Shown here: piece after piece, positions 1 to 64,000 of the stretch | How positions within the stretch are numbered: position 1 is the first letter of the stretch | How the letters are laid out: each line of letters begins with the position of its first letter | DNA from: a virus | Lineage: Duplodnaviria > Heunggongvirae > Uroviricota > Caudoviricetes | Length of the DNA: 64,000 nt | Virus record (IMG/VR): IMGVR_UViG_3300031413_000570 | Direction: 5' to 3' (one strand) | The notes under the pieces: generated by a model | Seen by the model: only the letters and a program-made list of their open reading frames with translations | Told to the model about the DNA's origin: nothing | The model's database searches: none | Position numbers and translations under genes: made by a program

Positions 1-47
1 TCTCAACAGTAAGCTTCCAATCCAGGCAGTGGCAAAAAAGTAACCTC

Positions 48-542
48 ATGTATATGAAACGAGAAGAGTTCCGCGACGGAATGATTACTTTTATTCCTGA
101 AATAACTGTGATACGCAACTGGGCTAACATTGATGTTATCTGGTCAGAATACTTTAGCGTTCTTCTTCATGGCTACAAATACACCAGAAACAATCATGGT
201 TTCTTCCCAGTGTTCGGGGTAGCTGAAATTGTACTCAATAATGCAACCATGCAAGCTCTGGGAACAACCGCTGAAGAACTCACCTACGAAGAAGCGATCC
301 AACTTGCTGATTACCCTCGATGGATTACAGTAGCAAAACTTCAAAACGGTCTTCTGGCACCAAAGCCTGGTGCTAAACGCTGGCCTGACAGTCTACGAGA
401 ATGCGATCCCGCGATACTTGAACTGATGGCTGAAGTAGGAATGGATATTCCTGAAGGAACAGATGGTTGGTATACCTTCTCTAAAGTTCAGAATGATCTG
501 AAAAGGCAAACTGTTATTCCTGTAGTTATGGCTCAACCATAA
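48..542 (+). CDS. Hypothetical protein, paralog 1 of a tandem triplet
   Basis: 164 aa ORF sharing FIPE, LTYEE and IPEGTDGWY motifs with the next two ORFs. Confidence 0.75.
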   Translation: MYMKREEFRDGMITFIPEITVIRNWANIDVIWSEYFSVLLHGYKYTRNNHGFFPVFGVAEIVLNNATMQALGTTAEELTYEEAIQLADYPRWITVAKLQNGLLAPKPGAKRWPDSLRECDPAILELMAEVGMDIPEGTDGWYTFSKVQNDLKRQTVIPVVMAQP

Positions 543-572
543 TGAATTACAACAACTCCGGGTTGCATCACA

Positions 573-1094
573 ATGTATAGACAATTTCTAAACCATAAAA
601 ACAAAAACTTAGCTTTCATCCCTGAAAGCTACAATTTGGTATGCATACACAAAGCTGACGATGTGTTGCAGAATCAGTATGTCGCCCAAATTCATGCATA
701 TCGCCATATCATTAAAAATGGTGTCCACTCAGCAGCTTACGGAATGTCGACCGTTCGACTTTCCAATCAACTACTGAACCGTATCCGCAGAACAGTTGAA
801 AGTCTGAACTATCAAGAAGTTCTGGATTTAGCTTCAACTTATAACATTGGGTGGACTGCAGCTTACACTTTATCCCCGCAGCAGCCAGCCAAGATAGGTC
901 GAGCGGTAAAGAAGCACCCAGAATTGCAGCAAGATTATGATGTAGGTGTTCTGCATTCAATGCTTGAAACCCCACTGGAAGTTCCGCAGAACACAGATGG
1001 CTGGTACCGAATGAATTGGCAGCCAAGTGAACTCGAAACAGCAATCCGAAACACTTGGATTAGACACATAGACCCAACAATGGACCCTCGTTAG
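573..1094 (+). CDS. Hypothetical protein, paralog 2 of a tandem triplet
   Basis: 173 aa; AFIPES, AYRHII, LNYQE, KKHPEL-DYD, VPQNTDGWY. Confidence 0.75.
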   Translation: MYRQFLNHKNKNLAFIPESYNLVCIHKADDVLQNQYVAQIHAYRHIIKNGVHSAAYGMSTVRLSNQLLNRIRRTVESLNYQEVLDLASTYNIGWTAAYTLSPQQPAKIGRAVKKHPELQQDYDVGVLHSMLETPLEVPQNTDGWYRMNWQPSELETAIRNTWIRHIDPTMDPR

Positions 1095-1099
1095 GGAAA

Positions 1100-1597
1100 A
1101 TGATGTACGAAAAAACTAAACGTGCAATAAACGGTAGTTTTGCTTTTGTCCCTGAAAGCTTGAAGATTACAGCTCCATTTGAAGGAACGAGCATAATTCA
1201 GATTATGGCATATCGCCATATAATTCATAAAGATAGCCACGCCACATGTTTTGGGTATGCTGTTGTTTATGAATATCCTTTTTTATTTGAAAGCATAGGC
1301 AAACCTTTATCAAAGCTGACTTATCAAGAAAGCTTAGATACGATTTCTTTTAATCCGATGAGGTGGAATACTTTACATAAGCTCAATGAAGAAAGTTTTA
1401 AGACCATGCCTCTTGCTCGAAAAAAGCCTGAATTGAATGAAGATTATGATCCCACCCTTCTAAGTCAGATGAGGGCTGATAGAACATTTATCCCTGAACA
1501 CTTGGATGGATGGTATAAAAAGGCTACTACTTTGAGCGAAATTGAACAAAAGTTCTTGGATTATCGACATCCTGAAGAACTTTCGCTTACAGAGTAA
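1100..1597 (+). CDS. Hypothetical protein, paralog 3 of a tandem triplet
   Basis: 165 aa; AFVPES, AYRHII, LTYQE, KKPEL-DYD, IPEHLDGWY. Confidence 0.75.
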   Translation: MMYEKTKRAINGSFAFVPESLKITAPFEGTSIIQIMAYRHIIHKDSHATCFGYAVVYEYPFLFESIGKPLSKLTYQESLDTISFNPMRWNTLHKLNEESFKTMPLARKKPELNEDYDPTLLSQMRADRTFIPEHLDGWYKKATTLSEIEQKFLDYRHPEELSLTE

Positions 1598-1702
1598 TCG
1601 TTCAATTTCTTCCCAGGAAGTTTTTGTGGTAAGCTAACCTTATTCCAAAAACCAGCTATATGCTGCTACAGGAATTCACTACGATAGAAAAGAAGGCATA
1701 GT

Positions 1703-2308
1703 TTGGCAGAGTCAAATACACCCGCGTTCCCGTCACCCGTTTTTGATCGACTTCTCAAAGATCGAATCATCTGGCTCGGAGAGGATGTGCGGGATGACAA
1801 TGCAAACGAAATCTGTGCAAAACTCCTTCTCCTTTCAGCGGAAGACTCTGAGAAGGACATCTACCTTTACATCAACTCCCCTGGTGGTTCAGTAACTGCC
1901 GGTATGGCCATCTACGACACAATGCAGTTCGTACCCAACGATATCGTTACTGTTGGTCTGGGGATGGCAGCTTCCATGGGTCAGTTCCTTCTTACAGCAG
2001 GTACGAAGGGTAAACGATTTGCTACACCTAACCTTAGGGTCCTTCTTCACCAGCCGTCTGGTGGTTTTGGTGGTACTTCGAGCGATATCCAGACTCAGGC
2101 TAAGCTGATTATTGACATGAAGCACCGCCTTGCTGGTATCACTGCTGAGAACACTGGCAAGACTGTTGAGCAGGTGAACCTTGATGGCGACCGTGACCGT
2201 TGGTTCACTGCTGAGGAGGCTCTGGAGTATGGTTTTGTTGATTCCATTCAGTCGAGCGTGAAGAAAGTTAACGCAGTTGTTGAAGCTGCTGATGAGGAGA
2301 GCAACTGA
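1703..2308 (+). CDS. clpP1: ATP-dependent Clp protease proteolytic subunit (ClpP1-like)
   Basis: [20 protein letters not shown] (catalytic Ser), HQPSGG (His), DRDRWF (Asp); TTG start; tandem with a second clpP as in Actinomycetota. Confidence 0.95.
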
Positions 2309-2310
2309 TT

Positions 2311-2946
2311 ATGAATACACCTAATATTGAAGCCCGTTACATCCTGCCTTCTTTTGAAGAGCGTACAGCTTATGGTATGAAGCAGCAGGACCCTTACGCT
2401 AAACTATTCAGTGAGCGTGTTGTCTTCTTGGGCGCCCAGGTTGATGATGTTTCTGCGAATGATGTGATGTCTCAGCTTTTGGTTCTTGAGGCTTTGGACC
2501 CTGATTCTGACATCACGATGTACATCAACTCTCCTGGTGGCTCTATGACTGCTCTAAGTGCGATTGTGGACACTATGGAGTACATTGGTCCTGATGTTGC
2601 TACTGTGTGTTTGGGTCAGGCTGCGTCTGCTGCTGCAGTGATTCTTGCTGCTGGAGCTCCTGGTAAGCGTGCTGCTTTGCCTAACGCCCGTGTGATGATT
2701 CATCAGCCGGCTACTGAAGGTACTCGTGGTCAGGCTTCTGACATTGAGATTCAGGCTGCTGAGATTTTCCGTATGCGTGCTTGGCTGGAGAACAGCCTTG
2801 CTGGTTACACTGGTCAGGATATTGATGTTGTTCGTCAGGATGTTGAGCGTGATAAGTTCTTGACTGGTCAGCAGGCTCTTGATTATGGCATTGTGGACAT
2901 GATTCTGCCTTCCCGTAAGAAAGCTCGTATGTTACGTGCAGCATAA
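2311..2946 (+). CDS. clpP2: ATP-dependent Clp protease proteolytic subunit (ClpP2-like)
   Basis: RYILPSFEERT N-terminus typical of actinobacterial ClpP2, [28 protein letters not shown]. Confidence 0.95.
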   Translation: MNTPNIEARYILPSFEERTAYGMKQQDPYAKLFSERVVFLGAQVDDVSANDVMSQLLVLEALDPDSDITMYINSPGGSMTALSAIVDTMEYIGPDVATVCLGQAASAAAVILAAGAPGKRAALPNARVMIHQPATEGTRGQASDIEIQAAEIFRMRAWLENSLAGYTGQDIDVVRQDVERDKFLTGQQALDYGIVDMILPSRKKARMLRAA

Positions 2947-2958
2947 TTGAATAGTTTC

Positions 2959-3000
2959 AGCCCTCCAATAGTTGTTATTCTAACTATTGGAGGGCTTTTT
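2959..3000 (+). terminator. Intrinsic terminator after clpP2
   Basis: Inverted repeat agccctccaatagtt / aactattggagggct followed by a T-run. Confidence 0.85.
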
Positions 3001-3038
3001 CTGTACTATAACTGATTTATCCTGTTTTGGACAGCAGA

Positions 3039-3068
3039 AAGCCCCTCAATTTGTTGGTTGAGGGGCTT
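3039..3068 (-). terminator. Intrinsic terminator of the minus-strand unit ending at 3076
   Basis: Inverted repeat aagcccctcaa / ttgaggggctt. Confidence 0.75.
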
Positions 3069-3075
3069 CTTAGTG

Positions 3076-3282
3076 TTAGCAGAACGAACAGGTGTCACAA
3101 AGGTCTAGATGGTCAGGAATGATGAGCCAACCTTTTTCTTTCTCAAGGTAAGCTCTGGCGAAACCGAAACGCGTCTCGGCGGAGTCTGTTTCAGCTACCA
3201 GGAAATCCCCTGATTCTTCTTTACCACAGTCATCGCAGAAAACGGTGATGTGTGCTGGATATGTTACTACTGCATCAGGCAT
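3076..3282 (-). CDS. Small hypothetical protein with two CxxC motifs
   Basis: ATG at 3282 after ggagggca; CDDC and CDTC motifs. Confidence 0.6.
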   Translation of the reverse strand: MPDAVVTYPAHITVFCDDCGKEESGDFLVAETDSAETRFGFARAYLEKEKGWLIIPDHLDLCDTCSFC

Positions 3283-3754
3283 TTGCCCCTCCTTCACTGT
3301 CCCAGTTGCTTTCCTGGTCTCGCAGGACGCTTTCTTCAGCAGGAAGCATCCGAATTCGAGGACGTTCACTGTGAGGAATAGCTCTATGTGCTTTCAGCAT
3401 ACCTCCATGCTTGATGATATCGCGGACACTCAGACCCTGAAACACAAGACGAGAGGCCAGTTCTTCTGCAAGCTCCACTGCTTCAGGAAGAGGAAAACGG
3501 AAGTTCTCGATGAACTCTTCAGTGCGTGAAGAAGGAAGGGATTCATAAGATTCGTTAAGGTTCGCATCGAATGCTTCGTTCAGGTACATCACAGCGTAAC
3601 GTCCTTCTGAACGCCTCACGATGTTTACAGAGAAGTAACGCTCTTCATCTTCTTCGCGGATTTCTTTCGGAATCGCGGTAACAGTGAACTCTGTGACTGT
3701 CTCAAGGAGCGGAGCCAGCTCAGGATTTTCAATGTAAGGCAGAATACTATTCAT
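3275..3754 (-). CDS. Hypothetical protein
   Basis: 159 aa ORF; tggtagaat extended -10-like element upstream. Confidence 0.65.
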   Translation of the reverse strand: MNSILPYIENPELAPLLETVTEFTVTAIPKEIREEDEERYFSVNIVRRSEGRYAVMYLNEAFDANLNESYESLPSSRTEEFIENFRFPLPEAVELAEELASRLVFQGLSVRDIIKHGGMLKAHRAIPHSERPRIRMLPAEESVLRDQESNWDSEGGANA

Positions 3755-3820
3755 TCGAATTCTTTCAGTAGATGTACACTATGATTTCATTCTACCACTA
3801 ATGAAGCTCATAGTCCATTG

Positions 3821-5029
3821 TCAGTTACTGGTAATGCTATAAATTTCTCCTTGGTGCCTGATTTTGAAGTCTCCATATCCTGCATCGCTCAGTCCTCCCA
3901 CATATTCAGCAAATTCGGTGAGTGACAGGAAAGTTTTGTCATCAATAAGAATACGAGCGTTCGGGCCAATCTCTGCTTCTTTTTCATTGCAGATGAGGAC
4001 AGACCCAATAAGATTTGAAGAGAGTACCAAGTTGAGCCATTCTTCGTCCACCACATCTTCTGTTTGAGTAGAGTAACCTACAACTCGATGTTTGACTTCA
4101 TTCCATAAAGCATCTATGCGGATGAGTTCGTTGTTTCTCTCAACAGCCAAACAGGTGAGAGGGTTATAGCCACTCCAACCTTCGGCTTGCTTTGTTGTTA
4201 CTCCGTGAGTGAAGATTTCATGTGCAATGGCTTTTATTGCTTCACGAGGTTCATAATGAGCATCACGGTATTCAACATCGCTTGGGCTTCTAAGGATGAC
4301 AGATTTGCTCACCATACGATGAGTAACGTACAAAGGTTCACCGATTCGAAGTTTGCCGGCTTTGATGAGGATGTCAAACTTTTCTTCACATTTGAGGTGT
4401 GAAGGATTTGGTACTGTGAACTCTGTTTCTGCTGAATCCAAAGTAGCTGGTTCTTCAGTTGTGAGCTGCGTTTCAGGGGCGATGATGCCTAAGCTACGTG
4501 CAATTTCTTTGATATCTGAACCAGCTAAACCAAGTACTGCGATTTGGTGTTCAACGATGATGCGAGCAACTGAGTCTGCATAGGCTCCGTTGACATTGGA
4601 TGGAATTGTGACACCATGAGACCAGTTTTGGTTCCCTGCGTTGACAACACCAAAACCAAGTTCTTTCATCTTGTAAGCACATAAAGCTTCAATTGTTTTA
4701 CGTGTTTCTGTATCCCACGGTTCACCTAAACTTTCAGCCATACCAATGAGAGGGTATTTGATAGTGGGCAACCATGGTGACTTTTTATGTGTCTGGTTGT
4801 ACCTTGCCAGAGGAGTATCACTGGTTTCTCCAGTGTAATGAGTTAGGTTGTGCAGGTAGTCTCTGTCATCATAGAAGTAGACAACACTTGAAACATCTGA
4901 TGCGTTACGAGGCTTCAAGTATTTGATGTCTTCCAAACGGTAGACCATTCTGACTATTATGTCAGGGTCAGGGAAAGACCTCCGCTCTTCAAGCAGAGCT
5001 CCGCCGTTACTTAATTTTATGATACTCAC
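3821..5029 (-). CDS. Putative GIY-YIG-like nuclease with C-terminal RAMA-like domain(s)
   Basis: N-terminal VYFY...YTGET...RYNQTH resembles GIY-YIG; LIKAGKLRIGEPL and ARILIDDKTFLSLTEFAEYVGG resemble RAMA; GTG start after ggag. Confidence 0.5.
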   Translation of the reverse strand: MSIIKLSNGGALLEERRSFPDPDIIVRMVYRLEDIKYLKPRNASDVSSVVYFYDDRDYLHNLTHYTGETSDTPLARYNQTHKKSPWLPTIKYPLIGMAESLGEPWDTETRKTIEALCAYKMKELGFGVVNAGNQNWSHGVTIPSNVNGAYADSVARIIVEHQIAVLGLAGSDIKEIARSLGIIAPETQLTTEEPATLDSAETEFTVPNPSHLKCEEKFDILIKAGKLRIGEPLYVTHRMVSKSVILRSPSDVEYRDAHYEPREAIKAIAHEIFTHGVTTKQAEGWSGYNPLTCLAVERNNELIRIDALWNEVKHRVVGYSTQTEDVVDEEWLNLVLSSNLIGSVLICNEKEAEIGPNARILIDDKTFLSLTEFAEYVGGLSDAGYGDFKIRHQGEIYSITSN

Positions 5030-5179
5030 TGTTTAACTCCTGAAAACGTGGGGGATTTGTTTCGGTTATCGGTGAACGTTGTCATATTGGACAAAGTTTT
5101 GTTGACGAATATGACAAAATTGTTTTTAGGAGTAAGTAGAGGTCACTGAACCAAGGTAAAAAGCTCCACGACTTCAGCT

Positions 5180-5689
5180 TTATTGGTTGTAAGGAGCTAT
5201 CACGATTATCGCTGTGTTGACAAAGACTATACATCCGAACACTGAGTATCCAATCCAGACAACCCAAGCAAGAATGGTTTCAATTCGAAGAAGAGGAGAA
5301 GCTGTTTTGTGTATGAAAGCACTCTGTTCAGCCATCATCATGACTTTAGGGTAAACCCAGAAAGCGTTGACGATGATGGTGATGGGAGTTAAAAACAACA
5401 GGGCGACAAGAGCAAGAATCATGCTGCCGTTTGCTGCAATGTTCTGTGTAACAAGAGCTGCAATTGCCCAGCAGATTCCTATACCTAACAGGACAAGGTG
5501 GAGAAGAAAAGAACCCATTTGGGAAAGCTCAACACCGTTTGCAGCTGTGTTAGTTAACTCTGTGTCACCTGCTGGGTATACACCTGTGTTGATCTGTCTG
5601 CGGATTTTAGCTCTGCGAGTTAGGATAACAGGCATAGCGACAAGACCGTAAAGGAGTACAACTCCTAAAAGTATCAATGCAAAAAGCAC
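5180..5689 (-). CDS. Membrane protein
   Basis: Four hydrophobic segments in 169 aa. Confidence 0.7.
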   Translation of the reverse strand: MLFALILLGVVLLYGLVAMPVILTRRAKIRRQINTGVYPAGDTELTNTAANGVELSQMGSFLLHLVLLGIGICWAIAALVTQNIAANGSMILALVALLFLTPITIIVNAFWVYPKVMMMAEQSAFIHKTASPLLRIETILAWVVWIGYSVFGCIVFVNTAIIVIAPYNQ

Positions 5690-5763
5690 AATAGCAACCT
5701 TCTTTAGAACGATGGGTTCTTACAAAGGTTGCTATCGGTTTTGGTATGGAAGTTGTAAAAGTT

Positions 5764-5982
5764 TTAGGTCAACTGCCAGACACCTGTTCTACCTTGCGTC
5801 AAAGTCAGCAAAGTGGTGCCTTCTTCGGCAGGTTTGAAGGGGTTGGGATTTTTGTAGGAACGGAAAGGTCGAGGCTCTTCAGTAGAGCTGCTACCTGTTG
5901 CTTGACGAGCCCGGTCACGCATGCGGCTATGCACTCCTCGAAGCAAGTCTTCGATGTTTGAAGTGTCAATATCTGGGTTCAT
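5764..5982 (-). CDS. Small hypothetical protein
   Basis: 72 aa ATG-started ORF co-oriented with neighbours. Confidence 0.5.
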   Translation of the reverse strand: MNPDIDTSNIEDLLRGVHSRMRDRARQATGSSSTEEPRPFRSYKNPNPFKPAEEGTTLLTLTQGRTGVWQLT

Positions 5983-6183
5983 GGGTAATTCCTAACCATT
6001 AGATGCTTTGAGATAAGCATATCATAGTGTTTCTGGATCACAAAATCCTTGAAAAATCAAGTAAATGAGAGTCATTATTTCTAAGATGTTAGAATTGAGA
6101 AGTGAAATCAACTGTATTGGTGAACGGATGCCACTGTTCCGATATTGAAATGGATACAGTTCGAACAGGAAGAAGACCCAATT

Positions 6184-6816
6184 ATGGTAGCAGTAGTTAC
6201 ATCTAACAACATTTACAGCCGAGACAACCGAGCTCCTGCACCTGCTGTGCATGAAGATGATGGTACGAACTTCCCTTGGCGTATGTTCTTTGATGAGAAC
6301 CAGCGTATTGTGGATGCTGACACTCTTGCTGAGTGTTTAGATTATCTCATCGTTGGCTATTCTGTGCTGAATGATGAAGAAAAAGCAGCTGCTCGTGAAG
6401 AGCTTGCTGGTCGTGTGCAACAGCTTGCACGTGCAACCATTGTTTCCTCTATTACCCCTGAGCAGGCTGAGAAGCTTGCTGACTGGGAATGGAACTTGTT
6501 GAACTTCGGTGATAACAACTTGCAGAACCCTTACGGTTGGGGTGACGGCACTGGTGTGATTGGTGAAGCTGATGAAGAGAAGATTGATGAATGGAACAGC
6601 ATCCATCCTTTGGTCCTTGTTGACACAAAGTACAAGCCTTTCACTGAAATCTTCCCACCTTTGTCAGGTGAAGGTGACTATGAAGAGGTGAAGAACATCA
6701 TCTGGTTGCGACCTAATGATGAGTTGGGTTTCTTGCGTTCATTGTCACGCATTGGTTATATCACTTTCGGAGCTCCTTCTGCTGTTGTTGCTTTGGAAGT
6801 TGCACGTAAGAACTAA
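6184..6816 (+). CDS. Conserved hypothetical protein (RDNRAP family), paralog of 40428..41027
   Basis: Shares RDNRAP-PAV, WRMF, AEKL-DWEW, EGDYEEVKN-IWLRP and FLRSLSRIGYI-FG with 40428..41027; ATG at 6184 preferred. Confidence 0.85.
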   Translation: MVAVVTSNNIYSRDNRAPAPAVHEDDGTNFPWRMFFDENQRIVDADTLAECLDYLIVGYSVLNDEEKAAAREELAGRVQQLARATIVSSITPEQAEKLADWEWNLLNFGDNNLQNPYGWGDGTGVIGEADEEKIDEWNSIHPLVLVDTKYKPFTEIFPPLSGEGDYEEVKNIIWLRPNDELGFLRSLSRIGYITFGAPSAVVALEVARKN

Positions 6817-6830
6817 AGTTTGAAAAAGAG

Positions 6831-6861
6831 AAAGGCCCCAACCGTTTTGGTTGGGGCCTTT
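6831..6861. terminator. Bidirectional terminator between convergent genes
   Basis: aaaggccccaacc / ggttggggccttt with A/T flanks. Confidence 0.85.
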
Positions 6862-6872
6862 TTTGGTTGCTG

Positions 6873-7343
6873 TTACCAGCTGACCACGCGCTCTCGGACG
6901 TGTTCAATCCAGTCACCAATTTCGATGACAGGAAGAGATGCCTGAACATCTGCTGTCATGCTCTGGCCTGCAATGTAAATCCAGGCTTTACGCTTTTCTC
7001 CACCGAGAGTGAACTCGTGAAGAATGCGGTCGTAGTGGTTTCGACCGTAGTCTTCACCGTGGTATCCTTCGAGGGAGTCCAATCGCTGCATGGTGGCTTC
7101 ATACTCATCAGACTTGATGTAGATGAGAGTTGCAGTGATGGTGTTCTCACCACGAGTGATGTAAGGGAACCCTGTACGACCGTACATGGTGAAACCTTCA
7201 AGACTAATGTCCTGCTCGCTAATGGTGTGACCCTGGAGGATGTAGTTATAGTTGTGGCAGGTAGGGCGAAGTGTTCCGTAAACAAGAACAGGATACTGTG
7301 CGTCAGTCATTGAGGCTAATGACCTTTCTAAATAGGTAGACAT
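6873..7343 (-). CDS. Gamma-glutamylcyclotransferase (AIG2-like) family protein
   Basis: VLVYGTLRP-HN signature, RLDSLEGY, KAWIY; start could be 7343 or 7310. Confidence 0.85.
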   Translation of the reverse strand: MSTYLERSLASMTDAQYPVLVYGTLRPTCHNYNYILQGHTISEQDISLEGFTMYGRTGFPYITRGENTITATLIYIKSDEYEATMQRLDSLEGYHGEDYGRNHYDRILHEFTLGGEKRKAWIYIAGQSMTADVQASLPVIEIGDWIEHVRERVVSW

Positions 7344-7500
7344 AATTGCGTATGTTTCTATTTTACCAGATGCTATAGATGCTGTCAAATCATGTATTTT
7401 AGTTACCGAGTTTTACTCAAAAATGATTGTTGGAAACGCAGATGTCTTTACACATTGCCGATAGTCATATAAGAGCAATCCTCTAACAGAAAGAATAAAT

Positions 7501-10500
7501 ATGTGTAATGCTATTCGTGATGGTGGGCAGCGTTGTCCAGTCCATCAGCACCACAACATTGCAGCTATCAAAGCAGCCTCCCATTTGAGTGGTTTGACCC
7601 GTCTGCAGACTGAGCGTTTATTCGCTGAGCTCCGCCGTGAAGGTCGTAACGCTGAACCTTTGACTAACCGCCTCCGTGCTGGTTCTTTACGTCGTATCCG
7701 TAACTCTGTTGCTGGAACTGATGTTGCTGAAGCTGTAGAATCCGAAATCGAACGATCACGTCAGCATGACACTGAGATTGACCCTGCAAGTGGTTATGCT
7801 CAGCGTGCTTTGTTGACTCGTTCCCGTGAACGTGCAGCTGCTTTGAATGCTCGTTTCGCTGAAGTTGCAACTCGTACTGGTTACACCCAGGAAGAAGTTG
7901 CAGCAAAGTACAAAGAATTCCGTAACGCTGTAGACACCAGTCGCGGTTCAGCTGTTCCTGCTGAATACGACCAGAACACTCGTCGTGCAGCAGTTCTTGC
8001 TAACCTTCCTTACGACCGTGCATCTGTTGTAGCTATCGAGAAGTTGAACACTCTTGCTCCAGCTGAAGAAGGTCGCCGTGTTGCTCTGCGTCCAGCCCCT
8101 GAAGGCTCACACATCAACTCCTACGGTTACGATGAAGGACGTATGGAAGTTGTCTTCAACAGCAACACTGACCGTATCTACGCTTACCAGAACGTTCCTG
8201 CTGAACTGTGGAACCGTTTCTCTGAAAGCGAATCACCTGGACGTATCTTCGCTCGTGAAATTCGCGGCGTAGGCGACTACCAGTACGCTTCTGAAGCAGC
8301 AGCTGAAGCTGACGCCCACCGTGTACGTTGTGGTTCCTGTGGACAGTTCCGTGCAGCTGCTCACTCCTGCCCTGAGCGTGAACAGCGTGAAGAGATTGCA
8401 ACTACTCTTATCACTGCTGGTCAAACACCAGCAGAAGTTGCAACATTCATCGCAGAGAACGTTGAAACACCTGAAGACATCCAGAACCAAGCTGCAGCGA
8501 CTGCCGCTTTCGAAGAATACCAGAACGACCTCGCTGCTGGGGTCTATGAAGCTTACGATGCAGAAGTTGAACCAGCTCCAACAGCTGAAGAAGTTGCTGC
8601 TGAAGCTGAAACACCTGTTGAGGATGCTCAGACCACTCCTGCTGCAGAAATTCCTGCCTACGACTTGAACGCTACGAACGGTTCGATTCTTACTGACCAG
8701 GACACTGGATACCTCAATCAGGTAGGTGTCGACAACGCTCCAGAAGCAACTGCTAACTACGTTTCAACAGTAGAAAACCAGCGTGAACCAGCAGCTTTGT
8801 CAACAGAAGCTATTTCTGTTGGGTCTGATGAGCTTCTTTCAAGAGTTCAAATTGCCAATAGCATGGACTCTTTGAACAACTACTACTACTGGAACCGCGA
8901 AGAGCTTGAAACCCATCTTGGTGCGGACACAATTGCTGAAATCGACAGCTCTCCAGAACACATTTACTACGTAGTTGGTGTACGTGAGGAAAGCGGAACT
9001 CCTGAAGTTCTTGCCAGCTACGACTCCCGTTACTACACTGGTAACTCCAACAACGCATGGGGAACTTCTGCTGCTAACTACCGTATGACTTACGGCTACA
9101 ACATCACTCGTAGAGGTTTCAAAGCTCCTGAGCAGACTTTTACTGAAGAAGAAAGAGATGCTTTAGTAGAAACTGAAACTACTCAACTTGCAGGTTTGGT
9201 TGAATCTGGTCAAGCTGTCCGAATTGAAGGTACAACTTCTGAAACTCGCAAGTATGTTGTAGACGGTAACAAAACTGACAACCGTTCAAAGCTTTATGTC
9301 CGTATGGGTAACGCTACTGCTTTCAAACGAGCTATTCGTGAGAACAAAGTAGTAATCATGCCTGTTTCCATGCGTCACCCTTACGGCGTCAACTCTGTTG
9401 ACGACCAGGGCTTCCATGTTGAAGCACGCAGCAACACTGAAGTTAAGGGTGAAATCGCTGTTCGTCGCAACAGTGAAGGTGTCATGGAAGTTATTAGCAC
9501 CGAACGTAAACTTCGTTGTAACTGCCGTGACTACCGCCTGAAGTACTACTGCCAGCATGTAAACTATGCTCAGCGTCACTTTGCTAACGTTGCACAGCAG
9601 ATGATTCCTGTTCCTCGTGCAGCTGTACCTGAAAGCGAACGTCCTCACCGCTTATTGACTCAGGCTCTGCATGACCGTGCAGACACCAGAGTTGTTGAGC
9701 CAGAGAACGAAGCTCCTTACATCAGTTTCGGTACAGAACTTTCTGGTGAAACTCGTTCAGGTAGCTATTGGCAGGCACGTAACTACGGTGAAATTCCAGC
9801 CGACTTACGTCCTGCAGACCCAGACAACATCACTCCTGATGAAGCAGCAAACTTGCAGGGCTTCAGCACCACTGTTGGAAACATCACCAACTTCTCTGTT
9901 CCTGTTGGTCCAGGTCAGTTGCGTACTGCTTTGCGTCGTGGTGATGTTGAAGTTCCTATTAGCATGAACTTCGGATGGCGTGGTTCCGTTGTTACCGGTT
10001 CACTTACCTTCAACCAGAACAGCTCTGCTGATTTGGAAGATTTGACTGTTCGTACCCGTAGCTTACGCTGTACTTGTGCTGCCTACCAGGAAAACTATGA
10101 CTGCGAACACGTACGTGCTGCTGCAGCTATGGGTCGTCCTCTTCTGGGTATTGGTTCTCGTACCATCACAAGCAACACTCCAAACTCAGTATACGTTGCT
10201 GAGAACCGTTACCGTAACGAAATGCGTGCACAGGCTGAAGTTGCTGGTTACATGGCTCGCGGTATGTCTCGTGAGGAAGCTCAGGCTGAAGTTGCAGCTG
10301 AACTTGCTCGTCGTCAGGCTGAGCAGGCTGAGTATGAAGAGCGTCGTGCCCGTGAGCGTGCTGAGTATGAAGAACGTCAGGCTGCTGCACGTAGAGCTGA
10401 AGTTGAACGCATGCGCTCAATGAACGCTGATGTTATCGCAGGTAACGAAACTTACCGTGCCAGCATGCTTGCACGTTGGGAAAATGTTGAAGAAACTTAT

Positions 10501-11544
10501 GCAGACAACCCTAAGCAGTTCTTCGATGACTACCAGGACACATTGCGTCGTAAGCGTGACGGTGAAGAAGTAATTCCTTTCCGTACAGAGAACGTTACTG
10601 ACGGTATCTGTGCTGATGAGCCTGGTGCTCGTGCGTTCGGTATTGAACTTGAGTTCGACATCAAACGTGGTGTGAACAAGTCTGAAGCTTTGCGTAAGAT
10701 TGGTCAGGAGCTTCACGCTGCTGGTCTTACCACCACTTCACAGCAGACTCGTTACCACTCTGCTCGTTCAAGCGGCTGGGCTAACTGGTCATTCGAGCAG
10801 GACTGTACTGTGGACGCTGAAATCGTTTCTCCTTTGATGAAGGACACTCCAGAACACTGGGAGCAGCTGAGAAAAGTTACAGAAATTGTTAACCGTAACG
10901 GTGGTATCGCTACCACACGTACAGGTTCTCACGTTCACGTGTCAACTGCTTCTTACGAAATGTCAAGTGCTAAGCATGCTGAGCTTCTTCGTACAGTGAA
11001 CAATAACGAAGACAACTTGTACCGTTTGGCTGCTAACCCTGCAACAGGTAAACACCGTGGAACACGTTGGTGTGCACCTAACGCAACTGACACAGCAAAC
11101 GACATTAGTGATGACGTGGCAGATGGACACCAGGTTCTTGGTTACAACCACAACAGCCATGGTGTTGGTTTGAACTTCGAAGGAACAGCAAGCACTACCT
11201 ACAAGAAGTCTAACATCGAGTTCCGTATGTGGGACGGTACAATGGACCCTGCTGTTATTCAGCAGCAGGTTGCCATCTCCGCCGCTATTACAGACTACGC
11301 TGAGCGTAAGGTTATTGTGGACAAGGTTTCTAAGAAGCCAGCTGCTGGCGACCGAGTAACTATTGGTACCAGCAAGCGTAAAGAAAAAGCTGTTCTTACT
11401 GCTGCTAACACAACAACTCACACAGAGGAAACTTTCAAAGAGTCCAGTGCCCAAGCTGCTGAGTTCTTTGACAAGTTGTTCCGTCGTAAAGAAGACCGTG
11501 CTGCTGCAGCGTCATTGTTCGCTGCAACTAACTGGCAGTCATAA
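7501..11544 (+). CDS. Giant multidomain protein: Cys leader, KTSC, Zn ribbon, two SWIM fingers, coiled coil, amidoligase (COOH-NH2 ligase type 2)
   Basis: MCNAIRDGGQRC; KTSC-like INSYGYDEGRMEVVF...YAYQNVP...SPGRIF (about 8100-8280); CGSCGQFRAAAHSC; CNC..CQH (9517-9558); CTC..CEH (10069-10110); FGIELEFD (10636), EIVSP, GSHVHVS, IEFRMWDGT. Confidence 0.85.
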   Translation: MCNAIRDGGQRCPVHQHHNIAAIKAASHLSGLTRLQTERLFAELRREGRNAEPLTNRLRAGSLRRIRNSVAGTDVAEAVESEIERSRQHDTEIDPASGYAQRALLTRSRERAAALNARFAEVATRTGYTQEEVAAKYKEFRNAVDTSRGSAVPAEYDQNTRRAAVLANLPYDRASVVAIEKLNTLAPAEEGRRVALRPAPEGSHINSYGYDEGRMEVVFNSNTDRIYAYQNVPAELWNRFSESESPGRIFAREIRGVGDYQYASEAAAEADAHRVRCGSCGQFRAAAHSCPEREQREEIATTLITAGQTPAEVATFIAENVETPEDIQNQAAATAAFEEYQNDLAAGVYEAYDAEVEPAPTAEEVAAEAETPVEDAQTTPAAEIPAYDLNATNGSILTDQDTGYLNQVGVDNAPEATANYVSTVENQREPAALSTEAISVGSDELLSRVQIANSMDSLNNYYYWNREELETHLGADTIAEIDSSPEHIYYVVGVREESGTPEVLASYDSRYYTGNSNNAWGTSAANYRMTYGYNITRRGFKAPEQTFTEEERDALVETETTQLAGLVESGQAVRIEGTTSETRKYVVDGNKTDNRSKLYVRMGNATAFKRAIRENKVVIMPVSMRHPYGVNSVDDQGFHVEARSNTEVKGEIAVRRNSEGVMEVISTERKLRCNCRDYRLKYYCQHVNYAQRHFANVAQQMIPVPRAAVPESERPHRLLTQALHDRADTRVVEPENEAPYISFGTELSGETRSGSYWQARNYGEIPADLRPADPDNITPDEAANLQGFSTTVGNITNFSVPVGPGQLRTALRRGDVEVPISMNFGWRGSVVTGSLTFNQNSSADLEDLTVRTRSLRCTCAAYQENYDCEHVRAAAAMGRPLLGIGSRTITSNTPNSVYVAENRYRNEMRAQAEVAGYMARGMSREEAQAEVAAELARRQAEQAEYEERRARERAEYEERQAAARRAEVERMRSMNADVIAGNETYRASMLARWENVEETYADNPKQFFDDYQDTLRRKRDGEEVIPFRTENVTDGICADEPGARAFGIELEFDIKRGVNKSEALRKIGQELHAAGLTTTSQQTRYHSARSSGWANWSFEQDCTVDAEIVSPLMKDTPEHWEQLRKVTEIVNRNGGIATTRTGSHVHVSTASYEMSSAKHAELLRTVNNNEDNLYRLAANPATGKHRGTRWCAPNATDTANDISDDVADGHQVLGYNHNSHGVGLNFEGTASTTYKKSNIEFRMWDGTMDPAVIQQQVAISAAITDYAERKVIVDKVSKKPAAGDRVTIGTSKRKEKAVLTAANTTTHTEETFKESSAQAAEFFDKLFRRKEDRAAAASLFAATNWQS

Positions 11545-11556
11545 TAATTGAATAGA

Positions 11557-11593
11557 AGAAATCCCCCTGGCAGGTTCTGTCAGGGGGATTTCT
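11557..11593. terminator. Bidirectional terminator
   Basis: agaaatccccctggcag / ctgtcagggggatttct between convergent genes. Confidence 0.85.
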
Positions 11594-12402
11594 CATTTCT
11601 CTAACTTCAGCATAGGAGAAGCCGGCTGGAGACTTTTTGCTTCCAGAAACTCCAAATGGGCTTGCATCTGGCTCAGCGAATGGGCGGTATTCTTCTGAAC
11701 GATACTACGAACCTGGTTTTCAATCAGGGTCAGCTGCTGCACCAGAATGTTAGCTGCCTGCTCAGTCACTTCAGGGGATACATTGCTGAGTCCATTGAAA
11801 AGCCGTAACGCTTCTGGGATGTAGGAGTTCACAACCTGCTCTAACGTGAAACTGTCTTCAACAGAGTTCTCTTGCTGCTGGGCAGTTGTAAGCAGGGATA
11901 CAAGAGAGTGTAACCTGTCGTTAGCTTCTTTGTGGTTCAAGTCAATGACAGTTTCAGTGTCTACACTTTTCTTTCTAGAAGGAGCCAGAATCTGAGGCCA
12001 GTAGTTCAGGTGGTCTCTCATCAATTTCACAATGTACTCATTGAACTCATCAATCAAGTAAGAAGGGTCACCCTGATCCAACATCTCAGTCCTCATGTAA
12101 CTGATTTGCTGAGGAAGACTCCTGTGAATGACTTCCCACAGAAGAAAAGCCTGAGGGTCCTTTAGCTGCTGCCTGTCAATGGTGGGGAGACGTGTGAAGA
12201 AATTCTGTAAAGTGCTTTTGCATCTTTTCTTCCATTTGTCGTCACCGAAAGCTGCTTGTCCGATGCGAGCTTCGAGAGTCTGATGAATTTCTTTAATCTC
12301 TTCGGGGGAAACTGTCCTAGTCCAAAGAACAGCTGTTTTAAACTCATCAGATGTAGATGAGTGTTGCTGTTGTTCAGCATTATTCTTCTTAAACCAGCTC
12401 AT
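11593..12402 (-). CDS. Hypothetical helical protein; C-terminus paralogous to 16307..17203 (XpaC-like)
   Basis: EQVVNSYIPEAL...SQMQAHLEFLEAK; TACAAT 7 nt upstream of ATG 12402 suggests a leaderless start. Confidence 0.7.
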   Translation of the reverse strand: MSWFKKNNAEQQQHSSTSDEFKTAVLWTRTVSPEEIKEIHQTLEARIGQAAFGDDKWKKRCKSTLQNFFTRLPTIDRQQLKDPQAFLLWEVIHRSLPQQISYMRTEMLDQGDPSYLIDEFNEYIVKLMRDHLNYWPQILAPSRKKSVDTETVIDLNHKEANDRLHSLVSLLTTAQQQENSVEDSFTLEQVVNSYIPEALRLFNGLSNVSPEVTEQAANILVQQLTLIENQVRSIVQKNTAHSLSQMQAHLEFLEAKSLQPASPMLKLEK

Positions 12403-12562
12403 AGCTTCCATTGTACCAAAAATACAACCTCTTTACAACCACACAATTTATCTGAGAGTTTTCTGGGAGTATGCTGTTTTAGCTAAAGTATGGGAGTAAT
12501 GACCGAACTACTTAACAACACATACTACAGTGTTTTACGGTAACAAAATGGAGGAACCACAA

Positions 12563-13063
12563 ATGACTACCACAGAAACAACCGACAAGAAAACCAACAC
12601 AGTAGACAAGTCAATTGACGTAAACGTGCCAATTTCAACTGCCTACAACCAATGGACCCAGTTCGAGTCCTTCCCTCGTTTTATGAACGGGGTTGAAGAA
12701 ATTACTCAAACTGATGACACTCACAACCATTGGAGAGTCTCCATTGCCGGGGTCAAACGAGAATTCGATGCAGTCATTACAGACCAGCATCCTGATGAGA
12801 AAGTCGCTTGGAAGAGCGTAGACGGTACAACTCATGCTGGTCAGGTTACTTTTCATCGTATTGATGACAATACAACCAGGGTAACAGTCGAACTGGAATG
12901 GAAGCCAGAAGGACTGGCCGAAAAAGCCGGAGCGGCTCTACAGCTGGATGATGTTCAGGTCCAGCAAGATTTGAAGAACTTCAAGGAGCTCATCGAAGAC
13001 CGAGGAGCAGAAGAAGGAGCTTGGCGAGGCGATGTGGATAATAAGTTTGGCACAGTAACATAA
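12563..13063 (+). CDS. SRPBCC family (polyketide cyclase/dehydrase-like) protein
   Basis: SIDVNVPISTAYNQWTQFESFPRFM, HPDEKVAWKS, DLKNFKELIE, EEGAWRG typical of the actinobacterial family; ggagg RBS. Confidence 0.9.
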   Translation: MTTTETTDKKTNTVDKSIDVNVPISTAYNQWTQFESFPRFMNGVEEITQTDDTHNHWRVSIAGVKREFDAVITDQHPDEKVAWKSVDGTTHAGQVTFHRIDDNTTRVTVELEWKPEGLAEKAGAALQLDDVQVQQDLKNFKELIEDRGAEEGAWRGDVDNKFGTVT

Positions 13064-13067
13064 TATT

Positions 13068-13113
13068 AAAATGAAAATGCCCTCTATGTCATCATGGAGG
13101 GCATTTTCATTTT
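13068..13113. terminator. Bidirectional terminator
   Basis: aaaatgaaaatgccctctatg / catggagggcattttcatttt. Confidence 0.85.
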
Positions 13114-13561
13114 AAAGCTGTTCAGAAACTATCACAGCAGTCCCATTTTCATCTGGTGATCCAGAGCTGGTTACCGACACAGTAGCTTGTAGATTATCCT
13201 TTACGAGAGTTATCTCTAAATCTTCATCCACTTCTGTATTCACTATTACAACCCAACCTTGGTCAACTAAACTAGCTGACCAATTTCGTGCAAAGTCGAT
13301 ATCAGGGTTAGTTGAGTATAAACTCATTACTCCCGAATCTTCGTCTTCAATAGAAGCTGTAAAAGAATGTGAAGGGAGATTATATTCATTCCATTGCTCA
13401 GGAATGGTAATTGCTTCTACCGATTCAGAAGGGGCTGGAGAAGCCGCTTCACTTGTTTTTATTGAATCATTTGTTTCAGGAACGTTGTCTACTTTAGCGC
13501 TACAACCCACTAAAATAGTCGTCGTAGCAACCACAGTTATTAGAAATGCAATTTTTTTCAT
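13112..13561 (-). CDS. Putative lipoprotein
   Basis: MKK + hydrophobic stretch + LVGC lipobox; start overlaps the upstream stop. Confidence 0.75.
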   Translation of the reverse strand: MKKIAFLITVVATTTILVGCSAKVDNVPETNDSIKTSEAASPAPSESVEAITIPEQWNEYNLPSHSFTASIEDEDSGVMSLYSTNPDIDFARNWSASLVDQGWVVIVNTEVDEDLEITLVKDNLQATVSVTSSGSPDENGTAVIVSEQL

Positions 13562-14361
13562 ACTTTTGATACTTCCTGACCTAACCAAACTAGTAACCCT
13601 TTCCCTGCCGCATGACCTGAAGTTTTAGCAAAGATGACATCAGAGTCATCTAAAACTTCCAAGTATCCAGTGATAATTTTTGTCCTGGCTCCACCCAGTT
13701 TTAAAGTTTTCAGCATTTTTCGCATCTTTTTACCAGTAAAAGTATCAAAATAAGCGTCAACTTCATCTAACCAGCTATCAGTTTCTGCCATCCATAATAC
13801 CTGCCAAAGTACAATGTCACTTACTTCATGAACCACCGTTACATCCAGCCACCCTTCTTGGATAGCATCAACAAACTCTACAACACCGTCCACGGTACCT
13901 GAATCCGCTTGAATAGCTGGAGCAGCAGCCCAAAGTACCATTTGACTCAAACTTGCTTTTGCTAACGCCTGATAATAGTTTTCTATTTGAACGGTGTCAG
14001 CATTGTTGGCAATTACTGCATAATTGTAGGCTAAAGTGCTGAAATATTTCCATTCCTCATAAATTTCATCATTGGATTCCAAAAAGCGTTCGCAAGGCTC
14101 ATACGTATTTAGCTCATATACATTTAAACTATATGCTGGATGGGCGCCTTCGACTAAAGTACTCATATTTCCATATGTGTAAGGAGCCATAACAGAAGTA
14201 GCTGTTTCCGCTGCACCTAAGCATTCTTCCATTGATGAATAAGGCGACCTATCTGACATAGGTCGAGTATCTTCAGCAGGAGTAGCGTGGGCTGAAGTTA
14301 CAGAAACCATAACCATCGCAATCGCAACCGCTAATGAAAGTATCGATATACGTTTTTTCAT
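13558..14361 (-). CDS. Putative secreted protein
   Basis: MKKR + hydrophobic stretch + AHA signal peptidase site. Confidence 0.7.
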   Translation of the reverse strand: MKKRISILSLAVAIAMVMVSVTSAHATPAEDTRPMSDRSPYSSMEECLGAAETATSVMAPYTYGNMSTLVEGAHPAYSLNVYELNTYEPCERFLESNDEIYEEWKYFSTLAYNYAVIANNADTVQIENYYQALAKASLSQMVLWAAAPAIQADSGTVDGVVEFVDAIQEGWLDVTVVHEVSDIVLWQVLWMAETDSWLDEVDAYFDTFTGKKMRKMLKTLKLGGARTKIITGYLEVLDDSDVIFAKTSGHAAGKGLLVWLGQEVSKV

Positions 14362-14492
14362 AACATCTCTCAGTATTGTTTCTCTCAGTATACATGAAAA
14401 CGAAAACACTCAGAACAAAACCTTGCAAGCGGAGCGTAAACCTGATACAGTGAAACCTATAAGTAACCCATCCGAACAAAAGGAAAGATAGA

Positions 14493-14939
14493 ATGACTAT
14501 CAAAGACACCCTCAAGGCTGACCTCACTAAGTTCCTCAAGGAGCGTAACGAGCTCGGCAAGACCACCCTCCGTGGCGTCCTCGGTGCTGTGGAGACTGCG
14601 GAGAAGTCCGGCAAGACTGCTGTCGAGTTCACTGACTCTCAGGTTCTGGAACTCCTTGGTCGTGAGGTGAAGAAGCGTCGTGAGACTGCTACCATCTACG
14701 CTGGGGCTGGTCAGGTTGAGCGTAGCGAGCGTGAGACTGCTGAGGCTGACCTCATCGCCAAGTACCTTCCTGCTCAGCTTGACCGTGAGGCAATTGAGAC
14801 TTTCGTAGACAACGCTGTTGCCGAGCTGGGTGCTGCTGCGAACATGGGTAAGGTCATGAAGCTTGTCACGCCTTTCACTAAGGGTCGTGCTGACGGCAAG
14901 CTTGTCAGCGAGATTGTTCGCAGCAAGCTTGACGTGTAA
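14493..14939 (+). CDS. GatB/YqeY domain protein
   Basis: LKADLTKFLKER...EVKKRRETA...RETAEADLIAKYLPAQL...MGKVMK...GRADGKLV. Confidence 0.9.
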   Translation: MTIKDTLKADLTKFLKERNELGKTTLRGVLGAVETAEKSGKTAVEFTDSQVLELLGREVKKRRETATIYAGAGQVERSERETAEADLIAKYLPAQLDREAIETFVDNAVAELGAAANMGKVMKLVTPFTKGRADGKLVSEIVRSKLDV

Positions 14940-14951
14940 GTAAAGTCAAGT

Positions 14952-14994
14952 AGAAGGGCGGAAGAACTGATTCTGGTTCTTCCGCCCTTCTTTT
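14952..14994 (+). terminator. Intrinsic terminator
   Basis: agaagggcggaagaac / gttcttccgcccttct plus T-run. Confidence 0.85.
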
Positions 14995-15008
14995 GGTATC
15001 ATTAGGAT

Positions 15009-15386
15009 ATGATCCCTTCAGACTACCGACGTAAAATCTTTGGTGACGCCCAAATCATCAATTACAACGTCGGGTTTGAGTTCATCATGTACACCTTAGA
15101 AGTCTCTAACGCAATGATGGAGACATATGATGCTTTAGAACCAATGGAGACATTCCAAGTTACCCATGTTGTTCCCTTAGAGAACGATTTGGATGATGTC
15201 ACTTCTTGGCTATCCACACCAACAGCAAAACTCATTGAGACTGCCTGGCGTGAAGAAGAAAAAGATTTGATGTTTGAAAAGCAAGAAGACACTCATATGG
15301 TGTTGTTGTCTTTGGGAGGATACGCAGTCCTCGTTCCTCTGCCAATGTATGGTTTTTTCGATCTTGTAGATAACACCGATAGCTAA
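15009..15386 (+). CDS. Hypothetical protein (likely leaderless)
   Basis: 125 aa; TATCAT (14997-15002) 6 nt before ATG. Confidence 0.65.
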   Translation: MIPSDYRRKIFGDAQIINYNVGFEFIMYTLEVSNAMMETYDALEPMETFQVTHVVPLENDLDDVTSWLSTPTAKLIETAWREEEKDLMFEKQEDTHMVLLSLGGYAVLVPLPMYGFFDLVDNTDS

Positions 15387-15389
15387 ATC

Positions 15390-16274
15390 ATGACTGTTCG
15401 TGTAATTGATTTGTTCGCTGGTATTGGTGGTTTCCACCAAGCATTCCATAACCTCAACACTGAAGTTGTGTTCTCCTCTGAGTGGGAACCTAACGCTCGT
15501 AAAACATACCAAGCTAACTTCGAAAAAGTTTCACCTAAAGTGTTTGAAGGTAATAACTTCGCAGGTGATATCACCCAGGTAGACCCGAAGAACATTCCTG
15601 ACTTTGATGTCATCTGTGGCGGTTTCCCCTGCCAGCCATTCTCCAATGTTGGAAAACGACAAGGCTTTGCTGATGAAAAAGGTCGAGGTAATTTGTTCTT
15701 CAACATTGCTGCAATCATCAAAGAGAAGCAACCAAAAGCTTTCTTTCTTGAAAATGTCCGTGGTCTTCTGAGCCATGACAGTGGAAACACTTTCTTAGCT
15801 ATTCAGAAAATTATTGAAGAGCTGGGTTATTCTTTCCACTGGAAACTCATCAAAGCTTCTGATTTCAATGTACCTCAGCACCGTCCTCGTGTGTTCATGG
15901 TTGGTTTCCGTAACGACATTGACGACTCCAACTTCTCCTTCCCTGAGTCTGTACCTTTGACTAACACAATCAGTGAAGTGCTTGGAGGTGTTGTAACTAC
16001 ACCTGCTGGTAAAGATAGAGCAGTTGGTTTCACCCTTCGAGTAGGTGGGCGCCGCAGCGGTATACATGACAGGCGTAACTGGGACGGCTACGTTGTTGAT
16101 GGTGTGGAGAGATTCATCACTGTAGATGAAGGACGCAGAATGCAAGGGTTCCCTGAAGGATTCGAGTTTCCTGTCAGTGATGTTCAGGCTTTCAAGCAGT
16201 TAGGTAACAGCGTTGCAGTGCCGGCAGTGCAAGCAACAGCTTCTCAGCTGCTTGACATCATCCGACACAGTTGA
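15390..16274 (+). CDS. dcm: Orphan DNA (cytosine-5)-methyltransferase
   Basis: DLFAGIGG, GGFPCQPFS, ENV, PQHRPRVF, KQLGNSVAV; no adjacent nuclease recognised. Confidence 0.95.
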   Translation: MTVRVIDLFAGIGGFHQAFHNLNTEVVFSSEWEPNARKTYQANFEKVSPKVFEGNNFAGDITQVDPKNIPDFDVICGGFPCQPFSNVGKRQGFADEKGRGNLFFNIAAIIKEKQPKAFFLENVRGLLSHDSGNTFLAIQKIIEELGYSFHWKLIKASDFNVPQHRPRVFMVGFRNDIDDSNFSFPESVPLTNTISEVLGGVVTTPAGKDRAVGFTLRVGGRRSGIHDRRNWDGYVVDGVERFITVDEGRRMQGFPEGFEFPVSDVQAFKQLGNSVAVPAVQATASQLLDIIRHS

Positions 16275-16299
16275 CGTTACCTTGCAAATACGGTACAAT
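16271..16299 (+). promoter_or_regulatory. Primary-sigma-type promoter for a leaderless gene
   Basis: TTGACG-N17-TACAAT, ATG 7 nt downstream at 16307. Confidence 0.75.
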
Positions 16300-16306
16300 C
16301 TAAAGT

Positions 16307-17203
16307 ATGTGGTGGAAAACTAAGCAGACTAACGAGCTCGCAACTCATGCTCTGGAGATGGCTAATGCCGTCCAGAAGCTTCCTGTTGTTGTTACTGTTG
16401 CTGATAAGTTCCGTAAAGGTCAGGTAGATAACAGCATTTACGACCTGAGAAATGCATTCATTCGTCTTCCTATCAGTCCGACAACCCGCCAGCGTTACGC
16501 CAGCAACCGTACTTACATTTCTTTCCAGGCTCCTTATCCTCACCGACGTAAAACCGTCAGTCTATTTGACTTTCTCATAAAGAAGCTTCAGACGGTGGAT
16601 TTTGTTCGAGCGGATTCTCGTACTCTCATGCGTATTGTCGATATTCTGAATGAAGAAATTCCTCGTAAAATTCGTGAAGCAGAAACTGAGTACACTCTGG
16701 AAGGTTGGAGTAACGAGGAGAAGAACAACAAAGATGTTGATGATGCTATCGAGCGTGCTATTGCTGAAGCTACTGCCCTTCCTTCCACTCTTTCAGGGCT
16801 TCATGCTGAAGTTCAAGACGAAGCAGGCAACATTCTTGCCTCCGACATTACTTTCCCTGACATCAGTATGTATTCAGAGCTTGAGGAGCTTTCTGCTGAG
16901 CTGGAGGCTTTGAAGCTTGATTGGGAGCATGCTCATTCACTTCCTATGGAAACAGAGGATGAGTTCACTATTGAGCAGGTAGCATTGTCTTATCTTCCTG
17001 ACGCTCTCGTTCTTTTCGAACGATTCCGTCGCAGGACTAAAGATGAAACAAACAACCGAGCTAAGGACCTTCTGTTGGAGCAGGTGAAGCTCATTCGTAA
17101 GCAGGTGACGTTTGTACTGGAACAGCATACTGAAGACAGTTTCAGTCAGATGGAAGCACATATGAACTTCCTGAAAGCTAAGAACGACCAGCTTGGTCTG
17201 TGA
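16307..17203 (+). CDS. Hypothetical protein with XpaC-like C-terminus, paralogous to 11593..12402
   Basis: EQVALSYLPDAL...SQMEAHMNFLKAK. Confidence 0.7.
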   Translation: MWWKTKQTNELATHALEMANAVQKLPVVVTVADKFRKGQVDNSIYDLRNAFIRLPISPTTRQRYASNRTYISFQAPYPHRRKTVSLFDFLIKKLQTVDFVRADSRTLMRIVDILNEEIPRKIREAETEYTLEGWSNEEKNNKDVDDAIERAIAEATALPSTLSGLHAEVQDEAGNILASDITFPDISMYSELEELSAELEALKLDWEHAHSLPMETEDEFTIEQVALSYLPDALVLFERFRRRTKDETNNRAKDLLLEQVKLIRKQVTFVLEQHTEDSFSQMEAHMNFLKAKNDQLGL

Positions 17204-17212
17204 CCTTGGGGG

Positions 17213-17262
17213 AGTAAAGCCTTTACACTTGACTGAACTAAATCAAGTGTAGAGGCTTTACT
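17213..17262. terminator. Bidirectional terminator
   Basis: agtaaagcctttacacttga / tcaagtgtagaggctttact. Confidence 0.8.
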
Positions 17263-18016
17263 ATTTCCCTAATGGTAAAGACCCTGAGTTTCTAACTGAA
17301 TGCAACCCGAAAAGGTCCATCTTTTTCTTCTGCCTGAAAGTCACTGTAGCTGTTTGATCTTCTCTGTAGTCCCAAACTACCAGAGGTCTTTTTGTTCCTG
17401 TTATCACACCATTACTGTGTTCTTTGACGTAATGCAAAGCCACATCCAGGTTTTGTGCGTAACAATACAGAATTATCTTATGATCTTTAGCTTGTTTGTG
17501 CAGTTCAGCTCGTAAAGCTATTCCGTATTTTCTTCCAACTGGTAAAGCGTAATGATTGAAGAAAGCCCATCTGTCTGAACTTTCAACACGAACACTTAAA
17601 CCTGTTTCATGTCGTTTCGAATGGAACACATGAATGTTTTTACGGAAGTTATCGACAAACATTTGGACAACTGACATACCAACTAAGGTAAACACTGCTA
17701 ACATTTCAGCTATAATCAAGTTGGATTTGAAACTTTGAAGAATGACTACTTGTAACATGAGTAAGAATACCAAGTTCAACCCGTATTCATTGATAAATAG
17801 CCGGCTGGCTTTGAACCTCTGTTGAGGCTTATGCATTACAGATAAAGGTCCAAGTATTGTTGAAAGATGGAGCAGTACTCCTTGTTTAGCAAGTTGTAAT
17901 GTGTGAGATTGGTTCATGCCAACTGCTTCTACTGGGACTATGCTCATAACGAAGATATTGGCTGATTTCTCATGTTTGCGAGGAATCAAAGATTGTGTTA
18001 TGATTGACTCACTCAA
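17261..18016 (-). CDS. Membrane protein, possibly with a degenerate GNAT-like C-terminus
   Basis: Two hydrophobic helices, then PVGRKYGIALR...ILYCYAQNLDVALHY; start uncertain. Confidence 0.5.
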   Translation of the reverse strand: MSESIITQSLIPRKHEKSANIFVMSIVPVEAVGMNQSHTLQLAKQGVLLHLSTILGPLSVMHKPQQRFKASRLFINEYGLNLVFLLMLQVVILQSFKSNLIIAEMLAVFTLVGMSVVQMFVDNFRKNIHVFHSKRHETGLSVRVESSDRWAFFNHYALPVGRKYGIALRAELHKQAKDHKIILYCYAQNLDVALHYVKEHSNGVITGTKRPLVVWDYREDQTATVTFRQKKKMDLFGLHSVRNSGSLPLGK

Positions 18017-18034
18017 CGAAAGGAAAAACCTAAA

Positions 18035-18724
18035 ATGGGTTTGTTTGATTTTGCTAAAAAGGCCACAGGTTCGGACCAGGCCACGAATTCTGCTCCTGCA
18101 CCTGCTGCTCCTGCAAGCACCGGTGGCATCGACCTCGGTAAGAAGAGCGGAAACATTTCTCTTGCCAAGGGTCAGCGTGTCACCATTGACAAGACTCCTG
18201 TCATCCGTGCCCGTGCCACATGGGACTCAAACACTGACTATGACCTCTACGCTCTTGTCCTTCTCAAGGACGGTACCCAGCTCGTAGTTTCCACCTTCGG
18301 TTCTCAGGAACAGCCTAACCCTACTCCTACCGTCCTGAACGGTGCTGTTCGCCACTTGGGTGACGTTGGTCGCGGCAGCAAGGGTCAGGCTGAGGAAATC
18401 ATCGAGATTAAGATGACTGACGACATCGTGAGCGTTGTTCCTGTCGCTTACTCTGCTCAGAGCAACGGAACTGGTTCTTTCCGTAAGTACAAGGTCTCCC
18501 TGAGCATCGACAATGGTGCTGGTACAGAGGTCAGCATTGACGCCAAGAGCGCCAGCATGAACCCTGTCATCTACTCCCTCGCCATTGGTGCTATCCGCAA
18601 CACTCCTCAGGGTGTTGTTATCGAGCACCTGGAGAAGTACTCCCGCACTGGTTCCGAGAACCGTCCTGCTTTCCGTAACGGCGAAGTGGTCATGGACGCT
18701 GGAGCCAAGAACCTTTACAAGTAA
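18035..18724 (+). CDS. TerD-domain stress protein
   Basis: ISLAKGQRV, WDSNTDYDLYAL, VRHLGDV, EEIIEI, FRKYKV. Confidence 0.8.
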   Translation: MGLFDFAKKATGSDQATNSAPAPAAPASTGGIDLGKKSGNISLAKGQRVTIDKTPVIRARATWDSNTDYDLYALVLLKDGTQLVVSTFGSQEQPNPTPTVLNGAVRHLGDVGRGSKGQAEEIIEIKMTDDIVSVVPVAYSAQSNGTGSFRKYKVSLSIDNGAGTEVSIDAKSASMNPVIYSLAIGAIRNTPQGVVIEHLEKYSRTGSENRPAFRNGEVVMDAGAKNLYK

Positions 18725-18732
18725 GTAGCAAC

Positions 18733-18774
18733 ATAAGTAAAGCCCCTCAGGAAGTTCTGAGGGGCTTTACTTAT
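18733..18774. terminator. Bidirectional terminator
   Basis: ataagtaaagcccctcag / ctgaggggctttacttat. Confidence 0.85.
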
Positions 18775-18779
18775 TGGAT

Positions 18780-19682
18780 TTACTGTTGAGTGTTTTCTTC
18801 CGCAGCAGCAGGGTCGGTTACTTGAACTGTAAGACCGTAGTTACCGCCAGCGTTGATGTCTTCACCAAGTTTGACAAGAGAATCATAAGTGATTCCTTCG
18901 TCAACTGCACCGTAAGCAATTGTGACGTTCTTGTCAAGGCTGATGAGAGAAATTTCATTGGTAGCTGTGAACACTTCTTTGCCATACTGAAGGTTGAACT
19001 TCAGAAGGTTGTCAAAGTTGTCCATCTTGCCGTAAACTGCACCTGTCTGACTGTAGCTGTTCCCGCCGGCTTCTGGGAGGTTGATGGCAATCACATCGAT
19101 ATTTTCAGCCAAATACTCTTCAACGATAGCTTTAGTTGGAGCTACTTCATTTTCCTTGGTAGTGAAGGTTGCAGTGATTGAAGAATCCTTCTCGTTGGTA
19201 ATGTCACGAGGAGCAATCTGCAGGTAAGCTCCATCATTATCTTCACGTGTCTTCAGTGCTTTTTTGACAAGAGTTGTAGTTTTTTCATCCTTCAACTCAT
19301 CTTGACTAAAACCATACAGTCCAACGTATCCTTCTGTTACATCCAGCCCAATTTGGTAGTAGACTGTGATGTCCATGTCAGGAAGACGTTTCTGGATATC
19401 TTCGAAATCAGCTGAGGTAAGGGATGTTGTGATGATTCCAATTGAAGCACTGTCAGCTTCAGCGTTCTCATCTGTTTGAGCGTTCTGATCTGTACCAGCA
19501 AAGGTTTGAACTTTCACCTCTTTGAAGTAGTCGGCCCCGTCAAATGCTTTATCGAAATCAGCTTGGATAGCATTTGTTGTTTTGGGTGTGCTGTTTACGG
19601 TGACCAGCACACCTGCTACGATAGCCCCTGCAACAGCTAACAGTGCAACCACTGCAAGGATAATCTTGTGTCGTCTCTTCAT
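18780..19682 (-). CDS. Membrane-anchored or exported protein
   Basis: MKRRHK followed by a single N-terminal hydrophobic helix. Confidence 0.7.
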   Translation of the reverse strand: MKRRHKIILAVVALLAVAGAIVAGVLVTVNSTPKTTNAIQADFDKAFDGADYFKEVKVQTFAGTDQNAQTDENAEADSASIGIITTSLTSADFEDIQKRLPDMDITVYYQIGLDVTEGYVGLYGFSQDELKDEKTTTLVKKALKTREDNDGAYLQIAPRDITNEKDSSITATFTTKENEVAPTKAIVEEYLAENIDVIAINLPEAGGNSYSQTGAVYGKMDNFDNLLKFNLQYGKEVFTATNEISLISLDKNVTIAYGAVDEGITYDSLVKLGEDINAGGNYGLTVQVTDPAAAEENTQQ

Positions 19683-19715
19683 GAGAACCTTTCATTTGTC
19701 TTAATGTTATATAGG

Positions 19716-20423
19716 CTATTGGGTTTGGAACACAGCTGTAGCAGTAAGGCTACCTGCTGGTACTTCAGTGAAGCCAGCATCATGGACTACTGCGTCCACT
19801 TCCTCTTCTTGAGGCATTTTGGAAACCTTCTTTACTGTAACAGCTAAACCGGACTCAACCCAGGCTTGCACTTTAGCGTCATTGGCATACATGAAGAAAA
19901 GCTGAACAGCATGACCTACCTGAGCAACCAGCTTACCTGTTGACATGTTCAAAGATTCAGGTACGCTGACTGCAAGATAAGCGTCAGGAAGCTCTGTACG
20001 CTCTGTCAGGTCCTCAGACTGTAGACCGGTCACCTGGAGCTTCCTCAGCTCTGCTGGCTGCTCTGAGAGGCGTACAGGGGCGAAGACGCGGACTTTAGAG
20101 CCGTTGTACTCAGCTTCAACAAAAGGAATAGCTGTGTTGGCGGTTTTATCCCAAGCTGAGTTACGAGCTCGTTTAACAATCTTCCGAATCCGACCAGACA
20201 TCCAGGTTGCAACAGCAACACGAGTCAGTTCATCTTCATCTAATAAGATTTTTGTCAACGCTAAAGAAGATGCCTGTAGGACATCCCTTTCTGCTGGAAG
20301 CTCACCGAGTTCATTCTTAGTGTCATTTACGACAAAAATCATCGCATACGGGTCATCATCATCCTGGGTTGTCCAAGATGGAATTTCCTGGTTACGCAAA
20401 TGTGCATAATCTACTTCAACCAT
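19716..20423 (-). CDS. Peptidyl-tRNA hydrolase, PTH2 family (actinobacterial extended type)
   Basis: MSTGKLVAQVGHA and VHDAGFTEVPAGSLT signatures. Confidence 0.8.
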   Translation of the reverse strand: MVEVDYAHLRNQEIPSWTTQDDDDPYAMIFVVNDTKNELGELPAERDVLQASSLALTKILLDEDELTRVAVATWMSGRIRKIVKRARNSAWDKTANTAIPFVEAEYNGSKVRVFAPVRLSEQPAELRKLQVTGLQSEDLTERTELPDAYLAVSVPESLNMSTGKLVAQVGHAVQLFFMYANDAKVQAWVESGLAVTVKKVSKMPQEEEVDAVVHDAGFTEVPAGSLTATAVFQTQ

Positions 20424-20532
20424 AATCTACTCGCCTCTCGTTTCATTTCTATTCTACTATTTTCTGCTTTATTCAGCCAAGACTGTCAAAATATGAGGGA
20501 ACCAAGCCTTTTAGACCTGATTCCCTCACGTT

Positions 20533-21399
20533 TTAGGATTCTGTTGTCATCTTCAACGCTGGCTGCGGACCAGGCTGAGCTGTTTTGTTATAGCCAGGGT
20601 CAATAGCAATTTGAATACTGTCAGACACCTGAGTAGTCACAGTGTTGCGGTCAGGGTTGACTTTTGATGCATCCCGGAAATCTTTCTCCGTTGGCCACCA
20701 GCGATTGCCCACAAAGTTGTATGCCGTGGTATGACCATGTACCTGGATGAAAGGCATTGACTCTTCATCCTTCCATGATTCCCAGACTTCACCAGTAGAC
20801 AAAGCCCACACAGGACCGACAGGAGTCCATGGCGTATTCTTTGCACCATGGAGCATTGCACCTGGTTTGGTGACAACTTTGATTGGAAGGTTGTTGATGT
20901 CATTAGCAACCTTCATGACATCTGTTTCGTTCTTCAGAATCACATCCCAGAACTCTTTAGTTACACCAGCATGGGTGAACAAAGCACCTTTCCCTGGGAT
21001 AGGGTAAGGGCGTGCAGATTTGGTCAACTCATGGAACAATACAGGACCTTCAACAGCGTAAGCCACCTTCAGGAGTTTCTTGCCTAACCAGGAAGCCAGA
21101 ATCCGCTGGGAATCAGCTGGGATAACATCACCCCAGAAGAAAGGAGCCCCGTCGATGTACTGGAATTCATGGTTACCCAAAATCTGAATCCACTGGCCTG
21201 GGTTAGCTTCCATCACTTTGTCGACAAGAATTAACACCGCAGGAGAAGAAGGACCTTTGTGAATAAGATCACCAGTGTGAATAACAATGACATCTTTGGG
21301 AAGCTTATGGGTTTTAGGGTTCAGACCAATGGCTTCCAAACCAGCTTTCAACTGCTGATAATGACCACCAGTGTCACCAAACACATGATACGTTGTCAT
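20533..21399 (-). CDS. Calcineurin-like metallophosphoesterase
   Basis: GDTGGH, GDLIHKG, LGNHE, THAG, HGHT. Confidence 0.9.
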   Translation of the reverse strand: MTTYHVFGDTGGHYQQLKAGLEAIGLNPKTHKLPKDVIVIHTGDLIHKGPSSPAVLILVDKVMEANPGQWIQILGNHEFQYIDGAPFFWGDVIPADSQRILASWLGKKLLKVAYAVEGPVLFHELTKSARPYPIPGKGALFTHAGVTKEFWDVILKNETDVMKVANDINNLPIKVVTKPGAMLHGAKNTPWTPVGPVWALSTGEVWESWKDEESMPFIQVHGHTTAYNFVGNRWWPTEKDFRDASKVNPDRNTVTTQVSDSIQIAIDPGYNKTAQPGPQPALKMTTES

Positions 21400-21466
21400 T
21401 TCACCACCATCTCAATCTTTTTTTGGGCAAAAGTTTTCATCTTACTATTATACCATAGTCAGCTGA

Positions 21467-22222
21467 TTACAATAAGGCTTCTTTGTTAAACAGCTCTTCC
21501 AGAATGCTTCGGGGTTTTACCAGCAACCTTGCGAAATAAACCAACATGGAACCAGAAACACCTTCAGTCTTAGGCTTGTGGTTTTCGATCATGTATTTCA
21601 ACTGCTCGACAAGCTTTTCTGACTCCACTAAACGATACGGTGACTTATACCAGTTCTTATCCCTGGTGACGAACACTTTCTCTTGAGCGATGCAGACAAT
21701 CCCCATGACTTTGACATCTTTAGGTGTCTTCTTACGCCATGATTTCAACGCGTAACCAATTTTCACTCGACCTTGAGGGAAGTACACAGTTCCTCGCTTG
21801 ATAGCACCTTTTTCTGTCACTGAATACTTACGCTGGGCTTTCCATCGTTTTGAGTCAATGACAACCACTAAATCTTTGTACACAAGAATATGGTCAGTGT
21901 CTCCGTTTGATTCGGGCCAGGATAGAGAATGGAACACAAAAACGCCAGGGGTGTCAGCAGCGAACTTGTCAATAATTTTTGCTGTATGCTTCTCGCCTTC
22001 GATGCCAGGAGCAAGAGAGGCTTTCATTCTGTTACCGTCAATACCCCATGTTAGGGAGGAAGCAGGCACACCGAACACTTTCTGCCCTGACCGAAGCAGT
22101 GTTTTTATTTCTTCGTTGCTGTTGTACAGATAGTCAGGTTTGAAGTCGAGTTCGAACTCTTCTTCAGGGTTGTCTTTCTTGTTCTGGATGTACTCATCCA
22201 AACGAGGTAACTCTTCAGGCAT
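21467..22222 (-). CDS. NERD (nuclease-related domain) protein
   Basis: GIEGEKHT...VFHSL...DTDHILV...VVIDSKRW PD-(D/E)XK-like motif. Confidence 0.75.
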   Translation of the reverse strand: MPEELPRLDEYIQNKKDNPEEEFELDFKPDYLYNSNEEIKTLLRSGQKVFGVPASSLTWGIDGNRMKASLAPGIEGEKHTAKIIDKFAADTPGVFVFHSLSWPESNGDTDHILVYKDLVVVIDSKRWKAQRKYSVTEKGAIKRGTVYFPQGRVKIGYALKSWRKKTPKDVKVMGIVCIAQEKVFVTRDKNWYKSPYRLVESEKLVEQLKYMIENHKPKTEGVSGSMLVYFARLLVKPRSILEELFNKEALL

Positions 22223-22692
22223 TAATTACTTTTCTTCCAGCCCCAACGCTTTTTCTTTTCTGGAATCTGCGTTGTTGTGGGGTTCAAGCTGGAAATAAGT
22301 TCGTTCCAGTGTGCTTCTTCGAAATCTGAAAGGTCAGTAGTGAGGCCAAGCTGGGAGTCAGGGCTGTTCTTACGAGCGAATTCAACCTGCTGACCTTCTT
22401 TCTCTTTGTACTCATTGAAGACACCTTTAAGAGGTTTTTCTTGTCTGGTGAAAGAGTTGATGATGCCTGTGTGACGGAAGTAATAGCAGAGAGCGCTACC
22501 GATGAGAGCAGTGAAAATGAAAGGACCTAACATGCCTCCTGCATCTCTTCCTACAGGGACTAACCAAAGTGCAGGTAATGCGTAGCAGAGGAAAACTTTG
22601 AACCAGTTGGGTATAACTACGGTTTCGTAGTCTTCTTTGAAGAGTTCATTTTGGACAAGCGAATCGAACGCTTCATCATCAGTCATTTTCAT
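22222..22692 (-). CDS. Small membrane protein
   Basis: Two hydrophobic segments. Confidence 0.6.
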   Translation of the reverse strand: MKMTDDEAFDSLVQNELFKEDYETVVIPNWFKVFLCYALPALWLVPVGRDAGGMLGPFIFTALIGSALCYYFRHTGIINSFTRQEKPLKGVFNEYKEKEGQQVEFARKNSPDSQLGLTTDLSDFEEAHWNELISSLNPTTTQIPEKKKRWGWKKSN

Positions 22693-22699
22693 TAGGCTC

Positions 22700-23320
22700 C
22701 TATAGCACAGTCAGTTCAATAACTGTAACATTTTTCTGTTCGGGGGCGTAGAAACCAGTGGAATCATACTCAGCTCTAAAAGCCACGCCCGGAGTGATTC
22801 TATCTACAGTAAATCGGCTTAAAGGGGAAAGAACAATTTCCTTCTCGTTTGTTGTCAGTGATGTCACAGCGTAGTCCTGCTTCACACCTTTGATGACCAG
22901 CACTGCCGGCTCTTCTTCTCCTGCAAAACGAGCAGCGATAACTGGGTCTGTTGAAGTTGACAAGAAGAAGGGGAAGGAAATCTCCTGCCCTTCCACATAG
23001 TCTGAAACGAACTGCTGGCGGGTGCCGCGATACAGGACAGGAAGCTCTGCGGTAAGGGTTTTACGACCAACCGCAGCATGGATGTTATCGATGATTTCCT
23101 GGTAGCTTTCCTTAGTCTTCCTGGATTCGATAATTTCCTGGTTCAGCATGAGCTGGTTGATTTCTTTGTACCCGGAAGACGTGTAGAACTCCACGGCATG
23201 GAATTCGTTCGCAGTTAGTGCTGTCATGAAAATGTTACGGAGTTCCACGTACTGAGTATCAGGAACTGTCTTACTGAAAACCGTCATTTGGTAAAGACGC
23301 TTTCTTGTAGTGATGAACAA
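22700..23320 (-). CDS. Mono-ADP-ribosyltransferase (R-S-E clade, VIP2/Alt-like)
   Basis: YTSSGYKEIN, LYRG, FLSTS, NEKEIVL (ExE); start may be at MTVFSK. Confidence 0.8.
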   Translation of the reverse strand: MFITTRKRLYQMTVFSKTVPDTQYVELRNIFMTALTANEFHAVEFYTSSGYKEINQLMLNQEIIESRKTKESYQEIIDNIHAAVGRKTLTAELPVLYRGTRQQFVSDYVEGQEISFPFFLSTSTDPVIAARFAGEEEPAVLVIKGVKQDYAVTSLTTNEKEIVLSPLSRFTVDRITPGVAFRAEYDSTGFYAPEQKNVTVIELTVL

Positions 23321-23363
23321 GGAAGTGTTGCTTGATGTTCATCTTAGCATGACAATTGGTTTT

Positions 23364-23882
23364 TTACAACTGCTTAGGACAGATGGGTACTAACAAGCTG
23401 ATGCTTTCATCTGTGGATACTGAAAGTAGGAAGTTATCTGCTGGAGAGATATCGAAACTTACAACAGGAGCGAAAGCTAATGTCTTGGCTTCTACCTTGG
23501 CAATTACTTTAGGAGTGAGCTGGGGATGTCTTACTGAAGGGTTGTAAGTAAGAGTTTTGATGCCATCGCCTGGTTTTTTGTCACTAATGTTTACCCAGTT
23601 GTTGTCTGAGGCAAGGATCAATGTGCCTTCTAATAGTGTGAACTCTTCACCTGAAAATAATGTCACGGTGACAACTTTGATTCCTTCTGCTTCGTCATCT
23701 GGTGTTACATCCAGAATGTGGGAAGGAGCGAAGGTTCCTTTGTTGGTGAAGCGAAGTACAGTGTCTCTGTTATCAGCCTCGTCCAGAATGTCATCCAGAG
23801 TACGAGTCTTACCGTCAGTGTTGACAATGCTGGTTTCAGCTAAAGCAAAGAATTGGGGTTTCATGGGGTTGTTTTCTTTCAT
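23364..23882 (-). CDS. Stand-alone degenerate Hint-fold protein
   Basis: AETSIVNTDG...TLDDI, VTLFSGEEF, NWVNISDKKPGD and VVSFDISPADNFLL resemble Hint blocks; Cys1, TxxH and terminal HN absent. Confidence 0.5.
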   Translation of the reverse strand: MKENNPMKPQFFALAETSIVNTDGKTRTLDDILDEADNRDTVLRFTNKGTFAPSHILDVTPDDEAEGIKVVTVTLFSGEEFTLLEGTLILASDNNWVNISDKKPGDGIKTLTYNPSVRHPQLTPKVIAKVEAKTLAFAPVVSFDISPADNFLLSVSTDESISLLVPICPKQL

Positions 23883-23910
23883 GGTTCAAAATGGTGATGC
23901 AGGTTAAGGG

Positions 23911-23955
23911 GAGAGGGGAGAGGAAAGCCATAGATGCTCTTTCCTCTCCCCTCTC
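23911..23955 (-). terminator. Terminator after the DivIVA-like gene
   Basis: gagaggggagaggaaag / ctttcctctcccctctc. Confidence 0.75.
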
Positions 23956-23979
23956 ATGCTTACCCTACATGGTCAGAAA

Positions 23980-24942
23980 TTAGTTTCTGTTCTTTTCAGT
24001 TGTCGCAACGTCGTCATCATCTTCTTCATCGAGTTCATCGAGAAGCTCTTCATTGGAAACCTCTGTTGGGTCGACTACAGTGATGTCTTCCTCGTCGTCT
24101 TCAACTACTACAGCAGCAATGGCAACTTCTTCGACTTCGCCGTCAACTTCAACTTCGACAACTTCTACAACAACAGGGTTGCTGTCATCTTCATCTGCGT
24201 CTACGTCAGCATCCTCTTCAACTTCAACGTCGCCGTCTTCGCCTTCGAGGTCAACAGCTGGGTCTTCTACGTCAACATCAACGTCTTCAGAGACAACCTC
24301 TTCGTCAAGTTCGCTTCCAGCAAGAGCTTCGTTCACAGCAAGCTTGTCCAGCTCACCCTGGAAGAAGTCTGTCAAGGTACGACGAGTAGCAAATTTGATA
24401 CCTTCGAGGTGCTCAATCTGCTGTGTCAAGTCAACAACCTTGAGCTCTGCGTTCTCACGAATCTTTTCTGCATCTGCACGAGCAGACTCAACATGCTCAC
24501 GTGCAAGACGTGAAGCGTTCTGAAGAAGAGTTGAAGCCTGGATGGCTTCTTCTTCTACAGTGTCAGCAACTGGTGCGGCGACAGGAGCTGCTACAGCAAC
24601 TGGAGCGTTCTCCAATTCGACTACACGAGCTTCAGCTACCTCAACACGACGCTCAGCGTCAGCCAAACGAGCTTCGAGGTCTGAAGTGTCAACAGAATCA
24701 GCAGACTCTGTACCTGCTTCAAGTGCAGCAACACGTTCGTTAGCTTCCGCTAATTCACCCTGAGCTTTTTCTGCAACTTCAACGCAGTAGTTCTGGTACT
24801 CAATAATTTTCTTGAGTTCTTCGTAGTGGGTTGTCAACCAATCATCGACAGATTCTTCCAGGTAACCTCCACGACGGGAGATAGGGAACTCTGGAACAGC
24901 GTTGTCAGTGATTTGCTGAATCTTCTTCACTTCATCAGTCAT
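23980..24942 (-). CDS. DivIVA/Wag31-like coiled-coil protein with acidic tail
   Basis: FPISRRGGYLEESVDDWL DivIVA motif, two coiled coils, Asp/Glu-rich C-terminal third. Confidence 0.7.
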   Translation of the reverse strand: MTDEVKKIQQITDNAVPEFPISRRGGYLEESVDDWLTTHYEELKKIIEYQNYCVEVAEKAQGELAEANERVAALEAGTESADSVDTSDLEARLADAERRVEVAEARVVELENAPVAVAAPVAAPVADTVEEEAIQASTLLQNASRLAREHVESARADAEKIRENAELKVVDLTQQIEHLEGIKFATRRTLTDFFQGELDKLAVNEALAGSELDEEVVSEDVDVDVEDPAVDLEGEDGDVEVEEDADVDADEDDSNPVVVEVVEVEVDGEVEEVAIAAVVVEDDEEDITVVDPTEVSNEELLDELDEEDDDDVATTEKNRN

Positions 24943-25003
24943 TGTTATCTATCCTTTTTCTTTCCTTGTAGGTTAAGCACTATTTGCTATCGGCGCTAAA
25001 ACA

Positions 25004-26824
25004 TCAAACTTGTTGATATTTGACTTTCAGTGCTTGTTGTTCTTGCATGATTTCCCAGAGCAGACTCTCATCTGCAACGGAAACACTGTCGTTAGAAGCA
25101 GCAGCAATGCGAGCATTCAATGCTTCAACTGCTTCCATGTATTTGATTCTCAAGAAAGTGTCCATCAAGCGGGTAAGTTGGACAGTTTCTTGACCTTCAG
25201 CTACTTTCAACTCTGTAAACATCAAAGGGTTGTCAGCTGGAAGATTGGCGATGATATCTGTTGCTCTTTCAGGGTCAGCAAACAGCTGAGCTGAAAGCCT
25301 TTTCTGTGCAAAGATTTTAGACATCTCAGTAGGGTACTGGAGGAAAGCAGCGAAAACTTTGTCATCAATCGTTAACTCATGTTCACGGTTTCGGTTCTGC
25401 TGTGATGACTGGTTCGAGTTATTCGAAGGTTTGCGAATCACTTCCAACAGCTGAGAATAAGGAACTCCAGACCAGAACGAAATCTTACGAACATACGCAT
25501 CATGAGCTAACGGGTCTTTGATGAGTGCCAGTGTGGGTCTTGCTGCATTCACGAAACCAGTTCGCCCCTCAGGGGTTGACACATCCCAGTTATTCTTCTC
25601 AAGCTTCAGAATGAACTCAATCATGCTAACTGAGTTGTTCAAACGAGAGATAAGCTGCTCATCCCCGTATTTTAAACGCAAATCGCATGGGTCAAGGTGA
25701 ACAGTTTTCGTATCACTCAAAGATTCTTCATCAGTGTCAGGCACTTCCAACGATAGGTCCACAACATAGCTGCTTAGTTGAATCTCTGGGATTCCGTTGA
25801 AGACTTTTTTAGCTGCTTCAATACCAGCATTGTCGGGGTCGAATGTGAAGTAAAACTTGAACTGGTTACCTTTTTTGGTAACAGTTGAGGCTAAACGTTC
25901 GAGTGTGTCAGCATGAGCTTTCTGGAACGCAGTACCACAAGAAGCGACAACGTTTTTGATACCAGCAGCCTGCATTGCCATCACATCAGTCTGACCCTCA
26001 ACAACAAACACTGCTCGTTCGTCAACAATTGCTTTACGGGCAAAGTTCAAACCGAGAAGAGCTTTGGATTTGTTGTACAGTCTCGTCTGAGGAGAGTTCA
26101 AGTATTTAGGAGCTTTGCTACTTTTATCTTCGTAGATAATACGCCCAGAGAAGCCAATCGGTCTTCCTTCAACGCTGTAGATCGTCCACATCAACCTGTT
26201 GCGGAACTTCTCACGCACTTCGCCTCGGCTAATAGTGGCTACACGGTTAGTGTCTTCGTTGCCCATGATTTCAGTTTCTTTAGCCAGACCAGCTTCAACA
26301 ATTTCTTCTTTAGAGAAACGGTGAGAGTAAAGAAGCTTCATTAGACCAGTGTTCGGTGCCCATCCAATGGACGGGTCTGTTTTAGCGAACTCCAGAAGGT
26401 TTCTATCAGCAAGATTTTGCTTAGCAGGATGCTGGTCAGGCAGGTTTAGGAAGTTTTCGTGGAAAAAGTCTGCAGCGATTTTTGTCATGTCTTGGTAGCG
26501 CTTCAGTTGACGATACTGTTCATCATCTTCATCATTGGTTACTTTGACACCAACTTCGTCAGCAATGTATTGGACTGCTCCTGCAAAAGAGAGCTGTTCC
26601 ATGTTGCGAACTAAGTCGAAAACATCTCCTGTTTCACCGCAACCGAAGCAATGGTAGCGTTGTACTGCAGGGCGAACGTTGAAGGATGGTGACCGCTCAG
26701 CATGGAAAGGGCAGAGTCCCAAAAAGTTCGCTCCGCTAATTCGTAGTGCAACACCACGCTTTTCCAAGAAGTCAACAATGTCGGCTTTGTTTCTGACTTC
26801 ATCAAGGGTTTCTTTACTAAACAT
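25004..26824 (-). CDS. dnaG: DNA primase
   Basis: GLCPFHAERSPSF...CFGC zinc finger, KYLNSP, VVEGQTDVMA, DPDNAG Toprim motifs. Confidence 0.95.
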   Translation of the reverse strand: MFSKETLDEVRNKADIVDFLEKRGVALRISGANFLGLCPFHAERSPSFNVRPAVQRYHCFGCGETGDVFDLVRNMEQLSFAGAVQYIADEVGVKVTNDEDDEQYRQLKRYQDMTKIAADFFHENFLNLPDQHPAKQNLADRNLLEFAKTDPSIGWAPNTGLMKLLYSHRFSKEEIVEAGLAKETEIMGNEDTNRVATISRGEVREKFRNRLMWTIYSVEGRPIGFSGRIIYEDKSSKAPKYLNSPQTRLYNKSKALLGLNFARKAIVDERAVFVVEGQTDVMAMQAAGIKNVVASCGTAFQKAHADTLERLASTVTKKGNQFKFYFTFDPDNAGIEAAKKVFNGIPEIQLSSYVVDLSLEVPDTDEESLSDTKTVHLDPCDLRLKYGDEQLISRLNNSVSMIEFILKLEKNNWDVSTPEGRTGFVNAARPTLALIKDPLAHDAYVRKISFWSGVPYSQLLEVIRKPSNNSNQSSQQNRNREHELTIDDKVFAAFLQYPTEMSKIFAQKRLSAQLFADPERATDIIANLPADNPLMFTELKVAEGQETVQLTRLMDTFLRIKYMEAVEALNARIAAASNDSVSVADESLLWEIMQEQQALKVKYQQV

Positions 26825-26859
26825 TTCCTTCTATTCTAACAGTTAATGGGGGTTAGGCA

Positions 26860-28071
26860 TCAAAACTTGGTTTTGATCGTTGCTTTACGTGGTCGGTGTT
26901 GACGGTCAGCCCATTTACCGTTAACTATCGCCTCTATACGAGGTTTTAGGATGTGCGAGTACACACTGTTTTCGTCATTGCTGCAGAGTATGAACTTGCG
27001 AGAAGATGTTGGGTCTTCGTAGTTCAAATCCAGAACAGCATGCCCTGTTGTTCCTGAGCCGGCGAAGAAGTCCATAATCAAAGCATCCTTTGGAGTCATC
27101 ACATCAATGATATGTTTCATGAATTCCAAATCTTTAGGTTCTTCGAAAGAGACTTCTTCTCCCAAAATCTTCTGCAGCAACTTCTCTGGTGAGCGAGAAG
27201 GAAAACTGAACACTGAGCGGATTACTTGATCTGGAGTGTCTTTCAGGTAAAGCTTCTTGAGAGGCTGCTGACTGTCAGTAGTTCCCCAGATTATCTGGTC
27301 AGAGTCAATGAGTTCACCGAAAGTGTCTTCACTCACTCCCCAACCACGAGTGGGAACTGATACAGGATTGCCAGTACTCGGGTTGATGACTTCGTAATAC
27401 AATCCGTTCCTGGGTGCTGACAAATCCGAGTATGTGTATAGCCCTTTACTGTCTGCGTTGTAGAACTGCTTCAACCGTTGTGGAAAGTTCTGACTCTTTA
27501 GCCATTCTCTTAGCTCTTCAGTTATGAATTCGTAGTTCTCACCGTGCTTGAGACGCAATTTTCGTTCTTGTTTGCGTAGAATATCCAAACCTTCACGCTT
27601 TTTACGCCATTTTGTGCCAGATTTGAGCAACACAGGCATAGATTTTGCGTATAGCAAGAGATATTCGTGGGAGGATGACACTAATCTTGCGTTATTGATG
27701 ACGCTTCCTGTGTCAATTGTAACCATTCCAATGAAGTTGTCTTCACCGAATACTTCGTCCATGAGTAGACGCAAACGAGGTTGAATTGTGTCATCTGCTG
27801 ATGCAGCAATGAAGCCTGTGTTCTTCAAAGAAGGGCGAGAAGCAGCTAACCTAATCCTCATAAAATCAACCCAACGTTCGTGGTGCTTTCGGCGGTTAGG
27901 TTTTGTTACTTTGTCTTTGGACAGAGAAGCAGTTTTGCTGAGATTCTTAGGTGGATCAATGTAGATGAAATCCACTTTGCTTTTTAGGTTCTGTGCATTC
28001 TCCGTCAAGAAAAGAAGGTTCTCCGATTTGATGACAGAGTGTTCAAGAAGAGCTTTTTGTTTCAACGTCAT
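26860..28071 (-). CDS. Type III Mod-like (beta-class N6/N4) DNA methyltransferase with altered catalytic motif DPPK
   Basis: IYIDPPK (normally DPPY), LRLLMDEVFGEDNF, DFFAGSGTTGHAV, RKFILC; no Res subunit adjacent. Confidence 0.8.
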   Translation of the reverse strand: MTLKQKALLEHSVIKSENLLFLTENAQNLKSKVDFIYIDPPKNLSKTASLSKDKVTKPNRRKHHERWVDFMRIRLAASRPSLKNTGFIAASADDTIQPRLRLLMDEVFGEDNFIGMVTIDTGSVINNARLVSSSHEYLLLYAKSMPVLLKSGTKWRKKREGLDILRKQERKLRLKHGENYEFITEELREWLKSQNFPQRLKQFYNADSKGLYTYSDLSAPRNGLYYEVINPSTGNPVSVPTRGWGVSEDTFGELIDSDQIIWGTTDSQQPLKKLYLKDTPDQVIRSVFSFPSRSPEKLLQKILGEEVSFEEPKDLEFMKHIIDVMTPKDALIMDFFAGSGTTGHAVLDLNYEDPTSSRKFILCSNDENSVYSHILKPRIEAIVNGKWADRQHRPRKATIKTKF

Positions 28072-28685
28072 TGTTGCTGCTTCTCATTAGGAATACCGAT
28101 TTCGTTCAAGGACGAAGCATCAGGAACAATCTGGAACTCCCCGTCAACTCGAATAATTTTCACAGGAGGAAGACTGTCTTTTTCTACTTTGGTAACAGAC
28201 GACTCGGCAAGGATAGGCAAAGGAGCTGTAATCTTGGAACGGTCAATTTCATACACAGTTCCACCAAGCTCTTCATCCTCGGTCTCAGTAATTGCATCTA
28301 AGGGCAATTCTGCAGTAATAGGTTGACCTTTGGTAGCCAGAGACATCAGTAGAATACTGCTGTATGTTGTTCCTACGTTGTCGTAAGACCCGTACTCTAC
28401 AGCAATTTTGTCAAATAGCTCAGGGTCGACTTCTGCGAACCGTTTGAAGATTACATCACGAACTGCATCTGTACTTTGCCCTGAAAGATTCTGCTTCTTC
28501 AAGTCAGCATAAGCAGCACTAATCTGTTCATTATCCAGAGATGTTGCTTCTTTCACATATTCAGAGTAGAAGCTGGCTACACTCTCTTGTTTCTGCTGAC
28601 TCAAACCTGAACAGCCTGACATTGAGAACATCATGGCAGTGACAGCTGCCACTCCAACTAAAGATCGTACAGTCTTTCTAAACAT
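28068..28685 (-). CDS. Putative lipoprotein
   Basis: Signal peptide ending in MSGC lipobox. Confidence 0.7.
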   Translation of the reverse strand: MFRKTVRSLVGVAAVTAMMFSMSGCSGLSQQKQESVASFYSEYVKEATSLDNEQISAAYADLKKQNLSGQSTDAVRDVIFKRFAEVDPELFDKIAVEYGSYDNVGTTYSSILLMSLATKGQPITAELPLDAITETEDEELGGTVYEIDRSKITAPLPILAESSVTKVEKDSLPPVKIIRVDGEFQIVPDASSLNEIGIPNEKQQQ

Positions 28686-28708
28686 TGTTCTATCTTACTC
28701 CTAAAACA

Positions 28709-28746
28709 GTTTCAGCCCCTGAATAGAAGGATTCAGGAGCTGAAAC
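28709..28746 (-). terminator. Terminator after the topoisomerase A subunit
   Basis: gtttcagcccctgaat / attcaggagctgaaac. Confidence 0.7.
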
Positions 28747-28760
28747 GTATGCCGTTGTGG

Positions 28761-31199
28761 TTATCTACCGAAGATTGTTGGCACTTCAGTTGATTTGCTT
28801 CCAGAAGCGTCACGTTTGGCGTTTACTGGAGGTAGAGCGACCTTTGTTCCTGTTGCATCAGTGGCAACAATGTCAGCACCAACATATGCTGCCATCAAGC
28901 CGTTTTCGCTTTTCAGCATAGTGTGTGAACGAACTCCACCAGTTGCTCGACCTTTAGCTGGGTAAGCTTTGAAAGGTGAAAGCTTCACCGTCTGACCTGT
29001 GACAGTCAAAACATTAGCGAAAGGAACTTCTTCAGCGGTAAGAAGGTTAGCGGCAAGAACAGTCTGACCAGCAGCCAGTTTGATACCTGCAATTCCACCG
29101 CCCTTAGCACCCTGTGGACGAATCTTGTCAGCTGAGAATGTCAGCAAGGAAGAGTCAGAGGAAAGAAGTACAACTTCTGAGCCTTCAACCTTCTCAACCC
29201 AACGAGCAACAACAATCTCATCACCAGCAGCAAGGCTAATGAGTTCGAACTCATCACTGCGAACAGGGTAATCAGGTGTAGTAATTTTCACAGAACCGAG
29301 CTTAGTAGCAAAGAATGTTCCCACCCCTGCTTTGATAGTCTCATCCTCGACTGGAGCAATAGCGATTACACGTTCGTTCTTACCCAAACCAGGAACGGAG
29401 ACGGAGGAAGAAGCCGGCTTGTTTTCACTCAGGTGCAAGACATCTGTTCTGTACCCTTTACCTGTGTTAGTGATGAAGACTACTTTGCCTTTTAAGTGTG
29501 TTGGAAGTGCAGCGACAACAGGGTTGACTTTGCTACGACCAATAGGCTTTACATCTGTTGCTTTGTTACCAGCTACACGAACAATTGAGCCGTCAGCGTA
29601 GACGCCTACAACGCTTGGGGCATCTTCAACTTCGAATGAACCAGCACTGACAACAGCTTTGGTAGCTTCAAGGTGTTCAGCCAGAGAGCCATCGACAAGT
29701 ACTGAACGGCGTGGACGGTCCATAACCTTCTTGACTTCTTCAAGTTCTTTCCCGATGGTTGCTCGAAGGACTTTTTCGTCGCTGAGGATAAGGTTGAGAG
29801 CTTTAATCTCTTCTTCGATGCCTTTTTGCTCGTTTTTCAAAACCAGCTGGTCGTATTTAGTCAAACGACGGAGCTCTAAGCCGAGGATGTAGTTCGCTTG
29901 AATTTCGTCAAGCTTGAACTTTTTTATCAGGTTAGTCCGGGCTGTCTCTACGTCAGCTGCACTTCGAATGATACGAATTACTTCATCAATGTTGACAAGA
30001 GCTTTCAGAAGACCACCCAGGATGTGTAGGCGTTCTTCTTTTTTCTCTTTCCTCTTTTTAGTACGACGAGTAACAATATCGATGCGGTGATTGATAAAGA
30101 TTTCAAGCTGACGTTTCAAGCCAAGAACCTGAGGTGTACCATCTTCAACCAGAGCTACGTTGTTGAAGTTGAAGCTTACTTCGAGGTCAGTCAATTTATA
30201 CAGTGACATGATAAGAACGTCAAGGTTGAAACCTGCTTTAGTTTCAACTTCAAAACTGATACCGCTACGTCGGTCAGTGTAGTCACCGACATCAGCGACA
30301 CCTTGAATCTTGTTTTCTTTTATGCCTTCTTTGATTTGGTCAATAATGCTTTCTGAACGAACTTCGTAAGGCAATTCGTAGAAAATAATGGTTTTTTTAC
30401 CACGACCAAGGTCTTCAATGCGGTATGGAGCTCGCATTGTAATTTTCCCACGGCCTGTGTCATAAGCTTCTTTGATTCCGTCGACTCCAAGAATCTGGCA
30501 ACCAGTTGGGAAGTCAGGGCCTGGGACGAAAGACATCAGCTTGTCTAAATCAGCATTAGGGTGAGTCAGCAACCAGCGAGTTGCATCGATTACTTCTCCT
30601 GGGTTATGAGGAGCCATGTTGGTTGCAAAACCAACAGCAATACCTGACACTCCGTTTACTACCAGGTTAGGGTACTGGACTGGCAGGACAGTTGGCTGGT
30701 CAGTAGTTTGGTCGTAGTTGTCAACAAAATCAACTGGTCTCTCACTAAGCTCATTGACAAGGACAAGAGCTTCTTTTGAGAGACGTGCTTCTGTATAACG
30801 AGGAGCAGCTGCTCCTGCTCCAGGACGGTCACCAAAGTTACCTCGACCATCCACTAATGGAGTCATCATTGTGAATGGCTGGGCCATTCGAACCATAGCA
30901 TCATAGATGGATGAATCACCATGAGGATGAAGGATACCCATGACTTGTCCCACAATACGAGCAGATTTTACGTGAGCTTTGTCAGGACTGTTCTTATCAC
31001 GGAACATGGTGTAAAGGATGCGACGCTGCACAGGCTTCAATCCGTCACGAGCATCCGGAATTGAACGGTCACTGATGACGTAATATGCATAAGACAAGAA
31101 TGATTCTTGTACTTCATCGTCCAAAACTACTGGAACGATGGATTTGGCAACTTTTGAGAAGTCTGCCTTGTTCTCTGCTTCTACTTTTCTTCTAGCCAT
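28761..31199 (-). CDS. Type IIA topoisomerase subunit A (ParC/GyrA-like; no clear GyrA box)
   Basis: PDARDGLKPVQRR, HPHGDSSIY, AAPRYTEARL (catalytic Tyr), GPDFPTG, beta-pinwheel C-terminal domain. Confidence 0.95.
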   Translation of the reverse strand: MARRKVEAENKADFSKVAKSIVPVVLDDEVQESFLSYAYYVISDRSIPDARDGLKPVQRRILYTMFRDKNSPDKAHVKSARIVGQVMGILHPHGDSSIYDAMVRMAQPFTMMTPLVDGRGNFGDRPGAGAAAPRYTEARLSKEALVLVNELSERPVDFVDNYDQTTDQPTVLPVQYPNLVVNGVSGIAVGFATNMAPHNPGEVIDATRWLLTHPNADLDKLMSFVPGPDFPTGCQILGVDGIKEAYDTGRGKITMRAPYRIEDLGRGKKTIIFYELPYEVRSESIIDQIKEGIKENKIQGVADVGDYTDRRSGISFEVETKAGFNLDVLIMSLYKLTDLEVSFNFNNVALVEDGTPQVLGLKRQLEIFINHRIDIVTRRTKKRKEKKEERLHILGGLLKALVNIDEVIRIIRSAADVETARTNLIKKFKLDEIQANYILGLELRRLTKYDQLVLKNEQKGIEEEIKALNLILSDEKVLRATIGKELEEVKKVMDRPRRSVLVDGSLAEHLEATKAVVSAGSFEVEDAPSVVGVYADGSIVRVAGNKATDVKPIGRSKVNPVVAALPTHLKGKVVFITNTGKGYRTDVLHLSENKPASSSVSVPGLGKNERVIAIAPVEDETIKAGVGTFFATKLGSVKITTPDYPVRSDEFELISLAAGDEIVVARWVEKVEGSEVVLLSSDSSLLTFSADKIRPQGAKGGGIAGIKLAAGQTVLAANLLTAEEVPFANVLTVTGQTVKLSPFKAYPAKGRATGGVRSHTMLKSENGLMAAYVGADIVATDATGTKVALPPVNAKRDASGSKSTEVPTIFGR

Positions 31200-31204
31200 T
31201 ATAT

Positions 31205-33304
31205 TTACATTACCTCAGCATTAACTTTATCACGGTTGGTTGTAATCCATTCTTTACGAGGAGGCACTTTCCCTCCCATTGCAAGTTCAAGCATTTCACT
31301 AGCACTTTCAATGTCTTTGACAGTAATCTGCTTCAAACGTCGACGCTCTGGGTCCAACAAGGTATCCCAAGTTGGGTCCACGTCCATCTCACCCAGACCT
31401 TTGTTACGTCCAATTTTGTAATTGACTTTGCGGGTCTTGAGTTTAGCGACTACTTCTTCCAGCTCTACTTCATCAACAGCATAAATAACTTCGTTATCTT
31501 TACCATTGACTGTTACAGCAAACAATGGAGGAATGAGGGAGTATAATCTTCCAGCCTCTACGTACTCTCTCATGTATTTCCAGAAAAATGTGATGAGGAG
31601 AACTCGAATGTGGTTACCGTCAACGTCAGCGTCAGCAGCAATGATAATTTTGCTATAACGAGAATCAGGAAGGTTGAAAGTTCGACCTGAACCAGCACCT
31701 AATACCTGGATGATAGACGCACACTCTTGGTTTGCAAGCATGCCTGCTGAAGTTGCTTTTTGAACATTCAGAATCTTACCTCGGATGGGAAGTAAAGCTT
31801 GATAACGAGCATCACGAGCACCACGCATGGTACCCAAAGCAGAGTCACCTTCTACAATCAGCAACTCAGAAAATTCTGAGTCTGGATTCTTGCATTCCAC
31901 TAACTTTGATGGAAGGTTGTTGGAAGATTCGAGTTTAGACTTCTTGCGGTTAGTCTCTTTAGCCAAACGAGCAGAAACTCGGTTACGAGACGACTCAACA
32001 ATTTTGTTAGCAATTGTCTTCAGGTTAGCGGCATTTTTCTTGTCCGCAGCCCAATCAGCTAACTCTTTAGTCAAAGCTGCTGAAACGACTTTACCTGTTT
32101 CAGTACCACCAAGACGCTGTTTGTCCTGACCTACGAAAGAAAGTTCACTCTGTGAGATACTGATGATAGCAGTAAGACTTTCCTGGATGTCTTCCAGAGT
32201 AGGTACTTCGTCTCTTGCTTTGAGTAACCCGCGAGTGTTCTTGATAGCGTCAAGGAACACTTTGGACATGGCTCTTTGGAATCCTTGAACATGGGTTCCG
32301 CCGAGTGGTGTGTACAGAGTGTTAGCGTAGGAACGAATGTTGGATACGTCGTAGCTGTCTCCCCAGCGGAAAGCTACTTCGATTTCTACAGTACGGTCTA
32401 CGATTTCGTTCTTCATCGACCCGTCTGCTTGAGGAACAGGAACTTCTTCCTTGAACCCACCTGAAGTTGTAAGGTGAACAGGCTTTGTGATGGGCTTGTC
32501 AGTAGCGAAAGTCTCCACCATTTCAAGTAAACCACCATCGAATTCGTAGTCATCGAACTGTTCTTCACCGGAAAGTTTGCTGTCGATGATGATTCGGATA
32601 CCTGGTACGAGGAATGCGGTAGAACGTAATGTTTCTCTTAGCTCATCAACACGGAAGGATGATTCTTTACCGAAGATTGCAGCGTCTGGCCAGAACTTGA
32701 TTGTGGTTCCAGTTGGGCGTTCTTTTTTCTCTTTAGCTGTACGAGTGTCTTTGGATACTTTCACATCCATGGATGGGGTGAAAGCAGCATCAGGACCGCT
32801 ATCATCTGCGAAATGCCCAGGAAGTCCTTGCTTGAAGGACAAGCGGTGGATGGTTCCATCGTTTTTGTACACAATGGTGTCAAAACGCTTGGATGTTGCG
32901 TTAGTTGCAGTTGTTCCCACACCGTTCAGACCAAGAGAAGCTGTTGCTGCATAACCACTACCAGCAGCACCGAATTTACCACCGGAACCAACTTTTCCGA
33001 ACGCCATGAAGATACCGTTCTCACCAGTGGTTTTGTTCACACCAGTTGGAACACCACGGCCGGTGTCTTCGACTGAGGCAGCACCATCCGCGTACAAGGT
33101 AATCTTGATGGTTTTACCGTGTCCTGCTTTGAACTCGTCAATAGAGTTGTCAATGGGTTCTCTCAAAGCAACTAACTGCATATGGTCGTAAGGACCAAGT
33201 GTTAGTGAAGGTCTCTTACGAATGTGATCGATGGGAGACATGGAAATCATTGAGTCTGCGTTATAATCCGCTGGCCCTGCTGGGGTTGTCTTCTTTGTAG
33301 CCAT
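31205..33304 (-). CDS. Type IIA topoisomerase subunit B (ParE/GyrB-like)
   Basis: EPIDNSIDE, DTGRGVP, GLNGVGTT, VEGDSA, PIRGKILN, DADVDG, KGLGEM; ATG 33304 preferred. Confidence 0.95.
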   Translation of the reverse strand: MATKKTTPAGPADYNADSMISMSPIDHIRKRPSLTLGPYDHMQLVALREPIDNSIDEFKAGHGKTIKITLYADGAASVEDTGRGVPTGVNKTTGENGIFMAFGKVGSGGKFGAAGSGYAATASLGLNGVGTTATNATSKRFDTIVYKNDGTIHRLSFKQGLPGHFADDSGPDAAFTPSMDVKVSKDTRTAKEKKERPTGTTIKFWPDAAIFGKESSFRVDELRETLRSTAFLVPGIRIIIDSKLSGEEQFDDYEFDGGLLEMVETFATDKPITKPVHLTTSGGFKEEVPVPQADGSMKNEIVDRTVEIEVAFRWGDSYDVSNIRSYANTLYTPLGGTHVQGFQRAMSKVFLDAIKNTRGLLKARDEVPTLEDIQESLTAIISISQSELSFVGQDKQRLGGTETGKVVSAALTKELADWAADKKNAANLKTIANKIVESSRNRVSARLAKETNRKKSKLESSNNLPSKLVECKNPDSEFSELLIVEGDSALGTMRGARDARYQALLPIRGKILNVQKATSAGMLANQECASIIQVLGAGSGRTFNLPDSRYSKIIIAADADVDGNHIRVLLITFFWKYMREYVEAGRLYSLIPPLFAVTVNGKDNEVIYAVDEVELEEVVAKLKTRKVNYKIGRNKGLGEMDVDPTWDTLLDPERRRLKQITVKDIESASEMLELAMGGKVPPRKEWITTNRDKVNAEVM

Positions 33305-33826
33305 AGGTTTTATCTTTGTCGTCCTATTAGTGGTGGTGGTTCTTAGTGTATATTCTGTCAAAATTTGCAGTCAGTTTTATTCATTCTAACTGTCTTTCAT
33401 TCTGACAAGTTTGTGTTATCGGCTGTACTTTTGGTGCCTTGTTCCTGATTGCCACGTCTACAAAGCCTTCCAATGTGCTTTATAGCCTGATGAATGCAGG
33501 AAAAAGAAGAAGTTTAAAAACTTCGGGAAAATGTTTTGCTCAAGGCTTGAATTGGATGGTTAGCATCCTTTGCCTTCTTCCTGCCGTACAGGGAAAATGG
33601 TCTCATAGAAAATGAGTTACTGCGATTTTTGTCAAGTTTTCGCGGTCGAACAAGGTCAGTCATTTTAGTCTCAGTCATTAGTAGTTAGTTTCGTGTCAAA
33701 TTAGTTATGTATAGTGCTTGTTGAAAAGCTTTTGTTATAAAATTATAGCAGCAAATCAGATATCGGCTGAATAAAACAATGTTTGAATAGTACACCTGAC
33801 CAGGTATTTTACTATTCTGAATGGTA

Positions 33827-34666
33827 TTATTTAGCCAATAGTGATGCTGGAATTTGGTTGTTAGGCCAACGGATAAATGAGCCAGCATCAAAGAGAAGTT
33901 CATGACCGTAATGGTTAAACCGGTCAAGCCATGGTTGATTAGTTTCCAGTTTTTTCTTAGTCAGGTAATCTTCTTGACCATGAACTACTGGAAGAGTTCC
34001 ATAGTTTTTCTCATACCCATTACGGTCGTAGAAATGCTCTAATCGAGCTCTGTGGTTAATAGCATGCTGGACGTACTCTTCATGATTTTCATCTGTATGC
34101 TCCAGTGTGCCATCCCCACTGTTCGTAGGTGTTCCCGAAACAACATAGCCTTTTTCATCCGCATGCTTCAGAAGTGTTTTACGGAAATACGAACCCAACC
34201 CGGCTCCTCGTAAGTCGGCATCTACTCGCATATCAGCAACGCTGACTCTGGTTATGTCTTTCTTAGGACCATAGCCATCATACTGACGCAGGCTGAAAGA
34301 CGCATAAGGTCTGTATGTGTCGTTTATGTGCTTCTCTAAGTCTTTTAAAGTTTCGAACGAAGGAACAGTTGTACGGTCTATAGAGTTGATGTATTCGAGA
34401 ACTTCTGGTCTATTTGCTTTGAAACGAAGAGTATCTGTCTGTTCTTCTCCGCTATGGTTGACGAATAAAGCAGCCATGCCGTTATCGATGAAAAGCATGT
34501 TCGGTTTCAAATCTTTGAGCTGGCGGGCTTCTATGTACGCCATGACATCTTGATCTTTCAAAGCATGCTCCATCGCATTTTGAATGGACAAACCCTCAGG
34601 GCAGCGAGGGTCACCACAGCCTCCGAAGGAATGCTTCTTAGATTGACATTTTTTGATTGTAACCAT
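33827..34666 (-). CDS. GNAT acetyltransferase with Cys-rich leader, paralog of 46077..46877
   Basis: KCQSKKHSFGGCGDPRCPE leader; VDADLRGAGLG motif A; FYDRNGY. Confidence 0.75.
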   Translation of the reverse strand: MVTIKKCQSKKHSFGGCGDPRCPEGLSIQNAMEHALKDQDVMAYIEARQLKDLKPNMLFIDNGMAALFVNHSGEEQTDTLRFKANRPEVLEYINSIDRTTVPSFETLKDLEKHINDTYRPYASFSLRQYDGYGPKKDITRVSVADMRVDADLRGAGLGSYFRKTLLKHADEKGYVVSGTPTNSGDGTLEHTDENHEEYVQHAINHRARLEHFYDRNGYEKNYGTLPVVHGQEDYLTKKKLETNQPWLDRFNHYGHELLFDAGSFIRWPNNQIPASLLAK

Positions 34667-34735
34667 GCTCAATATCTAACAACTCCGAAAACCTCATTTA
34701 TATGGGCTTTCCAAAAAAGTTGTTAGACTCCATCT

Positions 34736-34963
34736 ATGAGCAAATCAAAATCCAAATTCTGGCCCATCTTTTTCAAGGTTGCACTCATCGCTACTCCAGT
34801 GATCGTCTTCGCAGCCATCACTACTTTAGCTGCTACTATGGCTTATAATGCCCGTGGTGATTATGGTTTGCACCTTGTTCTTGGAACTGCTGCTCTTTGC
34901 ACAGGTATTATCGCTGCTGGCTCCTGGGCTATTCGTTGGACCAACCGTGTCCCCTGGGCTTGA
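34736..34963 (+). CDS. Small two-helix membrane protein (likely leaderless)
   Basis: TAGACT 6 nt before ATG; two hydrophobic helices. Confidence 0.65.
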   Translation: MSKSKSKFWPIFFKVALIATPVIVFAAITTLAATMAYNARGDYGLHLVLGTAALCTGIIAAGSWAIRWTNRVPWA

Positions 34964-34972
34964 TAAGAATTA

Positions 34973-35018
34973 AATAGTAATGGCACCCTCTATAACTCAG
35001 AGGGTGCCATTACTATTT
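34973..35018. terminator. Bidirectional terminator
   Basis: aatagtaatggcaccctct / agagggtgccattactatt. Confidence 0.85.
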
Positions 35019-35606
35019 TCAGACGAGTGTTGCTCCAGCTTTTTCCATCTCTACCAGAGCAGCAGCACTGCGTTCAGGGTCAACACCAGCAACGTAGTCA
35101 GTCAACACGTTCACAGTGAACCCCGCTGTCAAAGCATCCAGAACTGTAGCCCTAACACAATGGTCAGTGGCGAGACCTACAACATCAATCTCAGTGACAT
35201 CCAAATCTCGGATAAGCTCTTCGACTTTCTTGGTACCACCCATGAAGTCTCGTCCTTCAAAACCTGAATAAGCAGCTTCGTACTCACCTTTGACAATACG
35301 AAGGTATCGTAGGTCAGGCTGTTCCTGCACTCTGGCAAGAACAGCTGCTGCCAGCTCAGCTCGGACAGCAGAACCATTCGTGTTAGCTGCACAGTGGACA
35401 GGCCAGGTGTCTACATAATCAGGTGTCTCTGCCCAGTGATTACCAGGTTTGATGTGCCAGTCCTGTGTAGTGATGACTGCATCATAATGAGTATTGAGAA
35501 GTAACTCAGCTGTGTTCAATGCAACACTTTCGCCACCTGTTACTCCAAGGCTTCCACCTTCGATGAAGTCGTTCTGGACATCTACAATCAGCAATGCTTT
35601 AGTCAT
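35019..35606 (-). CDS. pncA: Nicotinamidase/pyrazinamidase (isochorismatase family)
   Basis: IVDVQNDFIEGGSL, DWH, WPVHC, KG...YSGFEG, GLATDHCVRAT. Confidence 0.9.
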   Translation of the reverse strand: MTKALLIVDVQNDFIEGGSLGVTGGESVALNTAELLLNTHYDAVITTQDWHIKPGNHWAETPDYVDTWPVHCAANTNGSAVRAELAAAVLARVQEQPDLRYLRIVKGEYEAAYSGFEGRDFMGGTKKVEELIRDLDVTEIDVVGLATDHCVRATVLDALTAGFTVNVLTDYVAGVDPERSAAALVEMEKAGATLV

Positions 35607-35615
35607 GATTATTCC

Positions 35616-35828
35616 TTATCGTCCGTAGCCCATTGGGTCTACAGGTTCATGGTGAGTTGGGGTGAAAGTGCAGTAGCCGTCTTTGACTTCGACACGACCT
35701 GAAACAGTAGGCGAGAATTCCACTTTGAGTGAAGTGACTCCTGGTAGACCTGTTTTGGCTTTGTCCATCAGCTCCAGAATTGCTGCCAGATTGTCGCGGG
35801 TGAACTCGTTACGGGCTGTGTTCGTCAT
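35616..35828 (-). CDS. Small hypothetical protein
   Basis: 70 aa ORF in an operon; start overlaps the upstream stop. Confidence 0.6.
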   Translation of the reverse strand: MTNTARNEFTRDNLAAILELMDKAKTGLPGVTSLKVEFSPTVSGRVEVKDGYCTFTPTHHEPVDPMGYGR

Positions 35829-36451
35829 CGGTTTGCTCCTGTTGTTGTGAACTCTGCAACCAAAGCTGCTTTGTCCAAGATGTTTGTGTTGAAATCCTCA
35901 ACTGTTACAGTCATCAGCTCAGGTTTTGTTGTGCTGAAGATACGTTCTCTGTCGTACATTCCTGTGCCGTAGTTAGTATCTGTATCAACGGCAATAACAT
36001 GGTAGGTCTGACCGTCAGTGGCAAGCTGAAGTGCAGCTGTTTTTGCCTGAGCATAGGTCTCAACAATCATGGTGGGGAAGAACTTGTCATGGTAGACAGT
36101 GCCACCAATGCTGGCATCCATCGTATGACCTACAAGGTAAATGGTTTCAACGTTGAGCTTAGGTGCAGGAAGAGTGTCATTATCCTGTAGAGCCACAGTC
36201 ATGTAGTCTTCCCATGCAGCGTTCAGAGTTTCGTCTGCGACTTGGGCTTTAGGGTAAGTCTTGATAAAATCTGTCTTTGTTCGGTACAGGTCACCGAAGT
36301 TCAGTTGATAAGCCTCCTGCACACGGTCATAGAAAGGCTTTGTAGTGTATGCAAACCAAAGTGCAACGTTGCGTTCTCGCGTGATGAGCGTCGGGACTTG
36401 CCATCCTCGACCTTCACACTGGTCGTAATTCGTAGCTGTGAGATACAGCAT
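35825..36451 (-). CDS. Hypothetical protein
   Basis: 208 aa; ggagaa RBS upstream. Confidence 0.7.
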   Translation of the reverse strand: MLYLTATNYDQCEGRGWQVPTLITRERNVALWFAYTTKPFYDRVQEAYQLNFGDLYRTKTDFIKTYPKAQVADETLNAAWEDYMTVALQDNDTLPAPKLNVETIYLVGHTMDASIGGTVYHDKFFPTMIVETYAQAKTAALQLATDGQTYHVIAVDTDTNYGTGMYDRERIFSTTKPELMTVTVEDFNTNILDKAALVAEFTTTGANR

Positions 36452-36632
36452 GATATTCTCCTTGTTGTTTTAGAGCGGGCGTTCAAGTAACCCCGTTATG
36501 TTCTTATCTTACCACTGTTAAACAGTATCGGCAACTTTTTAGTCAAATTGACGAAAAAATGTTGAAATGGCAAAAATAGTTTGATCTTTCCCCAAAATAC
36601 TTGCCATCTGATGTTCATGCTAAACTTCTTCC

Positions 36633-37265
36633 ATGACTGACGCAACTTTATACTCACTTTATGGCTTCCTTGGCGACCAGTATGGGAACCAGGGGTTCTA
36701 CACGGAGACACTTCCCTTCTACAAAGATGACGAAGGGGTGTTTTACCGACAGAAACAAGAAGAAGAGGTAACCCGAGTAGAGCCAACTGAGATGAAATAC
36801 ATCTGGCCGGTCAAAGCAGAAGTGCAAGGCACCCTGGATCAAATTGTCATCATTACAGGTGAAGACTTCCTTAGCGACCTTGACGCACTCTCCATTGTAA
36901 ATGACATCACAACCTGGGAAAAAGAAGATGTTTTCTTCTGGAAGCTTTCAACTCGTGAAGAGTACAAAAGCCACCAGGCTGCGTTTAAGAGCCGAGCAGT
37001 TGAATGGCTCACAGCTTACCTCAAAGCAGAGGAAAAGCCTTCAGTGGAGCTTGTAGACTCTGCTATCACTGTTATTGGCACGTCAGGAGAGCCAACCAAG
37101 GAAGACTATGCGTTGACAGGTCTTGCCAGCCGGCGAGCAGGCGACTTAGTTGGTTACAGACTCCAAGCACTTCTCATCTCCAGTCAAATCACTGATGACC
37201 ACTATGACAATATAGAAGAATACGACAAAGCAGTAGATGCTTTAGAAGCGTCTCTACTTGGTTGA
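36633..37265 (+). CDS. Hypothetical protein (likely leaderless)
   Basis: 210 aa; tgcTAAACT 6 nt before ATG. Confidence 0.7.
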   Translation: MTDATLYSLYGFLGDQYGNQGFYTETLPFYKDDEGVFYRQKQEEEVTRVEPTEMKYIWPVKAEVQGTLDQIVIITGEDFLSDLDALSIVNDITTWEKEDVFFWKLSTREEYKSHQAAFKSRAVEWLTAYLKAEEKPSVELVDSAITVIGTSGEPTKEDYALTGLASRRAGDLVGYRLQALLISSQITDDHYDNIEEYDKAVDALEASLLG

Positions 37266-37273
37266 ATAAATGA

Positions 37274-37313
37274 AACAAAAAGGCCCTGACAAATTTGTCA
37301 GGGCCTTTTTGTT
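37274..37313. terminator. Perfect 40-bp palindrome, bidirectional terminator
   Basis: aacaaaaaggccctgacaaa|tttgtcagggcctttttgtt between convergent genes. Confidence 0.85.
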
Positions 37314-37324
37314 AACTATGAAAC

Positions 37325-40300
37325 TCAGTAGTAACCGTCGTCATCGTCATCGTCATCGTCATCATCGTAACTGTCATTATAGTTTTGCCAGTTGGTAACA
37401 GCAAACAATGAAGCAACTCTCTGACGGTCTTCCTGACGACGGAACAATCCATCGAAGAACTGAGGAGCTGAACCCATTGACTGCTCGAAAGTTTCACGTG
37501 TATGAGTACGGCTTGTGCCTAACAAAGTACGCTCTGCTGTACGAGCTGCACCAATACGTGAACGAGAAGCTGTCGGACGAGCTGATTCACCGTTGTTGAT
37601 TACGTTACGTTCAGCCTGGTCAGTCATTGCTGCTGAAACCATAATCTGTCGCTGAATAACAGCAGCATCCAGAGTAGCATCCCACATACGGAACTCAATG
37701 TTAGAACGGCTGTAATCAGATGAGTAGGTGCCTTCGAAGTTCATAGCATAGCTGTGAGACATATGGCTACCCAAAACGTTATGGCTACTTGACACATCAG
37801 CAGAAACGGTTTCACTTGTATCGTTTACGTTAGGTGCACACCAACGCATACCACGGTGGCTACCACGTGCAGGGTCTGTTGCCAAACGGTACATCATTTC
37901 GTCATTCTGGTTCACCTGACGTAACAGCTCAAGGTGCTTCGCAGGAGAAGACTCATAAGAGGCAGTGGAAATATGGACGTGAGAACCAGTACGAGTAGTA
38001 GCAACCCCACCGTTACGAGTAATAATCTCCAAAGCTGTCTTCAACTGGTTCCAGTGTTCAGGAGTGTCCTTCATGATTGGTGAGACTAACTCACCATGAA
38101 CAGTGCAGTCTTCTTCGAAGGACCAAGCACCCCAGCCGCTTGCACGAGCAGAGTGGTACTCCTGCTGGTAGTTCTCTTCAGTCAAACCAGCTTCGTAGAG
38201 TTCTTCAGCGATTTTACGTAATGATGTAGAACGGTTGTGACCACTTCCAATGTCGAACTCAAGTTCGATACCGAATGCACGAGCACCAGGCTCATCAGCA
38301 CAAATACCGTCAGTGACGTTCTCTGTACGGAAGTCCATGTACTCTTCACCAGCACGCTTGCGACGGAGAGTTTCACGATAGTCTTCGTACAAAGCGTCGA
38401 CGTTCCCAGTGTAACCAGGCTCTTCTTCTTCCCAGCGAGCCATCATACGAGTACGGTACTCATCGCTGGTAGCTACGACAGTAGCATTTCGTGTACGCAA
38501 AGTTTCAGCTTCACGCAGACCACGTTCCATGTTGATTCGTTCACGTTCAGCCTGAGAAGCACGGTAGTAACGTTCCTGCTCTTCACGCTGTCTCTGCTGC
38601 TCAGCACGCTCTTCTTCAGCTAACTCAATAGCTCTTGCACGGTCAACACCAGCGGTACGCATACGGTTACGAATACGCTCCTCATCCTGAACAGCAACAG
38701 AATGACGGTTGATGTAAGAAGTGTAATGCTCCCCTTCAACAAAACGACGGCTACGGTTGGTCAAGAACACATAAGGGTTACGGGCAGTTGCACGCACATG
38801 AACACAGTCGTAGTTTTCCTGATAATCAGCACAAGTACATTTCAGGTGGCGTTCACGAATAATAGCGTCTTCAAGAGTTTCGCCTTCAGCCAAACGGCCA
38901 ATCTGGATGGTTCCAGAGACAGTGCTTGATGGCAACATTCTGTTAGCAGTATCAGGTGAAGTCATTCGGTTGAATTCTGCAGAAACAGGCATTGAGAAGT
39001 CAGCACGGTGCAAATTGTCTCGGACTACGTTGATGTAATGCAAAGTTGTCACAGTTGACAAAGCATTGAACGCATCACGAGTTTCAATCATTACCTCAAG
39101 TTCTTCAGCCGTAGGATTATCCCTATCGAAGAAAGCACGGGTGAATGTAGAAGGTCTACGGTTCTGCATACTGCCAGTGTGAGCTCTGAATGTCTCATGC
39201 TCAGTAAACTCTTCACCTAAGTTCACAACATGGCGAGTAGTTCCGTCTGGAGCCTGAGAAGTTGATGCTGTACCAAATGGCAGTCTCTCCTGGAAGTCTG
39301 CACTCGCAACATACTCAGCAACTTCTTCTTCTGAAGCAGACGAAGCATAATCAACACGGGTTAAGTCTTCTACTACGAAAGCAGCTTCAGGAACCTCAGG
39401 AGACACTCCAGCGTCCAAAGCTTCTTGAATGTTCTCTGCAGGGGTCCCAAAAGCAGCTAAGTTGTTTCGAGCTGCTCTTTCTGGGCAGTTGTGTCGCTGA
39501 GCTCGGAATTGTCCACAAGAAGCGCAACGTAACACATATCCGTCTGCTTCAGCTGCTTCAGGACTATCATAGGTGTATTCAGAGTTTCCTCTGATGCTTC
39601 TGCTGTATACAGAACCTGGACGCTGAGCTGAACGCAATCGTTCATATAACGCCTCAGGTACGTTCTGGTAAGCGTAGAAGGTTTCTGGTTCATGCTGGAA
39701 AGAGACTTCCAAACGACCTTCATGGTAACCAACAAAAGCTAAATTGGTGCTGTTGATTGGTTCATGGTTCTCAATGCGAGCCTGACGGTTATCAGGAGAA
39801 ACAAGAGTGCGTACACGCTCTAACGCAACAACAGAGGAACGGTCGTAAGGAAGACCTGCTCTTCTTTGACGCTGAGTTGCTGCAGCAGTATGTTCTACCG
39901 GCATTTCTACGTTGTTACCAGTAGGAACAGCATCATACTCTTCATAGTATTTAGCTTGAACTTCTTCAAGAGTGTAACCTGTACGGTCGGCAACAGATTG
40001 TAGTTCAGCTTTGAGAGCTTCGGCTTTTCTTTTAGAAATTTCAACCAAATGCGTTAGAGCATAGGATGTAGCCTGGTCAGGTTCTTCGTTCCAACGGTCA
40101 GCAATTCTCATCTGACGTTCATACGCGGTCAGATCGTTAGCTTCTTCAGCAACAACCCGGAGGTTGTCAATTGCCTGCTGGCGAGCTGCTGGAGAGATTT
40201 CTGTAATATCCGCTCCTTCTCTGCGAAGTTCACGGAAAGTATTCTCTACCTGACGACGCTGCAGACCAGTGGCGGCTACGACTGCACGAATACCAGCGAT

Positions 40301-40357
40301 GCTGGTGTGCTGATGGATTGGGCAACGGCGTCCACCGTCACGAACTGCATTACACAT
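37325..40357 (-). CDS. Second giant protein: Cys leader, KTSC, Zn ribbon, SWIM, coiled coil, amidoligase; poly-Asp tail
   Basis: MCNAVRDGGRRC; VGYHEGRLEVSF..YAYQNVP; CASCGQFRAQRHNC; CTCADYQENYDCVH; FGIELEFD, ELVSP, GSHVHIS, IEFRMWDAT; ends YDDDDDDDDDGYY. Confidence 0.85.
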   Translation of the reverse strand: MCNAVRDGGRRCPIHQHTSIAGIRAVVAATGLQRRQVENTFRELRREGADITEISPAARQQAIDNLRVVAEEANDLTAYERQMRIADRWNEEPDQATSYALTHLVEISKRKAEALKAELQSVADRTGYTLEEVQAKYYEEYDAVPTGNNVEMPVEHTAAATQRQRRAGLPYDRSSVVALERVRTLVSPDNRQARIENHEPINSTNLAFVGYHEGRLEVSFQHEPETFYAYQNVPEALYERLRSAQRPGSVYSRSIRGNSEYTYDSPEAAEADGYVLRCASCGQFRAQRHNCPERAARNNLAAFGTPAENIQEALDAGVSPEVPEAAFVVEDLTRVDYASSASEEEVAEYVASADFQERLPFGTASTSQAPDGTTRHVVNLGEEFTEHETFRAHTGSMQNRRPSTFTRAFFDRDNPTAEELEVMIETRDAFNALSTVTTLHYINVVRDNLHRADFSMPVSAEFNRMTSPDTANRMLPSSTVSGTIQIGRLAEGETLEDAIIRERHLKCTCADYQENYDCVHVRATARNPYVFLTNRSRRFVEGEHYTSYINRHSVAVQDEERIRNRMRTAGVDRARAIELAEEERAEQQRQREEQERYYRASQAERERINMERGLREAETLRTRNATVVATSDEYRTRMMARWEEEEPGYTGNVDALYEDYRETLRRKRAGEEYMDFRTENVTDGICADEPGARAFGIELEFDIGSGHNRSTSLRKIAEELYEAGLTEENYQQEYHSARASGWGAWSFEEDCTVHGELVSPIMKDTPEHWNQLKTALEIITRNGGVATTRTGSHVHISTASYESSPAKHLELLRQVNQNDEMMYRLATDPARGSHRGMRWCAPNVNDTSETVSADVSSSHNVLGSHMSHSYAMNFEGTYSSDYSRSNIEFRMWDATLDAAVIQRQIMVSAAMTDQAERNVINNGESARPTASRSRIGAARTAERTLLGTSRTHTRETFEQSMGSAPQFFDGLFRRQEDRQRVASLFAVTNWQNYNDSYDDDDDDDDDDGYY

Positions 40358-40427
40358 ATTTTCCCTTGCTCATTTTCTTCTTTATAGCTATCGGGGACAA
40401 ACCCTACTTTGTCCTTTGCCAGATGGT

Positions 40428-41027
40428 TCAGTTAACTACATTCTGAGCAGTTCCGAAAGCAATGTAACCAATACGAGATAATGAACGGAGAAAGTCAAGC
40501 TCGTATTCAGGGCGTAACCAAATTAGGTTCTTAACCTCTTCATAGTCTCCTTCTTTGGAGATTGGTCGAGGAATTTCAGTATGTGGTGCATATGATGTGG
40601 TTACAAGTACAAGAGGAAGGTCAGAGAACCAGAAATCAATAACTTCATCATTCTTGATTGTTCCTAATGTTCCTTCTCCCAAACCCCAGCCATAAGTATC
40701 TCCAGCACTTGTAAGAACTTCCCATTCCCAGTCTTTCAGCTTCTCTGCTGTTTCTGGAGTAATGCGAGATGCAATCATGGTGCGTGCTTTGAGCTGCACT
40801 GTCTGAGCTAAATTGATTCGAGCTTGTAGTTTGTCCTCAGCAGATAGAGCAGCGTATCCAGTGATGAGGACTCCCAAAGCATCTTCTGTTGTTTCGCAGT
40901 CAGCAACTAAACGGTTTGAATCATAGAACATACGCCACTCAAATTGGGACCCATCCATTTTTACAGCAGGCGAGGGAGCTCTATTATCTCTGGCAGCTAA
41001 TTGGTTTGGTGTAATTACAACAGTCAT
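40428..41027 (-). CDS. Conserved hypothetical protein (RDNRAP family), paralog of 6184..6816
   Basis: Same conserved blocks as 6184..6816; directly upstream of the second amidoligase. Confidence 0.85.
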   Translation of the reverse strand: MTVVITPNQLAARDNRAPSPAVKMDGSQFEWRMFYDSNRLVADCETTEDALGVLITGYAALSAEDKLQARINLAQTVQLKARTMIASRITPETAEKLKDWEWEVLTSAGDTYGWGLGEGTLGTIKNDEVIDFWFSDLPLVLVTTSYAPHTEIPRPISKEGDYEEVKNLIWLRPEYELDFLRSLSRIGYIAFGTAQNVVN

Positions 41028-41110
41028 GTCAATCCTTTTTCGGTATACCTCATAGAAATCGGTTTATTGGTACCAAAACGGACCAGGACAACTGAACGAA
41101 TAAATTTCTA

Positions 41111-42544
41111 TCACTTTTCTTTGCTGGTGAAAGTGATAGAGTTTTTCTCCTCATACTCCTGCCAACCTAAAGTCCTCATATTGTTCACCACTACTGAAAA
41201 ATCATCAGTGTCGTTCACCGGAACAAATACTGTATCAATCGCATTTCCTTCAAGCCATCCTTGAAGGACTTCCACATCCGGTTCGTACATCAAATCATAC
41301 GTCGTTTGGACGCGTTCTTTACCAATCAAGTCGTTTCGCCCGTCTAATGCAACTAAAACATCAGGTCTATACAGAATCAACGTACTTCCTGCTTCAATGG
41401 TTGACAGTACCCGTGCGTCCTGAGGAATATTATCTAACGAAGAAGGTCTGACAGGTAAAATGCTTTCCACATCTGTACTTACTCTGTATGTGAGGACACT
41501 TGCAAAAAGGAACGCAGTTATTACTGTGCCAGCAACGGCTGCTGACAGTGCTTTCCATTTATCTGTCCACCATTGCGGAACAAAAACTAAACCAGCCAAC
41601 AAAATGACAACCAGATAAATTGACATCCTGATGGTTGTCACGGACAATACAACAAAAGCGACTACTGTCAAGGCGTAAACAAATTGCTTTGTTCTGACAG
41701 CAAAGAACCCCACGACCACCGCTGCGGCAATAGCCAAAGCAACCGACAGGTTCAAAGTTCCATTGAAAAATATGCCAGACCACTCTTCAATGAAGTTCTC
41801 TGACTCATTTTGAACTAACGACACTTTCAGTAATGCTGTAATACCAAAAGGCGAACACACAACTCCAATTGTGCAAGCTGCTCCCACTGCTATTACAGAA
41901 ACCCATCTACGAACAGCAGGAACGTCTTTTATTGCCACATATGTAACGAACGGGAGTAACGCAATAGCTAAAACCCCTGTGAGATGCATGTTGATCCACA
42001 ATATGCTTACACTGAAACCAGCTAACACAAAGCTGGATAGCTTATAGGCAAAACGGTTGATGTCTTTCAGGTATAAACTGGTCAGAAGGAAAAGAAGAAG
42101 CAGTACAATGTCTGCAGTGTTGGAACGGCCGTTCAGGTACACATGCAGTACCGCCCAGACTGCCCCCAGAATGACAAACTGCCAGATGGTCGGGATGTTT
42201 ATCTTCCTTAGGAAAAGAACAATTGAAGTATAGACCACGATGTTAGTGAGCACAATGACCCAAAAGAAACTTGCAGTTCCCAACAAGTTGTAGCTTCCGT
42301 AGAGAACTACATTCCACAACCATGAATTAGGTGACCAAAGTTCGCCCAAAGTTTGCAGATTCCAAACATCCTTGATGAAAACTTGCACTTGACCAGACTG
42401 GACGATATCGCCCCCGTTACGAACACCCCATAGCATGTCCGTGCCTTGAGTAAAAGCTCCCTGGATAACACTCAAACTCAGTATCAATACACCGAACATG
42501 ATGTATTTCCATGAAAAGGTTCTACGGTTGGATAAAAGTGACAT
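41111..42544 (-). CDS. Polytopic membrane protein, putative GT-C glycosyltransferase-like; paralog of 42522..43955
   Basis: DMLWGVRNGG, PNSWLW, LNGRSNT, WINMHL, EEWS, LDGRNDL; roughly a dozen hydrophobic segments. Confidence 0.6.
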   Translation of the reverse strand: MSLLSNRRTFSWKYIMFGVLILSLSVIQGAFTQGTDMLWGVRNGGDIVQSGQVQVFIKDVWNLQTLGELWSPNSWLWNVVLYGSYNLLGTASFFWVIVLTNIVVYTSIVLFLRKINIPTIWQFVILGAVWAVLHVYLNGRSNTADIVLLLLFLLTSLYLKDINRFAYKLSSFVLAGFSVSILWINMHLTGVLAIALLPFVTYVAIKDVPAVRRWVSVIAVGAACTIGVVCSPFGITALLKVSLVQNESENFIEEWSGIFFNGTLNLSVALAIAAAVVVGFFAVRTKQFVYALTVVAFVVLSVTTIRMSIYLVVILLAGLVFVPQWWTDKWKALSAAVAGTVITAFLFASVLTYRVSTDVESILPVRPSSLDNIPQDARVLSTIEAGSTLILYRPDVLVALDGRNDLIGKERVQTTYDLMYEPDVEVLQGWLEGNAIDTVFVPVNDTDDFSVVVNNMRTLGWQEYEEKNSITFTSKEK

Positions 42545-43955
42545 AACCGTCGCCATCTTTCTCAATCCAATCTAACTTGTTCATGTTTTTCACAATAGGG
42601 CTGTAGGCTTCTGGGTCTTCAACAAATACAGTATCTACGTCATATTCTTCAAGCCAATCCTTGATGTCATCTAAATCATCAGAGAATAAGATGTTGGAAG
42701 ATTCAACGAACCGCTCTTTTCCCATCAAATCATTTCTGCCATCTAACGTTACTTGTACATCTGGACGGTAAAGAAGCAAAGTTCCTCCGCTGTCTTGGTC
42801 TGTGGCCACTACCGCGTTTGAAGGAACATCTGAAAAGTTTGCAGGGTCAACAGGAAGAATGCTATTCCAGTCCGTTGAAACCTTAGCTGTAGAGTAGGCG
42901 CCTACCCCTAACATGGCAACAGCAACTAAGATGGCTACTGTTTGAACATATCTCCGATACGGTAATTTCCATCTGTGTACCATGCGTAAAGAAGCAAGAA
43001 TGAAGACAAGCAAGAAAGGAGTGAATCTGATCGTGTCGAAAGTGACATAGCAGAATACTACAAGTATGGCAGCAATAATCCATTGTTTTTGCTGCAAAGC
43101 AACCAACGCCAAAACAGCTCCAAAAACAACTACTGCGATGACAGCCCAGTTGGGTGTTCCTGTAGCAAAGACGTTAGACCATTCGATGAAAAAATCTTTC
43201 GATTCGTTGGTTACTTGCGAAACCTTCACTAAACCTGTTACTCCAAAAGGTGTCAAAGGAATAGCTAAAAGGACTCCCATAAAAGAAGCAGCAGCGAATA
43301 GAAGTTTCTTTTTGAAAACATAGTTGTAATGGTGGATGTATACAACAGCTGGGAACACGGCGATGGCTGCTAATGCAGTCAGATGAAGATTCATCCATAA
43401 CGCGGTTGCCCCGAATGAAAGCAGAGCATACAAGCCTGTTTTGAGCGGTAGCTTTTTGACAGTCCTTAGCTTCCCTGCCCCCAATAAGAACACTCCAAGA
43501 ATAAGGAAATCAACGGTATTCGAACGGCCGTTCAAAAACTGAACTGTAACAGCCCAAATAAGAAATAAACCTACAAACTGCCAGGTTGGAGTCAAGCGTG
43601 ACGCTCTCAGAGTTAACCAAAAGCATAGGTAGATTAGGAAGTTTGTTGCAGCTGTCAGAACGAAAAAACCAGCTGTGCCAAATGCTGTGAAGCTGGCATA
43701 CAGGATGACATTCCATAACCATGAATTAGGCGCCCACTCTTCGCCTAAGGTAATAGCATTCCAAGCATCAGGAGTGAATACTGTTGCTCCATTACGGAGC
43801 AGGTCTCCTCCATTACGAGCTCCCCAGAGAATGTCAACTTCAGGTAAAAATGAAGCTCTGAAAAGACTAACTCCTGTGATGAAGATCAAGACTAACGCTA
43901 CGAATGGTTTGCCGTTGAATGTGAAGGTCAAAAATTTCTGCAGCTTGTTCTTCAT
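42522..43955 (-). CDS. Polytopic membrane protein, putative GT-C glycosyltransferase-like; paralog of 41111..42544
   Basis: DILWGARNGG, PNSWLW, LNGRSNT, WMNLHL, IEWS, LDGRNDL. Confidence 0.6.
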   Translation of the reverse strand: MKNKLQKFLTFTFNGKPFVALVLIFITGVSLFRASFLPEVDILWGARNGGDLLRNGATVFTPDAWNAITLGEEWAPNSWLWNVILYASFTAFGTAGFFVLTAATNFLIYLCFWLTLRASRLTPTWQFVGLFLIWAVTVQFLNGRSNTVDFLILGVFLLGAGKLRTVKKLPLKTGLYALLSFGATALWMNLHLTALAAIAVFPAVVYIHHYNYVFKKKLLFAAASFMGVLLAIPLTPFGVTGLVKVSQVTNESKDFFIEWSNVFATGTPNWAVIAVVVFGAVLALVALQQKQWIIAAILVVFCYVTFDTIRFTPFLLVFILASLRMVHRWKLPYRRYVQTVAILVAVAMLGVGAYSTAKVSTDWNSILPVDPANFSDVPSNAVVATDQDSGGTLLLYRPDVQVTLDGRNDLMGKERFVESSNILFSDDLDDIKDWLEEYDVDTVFVEDPEAYSPIVKNMNKLDWIEKDGDGYVTFIQP

Positions 43956-44926
43956 CAGCTAATATGACGCAGCATGGCTTTAGTCACTGCCTCCACGATA
44001 GGCACAGGAACACTGTTGCCAAACTGCTGCCATGCTTGGGTTCTGGAGTTTGGGAGTTGGAAAGTTTCAGGGAATCCTTGAAGCCTGGCGCATTCACGAG
44101 GGTGGAGTTTACGAACAACCATGTCACCGTTTACTCCTGCAGTGTAGTACAAACCAGTTTTCGCTCCGACACCTCCGCCGTAAGCTGAAAGGGTAATTGC
44201 ATGTCCTAAGTCTGAGTAGATTCTTTCACCTTGACCACCTTTGCCCAGATGTCCCACTCGGATTGGTTTGTTCACAGCCACAGCTTTGTTGATAGCAGCC
44301 TGATTCAAAACGATGTCGTTACGGTGAGTGATGACTAAATCCTCTACTTCTTCTGGTGGCAGTAGAACATCTTTCAGAGAAATAGCAGTGTGAGGAGGTT
44401 CAGGAAACACGAATGGAGTGTTGTTGAGGTCTTCCCTAATAGCAGCCATGAACACTCTTTGCCTGTTCTGTGGTACTCCAAAGTCGGAAGCATTATACAG
44501 CTGATGAGTGAAGGTGTATCCCAGTTGTTCCATTGTGTTACGAACAACTTCTAAAGTCCTTCCTCCATCATGTGAAGCAAAGTTGCGAACATTCTCCAAC
44601 AGCACCAGAGGAGGTCGTTTCTCTTTGATGATACGAGCTACATCGAAGAAAAGTGTTCCGCGAGTATCTTCGAATCCTAAACGCTTACCTGAAATACTGA
44701 AAGCCTGGCATGGGAAACCAGCGGAGAGGAGCGTGTGGTCAGGGACGCTTGTTTCATCGATCTTAGTGATGTCTCCATTCACTTCAACACCGTAATTGTT
44801 GAAAAGAACAACAGAACAGTTTTTGTCCCATTCTGAAGTGTAGACAGACTCAAATCCATTGCGTTCCAACGCAATGTGGTTACCGCCGATACCGGCAAAA
44901 AGGTCTATAAAGGTAAGGTCAGTCAT
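43955..44926 (-). CDS. dcm: DNA (cytosine-5)-methyltransferase, M.HhaI-like (predicted GCGC)
   Basis: DLFAGIGG, AGFPCQAFS, ENV; TRD GKGGQGERIYS..GHAITLSAYGGG..AKTG closely resembles M.HhaI as recalled. Confidence 0.9.
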   Translation of the reverse strand: MTDLTFIDLFAGIGGNHIALERNGFESVYTSEWDKNCSVVLFNNYGVEVNGDITKIDETSVPDHTLLSAGFPCQAFSISGKRLGFEDTRGTLFFDVARIIKEKRPPLVLLENVRNFASHDGGRTLEVVRNTMEQLGYTFTHQLYNASDFGVPQNRQRVFMAAIREDLNNTPFVFPEPPHTAISLKDVLLPPEEVEDLVITHRNDIVLNQAAINKAVAVNKPIRVGHLGKGGQGERIYSDLGHAITLSAYGGGVGAKTGLYYTAGVNGDMVVRKLHPRECARLQGFPETFQLPNSRTQAWQQFGNSVPVPIVEAVTKAMLRHIS

Positions 44927-45930
44927 GGATTAGCTATCGGTTTAATTGAAGTTGGTTTGTATCTCAAGGACATCATCACATGCTGAGTGTGAGCGTTAGG
45001 TAAATCAGCTGCTGACAGCTTTTTGACTGTCAACATGATGTGTTCAGGTCTATCTGCAGTGTTGCTACTTTTACGACCCAAGAACCATGTGTCAGAAAGA
45101 TATCTTTCTGACAACGCCATTTTGTCATAATGCGTCCGGGTTAGCGTGACTGTAAGCTTATCCAAGTCATAGCTGACCACTCCAGTTAGAGAAGAAACAA
45201 AAGCTGCCAGAATTTGAGACACTTCCACTTTGTCTTTCAGCGGGACATTACTGGAACCTGACTTTTTTAGCCTCACCTTTTGAATAGTCAAAGAAACATC
45301 TCTTAGAAAATGTAAGTCAAACAAGCTAAACAATGTCACTTTTTCCCGGTAAGGTACAGCAACAAAAGCGATTTTCTGATTGACAAATTTCTTAGCCAAC
45401 CAAGCCCTGGTGACAAAATTCTCTACTTCAGGTGTTACTACTAAACGAGATTGAGAAATTTGACTGATGTAGTCTTCCAGTAAGCTACCTGTCCGAGGTT
45501 TGCCTTCTGGTGTTAGAATGATTTGACCTAACTGAGCCTGGTAGGATTTCACCTCAACAGCAAAGAAAGGCTCTGTTTCTCCTTTGACGGAAACTTCGAT
45601 ATCATTCTTCTGAGAGTTAGACCCTCCATGATGCTCTACAGTAAGAACATCTGCGGGTAAAATTTTAGTTGCGGCTGAATAAGCTCGCAGTTCGTTGATT
45701 TCATGGTTAACCCCAGCAGCGGTAGCAGGCACCCCATGGTTACTCGAATAACGAGTGGCAGTCCAATTTTTCTTTGTAATGTCTGACAGTTTTGATACTA
45801 CAGAAGAATAGAAACTGTCATAAGCTGACAAGATTTGAGTAATCTCAGTCTGAAGGTCTTCTGGAAGAGCTGCCATTTCAGGCAGAGATGCTAAACCAGC
45901 ATCTCTGTTAACATCAGCAACCTTTTCCAT
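44923..45930 (-). CDS. Putative type II restriction endonuclease (PD-(D/E)XK)
   Basis: Stop overlaps the methylase start; KNDIEV...AVEVKS motif; TACAAT 6 nt before ATG. Confidence 0.5.
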   Translation of the reverse strand: MEKVADVNRDAGLASLPEMAALPEDLQTEITQILSAYDSFYSSVVSKLSDITKKNWTATRYSSNHGVPATAAGVNHEINELRAYSAATKILPADVLTVEHHGGSNSQKNDIEVSVKGETEPFFAVEVKSYQAQLGQIILTPEGKPRTGSLLEDYISQISQSRLVVTPEVENFVTRAWLAKKFVNQKIAFVAVPYREKVTLFSLFDLHFLRDVSLTIQKVRLKKSGSSNVPLKDKVEVSQILAAFVSSLTGVVSYDLDKLTVTLTRTHYDKMALSERYLSDTWFLGRKSSNTADRPEHIMLTVKKLSAADLPNAHTQHVMMSLRYKPTSIKPIANP

Positions 45931-46076
45931 ACCTTTATTGTATCAAGACATCCCATCTTAACTCATTTTCTTTAGACTCCTGCAGAATGCTCTGTAAGCG
46001 ATTAGAGTAGTAAGGATGACTCCGTGGAAGCAGAAGTAACAATGCCGTCTTAGACGAGCACCACAGGTCTATCTGA

Positions 46077-46877
46077 CTACTTCTGGAAGCCTTCGGGCCA
46101 CTGGCCTTGAGGTAGTCTGACGAGCTGAGGAGTTTGAGGTGAACCTAAATAGGTTTTACCCTGACTGGTGAATTTACTCATCTCTTGTTCGTTCAACTGC
46201 CAAGGCTGTTGAGTCAGTTCGTCCTTCCATCCAATTGGAATCCAGAACGGGTTCTGTCGAAAACCATTCTTCTGGTAGAAACGAGTGAGCCTTTCCCTAT
46301 GAGCCAAAGCTTTAGCTTCATACTGCGGGTGGCGGGTATCTATCTTCTTATCCCCGGCAGAAGTCGGGGTGAGAAAAAGCATGCTGTTGTTAGCGTCTGC
46401 ATGCTTGGTAAGAATGTCCATAATCCATCCACCAACACCTTGACCTCGTAAGCCAGGTGATACATAGAACTCTTTTACTGTGTGGCCAGCAACAGGGCTA
46501 TTATGTAGAGTCGCACCCAGTAGCAGAACAACATTAGGGTCTTGTGTGAAAAACTTCTGGATGTCTGAGTAGGATGAGAAAGATGGGACTGTTTTCAGGT
46601 CGTACTGATGAGATATTTTTTCAGGAGCTATCCCTACAGTTAGTTGTTCATTGGTAGTGTCATCTGACAAGACCAGTTGATCCCATTCTTCTGCGTTCGA
46701 CGCAGGGTAAACACCAATTGGTTTGAAACGATCCATCTCTTCTTTTACCGCGAACATCGTCTGATAGTCTTCGTCTAACAGCGCCTTATCGAAAACTTCT
46801 TTTAGATGGTTCCTCTCAGGACAACGCGGGTCGCGGCATTGCCCTGGAGTGCGAGCTTGGCAGCGGACGTTCTTCAT
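46077..46877 (-). CDS. GNAT acetyltransferase with Cys-rich leader, paralog of 33827..34666
   Basis: RCQARTPGQCRDPRCPE leader; VSPGLRGQGVG; FYQKNGF. Confidence 0.75.
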   Translation of the reverse strand: MKNVRCQARTPGQCRDPRCPERNHLKEVFDKALLDEDYQTMFAVKEEMDRFKPIGVYPASNAEEWDQLVLSDDTTNEQLTVGIAPEKISHQYDLKTVPSFSSYSDIQKFFTQDPNVVLLLGATLHNSPVAGHTVKEFYVSPGLRGQGVGGWIMDILTKHADANNSMLFLTPTSAGDKKIDTRHPQYEAKALAHRERLTRFYQKNGFRQNPFWIPIGWKDELTQQPWQLNEQEMSKFTSQGKTYLGSPQTPQLVRLPQGQWPEGFQK

Positions 46878-46901
46878 AGAGTGTTCCTAACCGTAAAGGA
46901 A

Positions 46902-47387
46902 TCACTGCTTTTTGTTGATATAGTCATCAAGTAGACTGTTACGAAGAGAATCTAATGTTTCCATAGGGGTAGACTGGAAAACAGGATTGTTCATTAGGGT
47001 AAAGTTCAGAGCAGCTAACATTCCCAGCATTTCAACTGGCTCAGTCAAACTATACAGCTTAAGGAAAAACTTACCTGGAGTGCTGTCTTCAGAAGCGTCA
47101 AGAAGATTCATAAGTTCAGTCTCTGTTCCTGAAAGACCGCCTTCAGGTGAAAGAAGGTTCGCTCGGAGCACATCATACATTCTTTTCGCGTTGCTGTCAC
47201 CTGTAATCAAAGTGGACAGCACGCCTGAAACAAACACCAGACCTTTAATTAGCTCTTCAACCTGCATAACCCCCAGAACATCAACCATGCGTTCAAGTTT
47301 TTGGTTTGGATCGCAGTAGGCTTTCATGAAAGAAACCCCAGCAAGACCTGCTTCATTATCTTTGCCTAACAGAGCATCTACAAGCAT
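46902..47387 (-). CDS. Hypothetical protein
   Basis: 161 aa ORF, helical character. Confidence 0.65.
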   Translation of the reverse strand: MLVDALLGKDNEAGLAGVSFMKAYCDPNQKLERMVDVLGVMQVEELIKGLVFVSGVLSTLITGDSNAKRMYDVLRANLLSPEGGLSGTETELMNLLDASEDSTPGKFFLKLYSLTEPVEMLGMLAALNFTLMNNPVFQSTPMETLDSLRNSLLDDYINKKQ

Positions 47388-47448
47388 ATTCGTTTCCTTT
47401 TCTTCTGCTGTTACAACTGTGTACTGTAACAGTATTTTATGATTCGTT

Positions 47449-48126
47449 TCAGTTAACTACTTCATGTCGGATGCAGTGATCCATTGTTTCTTTCAGAAGA
47501 ACAGCTGTAGAGCTTGTTGCTGTCTTTGCATTGTCCAGGACAAGACTTGCTTCATTGAGTATCTTTTCTAACGTAGACACATACAAGCCTGAATAGGAGC
47601 TGCCTGTTTTTTGAGCTTGACGCACTACATAGAAACCGTAAACTTTCATGAAGGGATATCTTTCACGATATGCAGCTACCTTCTTGACAAGGTTGTTATG
47701 ACCACCCAAAGCGATTCTTTTCTTACCTCTGCGACCATACATTTTTCCATCAATATCAATTGAGACGGAATCAAAATTGGATAAAGATTTAGCTTCGATA
47801 ATAACGAGCGTGTTCTGGTAGATCAGAATGTTGTCTGTCTCCCCGTCTTCATCTCCATAGTTTCCGATTGAATGGAAAACGTATAAGTCTTTGTAGTCAA
47901 AGATCAGCAGGTTGAGTAGATTAGCGACAGCATGCTCTGTTATCAAGCCTTTCATCTTCCCGTCATCATCAGCAGTGATTTTGGCTCGGGGATGAGGAAA
48001 TGGGTATGGTGTTCCATACAGTCTACGATCAGAAGCCAGCATTTCTCTGACTTCTTTGGGGGTGTACAGTTTTAACCTGTCGTCTAACATTGGTGTCCTT
48101 TTTGCTTGTGAGAAGCTATCGGACAC
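47449..48126 (-). CDS. NERD domain protein
   Basis: GLITEHAV...VFHSI...ETDNILIY...IIEAKSL. Confidence 0.7.
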   Translation of the reverse strand: MSDSFSQAKRTPMLDDRLKLYTPKEVREMLASDRRLYGTPYPFPHPRAKITADDDGKMKGLITEHAVANLLNLLIFDYKDLYVFHSIGNYGDEDGETDNILIYQNTLVIIEAKSLSNFDSVSIDIDGKMYGRRGKKRIALGGHNNLVKKVAAYRERYPFMKVYGFYVVRQAQKTGSSYSGLYVSTLEKILNEASLVLDNAKTATSSTAVLLKETMDHCIRHEVVN

Positions 48127-48135
48127 GTGAAAGAG

Positions 48136-48411
48136 TTAGTCCTTGGAAAGGTTCTCCAGTAACCCAAACAGGCGACCTCGAAGAACTTCGACTACTTCTT
48201 CTGTCGTCATGTCTGCTGCTGCAGCGTACTCCTGCATGAGAAGGAAAGTCAGGACAAGACCGCCTCCGCCGGCTGTCTGCATTGTGAACAGAGGAGCCAT
48301 CAAAGAGCGAGTTTCATCATCCAAAGGACTGTCATCTGTCTTGTCATAGAAAGTCAGAAGCAGAAGAGCGTCTTCCATCATGGTGTTGAGCTTGTCTTTT
48401 GAGGTATTCAT
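48136..48411 (-). CDS. Small hypothetical protein (likely leaderless)
   Basis: tggTAGAGT 6 nt before ATG. Confidence 0.6.
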   Translation of the reverse strand: MNTSKDKLNTMMEDALLLLTFYDKTDDSPLDDETRSLMAPLFTMQTAGGGGLVLTFLLMQEYAAAADMTTEEVVEVLRGRLFGLLENLSKD

Positions 48412-48465
48412 GGACCTACTCTACCATTTCTTCCTGGGAAACACCTGTTTGTTCATTGCGTACAA

Positions 48466-48514
48466 ATAACGAAGAAGGACGCCTCCATCAGTAAGAGGTG
48501 TCCTTCTTCGTTAT
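48466..48514 (-). terminator. Terminator after the tRNA nucleotidyltransferase
   Basis: ataacgaagaaggacgcctc / gaggtgtccttcttcgttat. Confidence 0.8.
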
Positions 48515-48515
48515 A

Positions 48516-49955
48516 TTATGCCAAGTTATTCTTAATCCAGGCCAAACCAGATTCACGGGTGCGGAAGCCATCCGCATATTGAGCTGCTCGGGCTTCGTCC
48601 AAAGAAATTCTCATCCAAGGACCTGGACGACGGTCAGGGAACAACGCCATCAAGTCTTCACCTTTGACCAAATCAGGTTCAGGTCCATCAAGAAGACCTA
48701 AAGTGTGGGCTGTGTTCTGAATACGTTCTGCTTTTTCAGTCTCACCACGAGATTTAGCCAGGTAAACCCAATCCTGAATGGTGTTGTGACGGGTCAAAGA
48801 CTTAGCCCAGTGTCTCATCGTCGCTTTCTCTTCGTCCTCAGGAAGCTTCAGACGAGAAAGGTTGTAAGCACCGTTCTTAGCATCATCCCCGATAGTTGTG
48901 TAGCTGAGGAAACTCTTAGCATCATTATCATTCAAATGTGAAGCAATGTTTGCTGACAAAACGTAAGCATACTTACTCTTAGGAATTGTTCCATCGTCAG
49001 CTAACGCCTGAGTCCTTTGCAAATTCTGACCCAATTTTCCATCATTGGCTTCAGCTAATCCACTGAAGTTAGCATCCCAGCCAGTAGACTTCAGCAGTTG
49101 GAAAGCTTTGTGAGGAGCTTTACCTTTTGAGTAGAGTTTCTCAAACTCAGTTTGAACACGCTCTTTAGCTAAATCCTGGAACTGTGGCTGTAAAGTCTGG
49201 GCTTTCACAACAGTGTCAGGGTGAAGCTCCATGTCGAAACGAGAAGCCATCTGAACTCCACGAAGAACACGCAAAGGGTCTTCATCAAAAGCATCAGAGA
49301 TGTGACGCAGTTGCTTTTTGTCTAAGTCTTCAAGACCTTCATGCTTGTCGATGATGTACCCAAGCTGATTATCATACATCAAAGCGTTGATGGTGAAATC
49401 ACGACGAGCTGTTGCTTCATACATTGAAAGCTCTGGAAGCAGTTCAGTGGTGAAGCCTCGATGACCGTCACCCACTTTAGAATCTTTACGAGGAAGGGAC
49501 ACATCAAAGTCTTCTCCCCCGATTTGGATTTTAAGCACACCGAAAGATTTGCCTACTTCATCAACTTGCCCAATTTTACGCAAAGAGGCAACAACTTCTT
49601 CAGGGGTAGCTTTGTACACTTCGATGTCAACATCTTTGGAGTCAAGTCCCAACAACGCATCACGAACGCTTCCACCTACAACGTAAGGTTCATAACCGTC
49701 TTCACGTAACTGGTTCAAGACACGCTGTGCATTCTCGGTGAGTTCCATGGAATAGGCACGGATTTTACCGCCATCAGCAGTCAGATGAGCTTTCTTCTCT
49801 CGAAGTTTCTCCATCTCATCGGTGATACTGGCAACACGATCAGTATTACCTTGCTTAGCATGGTACTGCTTCTGGGCTTGCAAATTCCTTACGTGAATGC
49901 CGAACGCGTTATCTGAGTTGCAACGGCGTCCACCGTCTTCTAATTTTCTACACAT
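48516..49955 (-). CDS. cca: Class II tRNA nucleotidyltransferase (CCA-adding-like) with Cys-rich leader
   Basis: MCRKLEDGGRRC leader; VGGSVRD, DVDIE, RRDFTINA, EDPLRVLRG, ERVQTEFEK. Confidence 0.85.
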   Translation of the reverse strand: MCRKLEDGGRRCNSDNAFGIHVRNLQAQKQYHAKQGNTDRVASITDEMEKLREKKAHLTADGGKIRAYSMELTENAQRVLNQLREDGYEPYVVGGSVRDALLGLDSKDVDIEVYKATPEEVVASLRKIGQVDEVGKSFGVLKIQIGGEDFDVSLPRKDSKVGDGHRGFTTELLPELSMYEATARRDFTINALMYDNQLGYIIDKHEGLEDLDKKQLRHISDAFDEDPLRVLRGVQMASRFDMELHPDTVVKAQTLQPQFQDLAKERVQTEFEKLYSKGKAPHKAFQLLKSTGWDANFSGLAEANDGKLGQNLQRTQALADDGTIPKSKYAYVLSANIASHLNDNDAKSFLSYTTIGDDAKNGAYNLSRLKLPEDEEKATMRHWAKSLTRHNTIQDWVYLAKSRGETEKAERIQNTAHTLGLLDGPEPDLVKGEDLMALFPDRRPGPWMRISLDEARAAQYADGFRTRESGLAWIKNNLA

Positions 49956-50046
49956 CTGATTATCCTTACTCTATGTCCCTTATACCTATCGGTTAAATGA
50001 GTGTGGCCACCTGGAACATGTCAGATGGCCACACTCATGCTGCTTT

Positions 50047-50388
50047 TTACTCGTTTAGAGCAGTTCCTGTGATGGGAGTAAACAGCTCAGCAGGAAGACC
50101 AGTGAAGTCCCCATCAAGAATGCGGGCATCTTTAGCAATGGCCTGGACTCCGTTGTTGGAAACAACCAAAAAGTCACCAATTGCAACGATGACTCGTGTC
50201 TCATAACCTCCACGCTGGTCACCATCAACAACAACAAACCCCTGCTTCTTCAGCTTACCCCTAATGACATCTTTAGGGTCCACTCCGGCAAAAGCGTGGA
50301 GGTTATTAGCAATCTCCTTCAGGTCCTCCTGCTTTACAGTGCTTACCGTGATAACAGGAAGAACTGGACGGAACTGGAACTTAGGCAT
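50047..50388 (-). CDS. Hypothetical protein
   Basis: 113 aa ORF co-oriented with neighbours. Confidence 0.6.
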   Translation of the reverse strand: MPKFQFRPVLPVITVSTVKQEDLKEIANNLHAFAGVDPKDVIRGKLKKQGFVVVDGDQRGGYETRVIVAIGDFLVVSNNGVQAIAKDARILDGDFTGLPAELFTPITGTALNE

Positions 50389-50465
50389 AATGTTTTTCTT
50401 TCGTCAAATGGATAGAAACCAAACTTGAATACAGCTCACACTATACTCTTGTATCAATGTTTGTG

Positions 50466-51113
50466 TCAAGCTAATTTGTTAAACATTTGTTCATCATCAA
50501 TGAACCGGTTCTTCAGTTTATCCAGCCATGCCAGGTTCTTGATTTTGAAAGAAGTTAAACGATTACGGTTATCGTAGCCACCTTTACAAACTACTCCTTC
50601 GAAAGTCATACCTTCCAGCGAACCTGTTTTCACTGCAGAAATGAACTCTTGGGAAGGTTTACCTTCAAACAACAGTTCAGGAGTATCGACATGCTTGAAT
50701 ATTTTGTTGAAATCTTTTGGAGGTAACATGCCTTGCTTATACACATGAACATCAAAAAGTGTTACATCATGAGGTTCGTCTTCGTGATATCCAGCGAAGC
50801 TGTGTTCTCCGTAGAATTCAAAGAAAGCTGTTGCTTTCTGATACTTCTGTTTACGGAAAATTTCATCCAGAACTTCGGTATATTTTTCTTGAATCAAAGG
50901 GATTGCTTCTCCCAGTAACGGGTTAGACGTGTCAATTAGTTGACGACGCGAACCGAACTTTGAGAACCCTGTCTTACGATTCCATTCAGCACGTATGTTA
51001 GAGCCATCTAACTTGTCGTATGCATAAATGTGGGTATTGCGAATAATCTTATCAATAGATGGGTATTGTTCCACCAGGTTACTTACTTTCTTAAATAGAA
51101 TGGTTGCCTGCAC
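50466..51113 (-). CDS. ATP-dependent RNA ligase-like nucleotidyltransferase
   Basis: Motif I DKLDGSN, III FEFYG, IIIa LFDVH, IV EGVVCK, V FKIKN; no OB domain. Confidence 0.75.
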   Translation of the reverse strand: MQATILFKKVSNLVEQYPSIDKIIRNTHIYAYDKLDGSNIRAEWNRKTGFSKFGSRRQLIDTSNPLLGEAIPLIQEKYTEVLDEIFRKQKYQKATAFFEFYGEHSFAGYHEDEPHDVTLFDVHVYKQGMLPPKDFNKIFKHVDTPELLFEGKPSQEFISAVKTGSLEGMTFEGVVCKGGYDNRNRLTSFKIKNLAWLDKLKNRFIDDEQMFNKLA

Positions 51114-51218
51114 TCAGGTGGAGTTAACTCGACACCTGATGAGGTTTATGTCATTAGAAGTAAGATTAGTAGTTCAGCATGGTTTTATTATAGCATGCTT
51201 TACTGCTGGATGCCAACT

Positions 51219-51620
51219 TTATTTGAAAACGCCGAAACAGGTAGTTTCCCCAACAGCTACCTGACGTGTCTGCAAGGTAGCTGAGCTGTTAGCAAACATT
51301 TTACCGGTGGTGGATTTTGAAGCTGACGCGTAAGTTAGTCCGTCAGCAGAGATGGTGCTACAGGTTTTATCGTTCACGGCTAACAATTTCTTATCAACCA
51401 GTTGAGCTTGAGTGCCATAGACATCATAAGCTTGCTTGTATGAGTTTTGTGCCGTGGACAGAGAAGTCAAAGCTTGTCTTGCTGAGTTGTTCTGAGCCCA
51501 AGGAATGATACCTAACACAGTCACAGATGTAATCCCAGCAAGAACACCTACTACAATAATTCCCACGATGATGGAAGGAAGGTCAACTGCACCTTTTGAA
51601 GATTTGAAAAGGTTCATCAT
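51219..51620 (-). CDS. Type IV pilin-like protein (class III signal peptide-like N-terminus)
   Basis: KSSKG-AVDLPSIIVGIIVVGVLAGI..IIPWAQ. Confidence 0.55.
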   Translation of the reverse strand: MMNLFKSSKGAVDLPSIIVGIIVVGVLAGITSVTVLGIIPWAQNNSARQALTSLSTAQNSYKQAYDVYGTQAQLVDKKLLAVNDKTCSTISADGLTYASASKSTTGKMFANSSATLQTRQVAVGETTCFGVFK

Positions 51621-51688
51621 ATGGTTCCTGATAAAAAGGTCATGTGTCTTACACATTATCGGGCGTTAGAAGGAAATAGGGTGTTTCC

Positions 51689-51916
51689 CTAATCGTGCTC
51701 AGCTACACCGTGTTCTTCGTCAATTTCACGATGGACATCTCGTTTGACACGAGGGATGATTATCTTCTTGATAATGAACCCCCATATGACTGAGACAATC
51801 AAAATGTCAAAAACAACTGAGAATGCAAGTTCAAATAGAAGGTGAGCTGGGTCTGTTGCTATTTCAACGAACTCTTCAAGGACACTTCCTCCAGCTGAAT
51901 GAAGGAAGAACATCAA
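51689..51916 (-). CDS. Small membrane protein
   Basis: One long hydrophobic helix; start overlaps the upstream stop. Confidence 0.55.
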   Translation of the reverse strand: MMFFLHSAGGSVLEEFVEIATDPAHLLFELAFSVVFDILIVSVIWGFIIKKIIIPRVKRDVHREIDEEHGVAEHD

Positions 51917-52818
51917 GCTGCTTTCTCAGGAGAGTAACGGCGTTGAATATCGAGAAGCTTTGCTTTACCGTCAGTTAACTGGTTCAGAATGTTTTTGTAA
52001 CCAATCTCTGAAATTGGCAAGTCATTGTTGACGTAACCTTGTTTCACTCTGTGTGTAAGCTCATCAATGACTCCAAGATACTTGGTTGATTTTTTGTACA
52101 ATGACACTGCGGACATTCCTGCTTCAGTGTGGTGAAGTGACAAAGCATTGTCAGTGAAGTCACTGATTTTACCAACAGCTACACGAGGATTTTTGATAGC
52201 TTCGATTACATGGTCACGGTACACTGCATTTTTCTGAGCTGCCGGCATGTAACGGTCTTCGCTGATAGGGTTTGACATACCTTCAACCATTCGGGCTGCA
52301 TTTTTACCAAAGTTCTTTTCGATGTAACGGTAAGAAATCTCACGAGCGTGTTCTTCGTCACGTGGTTCTTCTTTGGCGTATTCACGAGCAATCTCAAAAG
52401 GGTGGTCTTCCACAGTGTCGTGAAGTAATGAGCCAATCAGAGTTGCTTCATCATCGCACCCGTATCGAATGATTCTTAGAGTGTTACGCAGAGGGTGTTC
52501 GATGTAAGGAGTGCGCTCATGGTAGGCACGGTTAGCTCTTGTGTCTGTCTTATGTAAATCAGCTGCGAGAAGTAAAGCCTTCTTTACTCTGGCTGCGTTG
52601 ATGCTGGGAGTCTTGTTAGCGTAAGCCATGACAACTGAAGCGATCTGGGTGCTGTCATAAGTCTTCAAAGCAGTAGTGAAAATCGCTTTATTTGAATGCT
52701 GGAGAGGGTACTTCACGTATTCACGAATTTCACGGTGAGCATCAAAACCCAAACCTGTACCATGTTTCCAGCAGGTTTTTGGGTTCTTAGCTCGGCATCT
52801 GTCTGTTGTAGTAGTCAT
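51913..52818 (-). CDS. RelA/SpoT-type HD hydrolase (small alarmone hydrolase/Mesh1-like) with Cys-rich leader
   Basis: RCRAKNPKTCWKHG leader; TPYIEHP, LLHDTVED, GKISDFTDN. Confidence 0.7.
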   Translation of the reverse strand: MTTTTDRCRAKNPKTCWKHGTGLGFDAHREIREYVKYPLQHSNKAIFTTALKTYDSTQIASVVMAYANKTPSINAARVKKALLLAADLHKTDTRANRAYHERTPYIEHPLRNTLRIIRYGCDDEATLIGSLLHDTVEDHPFEIAREYAKEEPRDEEHAREISYRYIEKNFGKNAARMVEGMSNPISEDRYMPAAQKNAVYRDHVIEAIKNPRVAVGKISDFTDNALSLHHTEAGMSAVSLYKKSTKYLGVIDELTHRVKQGYVNNDLPISEIGYKNILNQLTDGKAKLLDIQRRYSPEKAA

Positions 52819-52850
52819 AATCTATCTCTAACGATAGCATGACATGTTTA

Positions 52851-53528
52851 TCAACCGTTTAATGAATAGAAAGCAACTGAGTCAGTCCAAATTGGTGAAA
52901 TCTTTGTGACATCCCCCGGTTTTGAAGCATGAATGAGTTTGTTGTTGCCTAAGTAAATTCCAATGTGGTACTCAGAAGCTCCACTGTAGAACACTACGAA
53001 GTCCCCTGGCTGAGCTTCAGCTCGTGACACAGGATGAGTGTAGGCAGAGTGTGCTTCACTGCTGACACCATGAGGGAAGTCAATGCCGGTTACCTGATTT
53101 GTAACCCATTTGACATACCCTGAGCAGTCCCAACCTGAAGGAGTTGCTCCGCCGAACACGTACGGCACACCTTCATACTGTAAAGCAAGCTGGACAATCT
53201 GTTCTTTGGTGCTACCGTTGAGAGCAGTAGGAACAACTGGAATGGATGTAGTGGGTGTTGTAGTTGTGACAGCTGTGGCTGAAGTGAAAGGAGCTGATTC
53301 AGGGGCAGGAGGGTCAGTTACAGTGTAACTGTCTCGGGAGATATCTGCAGCTACTGAATCTGATGATGCAGTGAAAGTTTGGGTGTTTTCAGAATCTGTT
53401 GCGTAGATGCTTGAAAGGTCTAACGCTTGGGTGGTTGATTCTGGTTCTGGGAGTACAGAGATGGGGGTTGTTGCTGTTGTGATGATTGTAGAAATGGCAA
53501 TAAGAGGGGATAAAACGGTAACGCTCAT
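52851..53528 (-). CDS. NlpC/P60 peptidoglycan endopeptidase, secreted
   Basis: GVPYVFGG..PSGWDCSG, PGDFV, HIGIYLG..LIHAS; hydrophobic N-terminus. Confidence 0.9.
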   Translation of the reverse strand: MSVTVLSPLIAISTIITTATTPISVLPEPESTTQALDLSSIYATDSENTQTFTASSDSVAADISRDSYTVTDPPAPESAPFTSATAVTTTTPTTSIPVVPTALNGSTKEQIVQLALQYEGVPYVFGGATPSGWDCSGYVKWVTNQVTGIDFPHGVSSEAHSAYTHPVSRAEAQPGDFVVFYSGASEYHIGIYLGNNKLIHASKPGDVTKISPIWTDSVAFYSLNG

Positions 53529-53825
53529 GAAAGAAAAAAGTCCTTGAGTAAACACAAAATAATGTAACGGAAAGATAACGACCTTATACTCTATCGTCTC
53601 CAAATGCGAATTCGTACATGTTTGACATTTTTAATGTCGCTTTAGGAGTAGGTCGCGCCGATTGGAGGCTTTGAGCCCAGAGTTTGGTCGTTATCAAAGA
53701 TCAATTCGCCAGGTTGATTTAGACGAACCTGACAAGCTTATCACACCAGAAACAAGTAGTTACAGCTCATGTAACTCTCACAGCATCCTCTAAGTTCATT
53801 TGATTCGTCACCAGTAGTTCCTGGC

Positions 53826-54029
53826 TTAGAATGTGGTACTTTCTCTATAAGCCATCCGTCTGCCCTGAGGTGAACTCTTCAATGCCGCTGAGTGGAAAGC
53901 AAGAACAGCTTTAGCTAAACGAATTTTCTGATTCTCAAAACTGTCATCCCAGCTTTCTGATTGCTTAGCTAAATACTTAGCTTCGTCAAGATCGATGACA
54001 AGTTCGTTAGTTTTCCCTAAATACTTCAT
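53826..54029 (-). CDS. Small hypothetical protein (likely leaderless)
   Basis: tggTACAAT 6 nt before ATG. Confidence 0.55.
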   Translation of the reverse strand: MKYLGKTNELVIDLDEAKYLAKQSESWDDSFENQKIRLAKAVLAFHSAALKSSPQGRRMAYRESTTF

Positions 54030-54127
54030 GCTCTTATTGTACCATTCTGACGAAGAAAAGACTCTGTAGCCTTTTTCTTTCTCAGAAAAGAGTTGAGGAC
54101 CGATATGTAATACTGTTAAGAAGCATG

Positions 54128-54149
54128 GCCGCCTACGGGCGGCTTTTTT
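54128..54149 (+). terminator. Short GC hairpin plus T-run
   Basis: gccgcc-tacg-ggcggc-tttttt. Confidence 0.7.
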
Positions 54150-54204
54150 AGTTTAACCACATGTCCGATCCGTACACATCAAACAAAGTGAAACACCTCA
54201 ACCA

Positions 54205-54879
54205 ATGAACTCTCTTGTCATCATCATCGGGATACTCTCCTCCATCTGCTTAGTCATGTCCGGACTGTCCACCCAAAGAAAGCGTATGCTTATCTTTGCT
54301 GTTGCGACCAGTGCTCTATGCGTTGTACAGTACAGCCTCACCGGTTCGATTCTTGCTCTCATCATCTGCTTCATCGGAATCTTCCGAAACTTGACAGCTT
54401 TAGCTGCGATTAAGTGGCCCATCTTCCACAGCTGGATGTTTTTGGTGTTCTTCTTACTAATGAACACGGGAGCATTTCTTGTGACCGCTAAATGGGATGC
54501 ATTCAATGCTATTGACACTCTTCCGTTGATTGGTTCGTACCTTGGAACAGTCGCCATTTTCTTCAGCAAGATGACAATTACAAAAAGCTTCATGATTGCC
54601 TGTGGAGCTACGTGGCTGTTCTACGAATACCACGCTGGAATTTACGGTCAGATGGTTGGTGAGACATTCACTCTGGTAGCTAACGTTGTAGCTCTTGCCA
54701 CTCTTATGTCCGCATCTCGTCGCGGTGTTGCTGAACAGGATGTTGACAACGTGGACACTCAGATTATTGAAGTAATTACCAGCAGCATTCCTGTCATCAC
54801 AGAAAAAGTCCGCACGGCAACCATTCCAGTAATGACAGTTGCAACAGCCTCAATCCCTGTTTACAAGAACGAGAAATAA
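54205..54879 (+). CDS. Polytopic membrane protein (YgjV-like)
   Basis: Repeated transmembrane helices, W..Y...G.Y motif near the C-terminus. Confidence 0.6.
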   Translation: MNSLVIIIGILSSICLVMSGLSTQRKRMLIFAVATSALCVVQYSLTGSILALIICFIGIFRNLTALAAIKWPIFHSWMFLVFFLLMNTGAFLVTAKWDAFNAIDTLPLIGSYLGTVAIFFSKMTITKSFMIACGATWLFYEYHAGIYGQMVGETFTLVANVVALATLMSASRRGVAEQDVDNVDTQIIEVITSSIPVITEKVRTATIPVMTVATASIPVYKNEK

Positions 54880-54880
54880 A

Positions 54881-54913
54881 AAGAAGGGGAACCTTCTGCA
54901 GGTTCCCCTTCTT
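54881..54913. terminator. Bidirectional terminator
   Basis: aagaaggggaacct / aggttccccttctt. Confidence 0.8.
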
Positions 54914-54937
54914 CGCTATGTGCGTTGTGTTATTACT

Positions 54938-54966
54938 ATTCTACCATTAAAGTGCTGGTCAGACAA
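54938..54966 (-). promoter_or_regulatory. Primary-sigma-type promoter with no ORF before the next terminator
   Basis: TTGTCT-N17-TAGAAT with extended TG. Confidence 0.6.
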
Positions 54967-54970
54967 GAGA

Positions 54971-55014
54971 ATAAGCCCCAAAAACCTTGATTTTATAAGG
55001 TTTTTGGGGCTTAT
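54971..55014 (-). terminator. Terminator of the tRNA-like gene
   Basis: ataagccccaaaaacctt / aaggtttttggggcttat. Confidence 0.8.
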
Positions 55015-55023
55015 CTATTTTGA

Positions 55024-55152
55024 TTCCGCTGACGGGATTTGAACCCGTGTCTTCTATTTTTTCGCTGGCGCGCTTTCCCACGAATGACTCATGTAGGTTT
55101 GCAACCCTACTCAAATCAATTAGATGTTCTACCGAACTAATACTACAGCGGC
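55024..55152 (-). tRNA. tRNA-like gene with about 55 nt inserted in the anticodon loop (Ile-GAT or Phe-GAA if spliced; no encoded CCA)
   Basis: Acceptor GCCGCTG/CAGCGGA (G1:A72 mismatch), D-region TAGTATTAGTTCGGTAGAAC, stem TCTA/TAGA, T-arm ACGGG-TTCAAAT-CCCGT; own promoter and terminator. Confidence 0.65.
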
Positions 55153-55171
55153 ATGTTTTGTTGTTATCTCT

Positions 55172-55200
55172 ACTGTAACACACTCTAAATCAGAATGCAA
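55172..55200 (-). promoter_or_regulatory. Primary-sigma-type promoter of the tRNA-like gene
   Basis: TTGCAT-N17-TACAGT with extended TG, about 20 nt upstream of G1. Confidence 0.7.
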
Positions 55201-55208
55201 ATCCTTTT

Positions 55209-55391
55209 TCAAACTGCGGATGAAAGAATTTTCATGATGACAATAGAAGCTACAACAAGAATCACTAAGGCCACCAAAGGAGCAATGACAACGCCTCTGG
55301 CCAGGTACGGTTTGGGTGGACCTAACTCGTCAAGAGAGACAGTCTTGTCATGTTCAAAATAAGAGGATTCATCAGCAGTTTTATTTCCCAT
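55209..55391 (-). CDS. Small membrane protein
   Basis: 60 aa with one hydrophobic helix. Confidence 0.5.
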   Translation of the reverse strand: MGNKTADESSYFEHDKTVSLDELGPPKPYLARGVVIAPLVALVILVVASIVIMKILSSAV

Positions 55392-55492
55392 GAATAGAGA
55401 TATCGGTCATGAACTGCATCTGGTCGAAAGACTTTGAAAAGGGGTCAAATTGTGGTAAAATAAGGTAACTTAAAGGCTTGGAGAGAACCATC

Positions 55493-55927
55493 ATGGAATT
55501 TGTCATCAAAGACGCCACCCCTAAACCACAGACACCCAACTCATTCGAAGTAGACATCTCAACCATCATCGGAGATGACGAAGCCTACCAATCTTTCGTC
55601 GTTGGTCCTTTCATTAAAGACCAAGATGAGTACGCCTTGCAGAACCTGCTTGAGACTCTGACTGCAATGACGGCAATCGAACCTAACGGCATGGCTGACG
55701 GAGAACATTACGATGAACTTCCAGAGTTCAGAGCCTGGTTCAAAAACTCTAACGAATATGCAAATGAAGACGAAGTGCCTCTGGAACCTTGGAAGAATGT
55801 AAACCCTAAATGGTCGTTCTACTGGGTGACAGACGCCTACTCTTACGAACACAACAGGTATAATTCGTACACTGTTTACTATTATGATGAAAACCTTGTC
55901 CAGCACAGTGTATACGTGCAACTCTAA
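55493..55927 (+). CDS. Hypothetical protein
   Basis: ggag RBS before ATG 55493; Tyr/Trp-rich C-terminus. Confidence 0.65.
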   Translation: MEFVIKDATPKPQTPNSFEVDISTIIGDDEAYQSFVVGPFIKDQDEYALQNLLETLTAMTAIEPNGMADGEHYDELPEFRAWFKNSNEYANEDEVPLEPWKNVNPKWSFYWVTDAYSYEHNRYNSYTVYYYDENLVQHSVYVQL

Positions 55928-55951
55928 CTTACCTTTAGAAAGAAGTAGAAT

Positions 55952-56269
55952 ATGAGTGATACAACAAAGACTACCAAAGCCGTAAAAGCAACAAAAGAGA
56001 AAGCGCCCAAACCTCCGAAAGTCACCAAAGCGGAGAAGATGATGGAAGAGCGTGCTGTTCATAACTTCGAGAACACGTGTGCTGCAGTGAAAAGTGTTTC
56101 ACCCAGCTTTATTCGTGTGGCCATCGAAGCTTTGGAAAAAGCTAATCTCACTGCAAAAAGCAAGAATCGTATTCTTGTAGGCAAAGCTGCAGTTGAAGAG
56201 AAGATGAAAACAACTCCGAAGATTGTTCTGCCTAAAGAATGGTCCAAGCTTGATGAGCTGACCAAATGA
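55952..56269 (+). CDS. Small basic hypothetical protein
   Basis: Lys-rich N-terminus; followed by a terminator. Confidence 0.65.
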   Translation: MSDTTKTTKAVKATKEKAPKPPKVTKAEKMMEERAVHNFENTCAAVKSVSPSFIRVAIEALEKANLTAKSKNRILVGKAAVEEKMKTTPKIVLPKEWSKLDELTK

Positions 56270-56304
56270 AGAAAGCCCCTCATAATTGAGGGGCTTTCTT
56301 CATT
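56265..56304. terminator. Bidirectional terminator
   Basis: aatgaagaaagcccctca / tgaggggctttcttcatt. Confidence 0.85.
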
Positions 56305-56311
56305 ATTAAAG

Positions 56312-57331
56312 TCAGGCTTTAGTTCTGCAGGTTGGACCTAAGCTGCCTTCACCTTTGAATGGTTTGCCGCAGCGAACACAGTTGCCGGTCTGGAAGACAT
56401 TGTTGATGCTGATTGGACCTGTTGCTTCATTCACAAAAGGAACAACAGTCACTGCAACATCATAGTCACGCCAAGCCTGAATGGCTTGTGGGTTGTCGTC
56501 CACGCAACGCACAACATCGTAATGACGGATGATGTTTTTGTACATGTCTTTCTTTACTTCATAGTCTGGACGGAAGTCAGACTCTGGACGCATGTAAATG
56601 TTTTCGTAAGGAACATTGTGTTCGTCTAACCACTTTTGGGTAGTTTCACGGTAAGGTTCGCTGCGAGCAGTAGTAATGAGAACTGCGAAGCCAGCTTCGT
56701 GAGCATCTTTAGCCATCTGTAACACTTCGTCGTTGGCTGGTTCAAATTCGCTCATACGGTGGAATGAATCAAAGTCACGCTGACGACCTTGAAGGAAGTG
56801 ACGGACTCCGCGAACATCATTCAAAGTACCGTCCATATCGAAACACACAGCTGGCTTTTTGGATGAAGGTTTCACGAAAGGCTTCACTGGGTATGAACCA
56901 GGGAAAACAGGGAACTCTCCGTTAGGGCCTAAACGACTGTACATACGCTTCATTACGTCTTCTGGCACTTGGCGTTCACGGTTAGCGTTACGACGCAAAG
57001 CTTCTTTCAAAGGAATTGGAAAGTCTTTGTGTTCTACAGTTGCACCTAAACGCTGTGCTGCTTTGATTGTCTTAGGCAAGAACTTGGTTGAAAGGTTAGT
57101 ATTGTCAGACATGACATCTTTACCTGCACGGAGAGCTCTTTGAGTAAGATCAAATTCCATCTGGCTGACATCTTTTTCTCGACTGTGGTTGGATGCTGAT
57201 CCAGTCAGAGCTTCACGAATGTCGTCACGGTTGATACGGACACGGTTGTCAGGGTTTTCCATAACCCATTGCTGAGCATATGTTGATTTACCTGAAGCAG
57301 GTATTCCTCTAAGGATTGTTAATGTGGGCAT
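56312..57331 (-). CDS. Polynucleotide kinase/3'-phosphatase (T4 PseT-like) with C-terminal Zn finger
   Basis: GIPASGKST P-loop, RINRDDIR, HAD motif FDMDGTL, ITTARSE, VDD; C-terminal CVRC...GPTC. Confidence 0.9.
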   Translation of the reverse strand: MPTLTILRGIPASGKSTYAQQWVMENPDNRVRINRDDIREALTGSASNHSREKDVSQMEFDLTQRALRAGKDVMSDNTNLSTKFLPKTIKAAQRLGATVEHKDFPIPLKEALRRNANRERQVPEDVMKRMYSRLGPNGEFPVFPGSYPVKPFVKPSSKKPAVCFDMDGTLNDVRGVRHFLQGRQRDFDSFHRMSEFEPANDEVLQMAKDAHEAGFAVLITTARSEPYRETTQKWLDEHNVPYENIYMRPESDFRPDYEVKKDMYKNIIRHYDVVRCVDDNPQAIQAWRDYDVAVTVVPFVNEATGPISINNVFQTGNCVRCGKPFKGEGSLGPTCRTKA

Positions 57332-57613
57332 GTGCTATCTCTAACGTTTCAAGCTTGAGTAAATGAACAGAAAAAATGCCAGCAAGTAAAGCAGTAATTT
57401 CAATTAGAAATTCAAGATTATTCTCTGGTCTCTGAACCATAAAAGAAATACAACAAGTGTACAATAGTAACGCTTTCAGTAATCATCAAGGTTGAATCGA
57501 ATCTGCAGGATGACCTGGGGTAATCCTGCAGATGTATATATATTAAGATGAGATAACGGTGTTGTTATATAACTTTCTATCCACCGATAACACGGTTAAA
57601 CAGAAAGAGAAAA

Positions 57614-58432
57614 ATGAACCGTAAAGCCGTTTTCAGCACAATCGTATTGACACTCAGTGTAGCCATGCTTACTGGATGTACTGCCAATACACCTGAACCA
57701 ACACCTACAAAAACTTCGAGCAGTAAACCTGCACCCACAAAAACGGCTACACCCACACCCACCCCTACCCCAACTTCTACTCCCTCCCCATCAGCTTCTC
57801 CCACTCAAAAACCAACCACTAAGCCAGCTCCTGTACCAGTTCCTGCACCTGAGCCAGAGCCTGCTCCAATCAAAACAACAGTAGTTGAAATTGGTGCAGA
57901 TGAGTTACGTTTTGAAAACCTGGGAGGCAAGACTCTACAGAGTTTCAACTACGAAGACACTCCAGTCAAAGCAATTGCTGCTCTGACCGACTTGTACGGT
58001 TTCGAACCAAAAACAGAGTACACTGGTAACCAAGTCTGCTACGGAGAGTTGAACATCTACAAATGGGACAACATGCGTATCTCTTTCTACACATCAACTC
58101 AAGACCCTAACCAGACAGAATCTTTCTTCGCCGGCACCAGTGAGCCAAACCAGAACTATGAGCGAGTCATTCAAGCCCCTAATGGTGTACAAGTCGGGTT
58201 CTCATACTGGGACTACGTGAACAAGAACCCTAACCTTCTTCACGAAGAAAGCAAAGCCGAATACCCTTACGGTAGCGGTAAAATCCAAGAATGGGCACAA
58301 GCCATGGCTGAGCCAACAGCGAAACCTTTACCTGAAGGTAACGACATGAATGCTTCTGGAAGTATCTACAGCGCAGAGAATGGTACTGTGAAATCCATCG
58401 GAGCTCCTCAGTACCTTTATGGTGACTGCTAA
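57614..58432 (+). CDS. Lipoprotein with Pro/Thr-rich linker
   Basis: LTGC lipobox, PTPTPT and PEPEP low-complexity linker. Confidence 0.8.
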   Translation: MNRKAVFSTIVLTLSVAMLTGCTANTPEPTPTKTSSSKPAPTKTATPTPTPTPTSTPSPSASPTQKPTTKPAPVPVPAPEPEPAPIKTTVVEIGADELRFENLGGKTLQSFNYEDTPVKAIAALTDLYGFEPKTEYTGNQVCYGELNIYKWDNMRISFYTSTQDPNQTESFFAGTSEPNQNYERVIQAPNGVQVGFSYWDYVNKNPNLLHEESKAEYPYGSGKIQEWAQAMAEPTAKPLPEGNDMNASGSIYSAENGTVKSIGAPQYLYGDC

Positions 58433-58436
58433 ATAG

Positions 58437-58478
58437 AATAAGGAAAGCCCCTCAGACATCTGAGGGGCTTTCCTTATT
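58437..58478. terminator. Bidirectional terminator
   Basis: aataaggaaagcccctcaga / tctgaggggctttccttatt. Confidence 0.85.
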
Positions 58479-58484
58479 GTGGGC

Positions 58485-58997
58485 TTAGTATCCAGAAGAG
58501 TAGCCTGCGACACTTACTACTATCAGGTAACCAATGAACAAGATGCTAAGGGCAATGCCAAGATAACCTAAGATAAGACCAGTAAGAGCCAATCCATAAC
58601 CGTTATCCCCAGTTCTTTTAATCTGGGCCAAAGCAATGTGACCCAACACAACAGCTGCAATAGCTCCGATGAAAGAAAGTACAACTTGAGCAATGCCAGC
58701 AGCTAATGCGATAACAGCTAAAACGTTAGTTGAACTCTGCTGATAGACCGGCTGGTTATACGCTTGGTGGTTTTGTATCGCGTAAGGGCTCTGTGGGTGT
58801 CCATACTGATTTTGCTGCGGCTGGTAAGGATTCTGAGGGTAAGGACCCTGAGAATAAGGACCGTGGTTGACAGGAGCTGGGGCAGGAGCCTGTGCCTGAG
58901 GGCCACTGTAGTAATTTGGTTGCTCTGGGTCAGATTTCTTCAAATTTGGCTGACCATGAGGTTCTGGTGTGACTGGGTTGAAATTGTAATCTGTCAT
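58485..58997 (-). CDS. DUF4190-like membrane protein
   Basis: Pro/Gln/Tyr-rich N-terminus; [40 protein letters not shown]. Confidence 0.85.
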
Positions 58998-59023
58998 AAT
59001 GAATGTATCGGTCGTTTATAGAA

Positions 59024-59072
59024 GAATGGGGAGTGAATACAGTTAGGCAATCCCTGTATTCACTCCCCATTC
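59024..59072 (-). terminator. Terminator after the exonuclease
   Basis: gaatggggagtgaatacag / ctgtattcactccccattc. Confidence 0.8.
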
Positions 59073-59080
59073 CTGAAACT

Positions 59081-59725
59081 CTACTTACCGTCCCAGGTGA
59101 GAATGTTCATAAGAAGCTCACCCTGCTCAGCTGCATCCTGAACAGCAAGATGGGTATGAGGCAGAGTAGATTTCAGCTTCTTAGGCATGAACCTTTTAGT
59201 GAAACGAGAAATGAGAGTGTTTGCCCGTGTTTTGAACTCGGTTTTGATGTCCAGATGGCGAGAAAAACCAAATGGCGAACCGTTCTTCGAAAATCTCACG
59301 GCGTACCAGTAGGTGAACATGAAGTCAAAACCAAGAGGGTAGGCTGCAAAAATTGCGTTGGTAGTGTCATGCTCTACCTTTTTCGCTTCAACCCATGCCG
59401 AAAAACGTGTCATAGCGTCAACTGGGTCTTCGCCATGCTCAATGATGTAAGCTCTTCGAAGCTCGCCTGTTGTGTCCTTCGCTGAGGCTTCAACTCCGAA
59501 GTTCTCAAACACTCCAACTTTCATGGCGTCACGCTGCCATTCATCAGAAATAGGCTTCAATTCAGCGTAGAATCGATTCTCAGGGGCTGTAACGTCAAAC
59601 TTGACAACCTGCCCATCCTGGGTCTGATAACCCGCTACAACAGCTCCCAGAGCTGTCATGGAGTAAGGCCCTGGAATTGGACCGTCTGCTTCAATGTCTA
59701 CTGAGATGTAAATTTCTTTAATCAT
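59081..59725 (-). CDS. DEDDh 3'-5' exonuclease
   Basis: SVDIEADGP (ExoI), GFDF (ExoII), HLAVQDA (ExoIII). Confidence 0.85.
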   Translation of the reverse strand: MIKEIYISVDIEADGPIPGPYSMTALGAVVAGYQTQDGQVVKFDVTAPENRFYAELKPISDEWQRDAMKVGVFENFGVEASAKDTTGELRRAYIIEHGEDPVDAMTRFSAWVEAKKVEHDTTNAIFAAYPLGFDFMFTYWYAVRFSKNGSPFGFSRHLDIKTEFKTRANTLISRFTKRFMPKKLKSTLPHTHLAVQDAAEQGELLMNILTWDGK

Positions 59726-59745
59726 ATTATCTCAGGATAACATTA

Positions 59746-60324
59746 TTACAGCCATCCTGCAACAATAAGTTTCTTTTTCGCTGGTGTTGTGTAGATTCGA
59801 AGGTTACTAAGGAACTGTTTCGTGCTGTGAGCAGTAACTGGTATCCCAAGTTCTTTTGATAAGCCTGACATCATAGATGACGTATCCGGCTCGCACCAAC
59901 CCATCATGTCAGCGTCCCTCATAATTTGCTCAACAGGTCGATACATTTGCCTGCCAGGATTTTCTGTTGCCTGGATAAGCTGCTTCAAATAAGCTGGTGT
60001 CAACTTGCATTCAACAGAGAAGAACACTTCATAAAAATCAATGAACTTCAAAGCTTTGCGGATGTTGTCAGAGTCAGGACCAGCTGTACCAGTATGGTCA
60101 TAGTCATGGAAGATACCAGCAACCAGAAGATGTCGTAAATCGTAAGAGTTGTAACCGAGTTGGACACCGATGTCGTAAGCATTTACTGCAAACACATAAT
60201 TATGTTCATTGTTGTGATACGGCAAAGAAGCCGCAGGGTTCCTGGATGCAAGTTTCAAGATACCAGTAACAGGTAACTCTGCTTCTTGCAAACGGGAACG
60301 CACTGCGGCTTCTAAGCGGCTCAT
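59746..60324 (-). CDS. HD-domain phosphohydrolase
   Basis: PYHNNEH, FHDYDH, MRDAD. Confidence 0.8.
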   Translation of the reverse strand: MSRLEAAVRSRLQEAELPVTGILKLASRNPAASLPYHNNEHNYVFAVNAYDIGVQLGYNSYDLRHLLVAGIFHDYDHTGTAGPDSDNIRKALKFIDFYEVFFSVECKLTPAYLKQLIQATENPGRQMYRPVEQIMRDADMMGWCEPDTSSMMSGLSKELGIPVTAHSTKQFLSNLRIYTTPAKKKLIVAGWL

Positions 60325-62816
60325 GCTTCCAAAGCCTCCGTGGAGCCAATCTTGTCACGGGTAACGCCATTGAAGGTCAACGCTCCGTCAACGAAATCAA
60401 CCACGACAGCTTTGTTTTCAGTGAACATATCGAACAACAGCATCTCACTGACACCATCTTCCACAAGCTGCTGCATGGCACGACGCAAAGGACGAGCGCC
60501 CAACGACTGGTCGTAACCAACAGTCACGACATGCTTTTTGGCAGCTTCAGTCAAATCGACTGTAACACCAGCAGTGGCAAGACGTACATTCAGACGGGCA
60601 ATGAATACGTCAATGATTTCAACAAGCTCTTCAGTGTTCAGGTGAGGGAACACAACAATGTCGTCAAGGCGGTTCAAGAACTCAGGCTTGAATTCCTGCT
60701 TCAGCTCTGTCAGAACTTTGTTCTTCATTGTGTTGTACGTTGCACCTGTGTCACCCAGAACCTGGAATCCGACAGACCCAGAAGCAATCTGACGTGCACC
60801 AAGGTTGGTTGTCATGATGATGATGGTGTTCTTGAAATCAATCACTCGACCCTGACCGTCAGTAAGACGACCTTCTTCAAGGACCTGCAAAAGCGGGTTG
60901 AAGATGTCAGGATGAGCTTTCTCAATCTCATCAAACAGAATTACGCTGTAAGGCTTACGACGAACACGTTCAGTCAACTGGCCGCCTTCTTCATGTCCAA
61001 CATACCCAGGAGGAGCTCCGAACAGACGAGAAACAGTGTGCTTCTCACCGTACTCGGACATGTCCAACGAGATGAGTGCAGAGTCTTCGTGGAACAAGAA
61101 CTCAGCAAGAGCTTTCGCAAGCTCAGTCTTACCCACACCGGTAGGTCCAGCGAAGATGAACGAACCAGCAGGACGGTTAGGGTCTTTCAACCCTGCACGC
61201 TGACGGCGAACAGTCTTAGAGATAGCCTGAATAGCAGCTTTCTGTCCAATCACTCGGGCAGCCAGCTCAGTTTCCATGCTCATGAGACGCTTGCTGTCAT
61301 CAGTCAGCAAGGTAACAGGGATGCCTGTAGCAGCAGTCAGAACAGCAGCAATCTCAACATCGGTGACAAGGGTAGGCTCATCTGAGGTGGTGTTCTTCTG
61401 TACTTCAGCAGAGATAGCTTCTTTCAGCTTGCTCTCCTGAGCTCTTAAGTCAGCTGCAAGAAGGAAGTCTTCAGCTGCAATAGCTGTTTCTTTCTTTGTA
61501 ATCAGACCAACAAGCTCCAGCTCAAGCTCTTTCACTTCAGGAGGAGTGCTAAGGCGATTGATTTTGGCACGGGCTCCAGCTTCATCCATCAAGTCAATGG
61601 CTTTGTCAGGAAGGAAGCGGTCAGGAACGTAGCGGGAAGAAAGAGTGACAGAAGCTTCGATAGCTTTGTCAGTCAAAGTGATGTTGTGGTGCTTCTCATA
61701 TTCGCTACGCAGACCTTTCAGAATCTGGACAGCTTCAAGGATAGTAGGCTCAACAACATCAACCTGCTGGAAACGACGAGCCATGGCTGCATCTTTTTCG
61801 AAGTGCTTACGGTACTCATCGTAAGTTGTCGCACCGATTGTCTGCATCTCACCACGAGCCAGCACAGGCTTCAGAATGTTAGCAGCGTTCAGTGAACCCT
61901 CTCCACCACCAGCAGTGATGAGAGAATGGATTTCGTCAATGAACACAATGACGTTCGAATCCTGAATTTCCTGAACAAGTTTCTTCAGACGCTGCTCAAA
62001 ATCACCACGATATTTTGTTCCAGCAAGGATACCGGCTAAGTCAAGCGACCATACATCACGCTCTTTCACCGAGTCGGGAAGACTGTCAGAGTTCAGCAAA
62101 GCCTGAGCTAATCCTTCAACGATAGCTGTTTTACCGACACCAGGCTCACCAACAAGGATAGGGTTGTTCTTGGTTCGACGGGAGAGCACCTGAAGAGTAC
62201 GCTCAATTTCTTTACTTCGACCAACAACAGGGTCAAGCTTTCCTTCACGGGCAAGCTGTGAAAGGTTTGTGGCGAACTGTTCAAGGGTAGCAGTCTTCTT
62301 ATTCGAACCAGCCAGACTTACTGGAGAACCTGGTGCAGTGGTACCCGCGAACATAGGAGCATCTTCAGGAGCACGCTCTTCACCATCATTGGCTTTGATG
62401 CTTGCCAGCACAACAGTCTCCAGCTGAGCAATGTCCACTGCAAGCATTGTCAGGCAGCGGTAAGCGTGTGACTCAGTGTTTCGAAGTACAGAGAGAATGA
62501 GAAAATCAGTTGTTACTTTCTTCTTACCCCCGATGTTGAGAGCGAAGAAGAAAGACTTCTCGATGATGTTCTTAGTGTCCTGATCGAAACCAGGAGCAGT
62601 ATTACTGTTCCCAGTTGGAGCATAGGCGGTGGCGATAACCTGAGCTAATGTCTCAGTGGTAACACCAACGGAGTCAAACTTTGCTTTAGTGCTGGGGTGT
62701 TCGGTAAGAGCAAGAAGAATGTATTCACTTCCAGTCTGACCAGCTCCAGCTTCAGTAGCAAGGGCGATGGCTCGGCGGATAATCTGACTTGTGGTGTCCG
62801 TAAAACGGTCGTTCAT
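60321..62816 (-). CDS. clpC: ClpC-type Hsp100 ATPase
   Basis: Clp-N repeats, GEPGVGKT, FIDEIH, UVR-like M domain, GPTGVGKT, DMSEY, SVGF ClpP-docking loop, GARPLRR. Confidence 0.95.
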   Translation of the reverse strand: MNDRFTDTTSQIIRRAIALATEAGAGQTGSEYILLALTEHPSTKAKFDSVGVTTETLAQVIATAYAPTGNSNTAPGFDQDTKNIIEKSFFFALNIGGKKKVTTDFLILSVLRNTESHAYRCLTMLAVDIAQLETVVLASIKANDGEERAPEDAPMFAGTTAPGSPVSLAGSNKKTATLEQFATNLSQLAREGKLDPVVGRSKEIERTLQVLSRRTKNNPILVGEPGVGKTAIVEGLAQALLNSDSLPDSVKERDVWSLDLAGILAGTKYRGDFEQRLKKLVQEIQDSNVIVFIDEIHSLITAGGGEGSLNAANILKPVLARGEMQTIGATTYDEYRKHFEKDAAMARRFQQVDVVEPTILEAVQILKGLRSEYEKHHNITLTDKAIEASVTLSSRYVPDRFLPDKAIDLMDEAGARAKINRLSTPPEVKELELELVGLITKKETAIAAEDFLLAADLRAQESKLKEAISAEVQKNTTSDEPTLVTDVEIAAVLTAATGIPVTLLTDDSKRLMSMETELAARVIGQKAAIQAISKTVRRQRAGLKDPNRPAGSFIFAGPTGVGKTELAKALAEFLFHEDSALISLDMSEYGEKHTVSRLFGAPPGYVGHEEGGQLTERVRRKPYSVILFDEIEKAHPDIFNPLLQVLEEGRLTDGQGRVIDFKNTIIIMTTNLGARQIASGSVGFQVLGDTGATYNTMKNKVLTELKQEFKPEFLNRLDDIVVFPHLNTEELVEIIDVFIARLNVRLATAGVTVDLTEAAKKHVVTVGYDQSLGARPLRRAMQQLVEDGVSEMLLFDMFTENKAVVVDFVDGALTFNGVTRDKIGSTEALEA

Positions 62817-62971
62817 AAAACCATACTTCCTTCTATGTGGTTCACGTAATCATAACACATACACCCAGGTAAAGTAAAACTGAGAGCCTTTTTCATGTGT
62901 CATTCTTGTTAACGTTTATTGGTGTTGTTTTGTTTCCGGGCTTCACCTATTTTATCCGATAAACTAGCATC

Positions 62972-63274
62972 ATGAGTAAAACATGGAAAACTCGCCCTTT
63001 GATGGTACGAATCAACGACAAAGAAGACAAAGCTGTCGATGCTGTTGAAAATCATGACCATTCAGAATTTGAATGCTCTCTTCCTGATTCCCCTGTAGCA
63101 CAGTTGAAACTGACCCATGAACAATGGCGTGCATTGAACTGCCGCTATGACTGGGGTTACTCTGGACACAACTTGTGTGGTTGTCCAATGTGTACAGACC
63201 GTTGGGGTAAAGAAAGCAAAAAGAAAGAGCGTCGTCAAGAAGGACGCAAACTTGCTCAGCAAAAAGACTACTGA
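62972..63274 (+). CDS. Small Cys/His-rich hypothetical protein (likely leaderless)
   Basis: HDH..C, CGCPMC, basic tail; TAAACT 6 nt before ATG. Confidence 0.65.
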   Translation: MSKTWKTRPLMVRINDKEDKAVDAVENHDHSEFECSLPDSPVAQLKLTHEQWRALNCRYDWGYSGHNLCGCPMCTDRWGKESKKKERRQEGRKLAQQKDY

Positions 63275-64000
63275 TTTTTAGTATCTTCAATTAGCTGCAA
63301 AGAAATCCCAAGAATCTTATCGATGCTTTCTTGCAGGTTCACTGAAGGCTTCTCAGTGATAATGTTCTCTTTCTGCAGCTTAGCTTTTTCTTCAGCTGAT
63401 AATGGTGCCGGCCAGGTTCCTGAAATCATTTTGATGGCAATCATTCTTTGTTCAGCAGTACAGTATTCAGGGTACAAGTAATGAGCTTTATAGTAGACGA
63501 CTTCTTCAGGACCTGAGCGTGGCTGCGCATAACATTCGGCTGCTGCTTCTAACCCAGCTGAAGGTAAGAACGGTCGGGTTGTTTTGTTAACTTCCGGCAT
63601 CAACATTTCGAAATCATGGTTTAGCTGTAACAGATGGTAGTAGTAAACAGCTGATTGCAAAGGATTTACATATGTTGGATAGCCGCCTGCCTTCTCTGCA
63701 ACCATCTCTTTCTGCAGCACATGAGCAAATTCATGTTTGTATAACAGACTGGCTTGAGAGAAGTTGCTGTTCACATTCTCTTTCTTTACATAGATGACCT
63801 GAGAATCATCCATGACGTTTACATATCCCATCACGGAAGCTGACCAAGGTCCTACTCCTCCAGAGTGCAAGTCTTCAACCAAACGAATTGATACTGAACC
63901 AAAATCTTTGAAAGGTCGAGAAGCAGAGCTATCCAGCTGGACAGTAACAGGCTTGGAGAAGAATATTACAGCAGCGTTCAAAAGATAGAGAGCTCCTACT
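63268..64000 (-). CDS. Putative zinc metallopeptidase-like protein, probably truncated by the window edge
   Basis: HEFAH (HExxH) and downstream EAAAE; frame remains open to position 64000. Confidence 0.5.
   Translation of the reverse strand, partial: VGALYLLNAAVIFFSKPVTVQLDSSASRPFKDFGSVSIRLVEDLHSGGVGPWSASVMGYVNVMDDSQVIYVKKENVNSNFSQASLLYKHEFAHVLQKEMVAEKAGGYPTYVNPLQSAVYYYHLLQLNHDFEMLMPEVNKTTRPFLPSAGLEAAAECYAQPRSGPEEVVYYKAHYLYPEYCTAEQRMIAIKMISGTWPAPLSAEEKAKLQKENIITEKPSVNLQESIDKILGISLQLIEDTKNQ

Follow-up and report, generated by a model that had tools for sequence, protein, structure and literature searches.

A predicted multidomain amidoligase of giant phage-like elements, its cognate partner protein and a possible role in gamma-glutamyl-type marking of proteins

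In the current analysis we have identified, in a window of 64,000 nucleotides of viral DNA (the whole stretch analysed, from IMG/VR record IMGVR_UViG_3300031413_000570), a long multidomain protein whose C-terminal region is predicted from structural modelling to be a carboxylate-amine ligase of the glutamine synthetase (GS)/GCL type. The constant companion of ligases with its N-terminal region is a partner protein of about 200 residues rather than the AIG2/GGACT-like cyclotransferase (GGACT) encoded next to it. The reading that we favour, somewhat short of an even chance, is that of a targeted ligase of the gamma-glutamyl type whose acceptors are amines, probably lysines of proteins, with the GGACT protein as an optional eraser. 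The module resides on giant phage-like elements of bacteria that live on plant surfaces (leaves).

Organisation of the locus

Exactly two ligases and two partners are encoded in the window (Table 1). The locus had been described from its letters as a ligase gene beside a cyclotransferase gene, and both genes are real; the span given for it, however, begins at 6184, the ATG of the partner gene, which had been left undescribed. DNA methyltransferases lie near the ligase here and beside its SWIM-amidoligase relatives of the gut, a YqeY/GatB-C-like gene occurs near the long-form ligase in several elements, and the window also encodes tRNA and RNA repair genes.

A megablast search of positions 6000-12500 against phage and plasmid collections gave zero matches. 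IMG/VR contains only short and distant amidoligases and no full-length relative of the ligase, and pattern scans of species-representative genomes, derived from the partner and the N-terminus of the ligase, gave no relatives. Three RNA libraries from the phyllosphere contain contigs that overlap portions of the ligase, partner and GGACT genes, which hints at the expression of all three, with DNA carry-over being possible.

Table 1. Positions of the genes, ligase domains and hairpins described in the text
Feature	Position	Strand	Basis or remark
Partner gene, 210 aa, acidic, without known family	6184..6816	+	Conserved beside ligase orthologs
Terminator-like bidirectional hairpin, 17-bp stem, between convergent partner and GGACT genes	6828..6864		
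AIG2/GGACT-like gamma-glutamyl(amine) cyclotransferase gene, 156 aa	6873..7343	-	PF06094, PHROG 2520
Ligase gene (long form), 1347 aa	7501-11544	+	ORF confirmed
Cys-Cys-His leader (MCNAIRDGGQRCPVHQH)	7501..7560	+	Invariant M1, C2, G8, G9, R11, C12, H15
Conserved Arg-rich region, residues 21-195	7561..8085	+	Conserved blocks (A1/A4)
KTSC domain, residues 196-262	8086..8286	+	PF13619, E 1.2e-10
Zinc ribbon C277-x2-C280 ... H288-x-C290	8287..8400	+	Ligands invariant in 35 homologs
Acidic linker, residues 301-555, poorly conserved	8401..9165	+	Net charge -36, 1 Lys
SWIM module A, alpha/beta, C-terminal C673-x-C675 ... C684-x-H686	9166..9615	+	Pfam SWIM
SWIM module B, C857-x-C859 ... C868-x-H870	9901..10155	+	Pfam SWIM, alignments
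Charged Arg/Glu/Ala/Gln segment, residues 886-990 (earlier taken for a coiled coil)	10156..10470	+	0 Lys, 18 Arg
Amidoligase_2 catalytic domain and conserved C-terminal tail	10471..11544	+	Pfam, AF2 model
Terminator-like hairpin, 17-bp stem, 3' of ligase gene	11557..11593		
Short paralog of ligase, 1010 aa	37325..40357	-	Sequence comparison; same leader, KTSC, ribbon, one SWIM module, amidoligase, poly-Asp tail
Partner paralog, 199 aa, 55% identical to the 6184-6816 product	40428..41027	-	Directly upstream of short ligase

The catalytic domain

The Amidoligase_2 family (Pfam PF12224) has been assigned to residues 1044-1263 of the long form, with 36.9 bits against a threshold of 22 and over profile positions 3-244 of 245. 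The ligase also matches PHROG 2443 (E-value 3.7e-8). Neither the C-terminal nor the middle region gave a meaningful match in sequence-profile searches of the PDB, and no GS relative was retrieved. The AF2 model of the catalytic domain (pLDDT 91.5, pTM 0.93) has GS/GCS2 proteins as all of its top 50 Foldseek matches (E-value 4e-5). In VIA comparisons it is closest to GCL (2gwc, Z 13.7), YbdK (1tt4/1r8g, Z 13.6-13.7) and GS (Z about 13); the best alignment covers 259 residues and 226 chains reach a Z of at least 8. A GS homolog of the gamma-glutamyl-polyamine type (4hpp) and an arylamine GS (8x6z) are among the structural matches. The sequence-only reading had staked its case on a ligase fold at the C-terminus, and a GS/GCL-like fold is what both the model and its structural matches give. 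E1049, E1051, D1101, E1107, H1144, N1225, E1240 and R1242 are invariant in 9 relatives (down to 17-25% identity) and in 35 family members, and the acidic, His and Arg residues among them are putative metal or ATP ligands.

N-terminal and middle domains

A single 1347-residue multidomain protein had been proposed from the sequence; its ORF is present, and the KTSC, SWIM and Amidoligase_2 domains all score above the Pfam gathering thresholds. The KTSC match covers residues 203-256 (41.4 bits, gathering 25), and the profile of this family finds 7x8c (E-value 1.9e-8), 4rgi and 8wiv_A (631-692) in the PDB. SWIM (PF04434) has been assigned to two stretches with 26.1 bits against a gathering threshold of 19.6. 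The putative metal ligands of the leader (C2/C12/H15) and of the ribbon, as well as all eight SWIM ligands listed in Table 1, do not vary among 35 homologs (32-95% identity).

The two SWIM modules share only weak mutual similarity; module A is missing in the short paralog and module B is common to the short form and the gut SWIM-amidoligases. The AF2 model of the SWIM region (555-900) is confident (pLDDT 89.9). It has no Foldseek match in the PDB, and its best VIA wide score (Z 4.8) is at noise level; the best AFDB match of module A is an 882-residue SWIM-type protein. Residues 21-195 gave no relative in searches of the PDB and the Atlas, and comparison of the ligase N-terminus with the Atlas gave nothing usable. 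Searches of PADLOC and NCBIfam with the ligase, partner and GGACT proteins gave no matches. The first 12 residues of the leader are shared with a CCA enzyme encoded at 48516-49955(-); the match ends there and a wider similarity of the two proteins has been rejected.

No paper in the searched literature describes the whole architecture or tests any Amidoligase_2 enzyme biochemically. In that literature the architecture is as unfamiliar as had been supposed, but its SWIM-plus-amidoligase core is not unique, being found also in proteins of 470-480 residues from gut mobile elements. A Klebsiella paper on an 'amidoligase' concerns an unrelated ATP-grasp enzyme.

The partner protein

The partner has no match in Pfam or PHROG either, and nothing usable was obtained from the Atlas. 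An exhaustive HMMER search gathers 363 representative clusters of this unannotated family at E<=1e-3. A partner gene adjoins every checkable ligase bearing the N-terminal region described here (all loci with enough flank), including long forms, short forms, a form of 662 residues without SWIM and distant members, and the distant partners that were sampled lie beside such a ligase in 4 of 4 cases. Loci of simpler amidoligases, 70-odd in number, lack it. Over 78 pairs, the distances among partners follow those among ligases (r 0.89-0.95); in the mirror-tree analysis all regions of the ligase co-vary, and the one tracked by the partner is not separable.

An alignment of 59 diverse partners contains no column in which Cys, His, Ser, Lys, Asp or Glu is conserved, as would suit a non-catalytic subunit. 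The partner is without a conserved acceptor residue, which speaks against the reading favoured here. Prediction of a complex between ligase residues 800-1347 and the partner gave a score of 0.00 that counts neither for nor against binding.

Avoidance of lysine

The long ligase contains 2.5% Lys and 9.1% Arg and the short paralog 1.0% and 10.7%, against window medians of 5.9% and 4.7%. Residues 1-990 of the long form have 13 Lys and 98 Arg despite a negative net charge. Its catalytic domain has a normal Lys content (5.4%), a point against the favoured reading. The low-Lys/high-Arg pattern is also seen in loci of 36-48% GC, and in 17 of 17 loci no ORF has a lower K/(K+R) than the gut SWIM-amidoligase; the same bias is seen across amidoligases of mobile elements. 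Two large lysine-poor proteins encoded beside distant homologs (L005, L059) are conserved surface-type repeat proteins that are simply syntenic and have been set aside.

This family-wide avoidance suggests, though it does not prove, an amine-directed and probably lysine-directed chemistry. It could also arise from a lysine-directed tagging system of the host, from a polyamine-like amine pocket or from inherited composition.

The GGACT neighbour

The divergent cyclotransferase gene noticed earlier beside the ligase is real, with an ORF at 6873-7388(-) and a distance of 112-157 bp upstream. Its product matches PF06094 (62.3 bits against 22.8, E-value 8e-17) and PHROG 2520 (E-value 9e-20), and gave no match to PDB sequences. 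The YGTL motif (Y22, G23, T24, L25) and E92 within D-x-L-E-G are invariant in 10 sequences of orthologs and phage relatives. Enzymes of the GGACT family act on L-gamma-glutamyl-amines and require the alpha-amine of the gamma-glutamyl group to be free. The ORF is open up to a TTG at 7388, and a strong promoter-like site at 7388..7360 (- strand) lies inside this TTG-start ORF, which suggests that the true start is the ATG at 7343, giving 156 residues as in orthologs.

Among long forms, only the clade of 44-99% identity has the gene conserved beside the ligase; it is missing beside the most distant long forms and all short forms. Linkage of amidoligases with such genes, as had been stated earlier, does recur in phages and transposons, AIG2/GGCT neighbours being described for amidoligases of Clostridium prophages and of Tn6164. 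The divergent pairing with the present ligase likewise stands, but GGACT is not the defining neighbour, as it accompanies one long-form clade while the partner is always present.

Proposed function and alternatives

By analogy with characterised members of the fold, the catalytic domain would use ATP to phosphorylate a carboxylate, most likely the gamma-carboxylate of glutamate, for transfer to a primary amine. The leader/KTSC/zinc-ribbon region together with one or two SWIM modules may select a macromolecular target, in which the acceptor would most likely be the epsilon-amine of lysines of target proteins. The depletion of Lys observed outside the catalytic domain would protect the ligase from self-modification. 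The co-inherited partner is a candidate non-catalytic cognate subunit that might act as adaptor, chaperone or inhibitor. The GGACT protein could remove gamma-glutamyl groups from amines as 5-oxoproline, making the mark reversible in the GGACT-bearing clade only. As GGACT is absent beside the short and the most distant long forms, such reversal is not essential. It is possible, though on balance doubtful, that the ligase, the partner and, in one clade, GGACT make up an undescribed reversible system by which giant mobile elements write gamma-glutamyl-type marks on lysines of chosen proteins of the host or the element, with paralogs that differ in SWIM modules aimed at different targets and with their own lysines purged against self-marking.

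An unlikely competitor is a small-molecule chemistry, in which the ligase converts amines, polyamines among them, into gamma-glutamyl amines that GGACT recycles, while the zinc-finger modules serve only to localise or regulate the enzyme. Phage amidoligases as short as 270-390 residues and without a targeting domain also occur near GGACT genes, an observation that fits this chemistry and goes against the targeted ligase; the literature places them near GATase genes too, the closest structures include YbdK, GCL, 4hpp and 8x6z, and an alkylamine pocket would equally explain the avoidance of lysine. An enzyme of soluble metabolites is, however, hard to reconcile with about 1000 residues of conserved and diversifying non-catalytic modules, or with module-differing paralogs, tandem arrays and a cognate partner. 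Less probable again is a reversal of polarity, with the ligase activating a carboxylate of the target protein (a Glu/Asp side chain or the C-terminus) and adding a small amine or amino acid to it. The fold, targeting modules and lysine depletion would be the same as in our favoured reading, the depletion now preventing self-crosslinking, and PafA is a GS-like ligase that does activate a protein-borne glutamate. Free glutamate as the donor nevertheless fits better than a protein-borne carboxylate with the free alpha-amine that GGACT requires on its gamma-glutamyl substrate.

The sequence-only reading had called the architecture nucleic-acid-targeted, a description that rests on domain names. 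KTSC, ribbon and SWIM would then bind DNA, RNA or tRNA and the ligase would modify a base amine, an aminoacyl-tRNA or a protein bound to nucleic acid, which we consider improbable. Comparative-genomics papers class KTSC as RNA- or DNA-binding by prediction only, and no experimental nucleic-acid binding by KTSC was found in the searched literature. The methyltransferase and YqeY/GatB-C-like neighbours and the tRNA and RNA repair genes mentioned above would fit such a target, but for the YqeY and methylase genes the association cannot be told apart from the gene order shared by related elements. The charge of the putative binding modules, neutral or acidic (net charges of KTSC -3, ribbon -2 and SWIM-B +1, in a ligase of about -43), leaves the nucleic-acid-targeted reading unsupported. 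SWIM modules also serve in protein contacts.

Phages, prophages and transposons commonly encode Amidoligase_2 enzymes, and the present family offers as handles a cognate partner, a family-wide avoidance of lysine and a candidate eraser. If true, targeted gamma-glutamyl ligation would be a new enzymatic protein mark for the biology of phage-host conflict, and it would account for a pair of genes that many phage genomes carry under no other annotation than 'amidoligase' and 'gamma-glutamyl cyclotransferase'.

Comparison with known systems

The ligase resembles the polyvalent proteins (Iyer et al. 2017, PMC5512222) in being a large multidomain protein of mobile elements with paralogs, tandem copies and a conflict-type neighbourhood. 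Polyvalent proteins are expected to have several unrelated effector domains and to be delivered together with the DNA, whereas this ligase has one catalytic domain by Pfam and PHROG; PMC5512222 mentions neither amidoligase nor KTSC domains.

With the simple Amidoligase_2 proteins (PF12224, PHROG 2443) it shares a full-profile catalytic domain, the GS/GCL-like fold and an AIG2/GGCT neighbour. It differs from them in being 3-4 times longer, in the added Cys leader, KTSC, ribbon, acidic linker, two SWIM modules and charged segment, and in the obligatory partner of 200 residues that simple amidoligase loci lack. The type 2 COOH-NH2 ligases of phages and mobile elements were reportedly defined by Iyer et al. 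in 2009 by means of comparative genomics.

The SWIM-plus-Amidoligase_2 proteins of mobile elements of gut Firmicutes (for example L063:7512-8963 and L075:7536-8960; 474-483 residues) can be aligned with the ligase at about 25% identity from SWIM module B through a short charged helix and the catalytic domain to the C-terminal tail, and they likewise avoid Lys relative to their neighbours. Unlike the present ligase they are without the leader, KTSC, ribbon, second SWIM module and partner, and usually without GGACT in the examined flanks.

Structurally, the ligase matches GCL, YbdK (GCS2) and GS best (Z 13-13.7 over about 250 residues), and they share the presumed ATP-dependent activation of the gamma-carboxylate of glutamate. 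Their identity to the ligase is 10-14%, and the ligase, unlike them, is fused to targeting modules.

PafA and Dop are the GS-like writer and eraser of lysine tags (Pup) in Actinobacteria. No gene for a Pup-like tag was recognised here, and PafA/Dop are missing among the structural matches listed. The likeness, by analogy only, lies in a GS-type ligase that forms gamma-glutamyl-lysine isopeptides and is paired with a reversing enzyme; the eraser proposed here has the GGACT fold and is not a ligase paralog.

Gene organisation of the locus

The giant ligase (P0001) and the divergent cyclotransferase gene proposed in the sequence-only reading are both present, but the span it considered begins with a third gene that had been left undescribed, referred to here as the partner. 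The cyclotransferase (GGACT) ORF contains a promoter-like site and the likely start is therefore the ATG at 7343, which gives a product of 156 aa, matching the ortholog size.

Coordinates of features in the window
Feature	Position	Strand	Remarks
Ligase P0001 ORF	7501-11544	+	1347 aa
GGACT ORF, AIG2/GGACT-like cyclotransferase	6873-7388	-	PF06094, PHROG 2520; divergent, upstream of ligase
Partner gene	6184-6816	+	ATG at 6184, first position of the span of the sequence-only reading
Promoter-like site, near-consensus	7388..7360	-	inside GGACT ORF
Hairpins, 17-bp stem each	6828-6864 and 11557-11593		close convergent gene pairs
Short ligase	37325-40357	-	1010 aa
ClpP1/ClpP2 pair	1703-2308 and 2311-2946	+	both PF00574, E about 1e-70
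Large Clp/Lon-type ATPase	60321-62816	-	PHROG 4871
272-aa gene	11593-12411	-	convergent with ligase
YqeY/GatB-C-like gene	14493-14939	+	

The genes of the window include ClpP1/ClpP2, DnaG, topoisomerase II subunits, a CCA enzyme, a polynucleotide kinase and several DNA methyltransferases, which fits a giant phage-like element. With its ClpP pair and Clp/Lon-type ATPase, the element appears to bring its own proteolytic machinery. The 272-aa gene has no family match and is kept downstream of the long ligase in four related metagenomic loci (L001, L047, L050 and L051; 33-35% identity), where a second, distant copy lies a few kb off. The first 12 residues of the ligases (MC-x5-GG-x-RC; 7501-7536 in P0001) also open the CCA-adding enzyme (49920-49955, -), and beyond them no similarity is found between the two proteins.

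The ligase family and its catalytic domain

P0001 matches the Pfam families KTSC (residues 203-256), SWIM (two fingers) and, over the full length of the domain, Amidoligase_2 (1044-1263), each above its gathering score and in agreement with the sequence-only reading; PHROG family 2443 'amidoligase' is also matched. A word-indexed search has revealed about 45 full-length relatives of 1300-1435 aa (32-95% identity), nearly all metagenomic and many on contigs of 0.5-0.88 Mb. Two are in public MAG records, annotated merely as 'amidoligase family protein', and none is found in IMG/VR, the phage and plasmid collections or species-representative genomes. In an alignment of 35 relatives all the putative metal ligands (the leader C2/C12/H15, the ribbon C277/C280/H288/C290 and both SWIM signatures, CxC..CxH) and many catalytic-domain residues are invariant; conservation is low in the acidic stretch 301-555. 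Giant ligase genes also occur in tandem, with three consecutive on one 5.8-kb contig (L048:1-5848) and two following a single partner gene in another locus (L098:7630-14567).

Phyllosphere, plant and straw metagenomes also contain DNA of this stretch. In three phyllosphere RNA libraries contigs span parts of the partner, GGACT and ligase genes, which is weak evidence for expression of the three genes there, as such contigs could be DNA carry-over.

The AF2 model of residues 985-1347 is of high confidence (pLDDT 91.5, pTM 0.93), and its top Foldseek matches are all glutamine synthetases (GS) or GCS2/YbdK (E from 4e-5). On re-alignment the scores are highest for 2gwc, a glutamate-cysteine ligase from a plant (Z 13.7 over 259 residues, rmsd 4.2 Å), for YbdK (1tt4/1r8g; Z 13.6-13.7) and for many GS chains (Z about 13). 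The GS/GCS-like fold proposed for the C-terminus therefore stands. Residues F1046, G1047, E1049, E1051, G1075, W1096, D1101, E1107, S1110, P1111, G1134, G1142, H1144, V1145, N1225, E1240 and R1242 are invariant in relatives down to 17-25% identity; they are putative metal and ATP ligands, and from its sequence the ligase looks enzymatically active.

Non-catalytic modules

The KTSC assignment is supported by a search with the family profile, which matches the solved KTSC proteins 7x8c (E 1.9e-8) and 4rgi, as well as the HerA-type chain 8wiv at its C-terminus. Residues 555-900 are modelled with high confidence (pLDDT 89.9) as two alpha/beta modules, each with a terminal SWIM finger, and the model has no convincing relative among solved structures. 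Module A has a match in AFDB, a SWIM-type protein of 882 aa, and its similarity to module B is weak. The binding of RNA or DNA by KTSC is a prediction of comparative papers. Net charges are -3 for the KTSC domain, -2 for the ribbon, +1 for SWIM-B and about -43 for the entire protein; these neutral-to-acidic modules therefore lend no support to the nucleic-acid-targeted architecture suggested earlier.

The short ligase shares the leader, KTSC, ribbon and amidoligase with P0001 (42-51% identity) and contains a single SWIM module. Its C-terminus (37325-37370, -) ends in ten consecutive Asp followed by GYY, a tail that the long form lacks.

Partner and GGACT genes

Directly upstream of the short ligase is encoded a 199-aa protein, 55% identical to the partner beside P0001, and profile searches of the 64-kb window detect no more than two ligases, two partners and a single GGACT. 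Among the fetched loci, the partner adjoins the long form in six distinct ones and lies about 7.5 kb from it in the 0.88-Mb elements. It directly follows the ligase gene of the two most divergent long forms, and directly precedes that of every short form. It is not found in any fetched locus with simple phage amidoligases or gut SWIM-amidoligases. With the partner profile as query, exhaustive HMMER searching has identified 363 representative clusters (E<=1e-3), all of about 170-220 aa and none with a Pfam family. All four distant members sampled adjoin a gene that combines the N-terminal region of these ligases with the amidoligase; one of the products has 662 aa and lacks SWIM, and one is cut by the contig end. 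Distances among partners track those among ligases (r 0.89-0.95), so each ligase paralog retains a partner of its own. In a set of 59 diverse partners the conserved positions are of structural type only (G27, Y59, R71, W137, several Pro and Leu); since no column of Lys, Cys, His, Ser, Asp or Glu is conserved, a catalytic function of the partner is unlikely, and so is that of a substrate modified at one fixed acceptor residue.

In GGACT both the YGTL motif and the D-x-L-E-G glutamate are retained. It accompanies the long form solely in a clade of 44-99% identity, and among the fetched loci it is absent from all short forms and from the two long forms that are most distant. One lineage has a gene for a DUF4379 (zinc-ribbon) protein of 633 aa between GGACT and ligase (L003:4044-5945, -).

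Lysine avoidance

Lys makes up 2.5% of P0001 and 1.0% of the short paralog, and Arg 9.1% and 10.7%; the window medians over 63 ORFs are 5.9% for Lys and 4.7% for Arg. The depletion is located outside the catalytic domain: residues 1-990 of P0001 have 13 Lys versus 98 Arg, and family means (Lys/Arg) amount to 0.9%/18.8% for the charged segment, 1.1%/9.3% for the stretch separating the SWIM modules and 2.3%/11.4% for the first 300 residues, against 5.4%/7.0% for the amidoligase domain. Relatives whose loci have 36-48% GC show this contrast too. A high-GC relic is ruled out, since Arg codons are mostly CGT in the P0001 gene, which has 49% GC. The gut SWIM-plus-Amidoligase_2 proteins (470-480 aa; elements of 27% GC) have 4-5.7% Lys versus 8-12% in their neighbours, and the lowest K/(K+R) among all ORFs in 17/17 loci (L061-L087). 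The bias is milder in simple phage amidoligases, and the GGACT (2.3% Lys) and partner (3.3%) of the window are just mildly low.

Possible function and comparison with known systems

Characterised enzymes of the GS-type fold (GS, GCL, YbdK, PuuA and PafA) activate the gamma-carboxylate of glutamate and couple it to an amine, and no characterised enzyme of the fold is known to use other chemistry. GGACT enzymes cleave L-gamma-glutamyl-amines. Combined with the conserved and diversifying non-catalytic modules (about 1000 residues), the paralogs, tandem arrays, partner and lysine avoidance, these chemistries suggest, tentatively, a targeted ligase as the reading with the best support: the modules would direct the enzyme to its target, a gamma-glutamyl-type group would be coupled to an amine, most likely of a protein lysine, and GGACT, where present, may serve as an optional eraser of the mark.

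The same chemistry could instead serve the synthesis of small-molecule gamma-glutamyl amines, which we consider unlikely, and a reverse polarity of the ligase reaction appears quite unlikely. A nucleic-acid or tRNA-linked target is very doubtful; its lead is a YqeY/GatB-C-like gene close to the long form in several related elements (L003:10135-10587, L052:12062-12526 and L001:11676-12164, besides the window) and directly adjacent in two, but this proximity is inseparable from synteny, which may account for it entirely, or it may point to a connection with tRNA.

For this ligase family, the literature searched gave no description of the giant leader-KTSC-ribbon-SWIM architecture, which the sequence-only reading had also found unfamiliar, of the obligatory partner family or of the lysine avoidance. 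The catalytic family is already known from comparative genomics, as is its linkage to GGCT, which that reading had noted; the amidoligase-GGCT pairing is common in prophages and in Tn6164, and is seen here in several IMG/VR loci.

What the first reader, a model, noticed from the sequence alone, without database searches (positions are those of the whole stretch)
7501..52818. Shared Cys-rich N-terminal leaders on six enzymes from four unrelated families: candidate sorting or packaging tag
Class 1 is MC-x5-GG[RQ]RC: 7501 MCNAIRDGGQRC and 40357 MCNAVRDGGRRC (amidoligases), and 49955 MCRKLEDGGRRC (tRNA nucleotidyltransferase). Class 2 is looser: 46877 RCQARTPGQCRDPRCPE and 34666 KCQSKKHSFGGCGDPRCPE (GNATs), and 52818 RCRAKNPKTCWKHG (alarmone hydrolase-like). 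Typical cellular CCA enzymes, GNATs and Mesh1-like hydrolases lack these extensions, so they look like modular add-ons. All cargoes modify or repair macromolecules. Hypothesis: a Zn-binding address that loads host-takeover or counter-defence enzymes into the virion or another compartment for early delivery.
Basis: partly seen in the sequence, partly recalled or inferred. Interest (0 to 1): 0.88.

Follow-up and report, generated by a model that had tools for sequence, protein, structure and literature searches.

The report
Portable N-terminal cysteine knuckle on enzymes
Six enzymes of this giant actinobacterial mobile genome start with a short, strongly conserved cysteine/histidine loop that ordinary relatives of two of them lack. 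It looks like a portable, probably zinc-binding handle, but what it binds is still unknown.

Summary
Six ORFs have 2-3 Cys in their first 25 residues, in a proteome with 0.66% Cys (about 1.2 such proteins expected, P about 2e-4). The six reduce to four independent cargo families: an amidoligase pair, a GNAT pair, a CCA-type nucleotidyltransferase and a small alarmone hydrolase.

The leaders are translated and under strong protein-level selection. Orthologues at 40-70% identity keep the Cys/His positions while their codons vary synonymously. In the GNAT family, 6 of 11 invariant columns lie in the leader.

Phage CCA enzymes, and cellular, plasmid and ordinary-phage relatives of the hydrolase, lack the leader. 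The hydrolase family also carries other Cys-hook variants, so the module is swappable. No hookless relative of the GNATs or amidoligases was found.

New here:
- An MC-hook plus helical-bundle module heads a GNAT-like protein on 37 Rhodococcus plasmids and one Kineococcus plasmid.
- That same cargo sits behind the portal-adjacent minor capsid protein of Microbacterium phages. The hook module therefore occupies the position of a known virion-anchoring domain.
- Its presence on plasmids argues against a purely virion-specific tag.

Zn binding, packaging and any receptor remain unproven. No Pfam, NCBIfam or PDB family matches. This scan noted the same kind of hook before, in this genome and in at least four others.

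The parts
7501..11544 (+). Amidoligase-1 (1347 aa: KTSC, two SWIM-like fingers, Amidoligase_2). The hook is residues 1-18 (7501-7554): C2, C12, H15, H17.
37325..40357 (-). Amidoligase-2 (1010 aa), paralogue of amidoligase-1. The hook is residues 1-17 (40307-40357).
48516..49955 (-). CCA/poly(A)-type nucleotidyltransferase (479 aa). The leader is residues 1 to about 68 (49752-49955), with the hook at residues 1-19 (C2, C12, D/H15).
46077..46877 (-). GNAT-A (266 aa, Acetyltransf_7). The hook is residues 5-24 (46806-46865): C6, C14, C19, H24.
33827..34666 (-). GNAT-B (279 aa from ATG 34666, not the TTG at 34672). The hook is residues 7-24 (34595-34648): C7, H12, C17, C22, then P-E-G.
51913..52818 (-). 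HD-domain small alarmone hydrolase-like protein (301 aa). The hook is residues 7-20 (52759-52800), of the form C-x7-C-x2-H-G. The leader runs to about residue 48-65.
7458..7475 (+). CCGATAG followed by TATAAG, 43 nt upstream of the amidoligase-1 start. Promoter-like, and a general motif of this element.
40377..40394 (-). CCGATAG followed by TATAAA, 37 nt upstream of the amidoligase-2 start.
49975..49992 (-). CCGATAG followed by TATAAG, 37 nt upstream of the CCA enzyme start.
52827..52832 (-). GTTAGA exactly 14 nt upstream of the HD gene's ATG. The same motif and spacing occur at 46886-46891 (GNAT-A) and 34675-34680 (GNAT-B), and also before genes without a hook.

Best explanation
Shown: the six genes begin with a translated, strongly conserved 12-20-residue loop holding two or three Cys and usually one His (occasionally Asp).

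Inferred from the ligand pattern: this loop most likely folds around one metal ion, probably Zn.

Shown: the loop heads portable N-terminal modules (hook plus one to three helices). Giant (0.5-1.0 Mb) actinobacterial mobile genomes, and some actinobacterial plasmids, place these modules in front of unrelated accessory enzymes.

Inferred, my preferred mechanism: the module is not part of catalysis. It is a shared docking handle, in the way the N-terminal trafficking domains of polymorphic toxins work. It would tie diverse effector enzymes to one partner that belongs to the element's DNA-transfer or particle machinery, so that the enzymes travel with the DNA or act at its entry. The partner is unknown.
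For: The leader is translated and under protein-level selection.
- Synonymous changes occur at conserved hook codons across orthologues.
- Hook residues are invariant in 13 amidoligases, 3 CCA enzymes and about 20 GNATs.
- They are 99-100% conserved in 79 hydrolases.
- 6 of the 11 invariant columns of the GNAT family lie in the hook.

The leader is an add-on.
- Phage CCA homologues start at residue 65-72.
- Hookless hydrolase homologues occur in Microbacteriaceae, in 375-600 kb Micrococcales plasmids and in phage A3Wally.
- Solved alarmone hydrolases align from model residue 66-72, with Z about 17.

The leader is swappable. The hydrolase family carries at least four N-terminal hook variants, including an MC-x7-C-x2-H form like class 1.

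My own census adds an ADP-ribosyltransferase and four unknown proteins with hooks. One 532-kb contig has five hook genes within 10 kb.

No core residue co-varies with the presence of the hook, so the hook does not complete a site in the enzyme core.

AF2 gives the hook lower confidence than the core: pLDDT 65-83 against 95 in the hydrolase, and 50-55 against above 90 in GNAT-B.

A domain swap points to trafficking. The MC-hook plus bundle module heads a GNAT-like protein on 37 Rhodococcus plasmids and one Kineococcus plasmid. That cargo, including its linker, is 45% identical (E 4e-49) to the C-terminal part of gp4 of Microbacterium phage Barnstormer. Gp4 is the minor capsid protein encoded between the portal and scaffold genes. 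MuF-type proteins at that genome position bind the portal, and in polymorphic toxins the N-terminal domain sets the transport route (PMC5576092; PMC12226406 abstract).
Against: - No metal binding, packaging, transfer or partner has been shown.
- Whether this element makes virions was not tested. The window has no structural genes.
- The hook genes are scattered among replication and repair genes, each with its own promoter-like signal.
- No hook module was found in isolated phage genomes.
- The link between the window's short leaders and the plasmid MC-hook plus bundle domain is weak. hhalign aligns only the hook and first helix (E 0.003, probability 10%). BLAST finds only the 12-residue hook between the CCA enzyme and the amidoligase, and nothing between the class 2 members. 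The hooks could therefore be convergent.
- The hydrolase model has pTM 0.92, which suggests that much of its leader packs on the enzyme.
- Gp4 of Barnstormer matches Pfam VG15, not the MuF models.
Confidence: 0.4

Rival explanations
1. Nucleic-acid or ribosome-targeting knuckle. The basic Cys/His loop is a small zinc knuckle that brings the enzymes to RNA, DNA or the ribosome, where their substrates are.
For: - The hooks are mostly basic, for example KKC.SKKH, RC.AK..K.C.KH and MCKPKPGPRC.
- Several cargoes act on or near RNA or nucleotides: the CCA enzyme, the alarmone hydrolase, an amidoligase with a KTSC domain, and acetyltransferases with weak fold matches to tRNA- or N-terminal-acetylating enzymes.
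Against: - No match to any known nucleic-acid-binding finger in Pfam, NCBIfam or the PDB.
- The CCA hook is not net basic.
- Hookless homologues of the same enzymes exist in related phages, so substrate access does not need the hook.
- This reading does not explain the swap with a capsid protein.
Confidence: 0.2
2. Intramolecular cap or switch. The hook is a metal-stabilised N-terminal cap of each enzyme. It would give stability, act as a redox or metal switch, or act as a degron read by the Clp system, with no common external partner.
For: - The hydrolase model places residues 21-50 at pLDDT 94-95 with pTM 0.92, which fits a leader docked on the enzyme.
- All known GNAT-A/B and amidoligase relatives carry the hook, so it may be integral there.
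- The element encodes its own ClpP1, ClpP2 and a ClpC-like ATPase.
Against: - The same hook type sits on unrelated folds, and different hook types sit on one fold, which is unexpected for a fold-specific cap.
- No core position co-varies with the hook.
- The hook itself has the lowest confidence in both models.
- No evidence links the hook to Clp.
Confidence: 0.2
3. Unrelated or chance motifs. The six leaders are independent, convergent Cys-rich N-termini with no shared meaning.
For: - Pairwise similarity between cargo families is limited to 12 residues or is absent.
- A 40-column hook profile had no power in the exhaustive search.
- With four independent families the window statistic alone is only P = 0.018.
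Against: - Conservation within each family is very strong.
- Enrichment at N-termini is 11.5-fold.
- Hook variants are exchanged on one cargo family.
- Hook genes cluster, with five in 10 kb of a related genome.
- A joint alignment shows a coherent common core.
Confidence: 0.05

Closest known systems
N-terminal trafficking domains of polymorphic toxins, especially MuF-type minor capsid domains of phage MuF toxins (PMC5576092, PMC12226406)
   Same: A constant N-terminal module is followed by a linker and a variable C-terminal enzyme. In my data the hook plus bundle module and a portal-adjacent minor capsid protein carry the same GNAT-like cargo.
   Different: There is no sequence relation to MuF or VG15 models. 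The hook genes are not next to a portal gene. The module is only about 20-70 residues and rich in Cys/His. It also occurs on plasmids.
Capsid targeting sequence of phage T4 internal proteins and Alt (PMC3012670)
   Same: A short N-terminal element is shared by otherwise diverse, scattered counter-defence proteins.
   Different: The T4 sequence is defined functionally, by encapsidation into the scaffolding core. Nothing of that kind is shown here. The hooks are Cys/His-rich, strongly conserved, probably folded, and also found on plasmids.
Polyvalent proteins of phages and conjugative elements (PMC5512222)
   Same: Effector-type enzyme domains (GNAT, ADP-ribosyltransferase, amidoligase-like with SWIM) are carried by mobile elements and are thought to travel with the DNA.
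   Different: Most hook proteins have a single cargo domain. A term search of that paper for 'cysteine' and 'Zn-ribbon' found nothing.
Short zinc knuckles appended to enzymes (for example the SEC-C motif of SecA, or SWIM)
   Same: About 20 residues, three or four Cys/His ligands, basic, and terminal on larger proteins.
   Different: The ligand spacing differs: C-x7-10-C-x2-H here, against C-x-C-x8-C-H for SEC-C (the latter recalled from general knowledge). No Pfam match at E up to 10.

Membership tests
T4-type capsid targeting sequence | Short N-terminal peptide shared by diverse internal or counter-defence proteins | tested here: met
   Six proteins from four families share N-terminal hooks.
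T4-type capsid targeting sequence | Directs the protein into the prohead scaffolding core (PMC3012670) | not testable with these tools
   No virion data. Structural genes were not seen in the window.
MuF polymorphic toxins | N-terminal MuF domain (Pfam PF04233, PF06152 or relatives) | tested here: not met
   Pfam scans of whole proteins and of leaders found no MuF or VG15 match.
MuF polymorphic toxins | Gene immediately downstream of the portal gene | tested here: not met
   Neighbours of the six genes are replication, methylase, repair or unknown genes.
MuF polymorphic toxins | Constant N-terminal module with a variable C-terminal enzyme | tested here: met
   Hooks occur on amidoligase, CCA enzyme, GNAT, alarmone hydrolase, ADP-ribosyltransferase and unknown cargoes.
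Known zinc-finger or zinc-knuckle families (Pfam, NCBIfam, PDB sequences) | Significant profile match of the hook region | tested here: not met
   No family matched at E up to 10, apart from one weak DUF7900 hit (E 0.0045) that is absent in orthologues.
Known zinc-finger or zinc-knuckle families (Pfam, NCBIfam, PDB sequences) | Three or four conserved Cys/His ligands within about 20 residues | tested here: met
   Conserved ligands: C2/C12/H15/H17 in the amidoligases, C/H/C/C in GNAT-B, and C8/C16/H19 in the hydrolase. Metal binding itself was not tested.
Small alarmone hydrolase (Mesh1/RelH), for the cargo at 51913-52818 | HD-domain fold superposable on solved small alarmone hydrolases | tested here: met
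   AF2 model at pLDDT 95. VIA-align gives Z 17, rmsd 2.4 over 174 residues to 3nr1, 5vxa and 7qoc. Activity was not tested.

The most novel reading that the evidence does not exclude
The Cys/His hook is a general trafficking signal of actinobacterial mobile DNA. A conserved receptor in the DNA-transfer machinery (the head of giant phage-like elements, or the conjugative apparatus of plasmids) would read it and co-deliver dozens of different effector enzymes into the next host. This would be a protein-delivery code not yet described.
Probability: 0.25. Interest if true: 0.85.

Novelty: new variant of a known kind. Interest (0 to 1): 0.6.

Why it matters
If the hook is a common handle, it marks the effector repertoire of a whole group of 0.5-1 Mb actinobacterial mobile genomes. 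In the accessible DNA, roughly one gene in ten to one in four carries it locally. It would also give a simple sequence criterion for finding such effectors.

It points to a tractable test system. The MC-hook plus bundle protein occurs on plasmids of cultured Rhodococcus strains, including R. jostii RHA1 pRHL3. Its cargo homologue is fused to a capsid protein in isolated Microbacterium phages.

If instead it is only a structural zinc cap, it is a lineage-specific curiosity.

Tried and rejected
- **Exhaustive profile search.** A 40-column hook profile (A4) against 1.84 billion representatives gave 9 hits. They were the query's own families plus repeat junk. The profile is too short for that database.
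- **Word-based searches.** A search with the CCA leader found only itself. A search with the mixed leader alignment found only orthologues of the same cargoes.
- **DUF7900.** The weak hit on the CCA leader is not reproduced in orthologues and is treated as chance.
- **Family and structure libraries.** The protein atlas, a PDB sequence search and NCBIfam gave nothing.
- **DNA pattern scans of IMG/VR.** For the MC hook there were 4 chance hits. For the hydrolase hook there were none.
- **Related loci.** The species genome collection gave no relatives of the amidoligase. Whole-record searches of the giant metagenome contigs are not possible, because the records are not held. A true genome-wide census could therefore not be done.
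- **tblastn against 50,697 phage genomes.** No match for any of the three hook modules tried.
- **Profile comparison.** hhalign of the CCA leader against the MC-hook plus bundle domain aligned only the hook and first helix (probability 10%).
- **'Dedicated start-site signal' idea, rejected.** CCGATAG and GTTAGR motifs precede hook genes but also many genes without hooks.
- **Clp degron idea.** Considered because ClpP1, ClpP2 and a ClpC-like gene are in the window. No evidence was found.
- **Complex prediction.** Not used, because I had no specific partner to test.
Full report
**1. What is there**

Pfam and fold data identify the cargoes.
- Two amidoligase proteins carry KTSC, SWIM-like and Amidoligase_2 domains.
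- One protein is a PolyA_pol/CCA-type nucleotidyltransferase.
- GNAT-A matches Acetyltransf_7.
- GNAT-B has no Pfam hit, but it is 28% identical to GNAT-A and has weak GNAT fold matches.
- The HD protein's AF2 model (pLDDT 95) superposes on the small alarmone hydrolases Mesh1 and RelH, with Z about 17.

The amidoligases are paralogues, and so are the GNATs. There are therefore four independent cargo families, not six.

**2. Is it more than chance?**

The window's proteins contain only 0.66% Cys. Given each protein's own Cys content, 1.2 proteins should have two or more Cys in residues 2-26. Six real proteins do (P = 2e-4). Counting four independent families gives P = 0.018.

Over the window plus seven related loci (192 ORFs), a hook regex is 11.5 times denser in the first 30 residues than elsewhere. 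The internal hits are essentially the SWIM fingers of the amidoligases. No whole genome is held, and the giant contigs cannot be searched as records.

**3. Are the leaders translated and conserved?**

The ORFs open at these start codons. Related 0.79-0.88 Mb metagenome contigs carry orthologues at 44-57% identity with the hooks intact. The protein searches added more orthologues.
- 13 amidoligases have MC-x-[A/H/S]-x-[R/Q]-DGG-x-RCP-x-H-x-H.
- 3 CCA enzymes have MCR...[E/D]GGRRC-x2-[D/H]-NAFG.
- About 20 GNAT-B proteins have KC-[Q/R]-SKKH...GGCGDP-[R/K]-CPEG.
- 79 of 120 members of the hydrolase family have [R/K]-C-x-AK-x-P-x2-C-[W/P]-x-HG, with C8, C16 and H19 at 99-100%.

In the GNAT alignment, 6 of the 11 invariant columns of the whole protein lie in the hook. 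Conserved hook residues use different synonymous codons in different orthologues, so selection acts on the peptide and not on an RNA element.

GNAT-B most likely starts at ATG 34666, as in its orthologues, and not at the TTG at 34672.

**4. Add-on or integral?**

For two cargoes the leader is clearly an addition.
- **CCA enzyme.** Ten phage CCA homologues from IMG/VR align only from residue 52-74 (most from 64-74) and have no Cys leader. The CCA enzyme of Microbacterium phage A3Wally starts directly with the catalytic head.
- **Hydrolase.** Homologues in Frondihabitans, Rathayibacter and Glaciihabitans, in 375-600 kb plasmids of Arthrobacter, Pseudarthrobacter, Paenarthrobacter and Curtobacterium, and in 190-kb Microbacterium phages start near residue 48 without a hook. 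Solved alarmone hydrolases align from model residue 66-72.

For the GNATs and the amidoligases I found no hookless relatives, so 'add-on' is unproven there.

Hook-bearing hydrolases sit on very large contigs when well assembled (0.6-1.0 Mb). One 695-kb contig carries both a hooked and a hookless paralogue.

**5. One family of modules?**

Pairwise similarity between cargo families is short. The CCA enzyme and the amidoligase share only the 12-residue hook. The hydrolase and GNAT leaders give no BLAST alignment. A joint alignment of 32 leaders is nevertheless coherent: basic-C-x-[A/S], a G/P-rich loop, [R/K]-C-[P/W]-x-H, then a helix.

More telling, the hydrolase family itself carries at least four different N-terminal hook variants.
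- The window's C-x7-C-x2-HG type.
- A YH-x-N...C-x-A-x4-CP-x2-HG...EEA type.
- A G-x2-CY-x-GP-x-C-x2-HG type.
- An MC-x7-C-x2-H type followed by a helical bundle (P0128), which resembles the window's class 1.

Different hooks are therefore interchangeable on one enzyme. I read the two 'classes' as members of one loose superfamily. Homology beyond the hook is not demonstrated: hhalign gives E 0.003 and probability 10%.

**6. Cargo census of my own**

A 532-kb contig, which also encodes an rIIB-like protein and ribonucleotide reductase, has five hook genes within 10 kb. They are an ADP-ribosyltransferase, the hydrolase and three unknowns. A 695-kb contig adds another unknown. Hooks are thus common and sit on many folds.

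**7. Structure**

AF2 models the hydrolase very confidently (pTM 0.92). The hook (residues 8-19) scores only 65-83, while residues 21-50 score 94-95. In GNAT-B the hook scores 50-55 against above 90 for the core.

No core position co-varies with the presence of the hook, so the hook does not complete a site in the enzyme.

The ligand sets are what one expects of a small zinc site, but that is inference.
- Amidoligases: C, C, H, H.
- GNAT-B: C, H, C, C.
- GNAT-A: C, C, C, H.
- Hydrolase: C, C, H.
- CCA enzyme: C, C, D/H.

**8. New context: plasmids and a capsid-protein swap**

The MC-hook plus bundle module (P0128 residues 1-110) matches 37 Rhodococcus plasmids and a Kineococcus plasmid, starting at residue 1. 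The four plasmid records I inspected (RHA1 pRHL3, pNSL1, pKRAD01 and an R. ruber megaplasmid) are all annotated as linear.

The plasmid gene encodes MCKPKPGPRCTPH..., a helical region ending in YDATPGG, a low-complexity linker and a C-terminal domain whose sequence resembles GNAT enzymes (no Pfam match). In the plasmids inspected it lies directly behind, or overlaps, a gene annotated as N-formylglutamate amidohydrolase. Its start is mis-called or the ORF is unannotated.

The linker plus C-terminal domain is 45% identical (E 4e-49) to the C-terminal part of gp4 of Microbacterium phage Barnstormer. UtzChips and Caron have the same gene. Gp4 is the 'minor capsid protein' encoded between portal and scaffold, and its N-terminal part matches Pfam VG15.

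The same cargo is therefore headed by a head-module protein in small phages and by the hook module on plasmids. MuF-type proteins at that position bind the portal. In polymorphic toxins the N-terminal domain sets the route of transport (PMC5576092; PMC12226406 abstract).

This is my main argument that the hook module is a trafficking or docking domain. It also shows that the module is not tied to virions.

**9. Mechanism and odds**

I am about 90% confident that the leaders are real, translated, portable Cys/His modules. I am about 70% confident that they bind a metal.

For function I favour a shared docking handle for co-transfer with the element's DNA (0.4). The rivals are:
- a nucleic-acid or ribosome-targeting knuckle (0.2);
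- an intramolecular cap, switch or degron (0.2);
- convergent or chance motifs (0.05).

None of these is tested directly.

**10. Known or new?**

No Pfam, NCBIfam or PDB sequence family matches. A term search of the polyvalent-protein paper for 'cysteine' and 'Zn-ribbon' found nothing. The logic of a constant N-terminal module with variable enzymes is that of polymorphic toxins and of the T4 capsid targeting sequence, so I file it as a new variant of a known kind.

Earlier notes of this scan report the same type of hook in this genome and in at least four others. My results agree with their core claim. They add the plasmid/capsid-protein swap and do not support a hook-specific start-site signal.

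Noticed in passing
window 52827-52832, 46886-46891, 34675-34680, 57340-57345, 5991-5996 (all -); 34722-34727, 15376-15382, 62956-62962 (+); 44934-44940, 59005-59011 (-): GTTAGR or CCGATAG lies 14-16 nt upstream of many ATG starts. CCGATA also lies 30-61 nt upstream of others. In all, 17 of 22 CCGATA sites are within 80 nt upstream of a same-strand start. This looks like a general promoter or leaderless start signal of this element, not one specific to hook genes.
   Followed up: partly
window 6145-6816 (+), 40428-41027 (-), 6873-7388 (-): Each amidoligase has a neighbouring paralogous gene of 199-223 aa with no Pfam match; the two share a DNRAP-x-PAV motif. Amidoligase-1 also has a divergently transcribed gamma-glutamyl cyclotransferase (GGACT, E 8e-17). 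This suggests a small amidoligase-centred modification module.
   Followed up: partly
window 8329-8382 (+) and 39478-39528 (-), residues 277-294 of the amidoligases: Both amidoligases have an internal Cys/His motif, C-x2-C-GQFR-x5-H-x-CPER, directly after the KTSC domain. It shares the CPER ending with the GNAT-A hook.
   Followed up: no
window 1703-2946 (+), 60321-62816 (-), 28761-33361 (-), 25004-26824 (-): The element encodes its own probable ClpP1/ClpP2 pair (read from the sequence, no family scan), a ClpC-like double-AAA ATPase, GyrA and GyrB, and a full DnaG primase. These are host-like core genes on a mobile genome.
   Followed up: partly
window 48516-57331 (-): An RNA-repair set lies on one strand: the CCA enzyme, an RNA ligase (50466-51113, Pfam RNA_ligase), the alarmone hydrolase and a P-loop kinase-like protein (56312-57331). 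Microbacterium phage A3Wally has hookless versions of the hydrolase and the CCA enzyme side by side.
   Followed up: partly
L034 9001-10125 (Rhodococcus pNSL1) and L033 9001-10140 (R. jostii RHA1 pRHL3): The plasmid hook genes are mis-annotated. In pNSL1 the annotated start is 13 codons downstream of the MC start, and in pRHL3 the 379-aa ORF is not annotated at all. In an R. ruber plasmid (L036) the ORF runs on in frame from the upstream gene annotated as N-formylglutamate amidohydrolase.
   Followed up: partly
L008-L011, upstream of position 10001: Some IMG/VR phage CCA enzymes carry a different N-terminal extension, with a Y-Y-H-P-E-G-K-H-x-G-P-R-G-G-R-F motif. Some hydrolase homologues carry a K-N-G-K-x-V-x-R-H-V type extension. 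Enzymes of this kind seem to collect various N-terminal modules.
   Followed up: no

Follow-up and report, generated by a model that had tools for sequence, protein, structure and literature searches.

What brings a CCA-adding-type nucleotidyltransferase, an RNA ligase, an alarmone-hydrolase-type HD protein, a tRNA-like gene and a polynucleotide kinase/phosphatase (PNKP) together in a phage-like genome, and do they form one system? The locus occupies positions 48516-57331 (minus strand) of the window, the whole 64,000-nucleotide stretch of DNA that was analysed, and its carrier is a phage-like element of ~780 kb with leaf-associated Actinobacteria as hosts. A preliminary description had placed these enzymes and the tRNA-like gene on one strand within 9 kb and proposed that they act in concert. 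Domain and motif matches and the minus-strand coordinates bear out this placement: all five features are real, the enzyme identities hold, and the catalytic motifs are complete in all four enzymes. The 9 kb hold four enzymes of RNA-end repair together with an unusual, tRNA-shaped RNA. The locus is probably a loosely assembled set of genes for the care of RNA ends and tRNAs, functionally related but arranged in separately transcribed modules rather than as an operon or a single machine, with enzyme roles that we infer.

Components of the locus

The features and the evidence for each are:

48516-49955, minus strand: class-II CCA-adding-type tRNA nucleotidyltransferase, 479 aa (Pfam, PHROG, 1MIV match, motifs)
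50047-50388, minus strand: 113-aa ORF between the ligase and CCA genes (ORF call)
50466-51113, minus strand: minimal Rnl2-type RNA ligase, nucleotidyltransferase domain only (PF09414, motifs, AF2 model)
51689-53603, minus strand: probable transcription unit NlpC/P60 - HD_4 - 75-aa membrane protein
51913-52818, minus strand: RelA/SpoT-hydrolase (small alarmone hydrolase)-type HD_4 protein, 301 aa (profile, motifs)
54970-55015, minus strand: bidirectional intrinsic terminator, 19-bp stem, directly 3' of the RNA gene (terminator scan and sequence)
55022-55152, minus strand: tRNA-shaped RNA, 131 nt (fold, homologues with covariation)
55172-55200, minus strand: promoter-like TTGCAT-17-TACAGT upstream of the RNA gene (read by eye from the sequence; not listed by the promoter scan)
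55952-56269, plus strand: 105-aa Lys-rich ORF converging on PNKP (tblastn)
56312-57331, minus strand: T4-type polynucleotide 5'-kinase/3'-phosphatase (PNKP), 339 aa (AAA_33, HAD_PNKP, 1LTQ, motifs)

The nucleotidyltransferase contains PolyA_pol (1.6e-22) and PolyA_pol_RNAbd domains, matches PHROG 2244 'tRNA nucleotidyltransferase' at 5.8e-59 and has the CCA-adding enzyme of B. stearothermophilus (1MIV, 1.1e-25) as its top solved match. Its motifs are GGSVRD (94-99), DVD (108-110), RRD (184-186) and EDPLR (225-229). E. coli-type poly(A) polymerase is matched as well (7e-21), and a CCA-adding role and a poly(A) polymerase role are inseparable by sequence alone. A CCA enzyme would rebuild trimmed 3' ends and would also complete the tRNA-like transcripts that the element itself makes without CCA. 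The Cys leaders earlier noted on two proteins are present on this enzyme, as an N-terminal segment of ~70 aa (with MCRKLEDGGRRC at residues 1-12), and on the HD protein (residues 8-20, CRAKNPKTCWKHG).

The RNA ligase (PF09414, 1.2e-9; PHROG 548) has 202 aa if translation begins, as is likely, at the GTG of position 51074. All nucleotidyl-transfer motifs are present, with K34 (KLDG), R56, E99, EGVVCK (172-177) and K190/K192 invariant, and the AF2 model (pLDDT 88) has the nucleotidyltransferase domain of T4 Rnl2 (2HVR/1S68, 3.5e-8) as its top solved folds. Assignment to Rnl1 was ruled out, the protein being a 202-215-aa Rnl2-type nucleotidyltransferase domain without a C-terminal domain. The neighbouring 113-aa ORF, by which the promoter scan places a promoter-like site (50469-50440), has neither a Pfam nor a PHROG match and is missing from the relative L031, whose CCA and ligase genes directly adjoin each other.

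PNKP is recognized by AAA_33 (9.5e-24), HAD_PNKP (9.8e-22) and PHROG 505 (2.4e-65), and residues 5-292 align with the full length of T4 Pnk (1LTQ, 2.7e-26). The kinase and HAD-phosphatase sites are both intact, as seen from the motifs GIPASGKS (9-16), NRDDIR (34-39), DMDGT (165-169) and DDN (278-280). At the C-terminus is a Cys tail, CxxCG...GPxC (residues 318-335), shared by 110 of 120 homologues. The converging 105-aa ORF, for which the Pfam search gave no match, adjoins PNKP in L029, L031, L076, L096 and L108 as well (tblastn).

Phage T4 Pnkp (pseT) and Rnl1 form a tRNA repair pair that reverses the anticodon-nuclease damage inflicted by PrrC. The likeness to this pair claimed earlier stands for PNKP, with its conserved kinase P-loop, Asp/Arg pair and DxDGT phosphatase motif, and for the presence of an ATP-dependent RNA ligase nearby; it fails for the type of ligase, which is minimal and Rnl2-like instead of Rnl1. 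The window also differs from T4 in the additional Cys tail of PNKP and in the arrangement of the two genes, which have 5 kb between them and are transcribed separately.

The HD protein scores 25.6 bits against HD_4, slightly below the Pfam cut-off of 27.2, and its family profile matches the solved small alarmone hydrolase (SAH) 7QOE at 2.7e-12, along with RelA hydrolase domains and MESH1. The RelA/SpoT hydrolase motif set is complete, with RxNR (94-97), YIEHP (105-109), HDTVED (133-138), SNP (182-184) and KxxDxxDN (217-224) invariant. The protein belongs to an actinobacterial clade, of which gp271 of Microbacterium phage A3Wally (41% identity) is the closest cultured-phage member. Like the stand-alone SAHs PaSpo of Salmonella phage SSU5, PbcSpo of PVP-SE1 and the antitoxin ATfaRel, it contains just one RelA/SpoT hydrolase domain, in which the catalytic motifs are present, and SAHs and MESH1 are its best solved relatives. 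It is nevertheless distant from these three, as its sub-cut-off score indicates, and differs by a 75-aa N-terminal extension that includes the Cys leader and by a segment inserted behind the HDxxED motif. In published biochemistry, pyrophosphorylated tRNA was restored by the SAHs tested (bioRxiv 10.1101/2021.04.30.441581), and all toxSAS toxins tested were neutralised by phage SAHs (PMC7229694). The HD enzyme may strip 3'-pyrophosphate off tRNA CCA ends or degrade the (pp)pApp/(p)ppGpp products of toxic alarmone synthetases.

A tRNA-shaped RNA without an anticodon loop

The 131-nt RNA folds (z = -3.1) into an acceptor stem of 6-7 bp, a D-like arm and a T arm (GGUUCAAAUCC), and homologues are found in L029, L108, L096, L117, L032 and L127, with compensatory changes at 19 of the 33 predicted pairs. 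The earlier call of a tRNA-like gene is upheld in that the RNA is real, but an anticodon loop is missing: a short anticodon-type stem bears two hairpins with the conserved loops GUUGCAAA and GGAAAGCGCGC, the second invariant and the first invariant only among window-type and L029-type copies. CCA is encoded in no lineage. By sequence, comparison and predicted fold, the RNA is conserved and incapable of decoding. ARAGORN reported zero tRNAs in the window, missing this RNA, and Rfam gave no match even at E<=10, YrlA included. A sequence similar to its promoter-like element, TTGCAT...TATGCT, precedes the homologue in L029, and three lineages, with two different orientations between them, have the RNA no more than 2 kb from PNKP.

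Other tRNA-like RNAs known from RNA-repair contexts include the stable RNAs C and D of phage T4 and the bacterial YrlA-type Y RNAs. The window RNA appears to resemble them in being small and separately transcribed, with tRNA-like acceptor and T arms, beside RNA-repair genes, and differs in that its own 5' and 3' ends pair as the acceptor stem and a pair of conserved hairpins stands in place of the anticodon loop.

Transcription and gene order

Between the enzymes lie NlpC/P60, a pilin-like gene, a plus-strand gene for a YgjV-type membrane protein and two plus-strand ORFs. The HD gene probably shares a transcription unit with the NlpC/P60 gene (52851-53603; NLPC_P60, 1.3e-22) and the 75-aa membrane protein gene (51689-51916), with which it has a 4-base start/stop overlap; this order recurs in L029/L108 and L031. 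The RNA gene is flanked by strong terminators, and several terminators lie across the locus. With several promoters, and with its genes in four or five transcription units or more, the locus is no single operon, and the 'one coordinated system' proposed earlier finds no support, given these units and the unrelated genes from both strands between the enzymes.

Conservation of the island beyond close relatives, the synteny check suggested at the outset, was likewise not found: the four-enzyme order is confined to close, collinear relatives, whose PNKP shares at least 71% identity. About 300 kb separate the HD gene from PNKP in two divergent elements, of 725 kb and 696 kb, and the latter has the CCA gene alone, beside gyrase genes. 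PNKP stands alone in L034, the HD gene has no RNA-related neighbours in L211, and PNKP and ligase are 57 kb apart in the jumbo contig G003.

Recurrent links in separate lineages

Assuming only these four enzyme genes in ~780 kb, simple arithmetic gives p ~6e-6 for all four falling inside 9 kb; the gene class behind this figure was picked after the fact, and recurrence across lineages is therefore the stronger argument. In L033, the 725-kb NCBI element, PNKP adjoins an Rnl1-type ligase and a small ligase 57% identical to that of the window. A 34-kb IMG/VR contig (L019) has contiguous Rnl1-like, PNKP and CCA genes, with a PF09414 ligase 6 kb off and two tRNA genes nearby, and 12 kb of Streptomyces phage Circinus hold PNK and a tRNA gene along with two RNA ligases, one of them small. 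Small-ligase homologues (45-53% identity) lie inside tRNA gene arrays in the IMG/VR jumbo phages L001, L013, L014 and L018, and CCA is 4-20 kb from the small-ligase homologue in three of five jumbo contigs.

The HD gene shows comparable links. In phage A3Wally, the SpoT-like gp271 is directly followed by the tRNA nucleotidyltransferase gp272, and in L062/L063 an HD_4 gene (32% identity, 1e-14) comes immediately after a gene for a 640-aa fusion protein that carries the same Cys leader and unites a CCA enzyme (40% identity) with a Pnk-type kinase (36% identity to the window PNKP, 7e-22). Arthrobacter genomes carry a HAD_PNKP - PTH2 - HD cassette, and homologues of the HD protein have CysRS as a neighbour within a tRNA array (L035) or lie close to GluRS and HisRS (L212). 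The tRNA-centred function suggested earlier gains backing from these PNKP/ligase/CCA/HD links. Because pairwise links recur in separate lineages, and with one gene fusion among them, the genes of the locus appear to be functionally related tRNA-care genes.

Alternative explanations

The same genes could serve housekeeping, maturing and maintaining the element's own tRNAs and tRNA-like RNAs by CCA addition and by end processing or ligation, whether or not the host attacks. The absence of an encoded CCA from the tRNA-like RNA in every lineage, the position of the ligase family within phage tRNA arrays and the proximity of HD homologues to aminoacyl-tRNA synthetase genes and tRNA arrays all agree with such a role, which we nonetheless regard as unlikely: the window has zero tRNA genes according to ARAGORN, PNKP plus ligase is the classic response to nuclease damage and, to our knowledge, is not a step in bacterial tRNA maturation, and we know of no role in that process for SAH-type hydrolases. 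Still somewhat less probable is inherited synteny without shared function, in which the HD protein would be a free-nucleotide alarmone hydrolase damping (pp)pApp toxicity or the stringent response of the host, PNKP and ligase would repair DNA or RNA nicks in general, and the CCA-type enzyme would act alone. The island is indeed kept only in collinear close relatives, with its parts scattered in divergent elements; the likely transcription-unit partners of the HD gene are NlpC/P60 and membrane-protein genes, with no RNA enzyme; and HD-alarmone phosphodiesterases have been classed under counter-nucleotide systems, apart from RNA repair (Iyer et al. 2021, PMC7824862). Yet the CCA/Pnk-type kinase fusion followed by an HD_4 gene, the HD-CCA pair of A3Wally and the Rnl1-PNKP-CCA block of L019 are repeated links in separate lineages that are hard to explain without a common substrate.

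The RNA itself might be an interrupted tRNA, from which an insert of ~55-64 nt is excised, with PNKP and ligase from the neighbouring genes then healing and sealing the two halves, as in yeast-like splicing. The insert is enclosed by a short anticodon-type stem (UCUA/UAGA in the window, CUCA/UGAG in L029, CUUCA/UGAAG in L032), and PNKP is near the RNA in every case. Introns, however, normally evolve faster than exons, and here no part of the RNA is better conserved than the insert, which has covarying helices of its own; neither a splicing endonuclease nor a bulge-helix-bulge motif was seen, and ARAGORN with introns allowed returned one spurious low-score call only. Splicing of this kind is highly improbable.

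Relation to known jumbo-phage repair kits

The concept of a tRNA-repair kit for counter-defence has already been published for jumbo phages, whose RNA-repair sets comprise Rnl1/Rnl2/RtcB, PNK-HAD, a CCA-adding enzyme, tRNAs, and TROVE with a tRNA-like partner (Iyer, Anantharaman, Krishnan, Burroughs & Aravind 2021, PMC7824862). Component families and proposed logic are common to the window and these sets, and both belong to phage-like genomes of very large size. It departs from the published grouping in the linkage of the HD gene to CCA and Pnk genes, here and in relatives, and from the TROVE pair in its RNA, near which no Ro60 gene was seen and which has no TROVE/Ro60 partner within the window. 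The five-feature locus is a real, loosely organised case of the jumbo-phage tRNA-repair kits and not a new coordinated system, and its tRNA-care genes may serve in counter-defence.

Components of the proposed RNA-repair region

From 48516 to 57331 the minus strand carries five features. The four enzyme identities and the tRNA-like gene given in the preliminary description hold, as do the two N-terminal Cys-containing extensions (Cys leaders) first described there.

48516-49955, minus strand: predicted class-II CCA-adding-type nucleotidyltransferase, 479 aa (PolyA_pol 1.6e-22; PHROG 2244 5.8e-59; solved enzyme 1MIV 1.1e-25)
50466-51113, minus strand: predicted minimal Rnl2-type RNA ligase (nucleotidyltransferase motifs and modelled fold)
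51913-52818, minus strand: RelA/SpoT-hydrolase-type HD protein, 301 aa (motif set and family profile)
55022-55152, minus strand: tRNA-shaped RNA (fold with acceptor stem, D-like hairpin and T arm with GGUUCAAAUCC loop)
56312-57331, minus strand: T4-type polynucleotide kinase-phosphatase, PNKP (end-to-end alignment with T4 Pnk)

CCA-adding enzymes rebuild tRNA 3' ends. The head-domain motifs A, B and D are all present in the CCA-type enzyme (GGSVRD 94-99, DVD 108-110 (A), RRD 184-186 (B) and EDPLR 225-229 (D)), and some of its homologues carry the tRNA nucleotidyltransferase domain PF13735. Poly(A) polymerase structures match it too (6.8e-21), and its predicted assignment to the class-II CCA-adding type does not, by sequence alone, separate it from poly(A) polymerase activity. 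Just downstream of the gene are encoded a NERD-like nuclease-domain protein (47449-48126, minus strand; borderline at 21.8 bits) and a GNAT acetyltransferase that likewise bears a Cys leader (46077-46877, minus strand).

Motifs I (KxDG), Ia, III, IV and V of the small ligase are invariant in 15 homologues (K34, E99, EGVVCK 172-177, K190/K192); translation probably begins at the GTG at 51074. The top solved folds for the ligase model (pLDDT 88) are those of the T4 Rnl2 nucleotidyltransferase domain (2HVR/1S68; E 3.5e-8, TM about 0.62), followed in second rank by Naegleria NgrRnl. The nucleotidyltransferase fold and motifs are thus shared with T4 Rnl2, whereas the C-terminal domain, which T4 Rnl2 requires for nick sealing, is found only in the T4 enzyme: the chain encoded here stops about 20 residues past motif V and comprises 215 aa, compared with 334 in T4 Rnl2. 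Because no C-terminal domain follows motif V, sequence and model point to a minimal Rnl2-like ligase (PF09414) and not to a canonical Rnl2. The likeness to the T4 Pnk/Rnl1 pair that had been proposed is therefore retained for the PNKP, which is T4-type, and lost for the ligase, which is of the minimal Rnl2 type and gives no match to PF09511, the T4 Rnl1 family. In members of this family the Rnl1 nucleotidyltransferase domain is joined to a C-terminal domain specific for tRNA. The Rnl1 proteins of L033 (a locus of a 725-kb NCBI element) and L019 (a 34-kb IMG/VR contig) give no tblastn match in the window.

The hydrolase motif set of the HD protein is invariant across 21 homologues (RANR 94-97, YIEHP 105-109, HDTVED 133-138 and KISDFTDN 217-224). 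The first match of the family profile is the solved small alarmone hydrolase (SAH) 7QOE (2.7e-12; PMC9293644), followed by RelA hydrolase domains and MESH1. As the single sequence scores just below the curated cut-off of Pfam HD_4 (25.6 bits vs 27.2), the protein is predicted to be a divergent SAH member. The substrates hydrolysed by SAHs are (p)ppGpp and (pp)pApp, and SAHs also restore tRNA CCA ends pyrophosphorylated by toxic small alarmone synthetases (toxSAS) (bioRxiv 10.1101/2021.04.30.441581); every toxSAS toxin tested is neutralised by stand-alone SAHs of phages (PMC7229694). A related-locus search among viral contigs returned zero relatives for either the HD protein or the PNKP, and the HD-family profile, run without a positive control on five IMG/VR jumbo contigs, gave no match, an outcome that is uninformative.

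The PNKP aligns to T4 Pnk residues 5-291. It consists of an N-terminal P-loop kinase (GIPASGKS 9-16; NRDDIR 34-39, supplying catalytic Asp and RDD-x-R Arg) and a C-terminal HAD phosphatase (nucleophile motif DMDGT 165-169, DDN 278-280; HAD_PNKP 9.8e-22), and judging from these motifs both sites are intact. T4-type Pnkp enzymes act on RNA ends as 5'-OH kinase and as 3'-phosphate esterase as well as 2',3'-cyclic-phosphate esterase. Unlike T4 Pnk, the protein ends in a Cys tail, CxxCGKP...GPxC (56312-56380; residues 318-335), which 110 of its 120 nearest homologues share and which matches no Pfam family. Counting this tail, a third enzyme of the region bears a Cys-rich add-on.

A tRNA-shaped RNA linked to PNKP

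The RNA encoded at 55022-55152 carries a pair of hairpins in place of an anticodon loop. A canonical tRNA was rejected, since there is no 7-nt anticodon loop, ARAGORN reports 0 tRNA genes and Rfam has no match at E<=10. A 'tRNA-Stop(tta)' with a 127-nt intron, which ARAGORN draws across the gene when introns are allowed and thresholds lowered, was dismissed as spurious. A promoter-like TTGCAT-17-TACAGT belongs to the RNA gene, and a 19-bp terminator follows it.

A covariance model built from this RNA found homologues in 880-kb relatives, a 696-kb element, a 215-kb contig and a 1.3-kb contig. In the alignment of six sequences, 19 of the 33 predicted pairs show compensatory changes and the loop GGAAAGCGCGC is invariant (6/6), while GUUGCAAA is invariant in the window-type and L029-type copies only (L029 being a locus of a relative). 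CCA is absent from all copies of the gene. Wherever a lineage offers sufficient flanking sequence, no more than 2 kb separates the RNA from PNKP; it is downstream and co-directional in the window and L029, and upstream and divergent in locus L032. This RNA is not found near PNKP in L031 (a relative), L033 or L034 (a further homologue locus), and with filters off the model finds nothing in these three, in L019 or in L059-L063. A pattern scan over viral contigs returned only chance matches and ordinary tRNAs. Directly upstream of the RNA gene is a 60-aa membrane-protein ORF (55209-55391, minus strand); a homologous small ORF, sharing its SYFEHD motif, occupies the equivalent place in L029.

Genomic setting and gene order

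JGI contigs of 782-789 kb carry near-identical proteins, the same DNA turns up again in metagenomes from phyllosphere, plant and straw, and rIIA/rIIB-like genes are present in relatives, which together identify the window as part of a giant phage-like element. The G+C content of the window is 42-49%, and its further genes include gyrA/gyrB, dnaG, clpC and those for a C5 DNA methylase and a pair of giant KTSC/SWIM/amidoligase proteins. The bearer probably belongs to the Microbacteriaceae or related Actinobacteria, because the nearest cellular and cultured-phage homologues of the HD protein are from Microbacteriaceae and Microbacterium phages. By megablast, the 48-58 kb segment has no match among isolated phages. 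Upstream of PNKP lies a block (59081-62816, minus strand) encoding ClpC (831 aa), an HD phosphohydrolase (PHROG 16069) and a protein with DEDDh-exonuclease-like motifs, conserved in the relatives L029, L031 and L096; the L032 homologue of this phosphohydrolase has a weak PDEase_I match, and an adenylate kinase gene adjoins it.

The enzyme genes had been proposed to act as one coordinated system, and this proposal does not stand. The region is not a single coordinated operon-type system, since its parts are separated by terminators and by genes of unrelated kinds, some on either strand, and only close relatives retain the block. Interspersed among the enzymes are an NlpC/P60 gene, a gene for a membrane protein of 75 aa, a pilin-like gene, an ORF of 113 aa and, on the plus strand, a YgjV-type membrane protein together with two more ORFs, and the RNA gene is bounded by strong terminators. 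The HD gene most likely forms one unit with the NlpC/P60 and membrane-protein genes. Relatives with PNKP 71-74% identical retain the order ClpC ... PNKP ... NlpC-HD ... ligase-CCA, which is ordinary collinearity. In more distant clade members the parts are scattered: in both the 725-kb and the 696-kb element about 300 kb separate the HD gene from PNKP, the CCA gene of the latter element lies beside gyrase genes, PNKP stands alone in L034, and in L211, another homologue locus, the HD gene has no RNA-related neighbours.

The promoter scan gave 13 promoter-like sites compared with 14.1 in shuffled sequence, i.e. no excess, and promoters are therefore read as single sites only. In contigs from two leaf-litter metatranscriptome runs, 151-nt pieces with 0-4 differences match 48930-49268 (CCA gene) and 55526-56017 (plus-strand ORFs 55478-55927 and 55952-56269), with DNA carry-over possible. 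No such contig covers the RNA gene, whose expression is neither supported nor contradicted by these data.

Recurrent links between the putative repair genes

Pairs of these genes recur in other genomes. In L033, an Rnl1-type ligase is divergently adjacent to PNKP, with a small-ligase copy (57% identical) 2 kb away, and L019 contains contiguous Rnl1-like, PNKP and CCA genes, with a PF09414 ligase 6 kb off and two tRNA genes nearby. Streptomyces phage Circinus encodes a tRNA gene, RNA ligase, PNK and small RNA ligase within 12 kb. In IMG/VR jumbo phages, small-ligase homologues are located inside tRNA gene arrays, often adjoining or fused to an AAA ATPase, and of five such contigs three have a CCA gene 4-20 kb from the ligase. 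In the jumbo-phage loci L001-L018, the ligase homologue is at about 10001-10620, next to an AAA ATPase of ~398 aa; the two are fused in L006 (601 aa), L013 and L014 have a tRNA whose anticodon is CUA, and a tmRNA is encoded in L013 as well.

The HD protein has links of its own. Its nearest cultured-phage homologue, in Microbacterium phage A3Wally (41% identity), has a tRNA nucleotidyltransferase gene immediately after it. Two loci (L062:5993-8856 and L063:8001-11086) encode a 640-646-aa fusion of the same Cys leader (MCQSKEQGGRRC), a CCA-type enzyme and a T4-Pnk-type kinase, with an HD_4 gene directly after it; identities to the window proteins are 40% for the CCA part, 36% for the kinase part (vs PNKP) and 32% for the HD_4 gene. 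GmrSD and NucS genes adjoin this fusion-HD_4 pair. Two Arthrobacter genomes have a co-directional HAD_PNKP-PTH2-HD cassette (L138:3844-6759 and L135:4276-6834), which makes 2 of 80 cellular loci. A 'PNKP-like' tblastn match beside Arthrobacter HD homologues corresponds to the HAD phosphatase half and not to the kinase. The non-PTH2 N-terminal part of the Arthrobacter PTH2-domain protein is weakly similar (31% over 108 aa, 1.5e-7) to 19905-20204 (minus strand) of the window, inside ORF 19716-20423.

HD homologues are also found within a tRNA array next to CysRS (L035, in the 725-kb element), near GluRS and HisRS (L212), and, in L036, with RNase T-like genes on one side and a gene for a SpoU methylase on the other. 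In the array of L035, ARAGORN calls two adjacent tRNA genes (752-925) with four-base 'anticodons' gaaa and gata, implying putatively enlarged anticodon loops. Since pairwise links recur across such different settings, the genes of the region are probably functionally related, and the repeated linkage of HD, CCA and kinase tilts the HD enzyme towards a predicted role at tRNA 3' ends.

Implications for tRNA repair

Defences based on tRNA-pyrophosphorylating toxSAS are common in Actinobacteria. Prompted by the L062/L063 fusion and its adjacent HD gene, the A3Wally adjacency and the Arthrobacter cassette, a more specific reading can be put forward tentatively, as one that is on balance doubtful: the actinobacterial HD clade would be a dedicated tRNA 3'-end de-blocker acting with the CCA enzyme and a Pnk-type kinase, not a free-alarmone hydrolase, the tRNA-shaped RNA would serve as decoy or cofactor, and the whole would form a 3'-end repair branch against such toxSAS.

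Jumbo-phage RNA-repair kits were described by Iyer et al. 2021 (PMC7824862) as comprising ligases (Rnl1/Rnl2/RtcB), PNK-HAD and CCA-adding enzymes along with tRNAs and TROVE plus its tRNA-like partner, and HD-alarmone phosphodiesterases were placed separately, as counter-nucleotide enzymes. The component families are the same here, whereas the HD-CCA-Pnk linkage contrasts with the separate classing of HD enzymes in that study. Among the papers searched, none joins 'alarmone hydrolase' with 'CCA-adding'. The kit itself is thus already known from jumbo phages, and two elements are modestly new: the coupling of HD, CCA and Pnk, and the tRNA-shaped RNA linked to PNKP.

With the giant element, the tRNA-repair kits known from phages gain an actinobacterial example, and its PNKP-linked RNA is a candidate substrate, decoy or cofactor. 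One fusion and several independent adjacencies provide comparative support for the joint occurrence of RelA/SpoT-type hydrolases with CCA-adding enzymes and Pnk-type kinases. This association fits the published unblocking of pyrophosphorylated tRNA ends by SAHs and suggests a simple repair order. While the single activities rest on established family knowledge, we infer the sequence of events, in which the HD enzyme would de-block the tRNA, the CCA-type enzyme would then rebuild its 3' end, and healing and sealing would follow.
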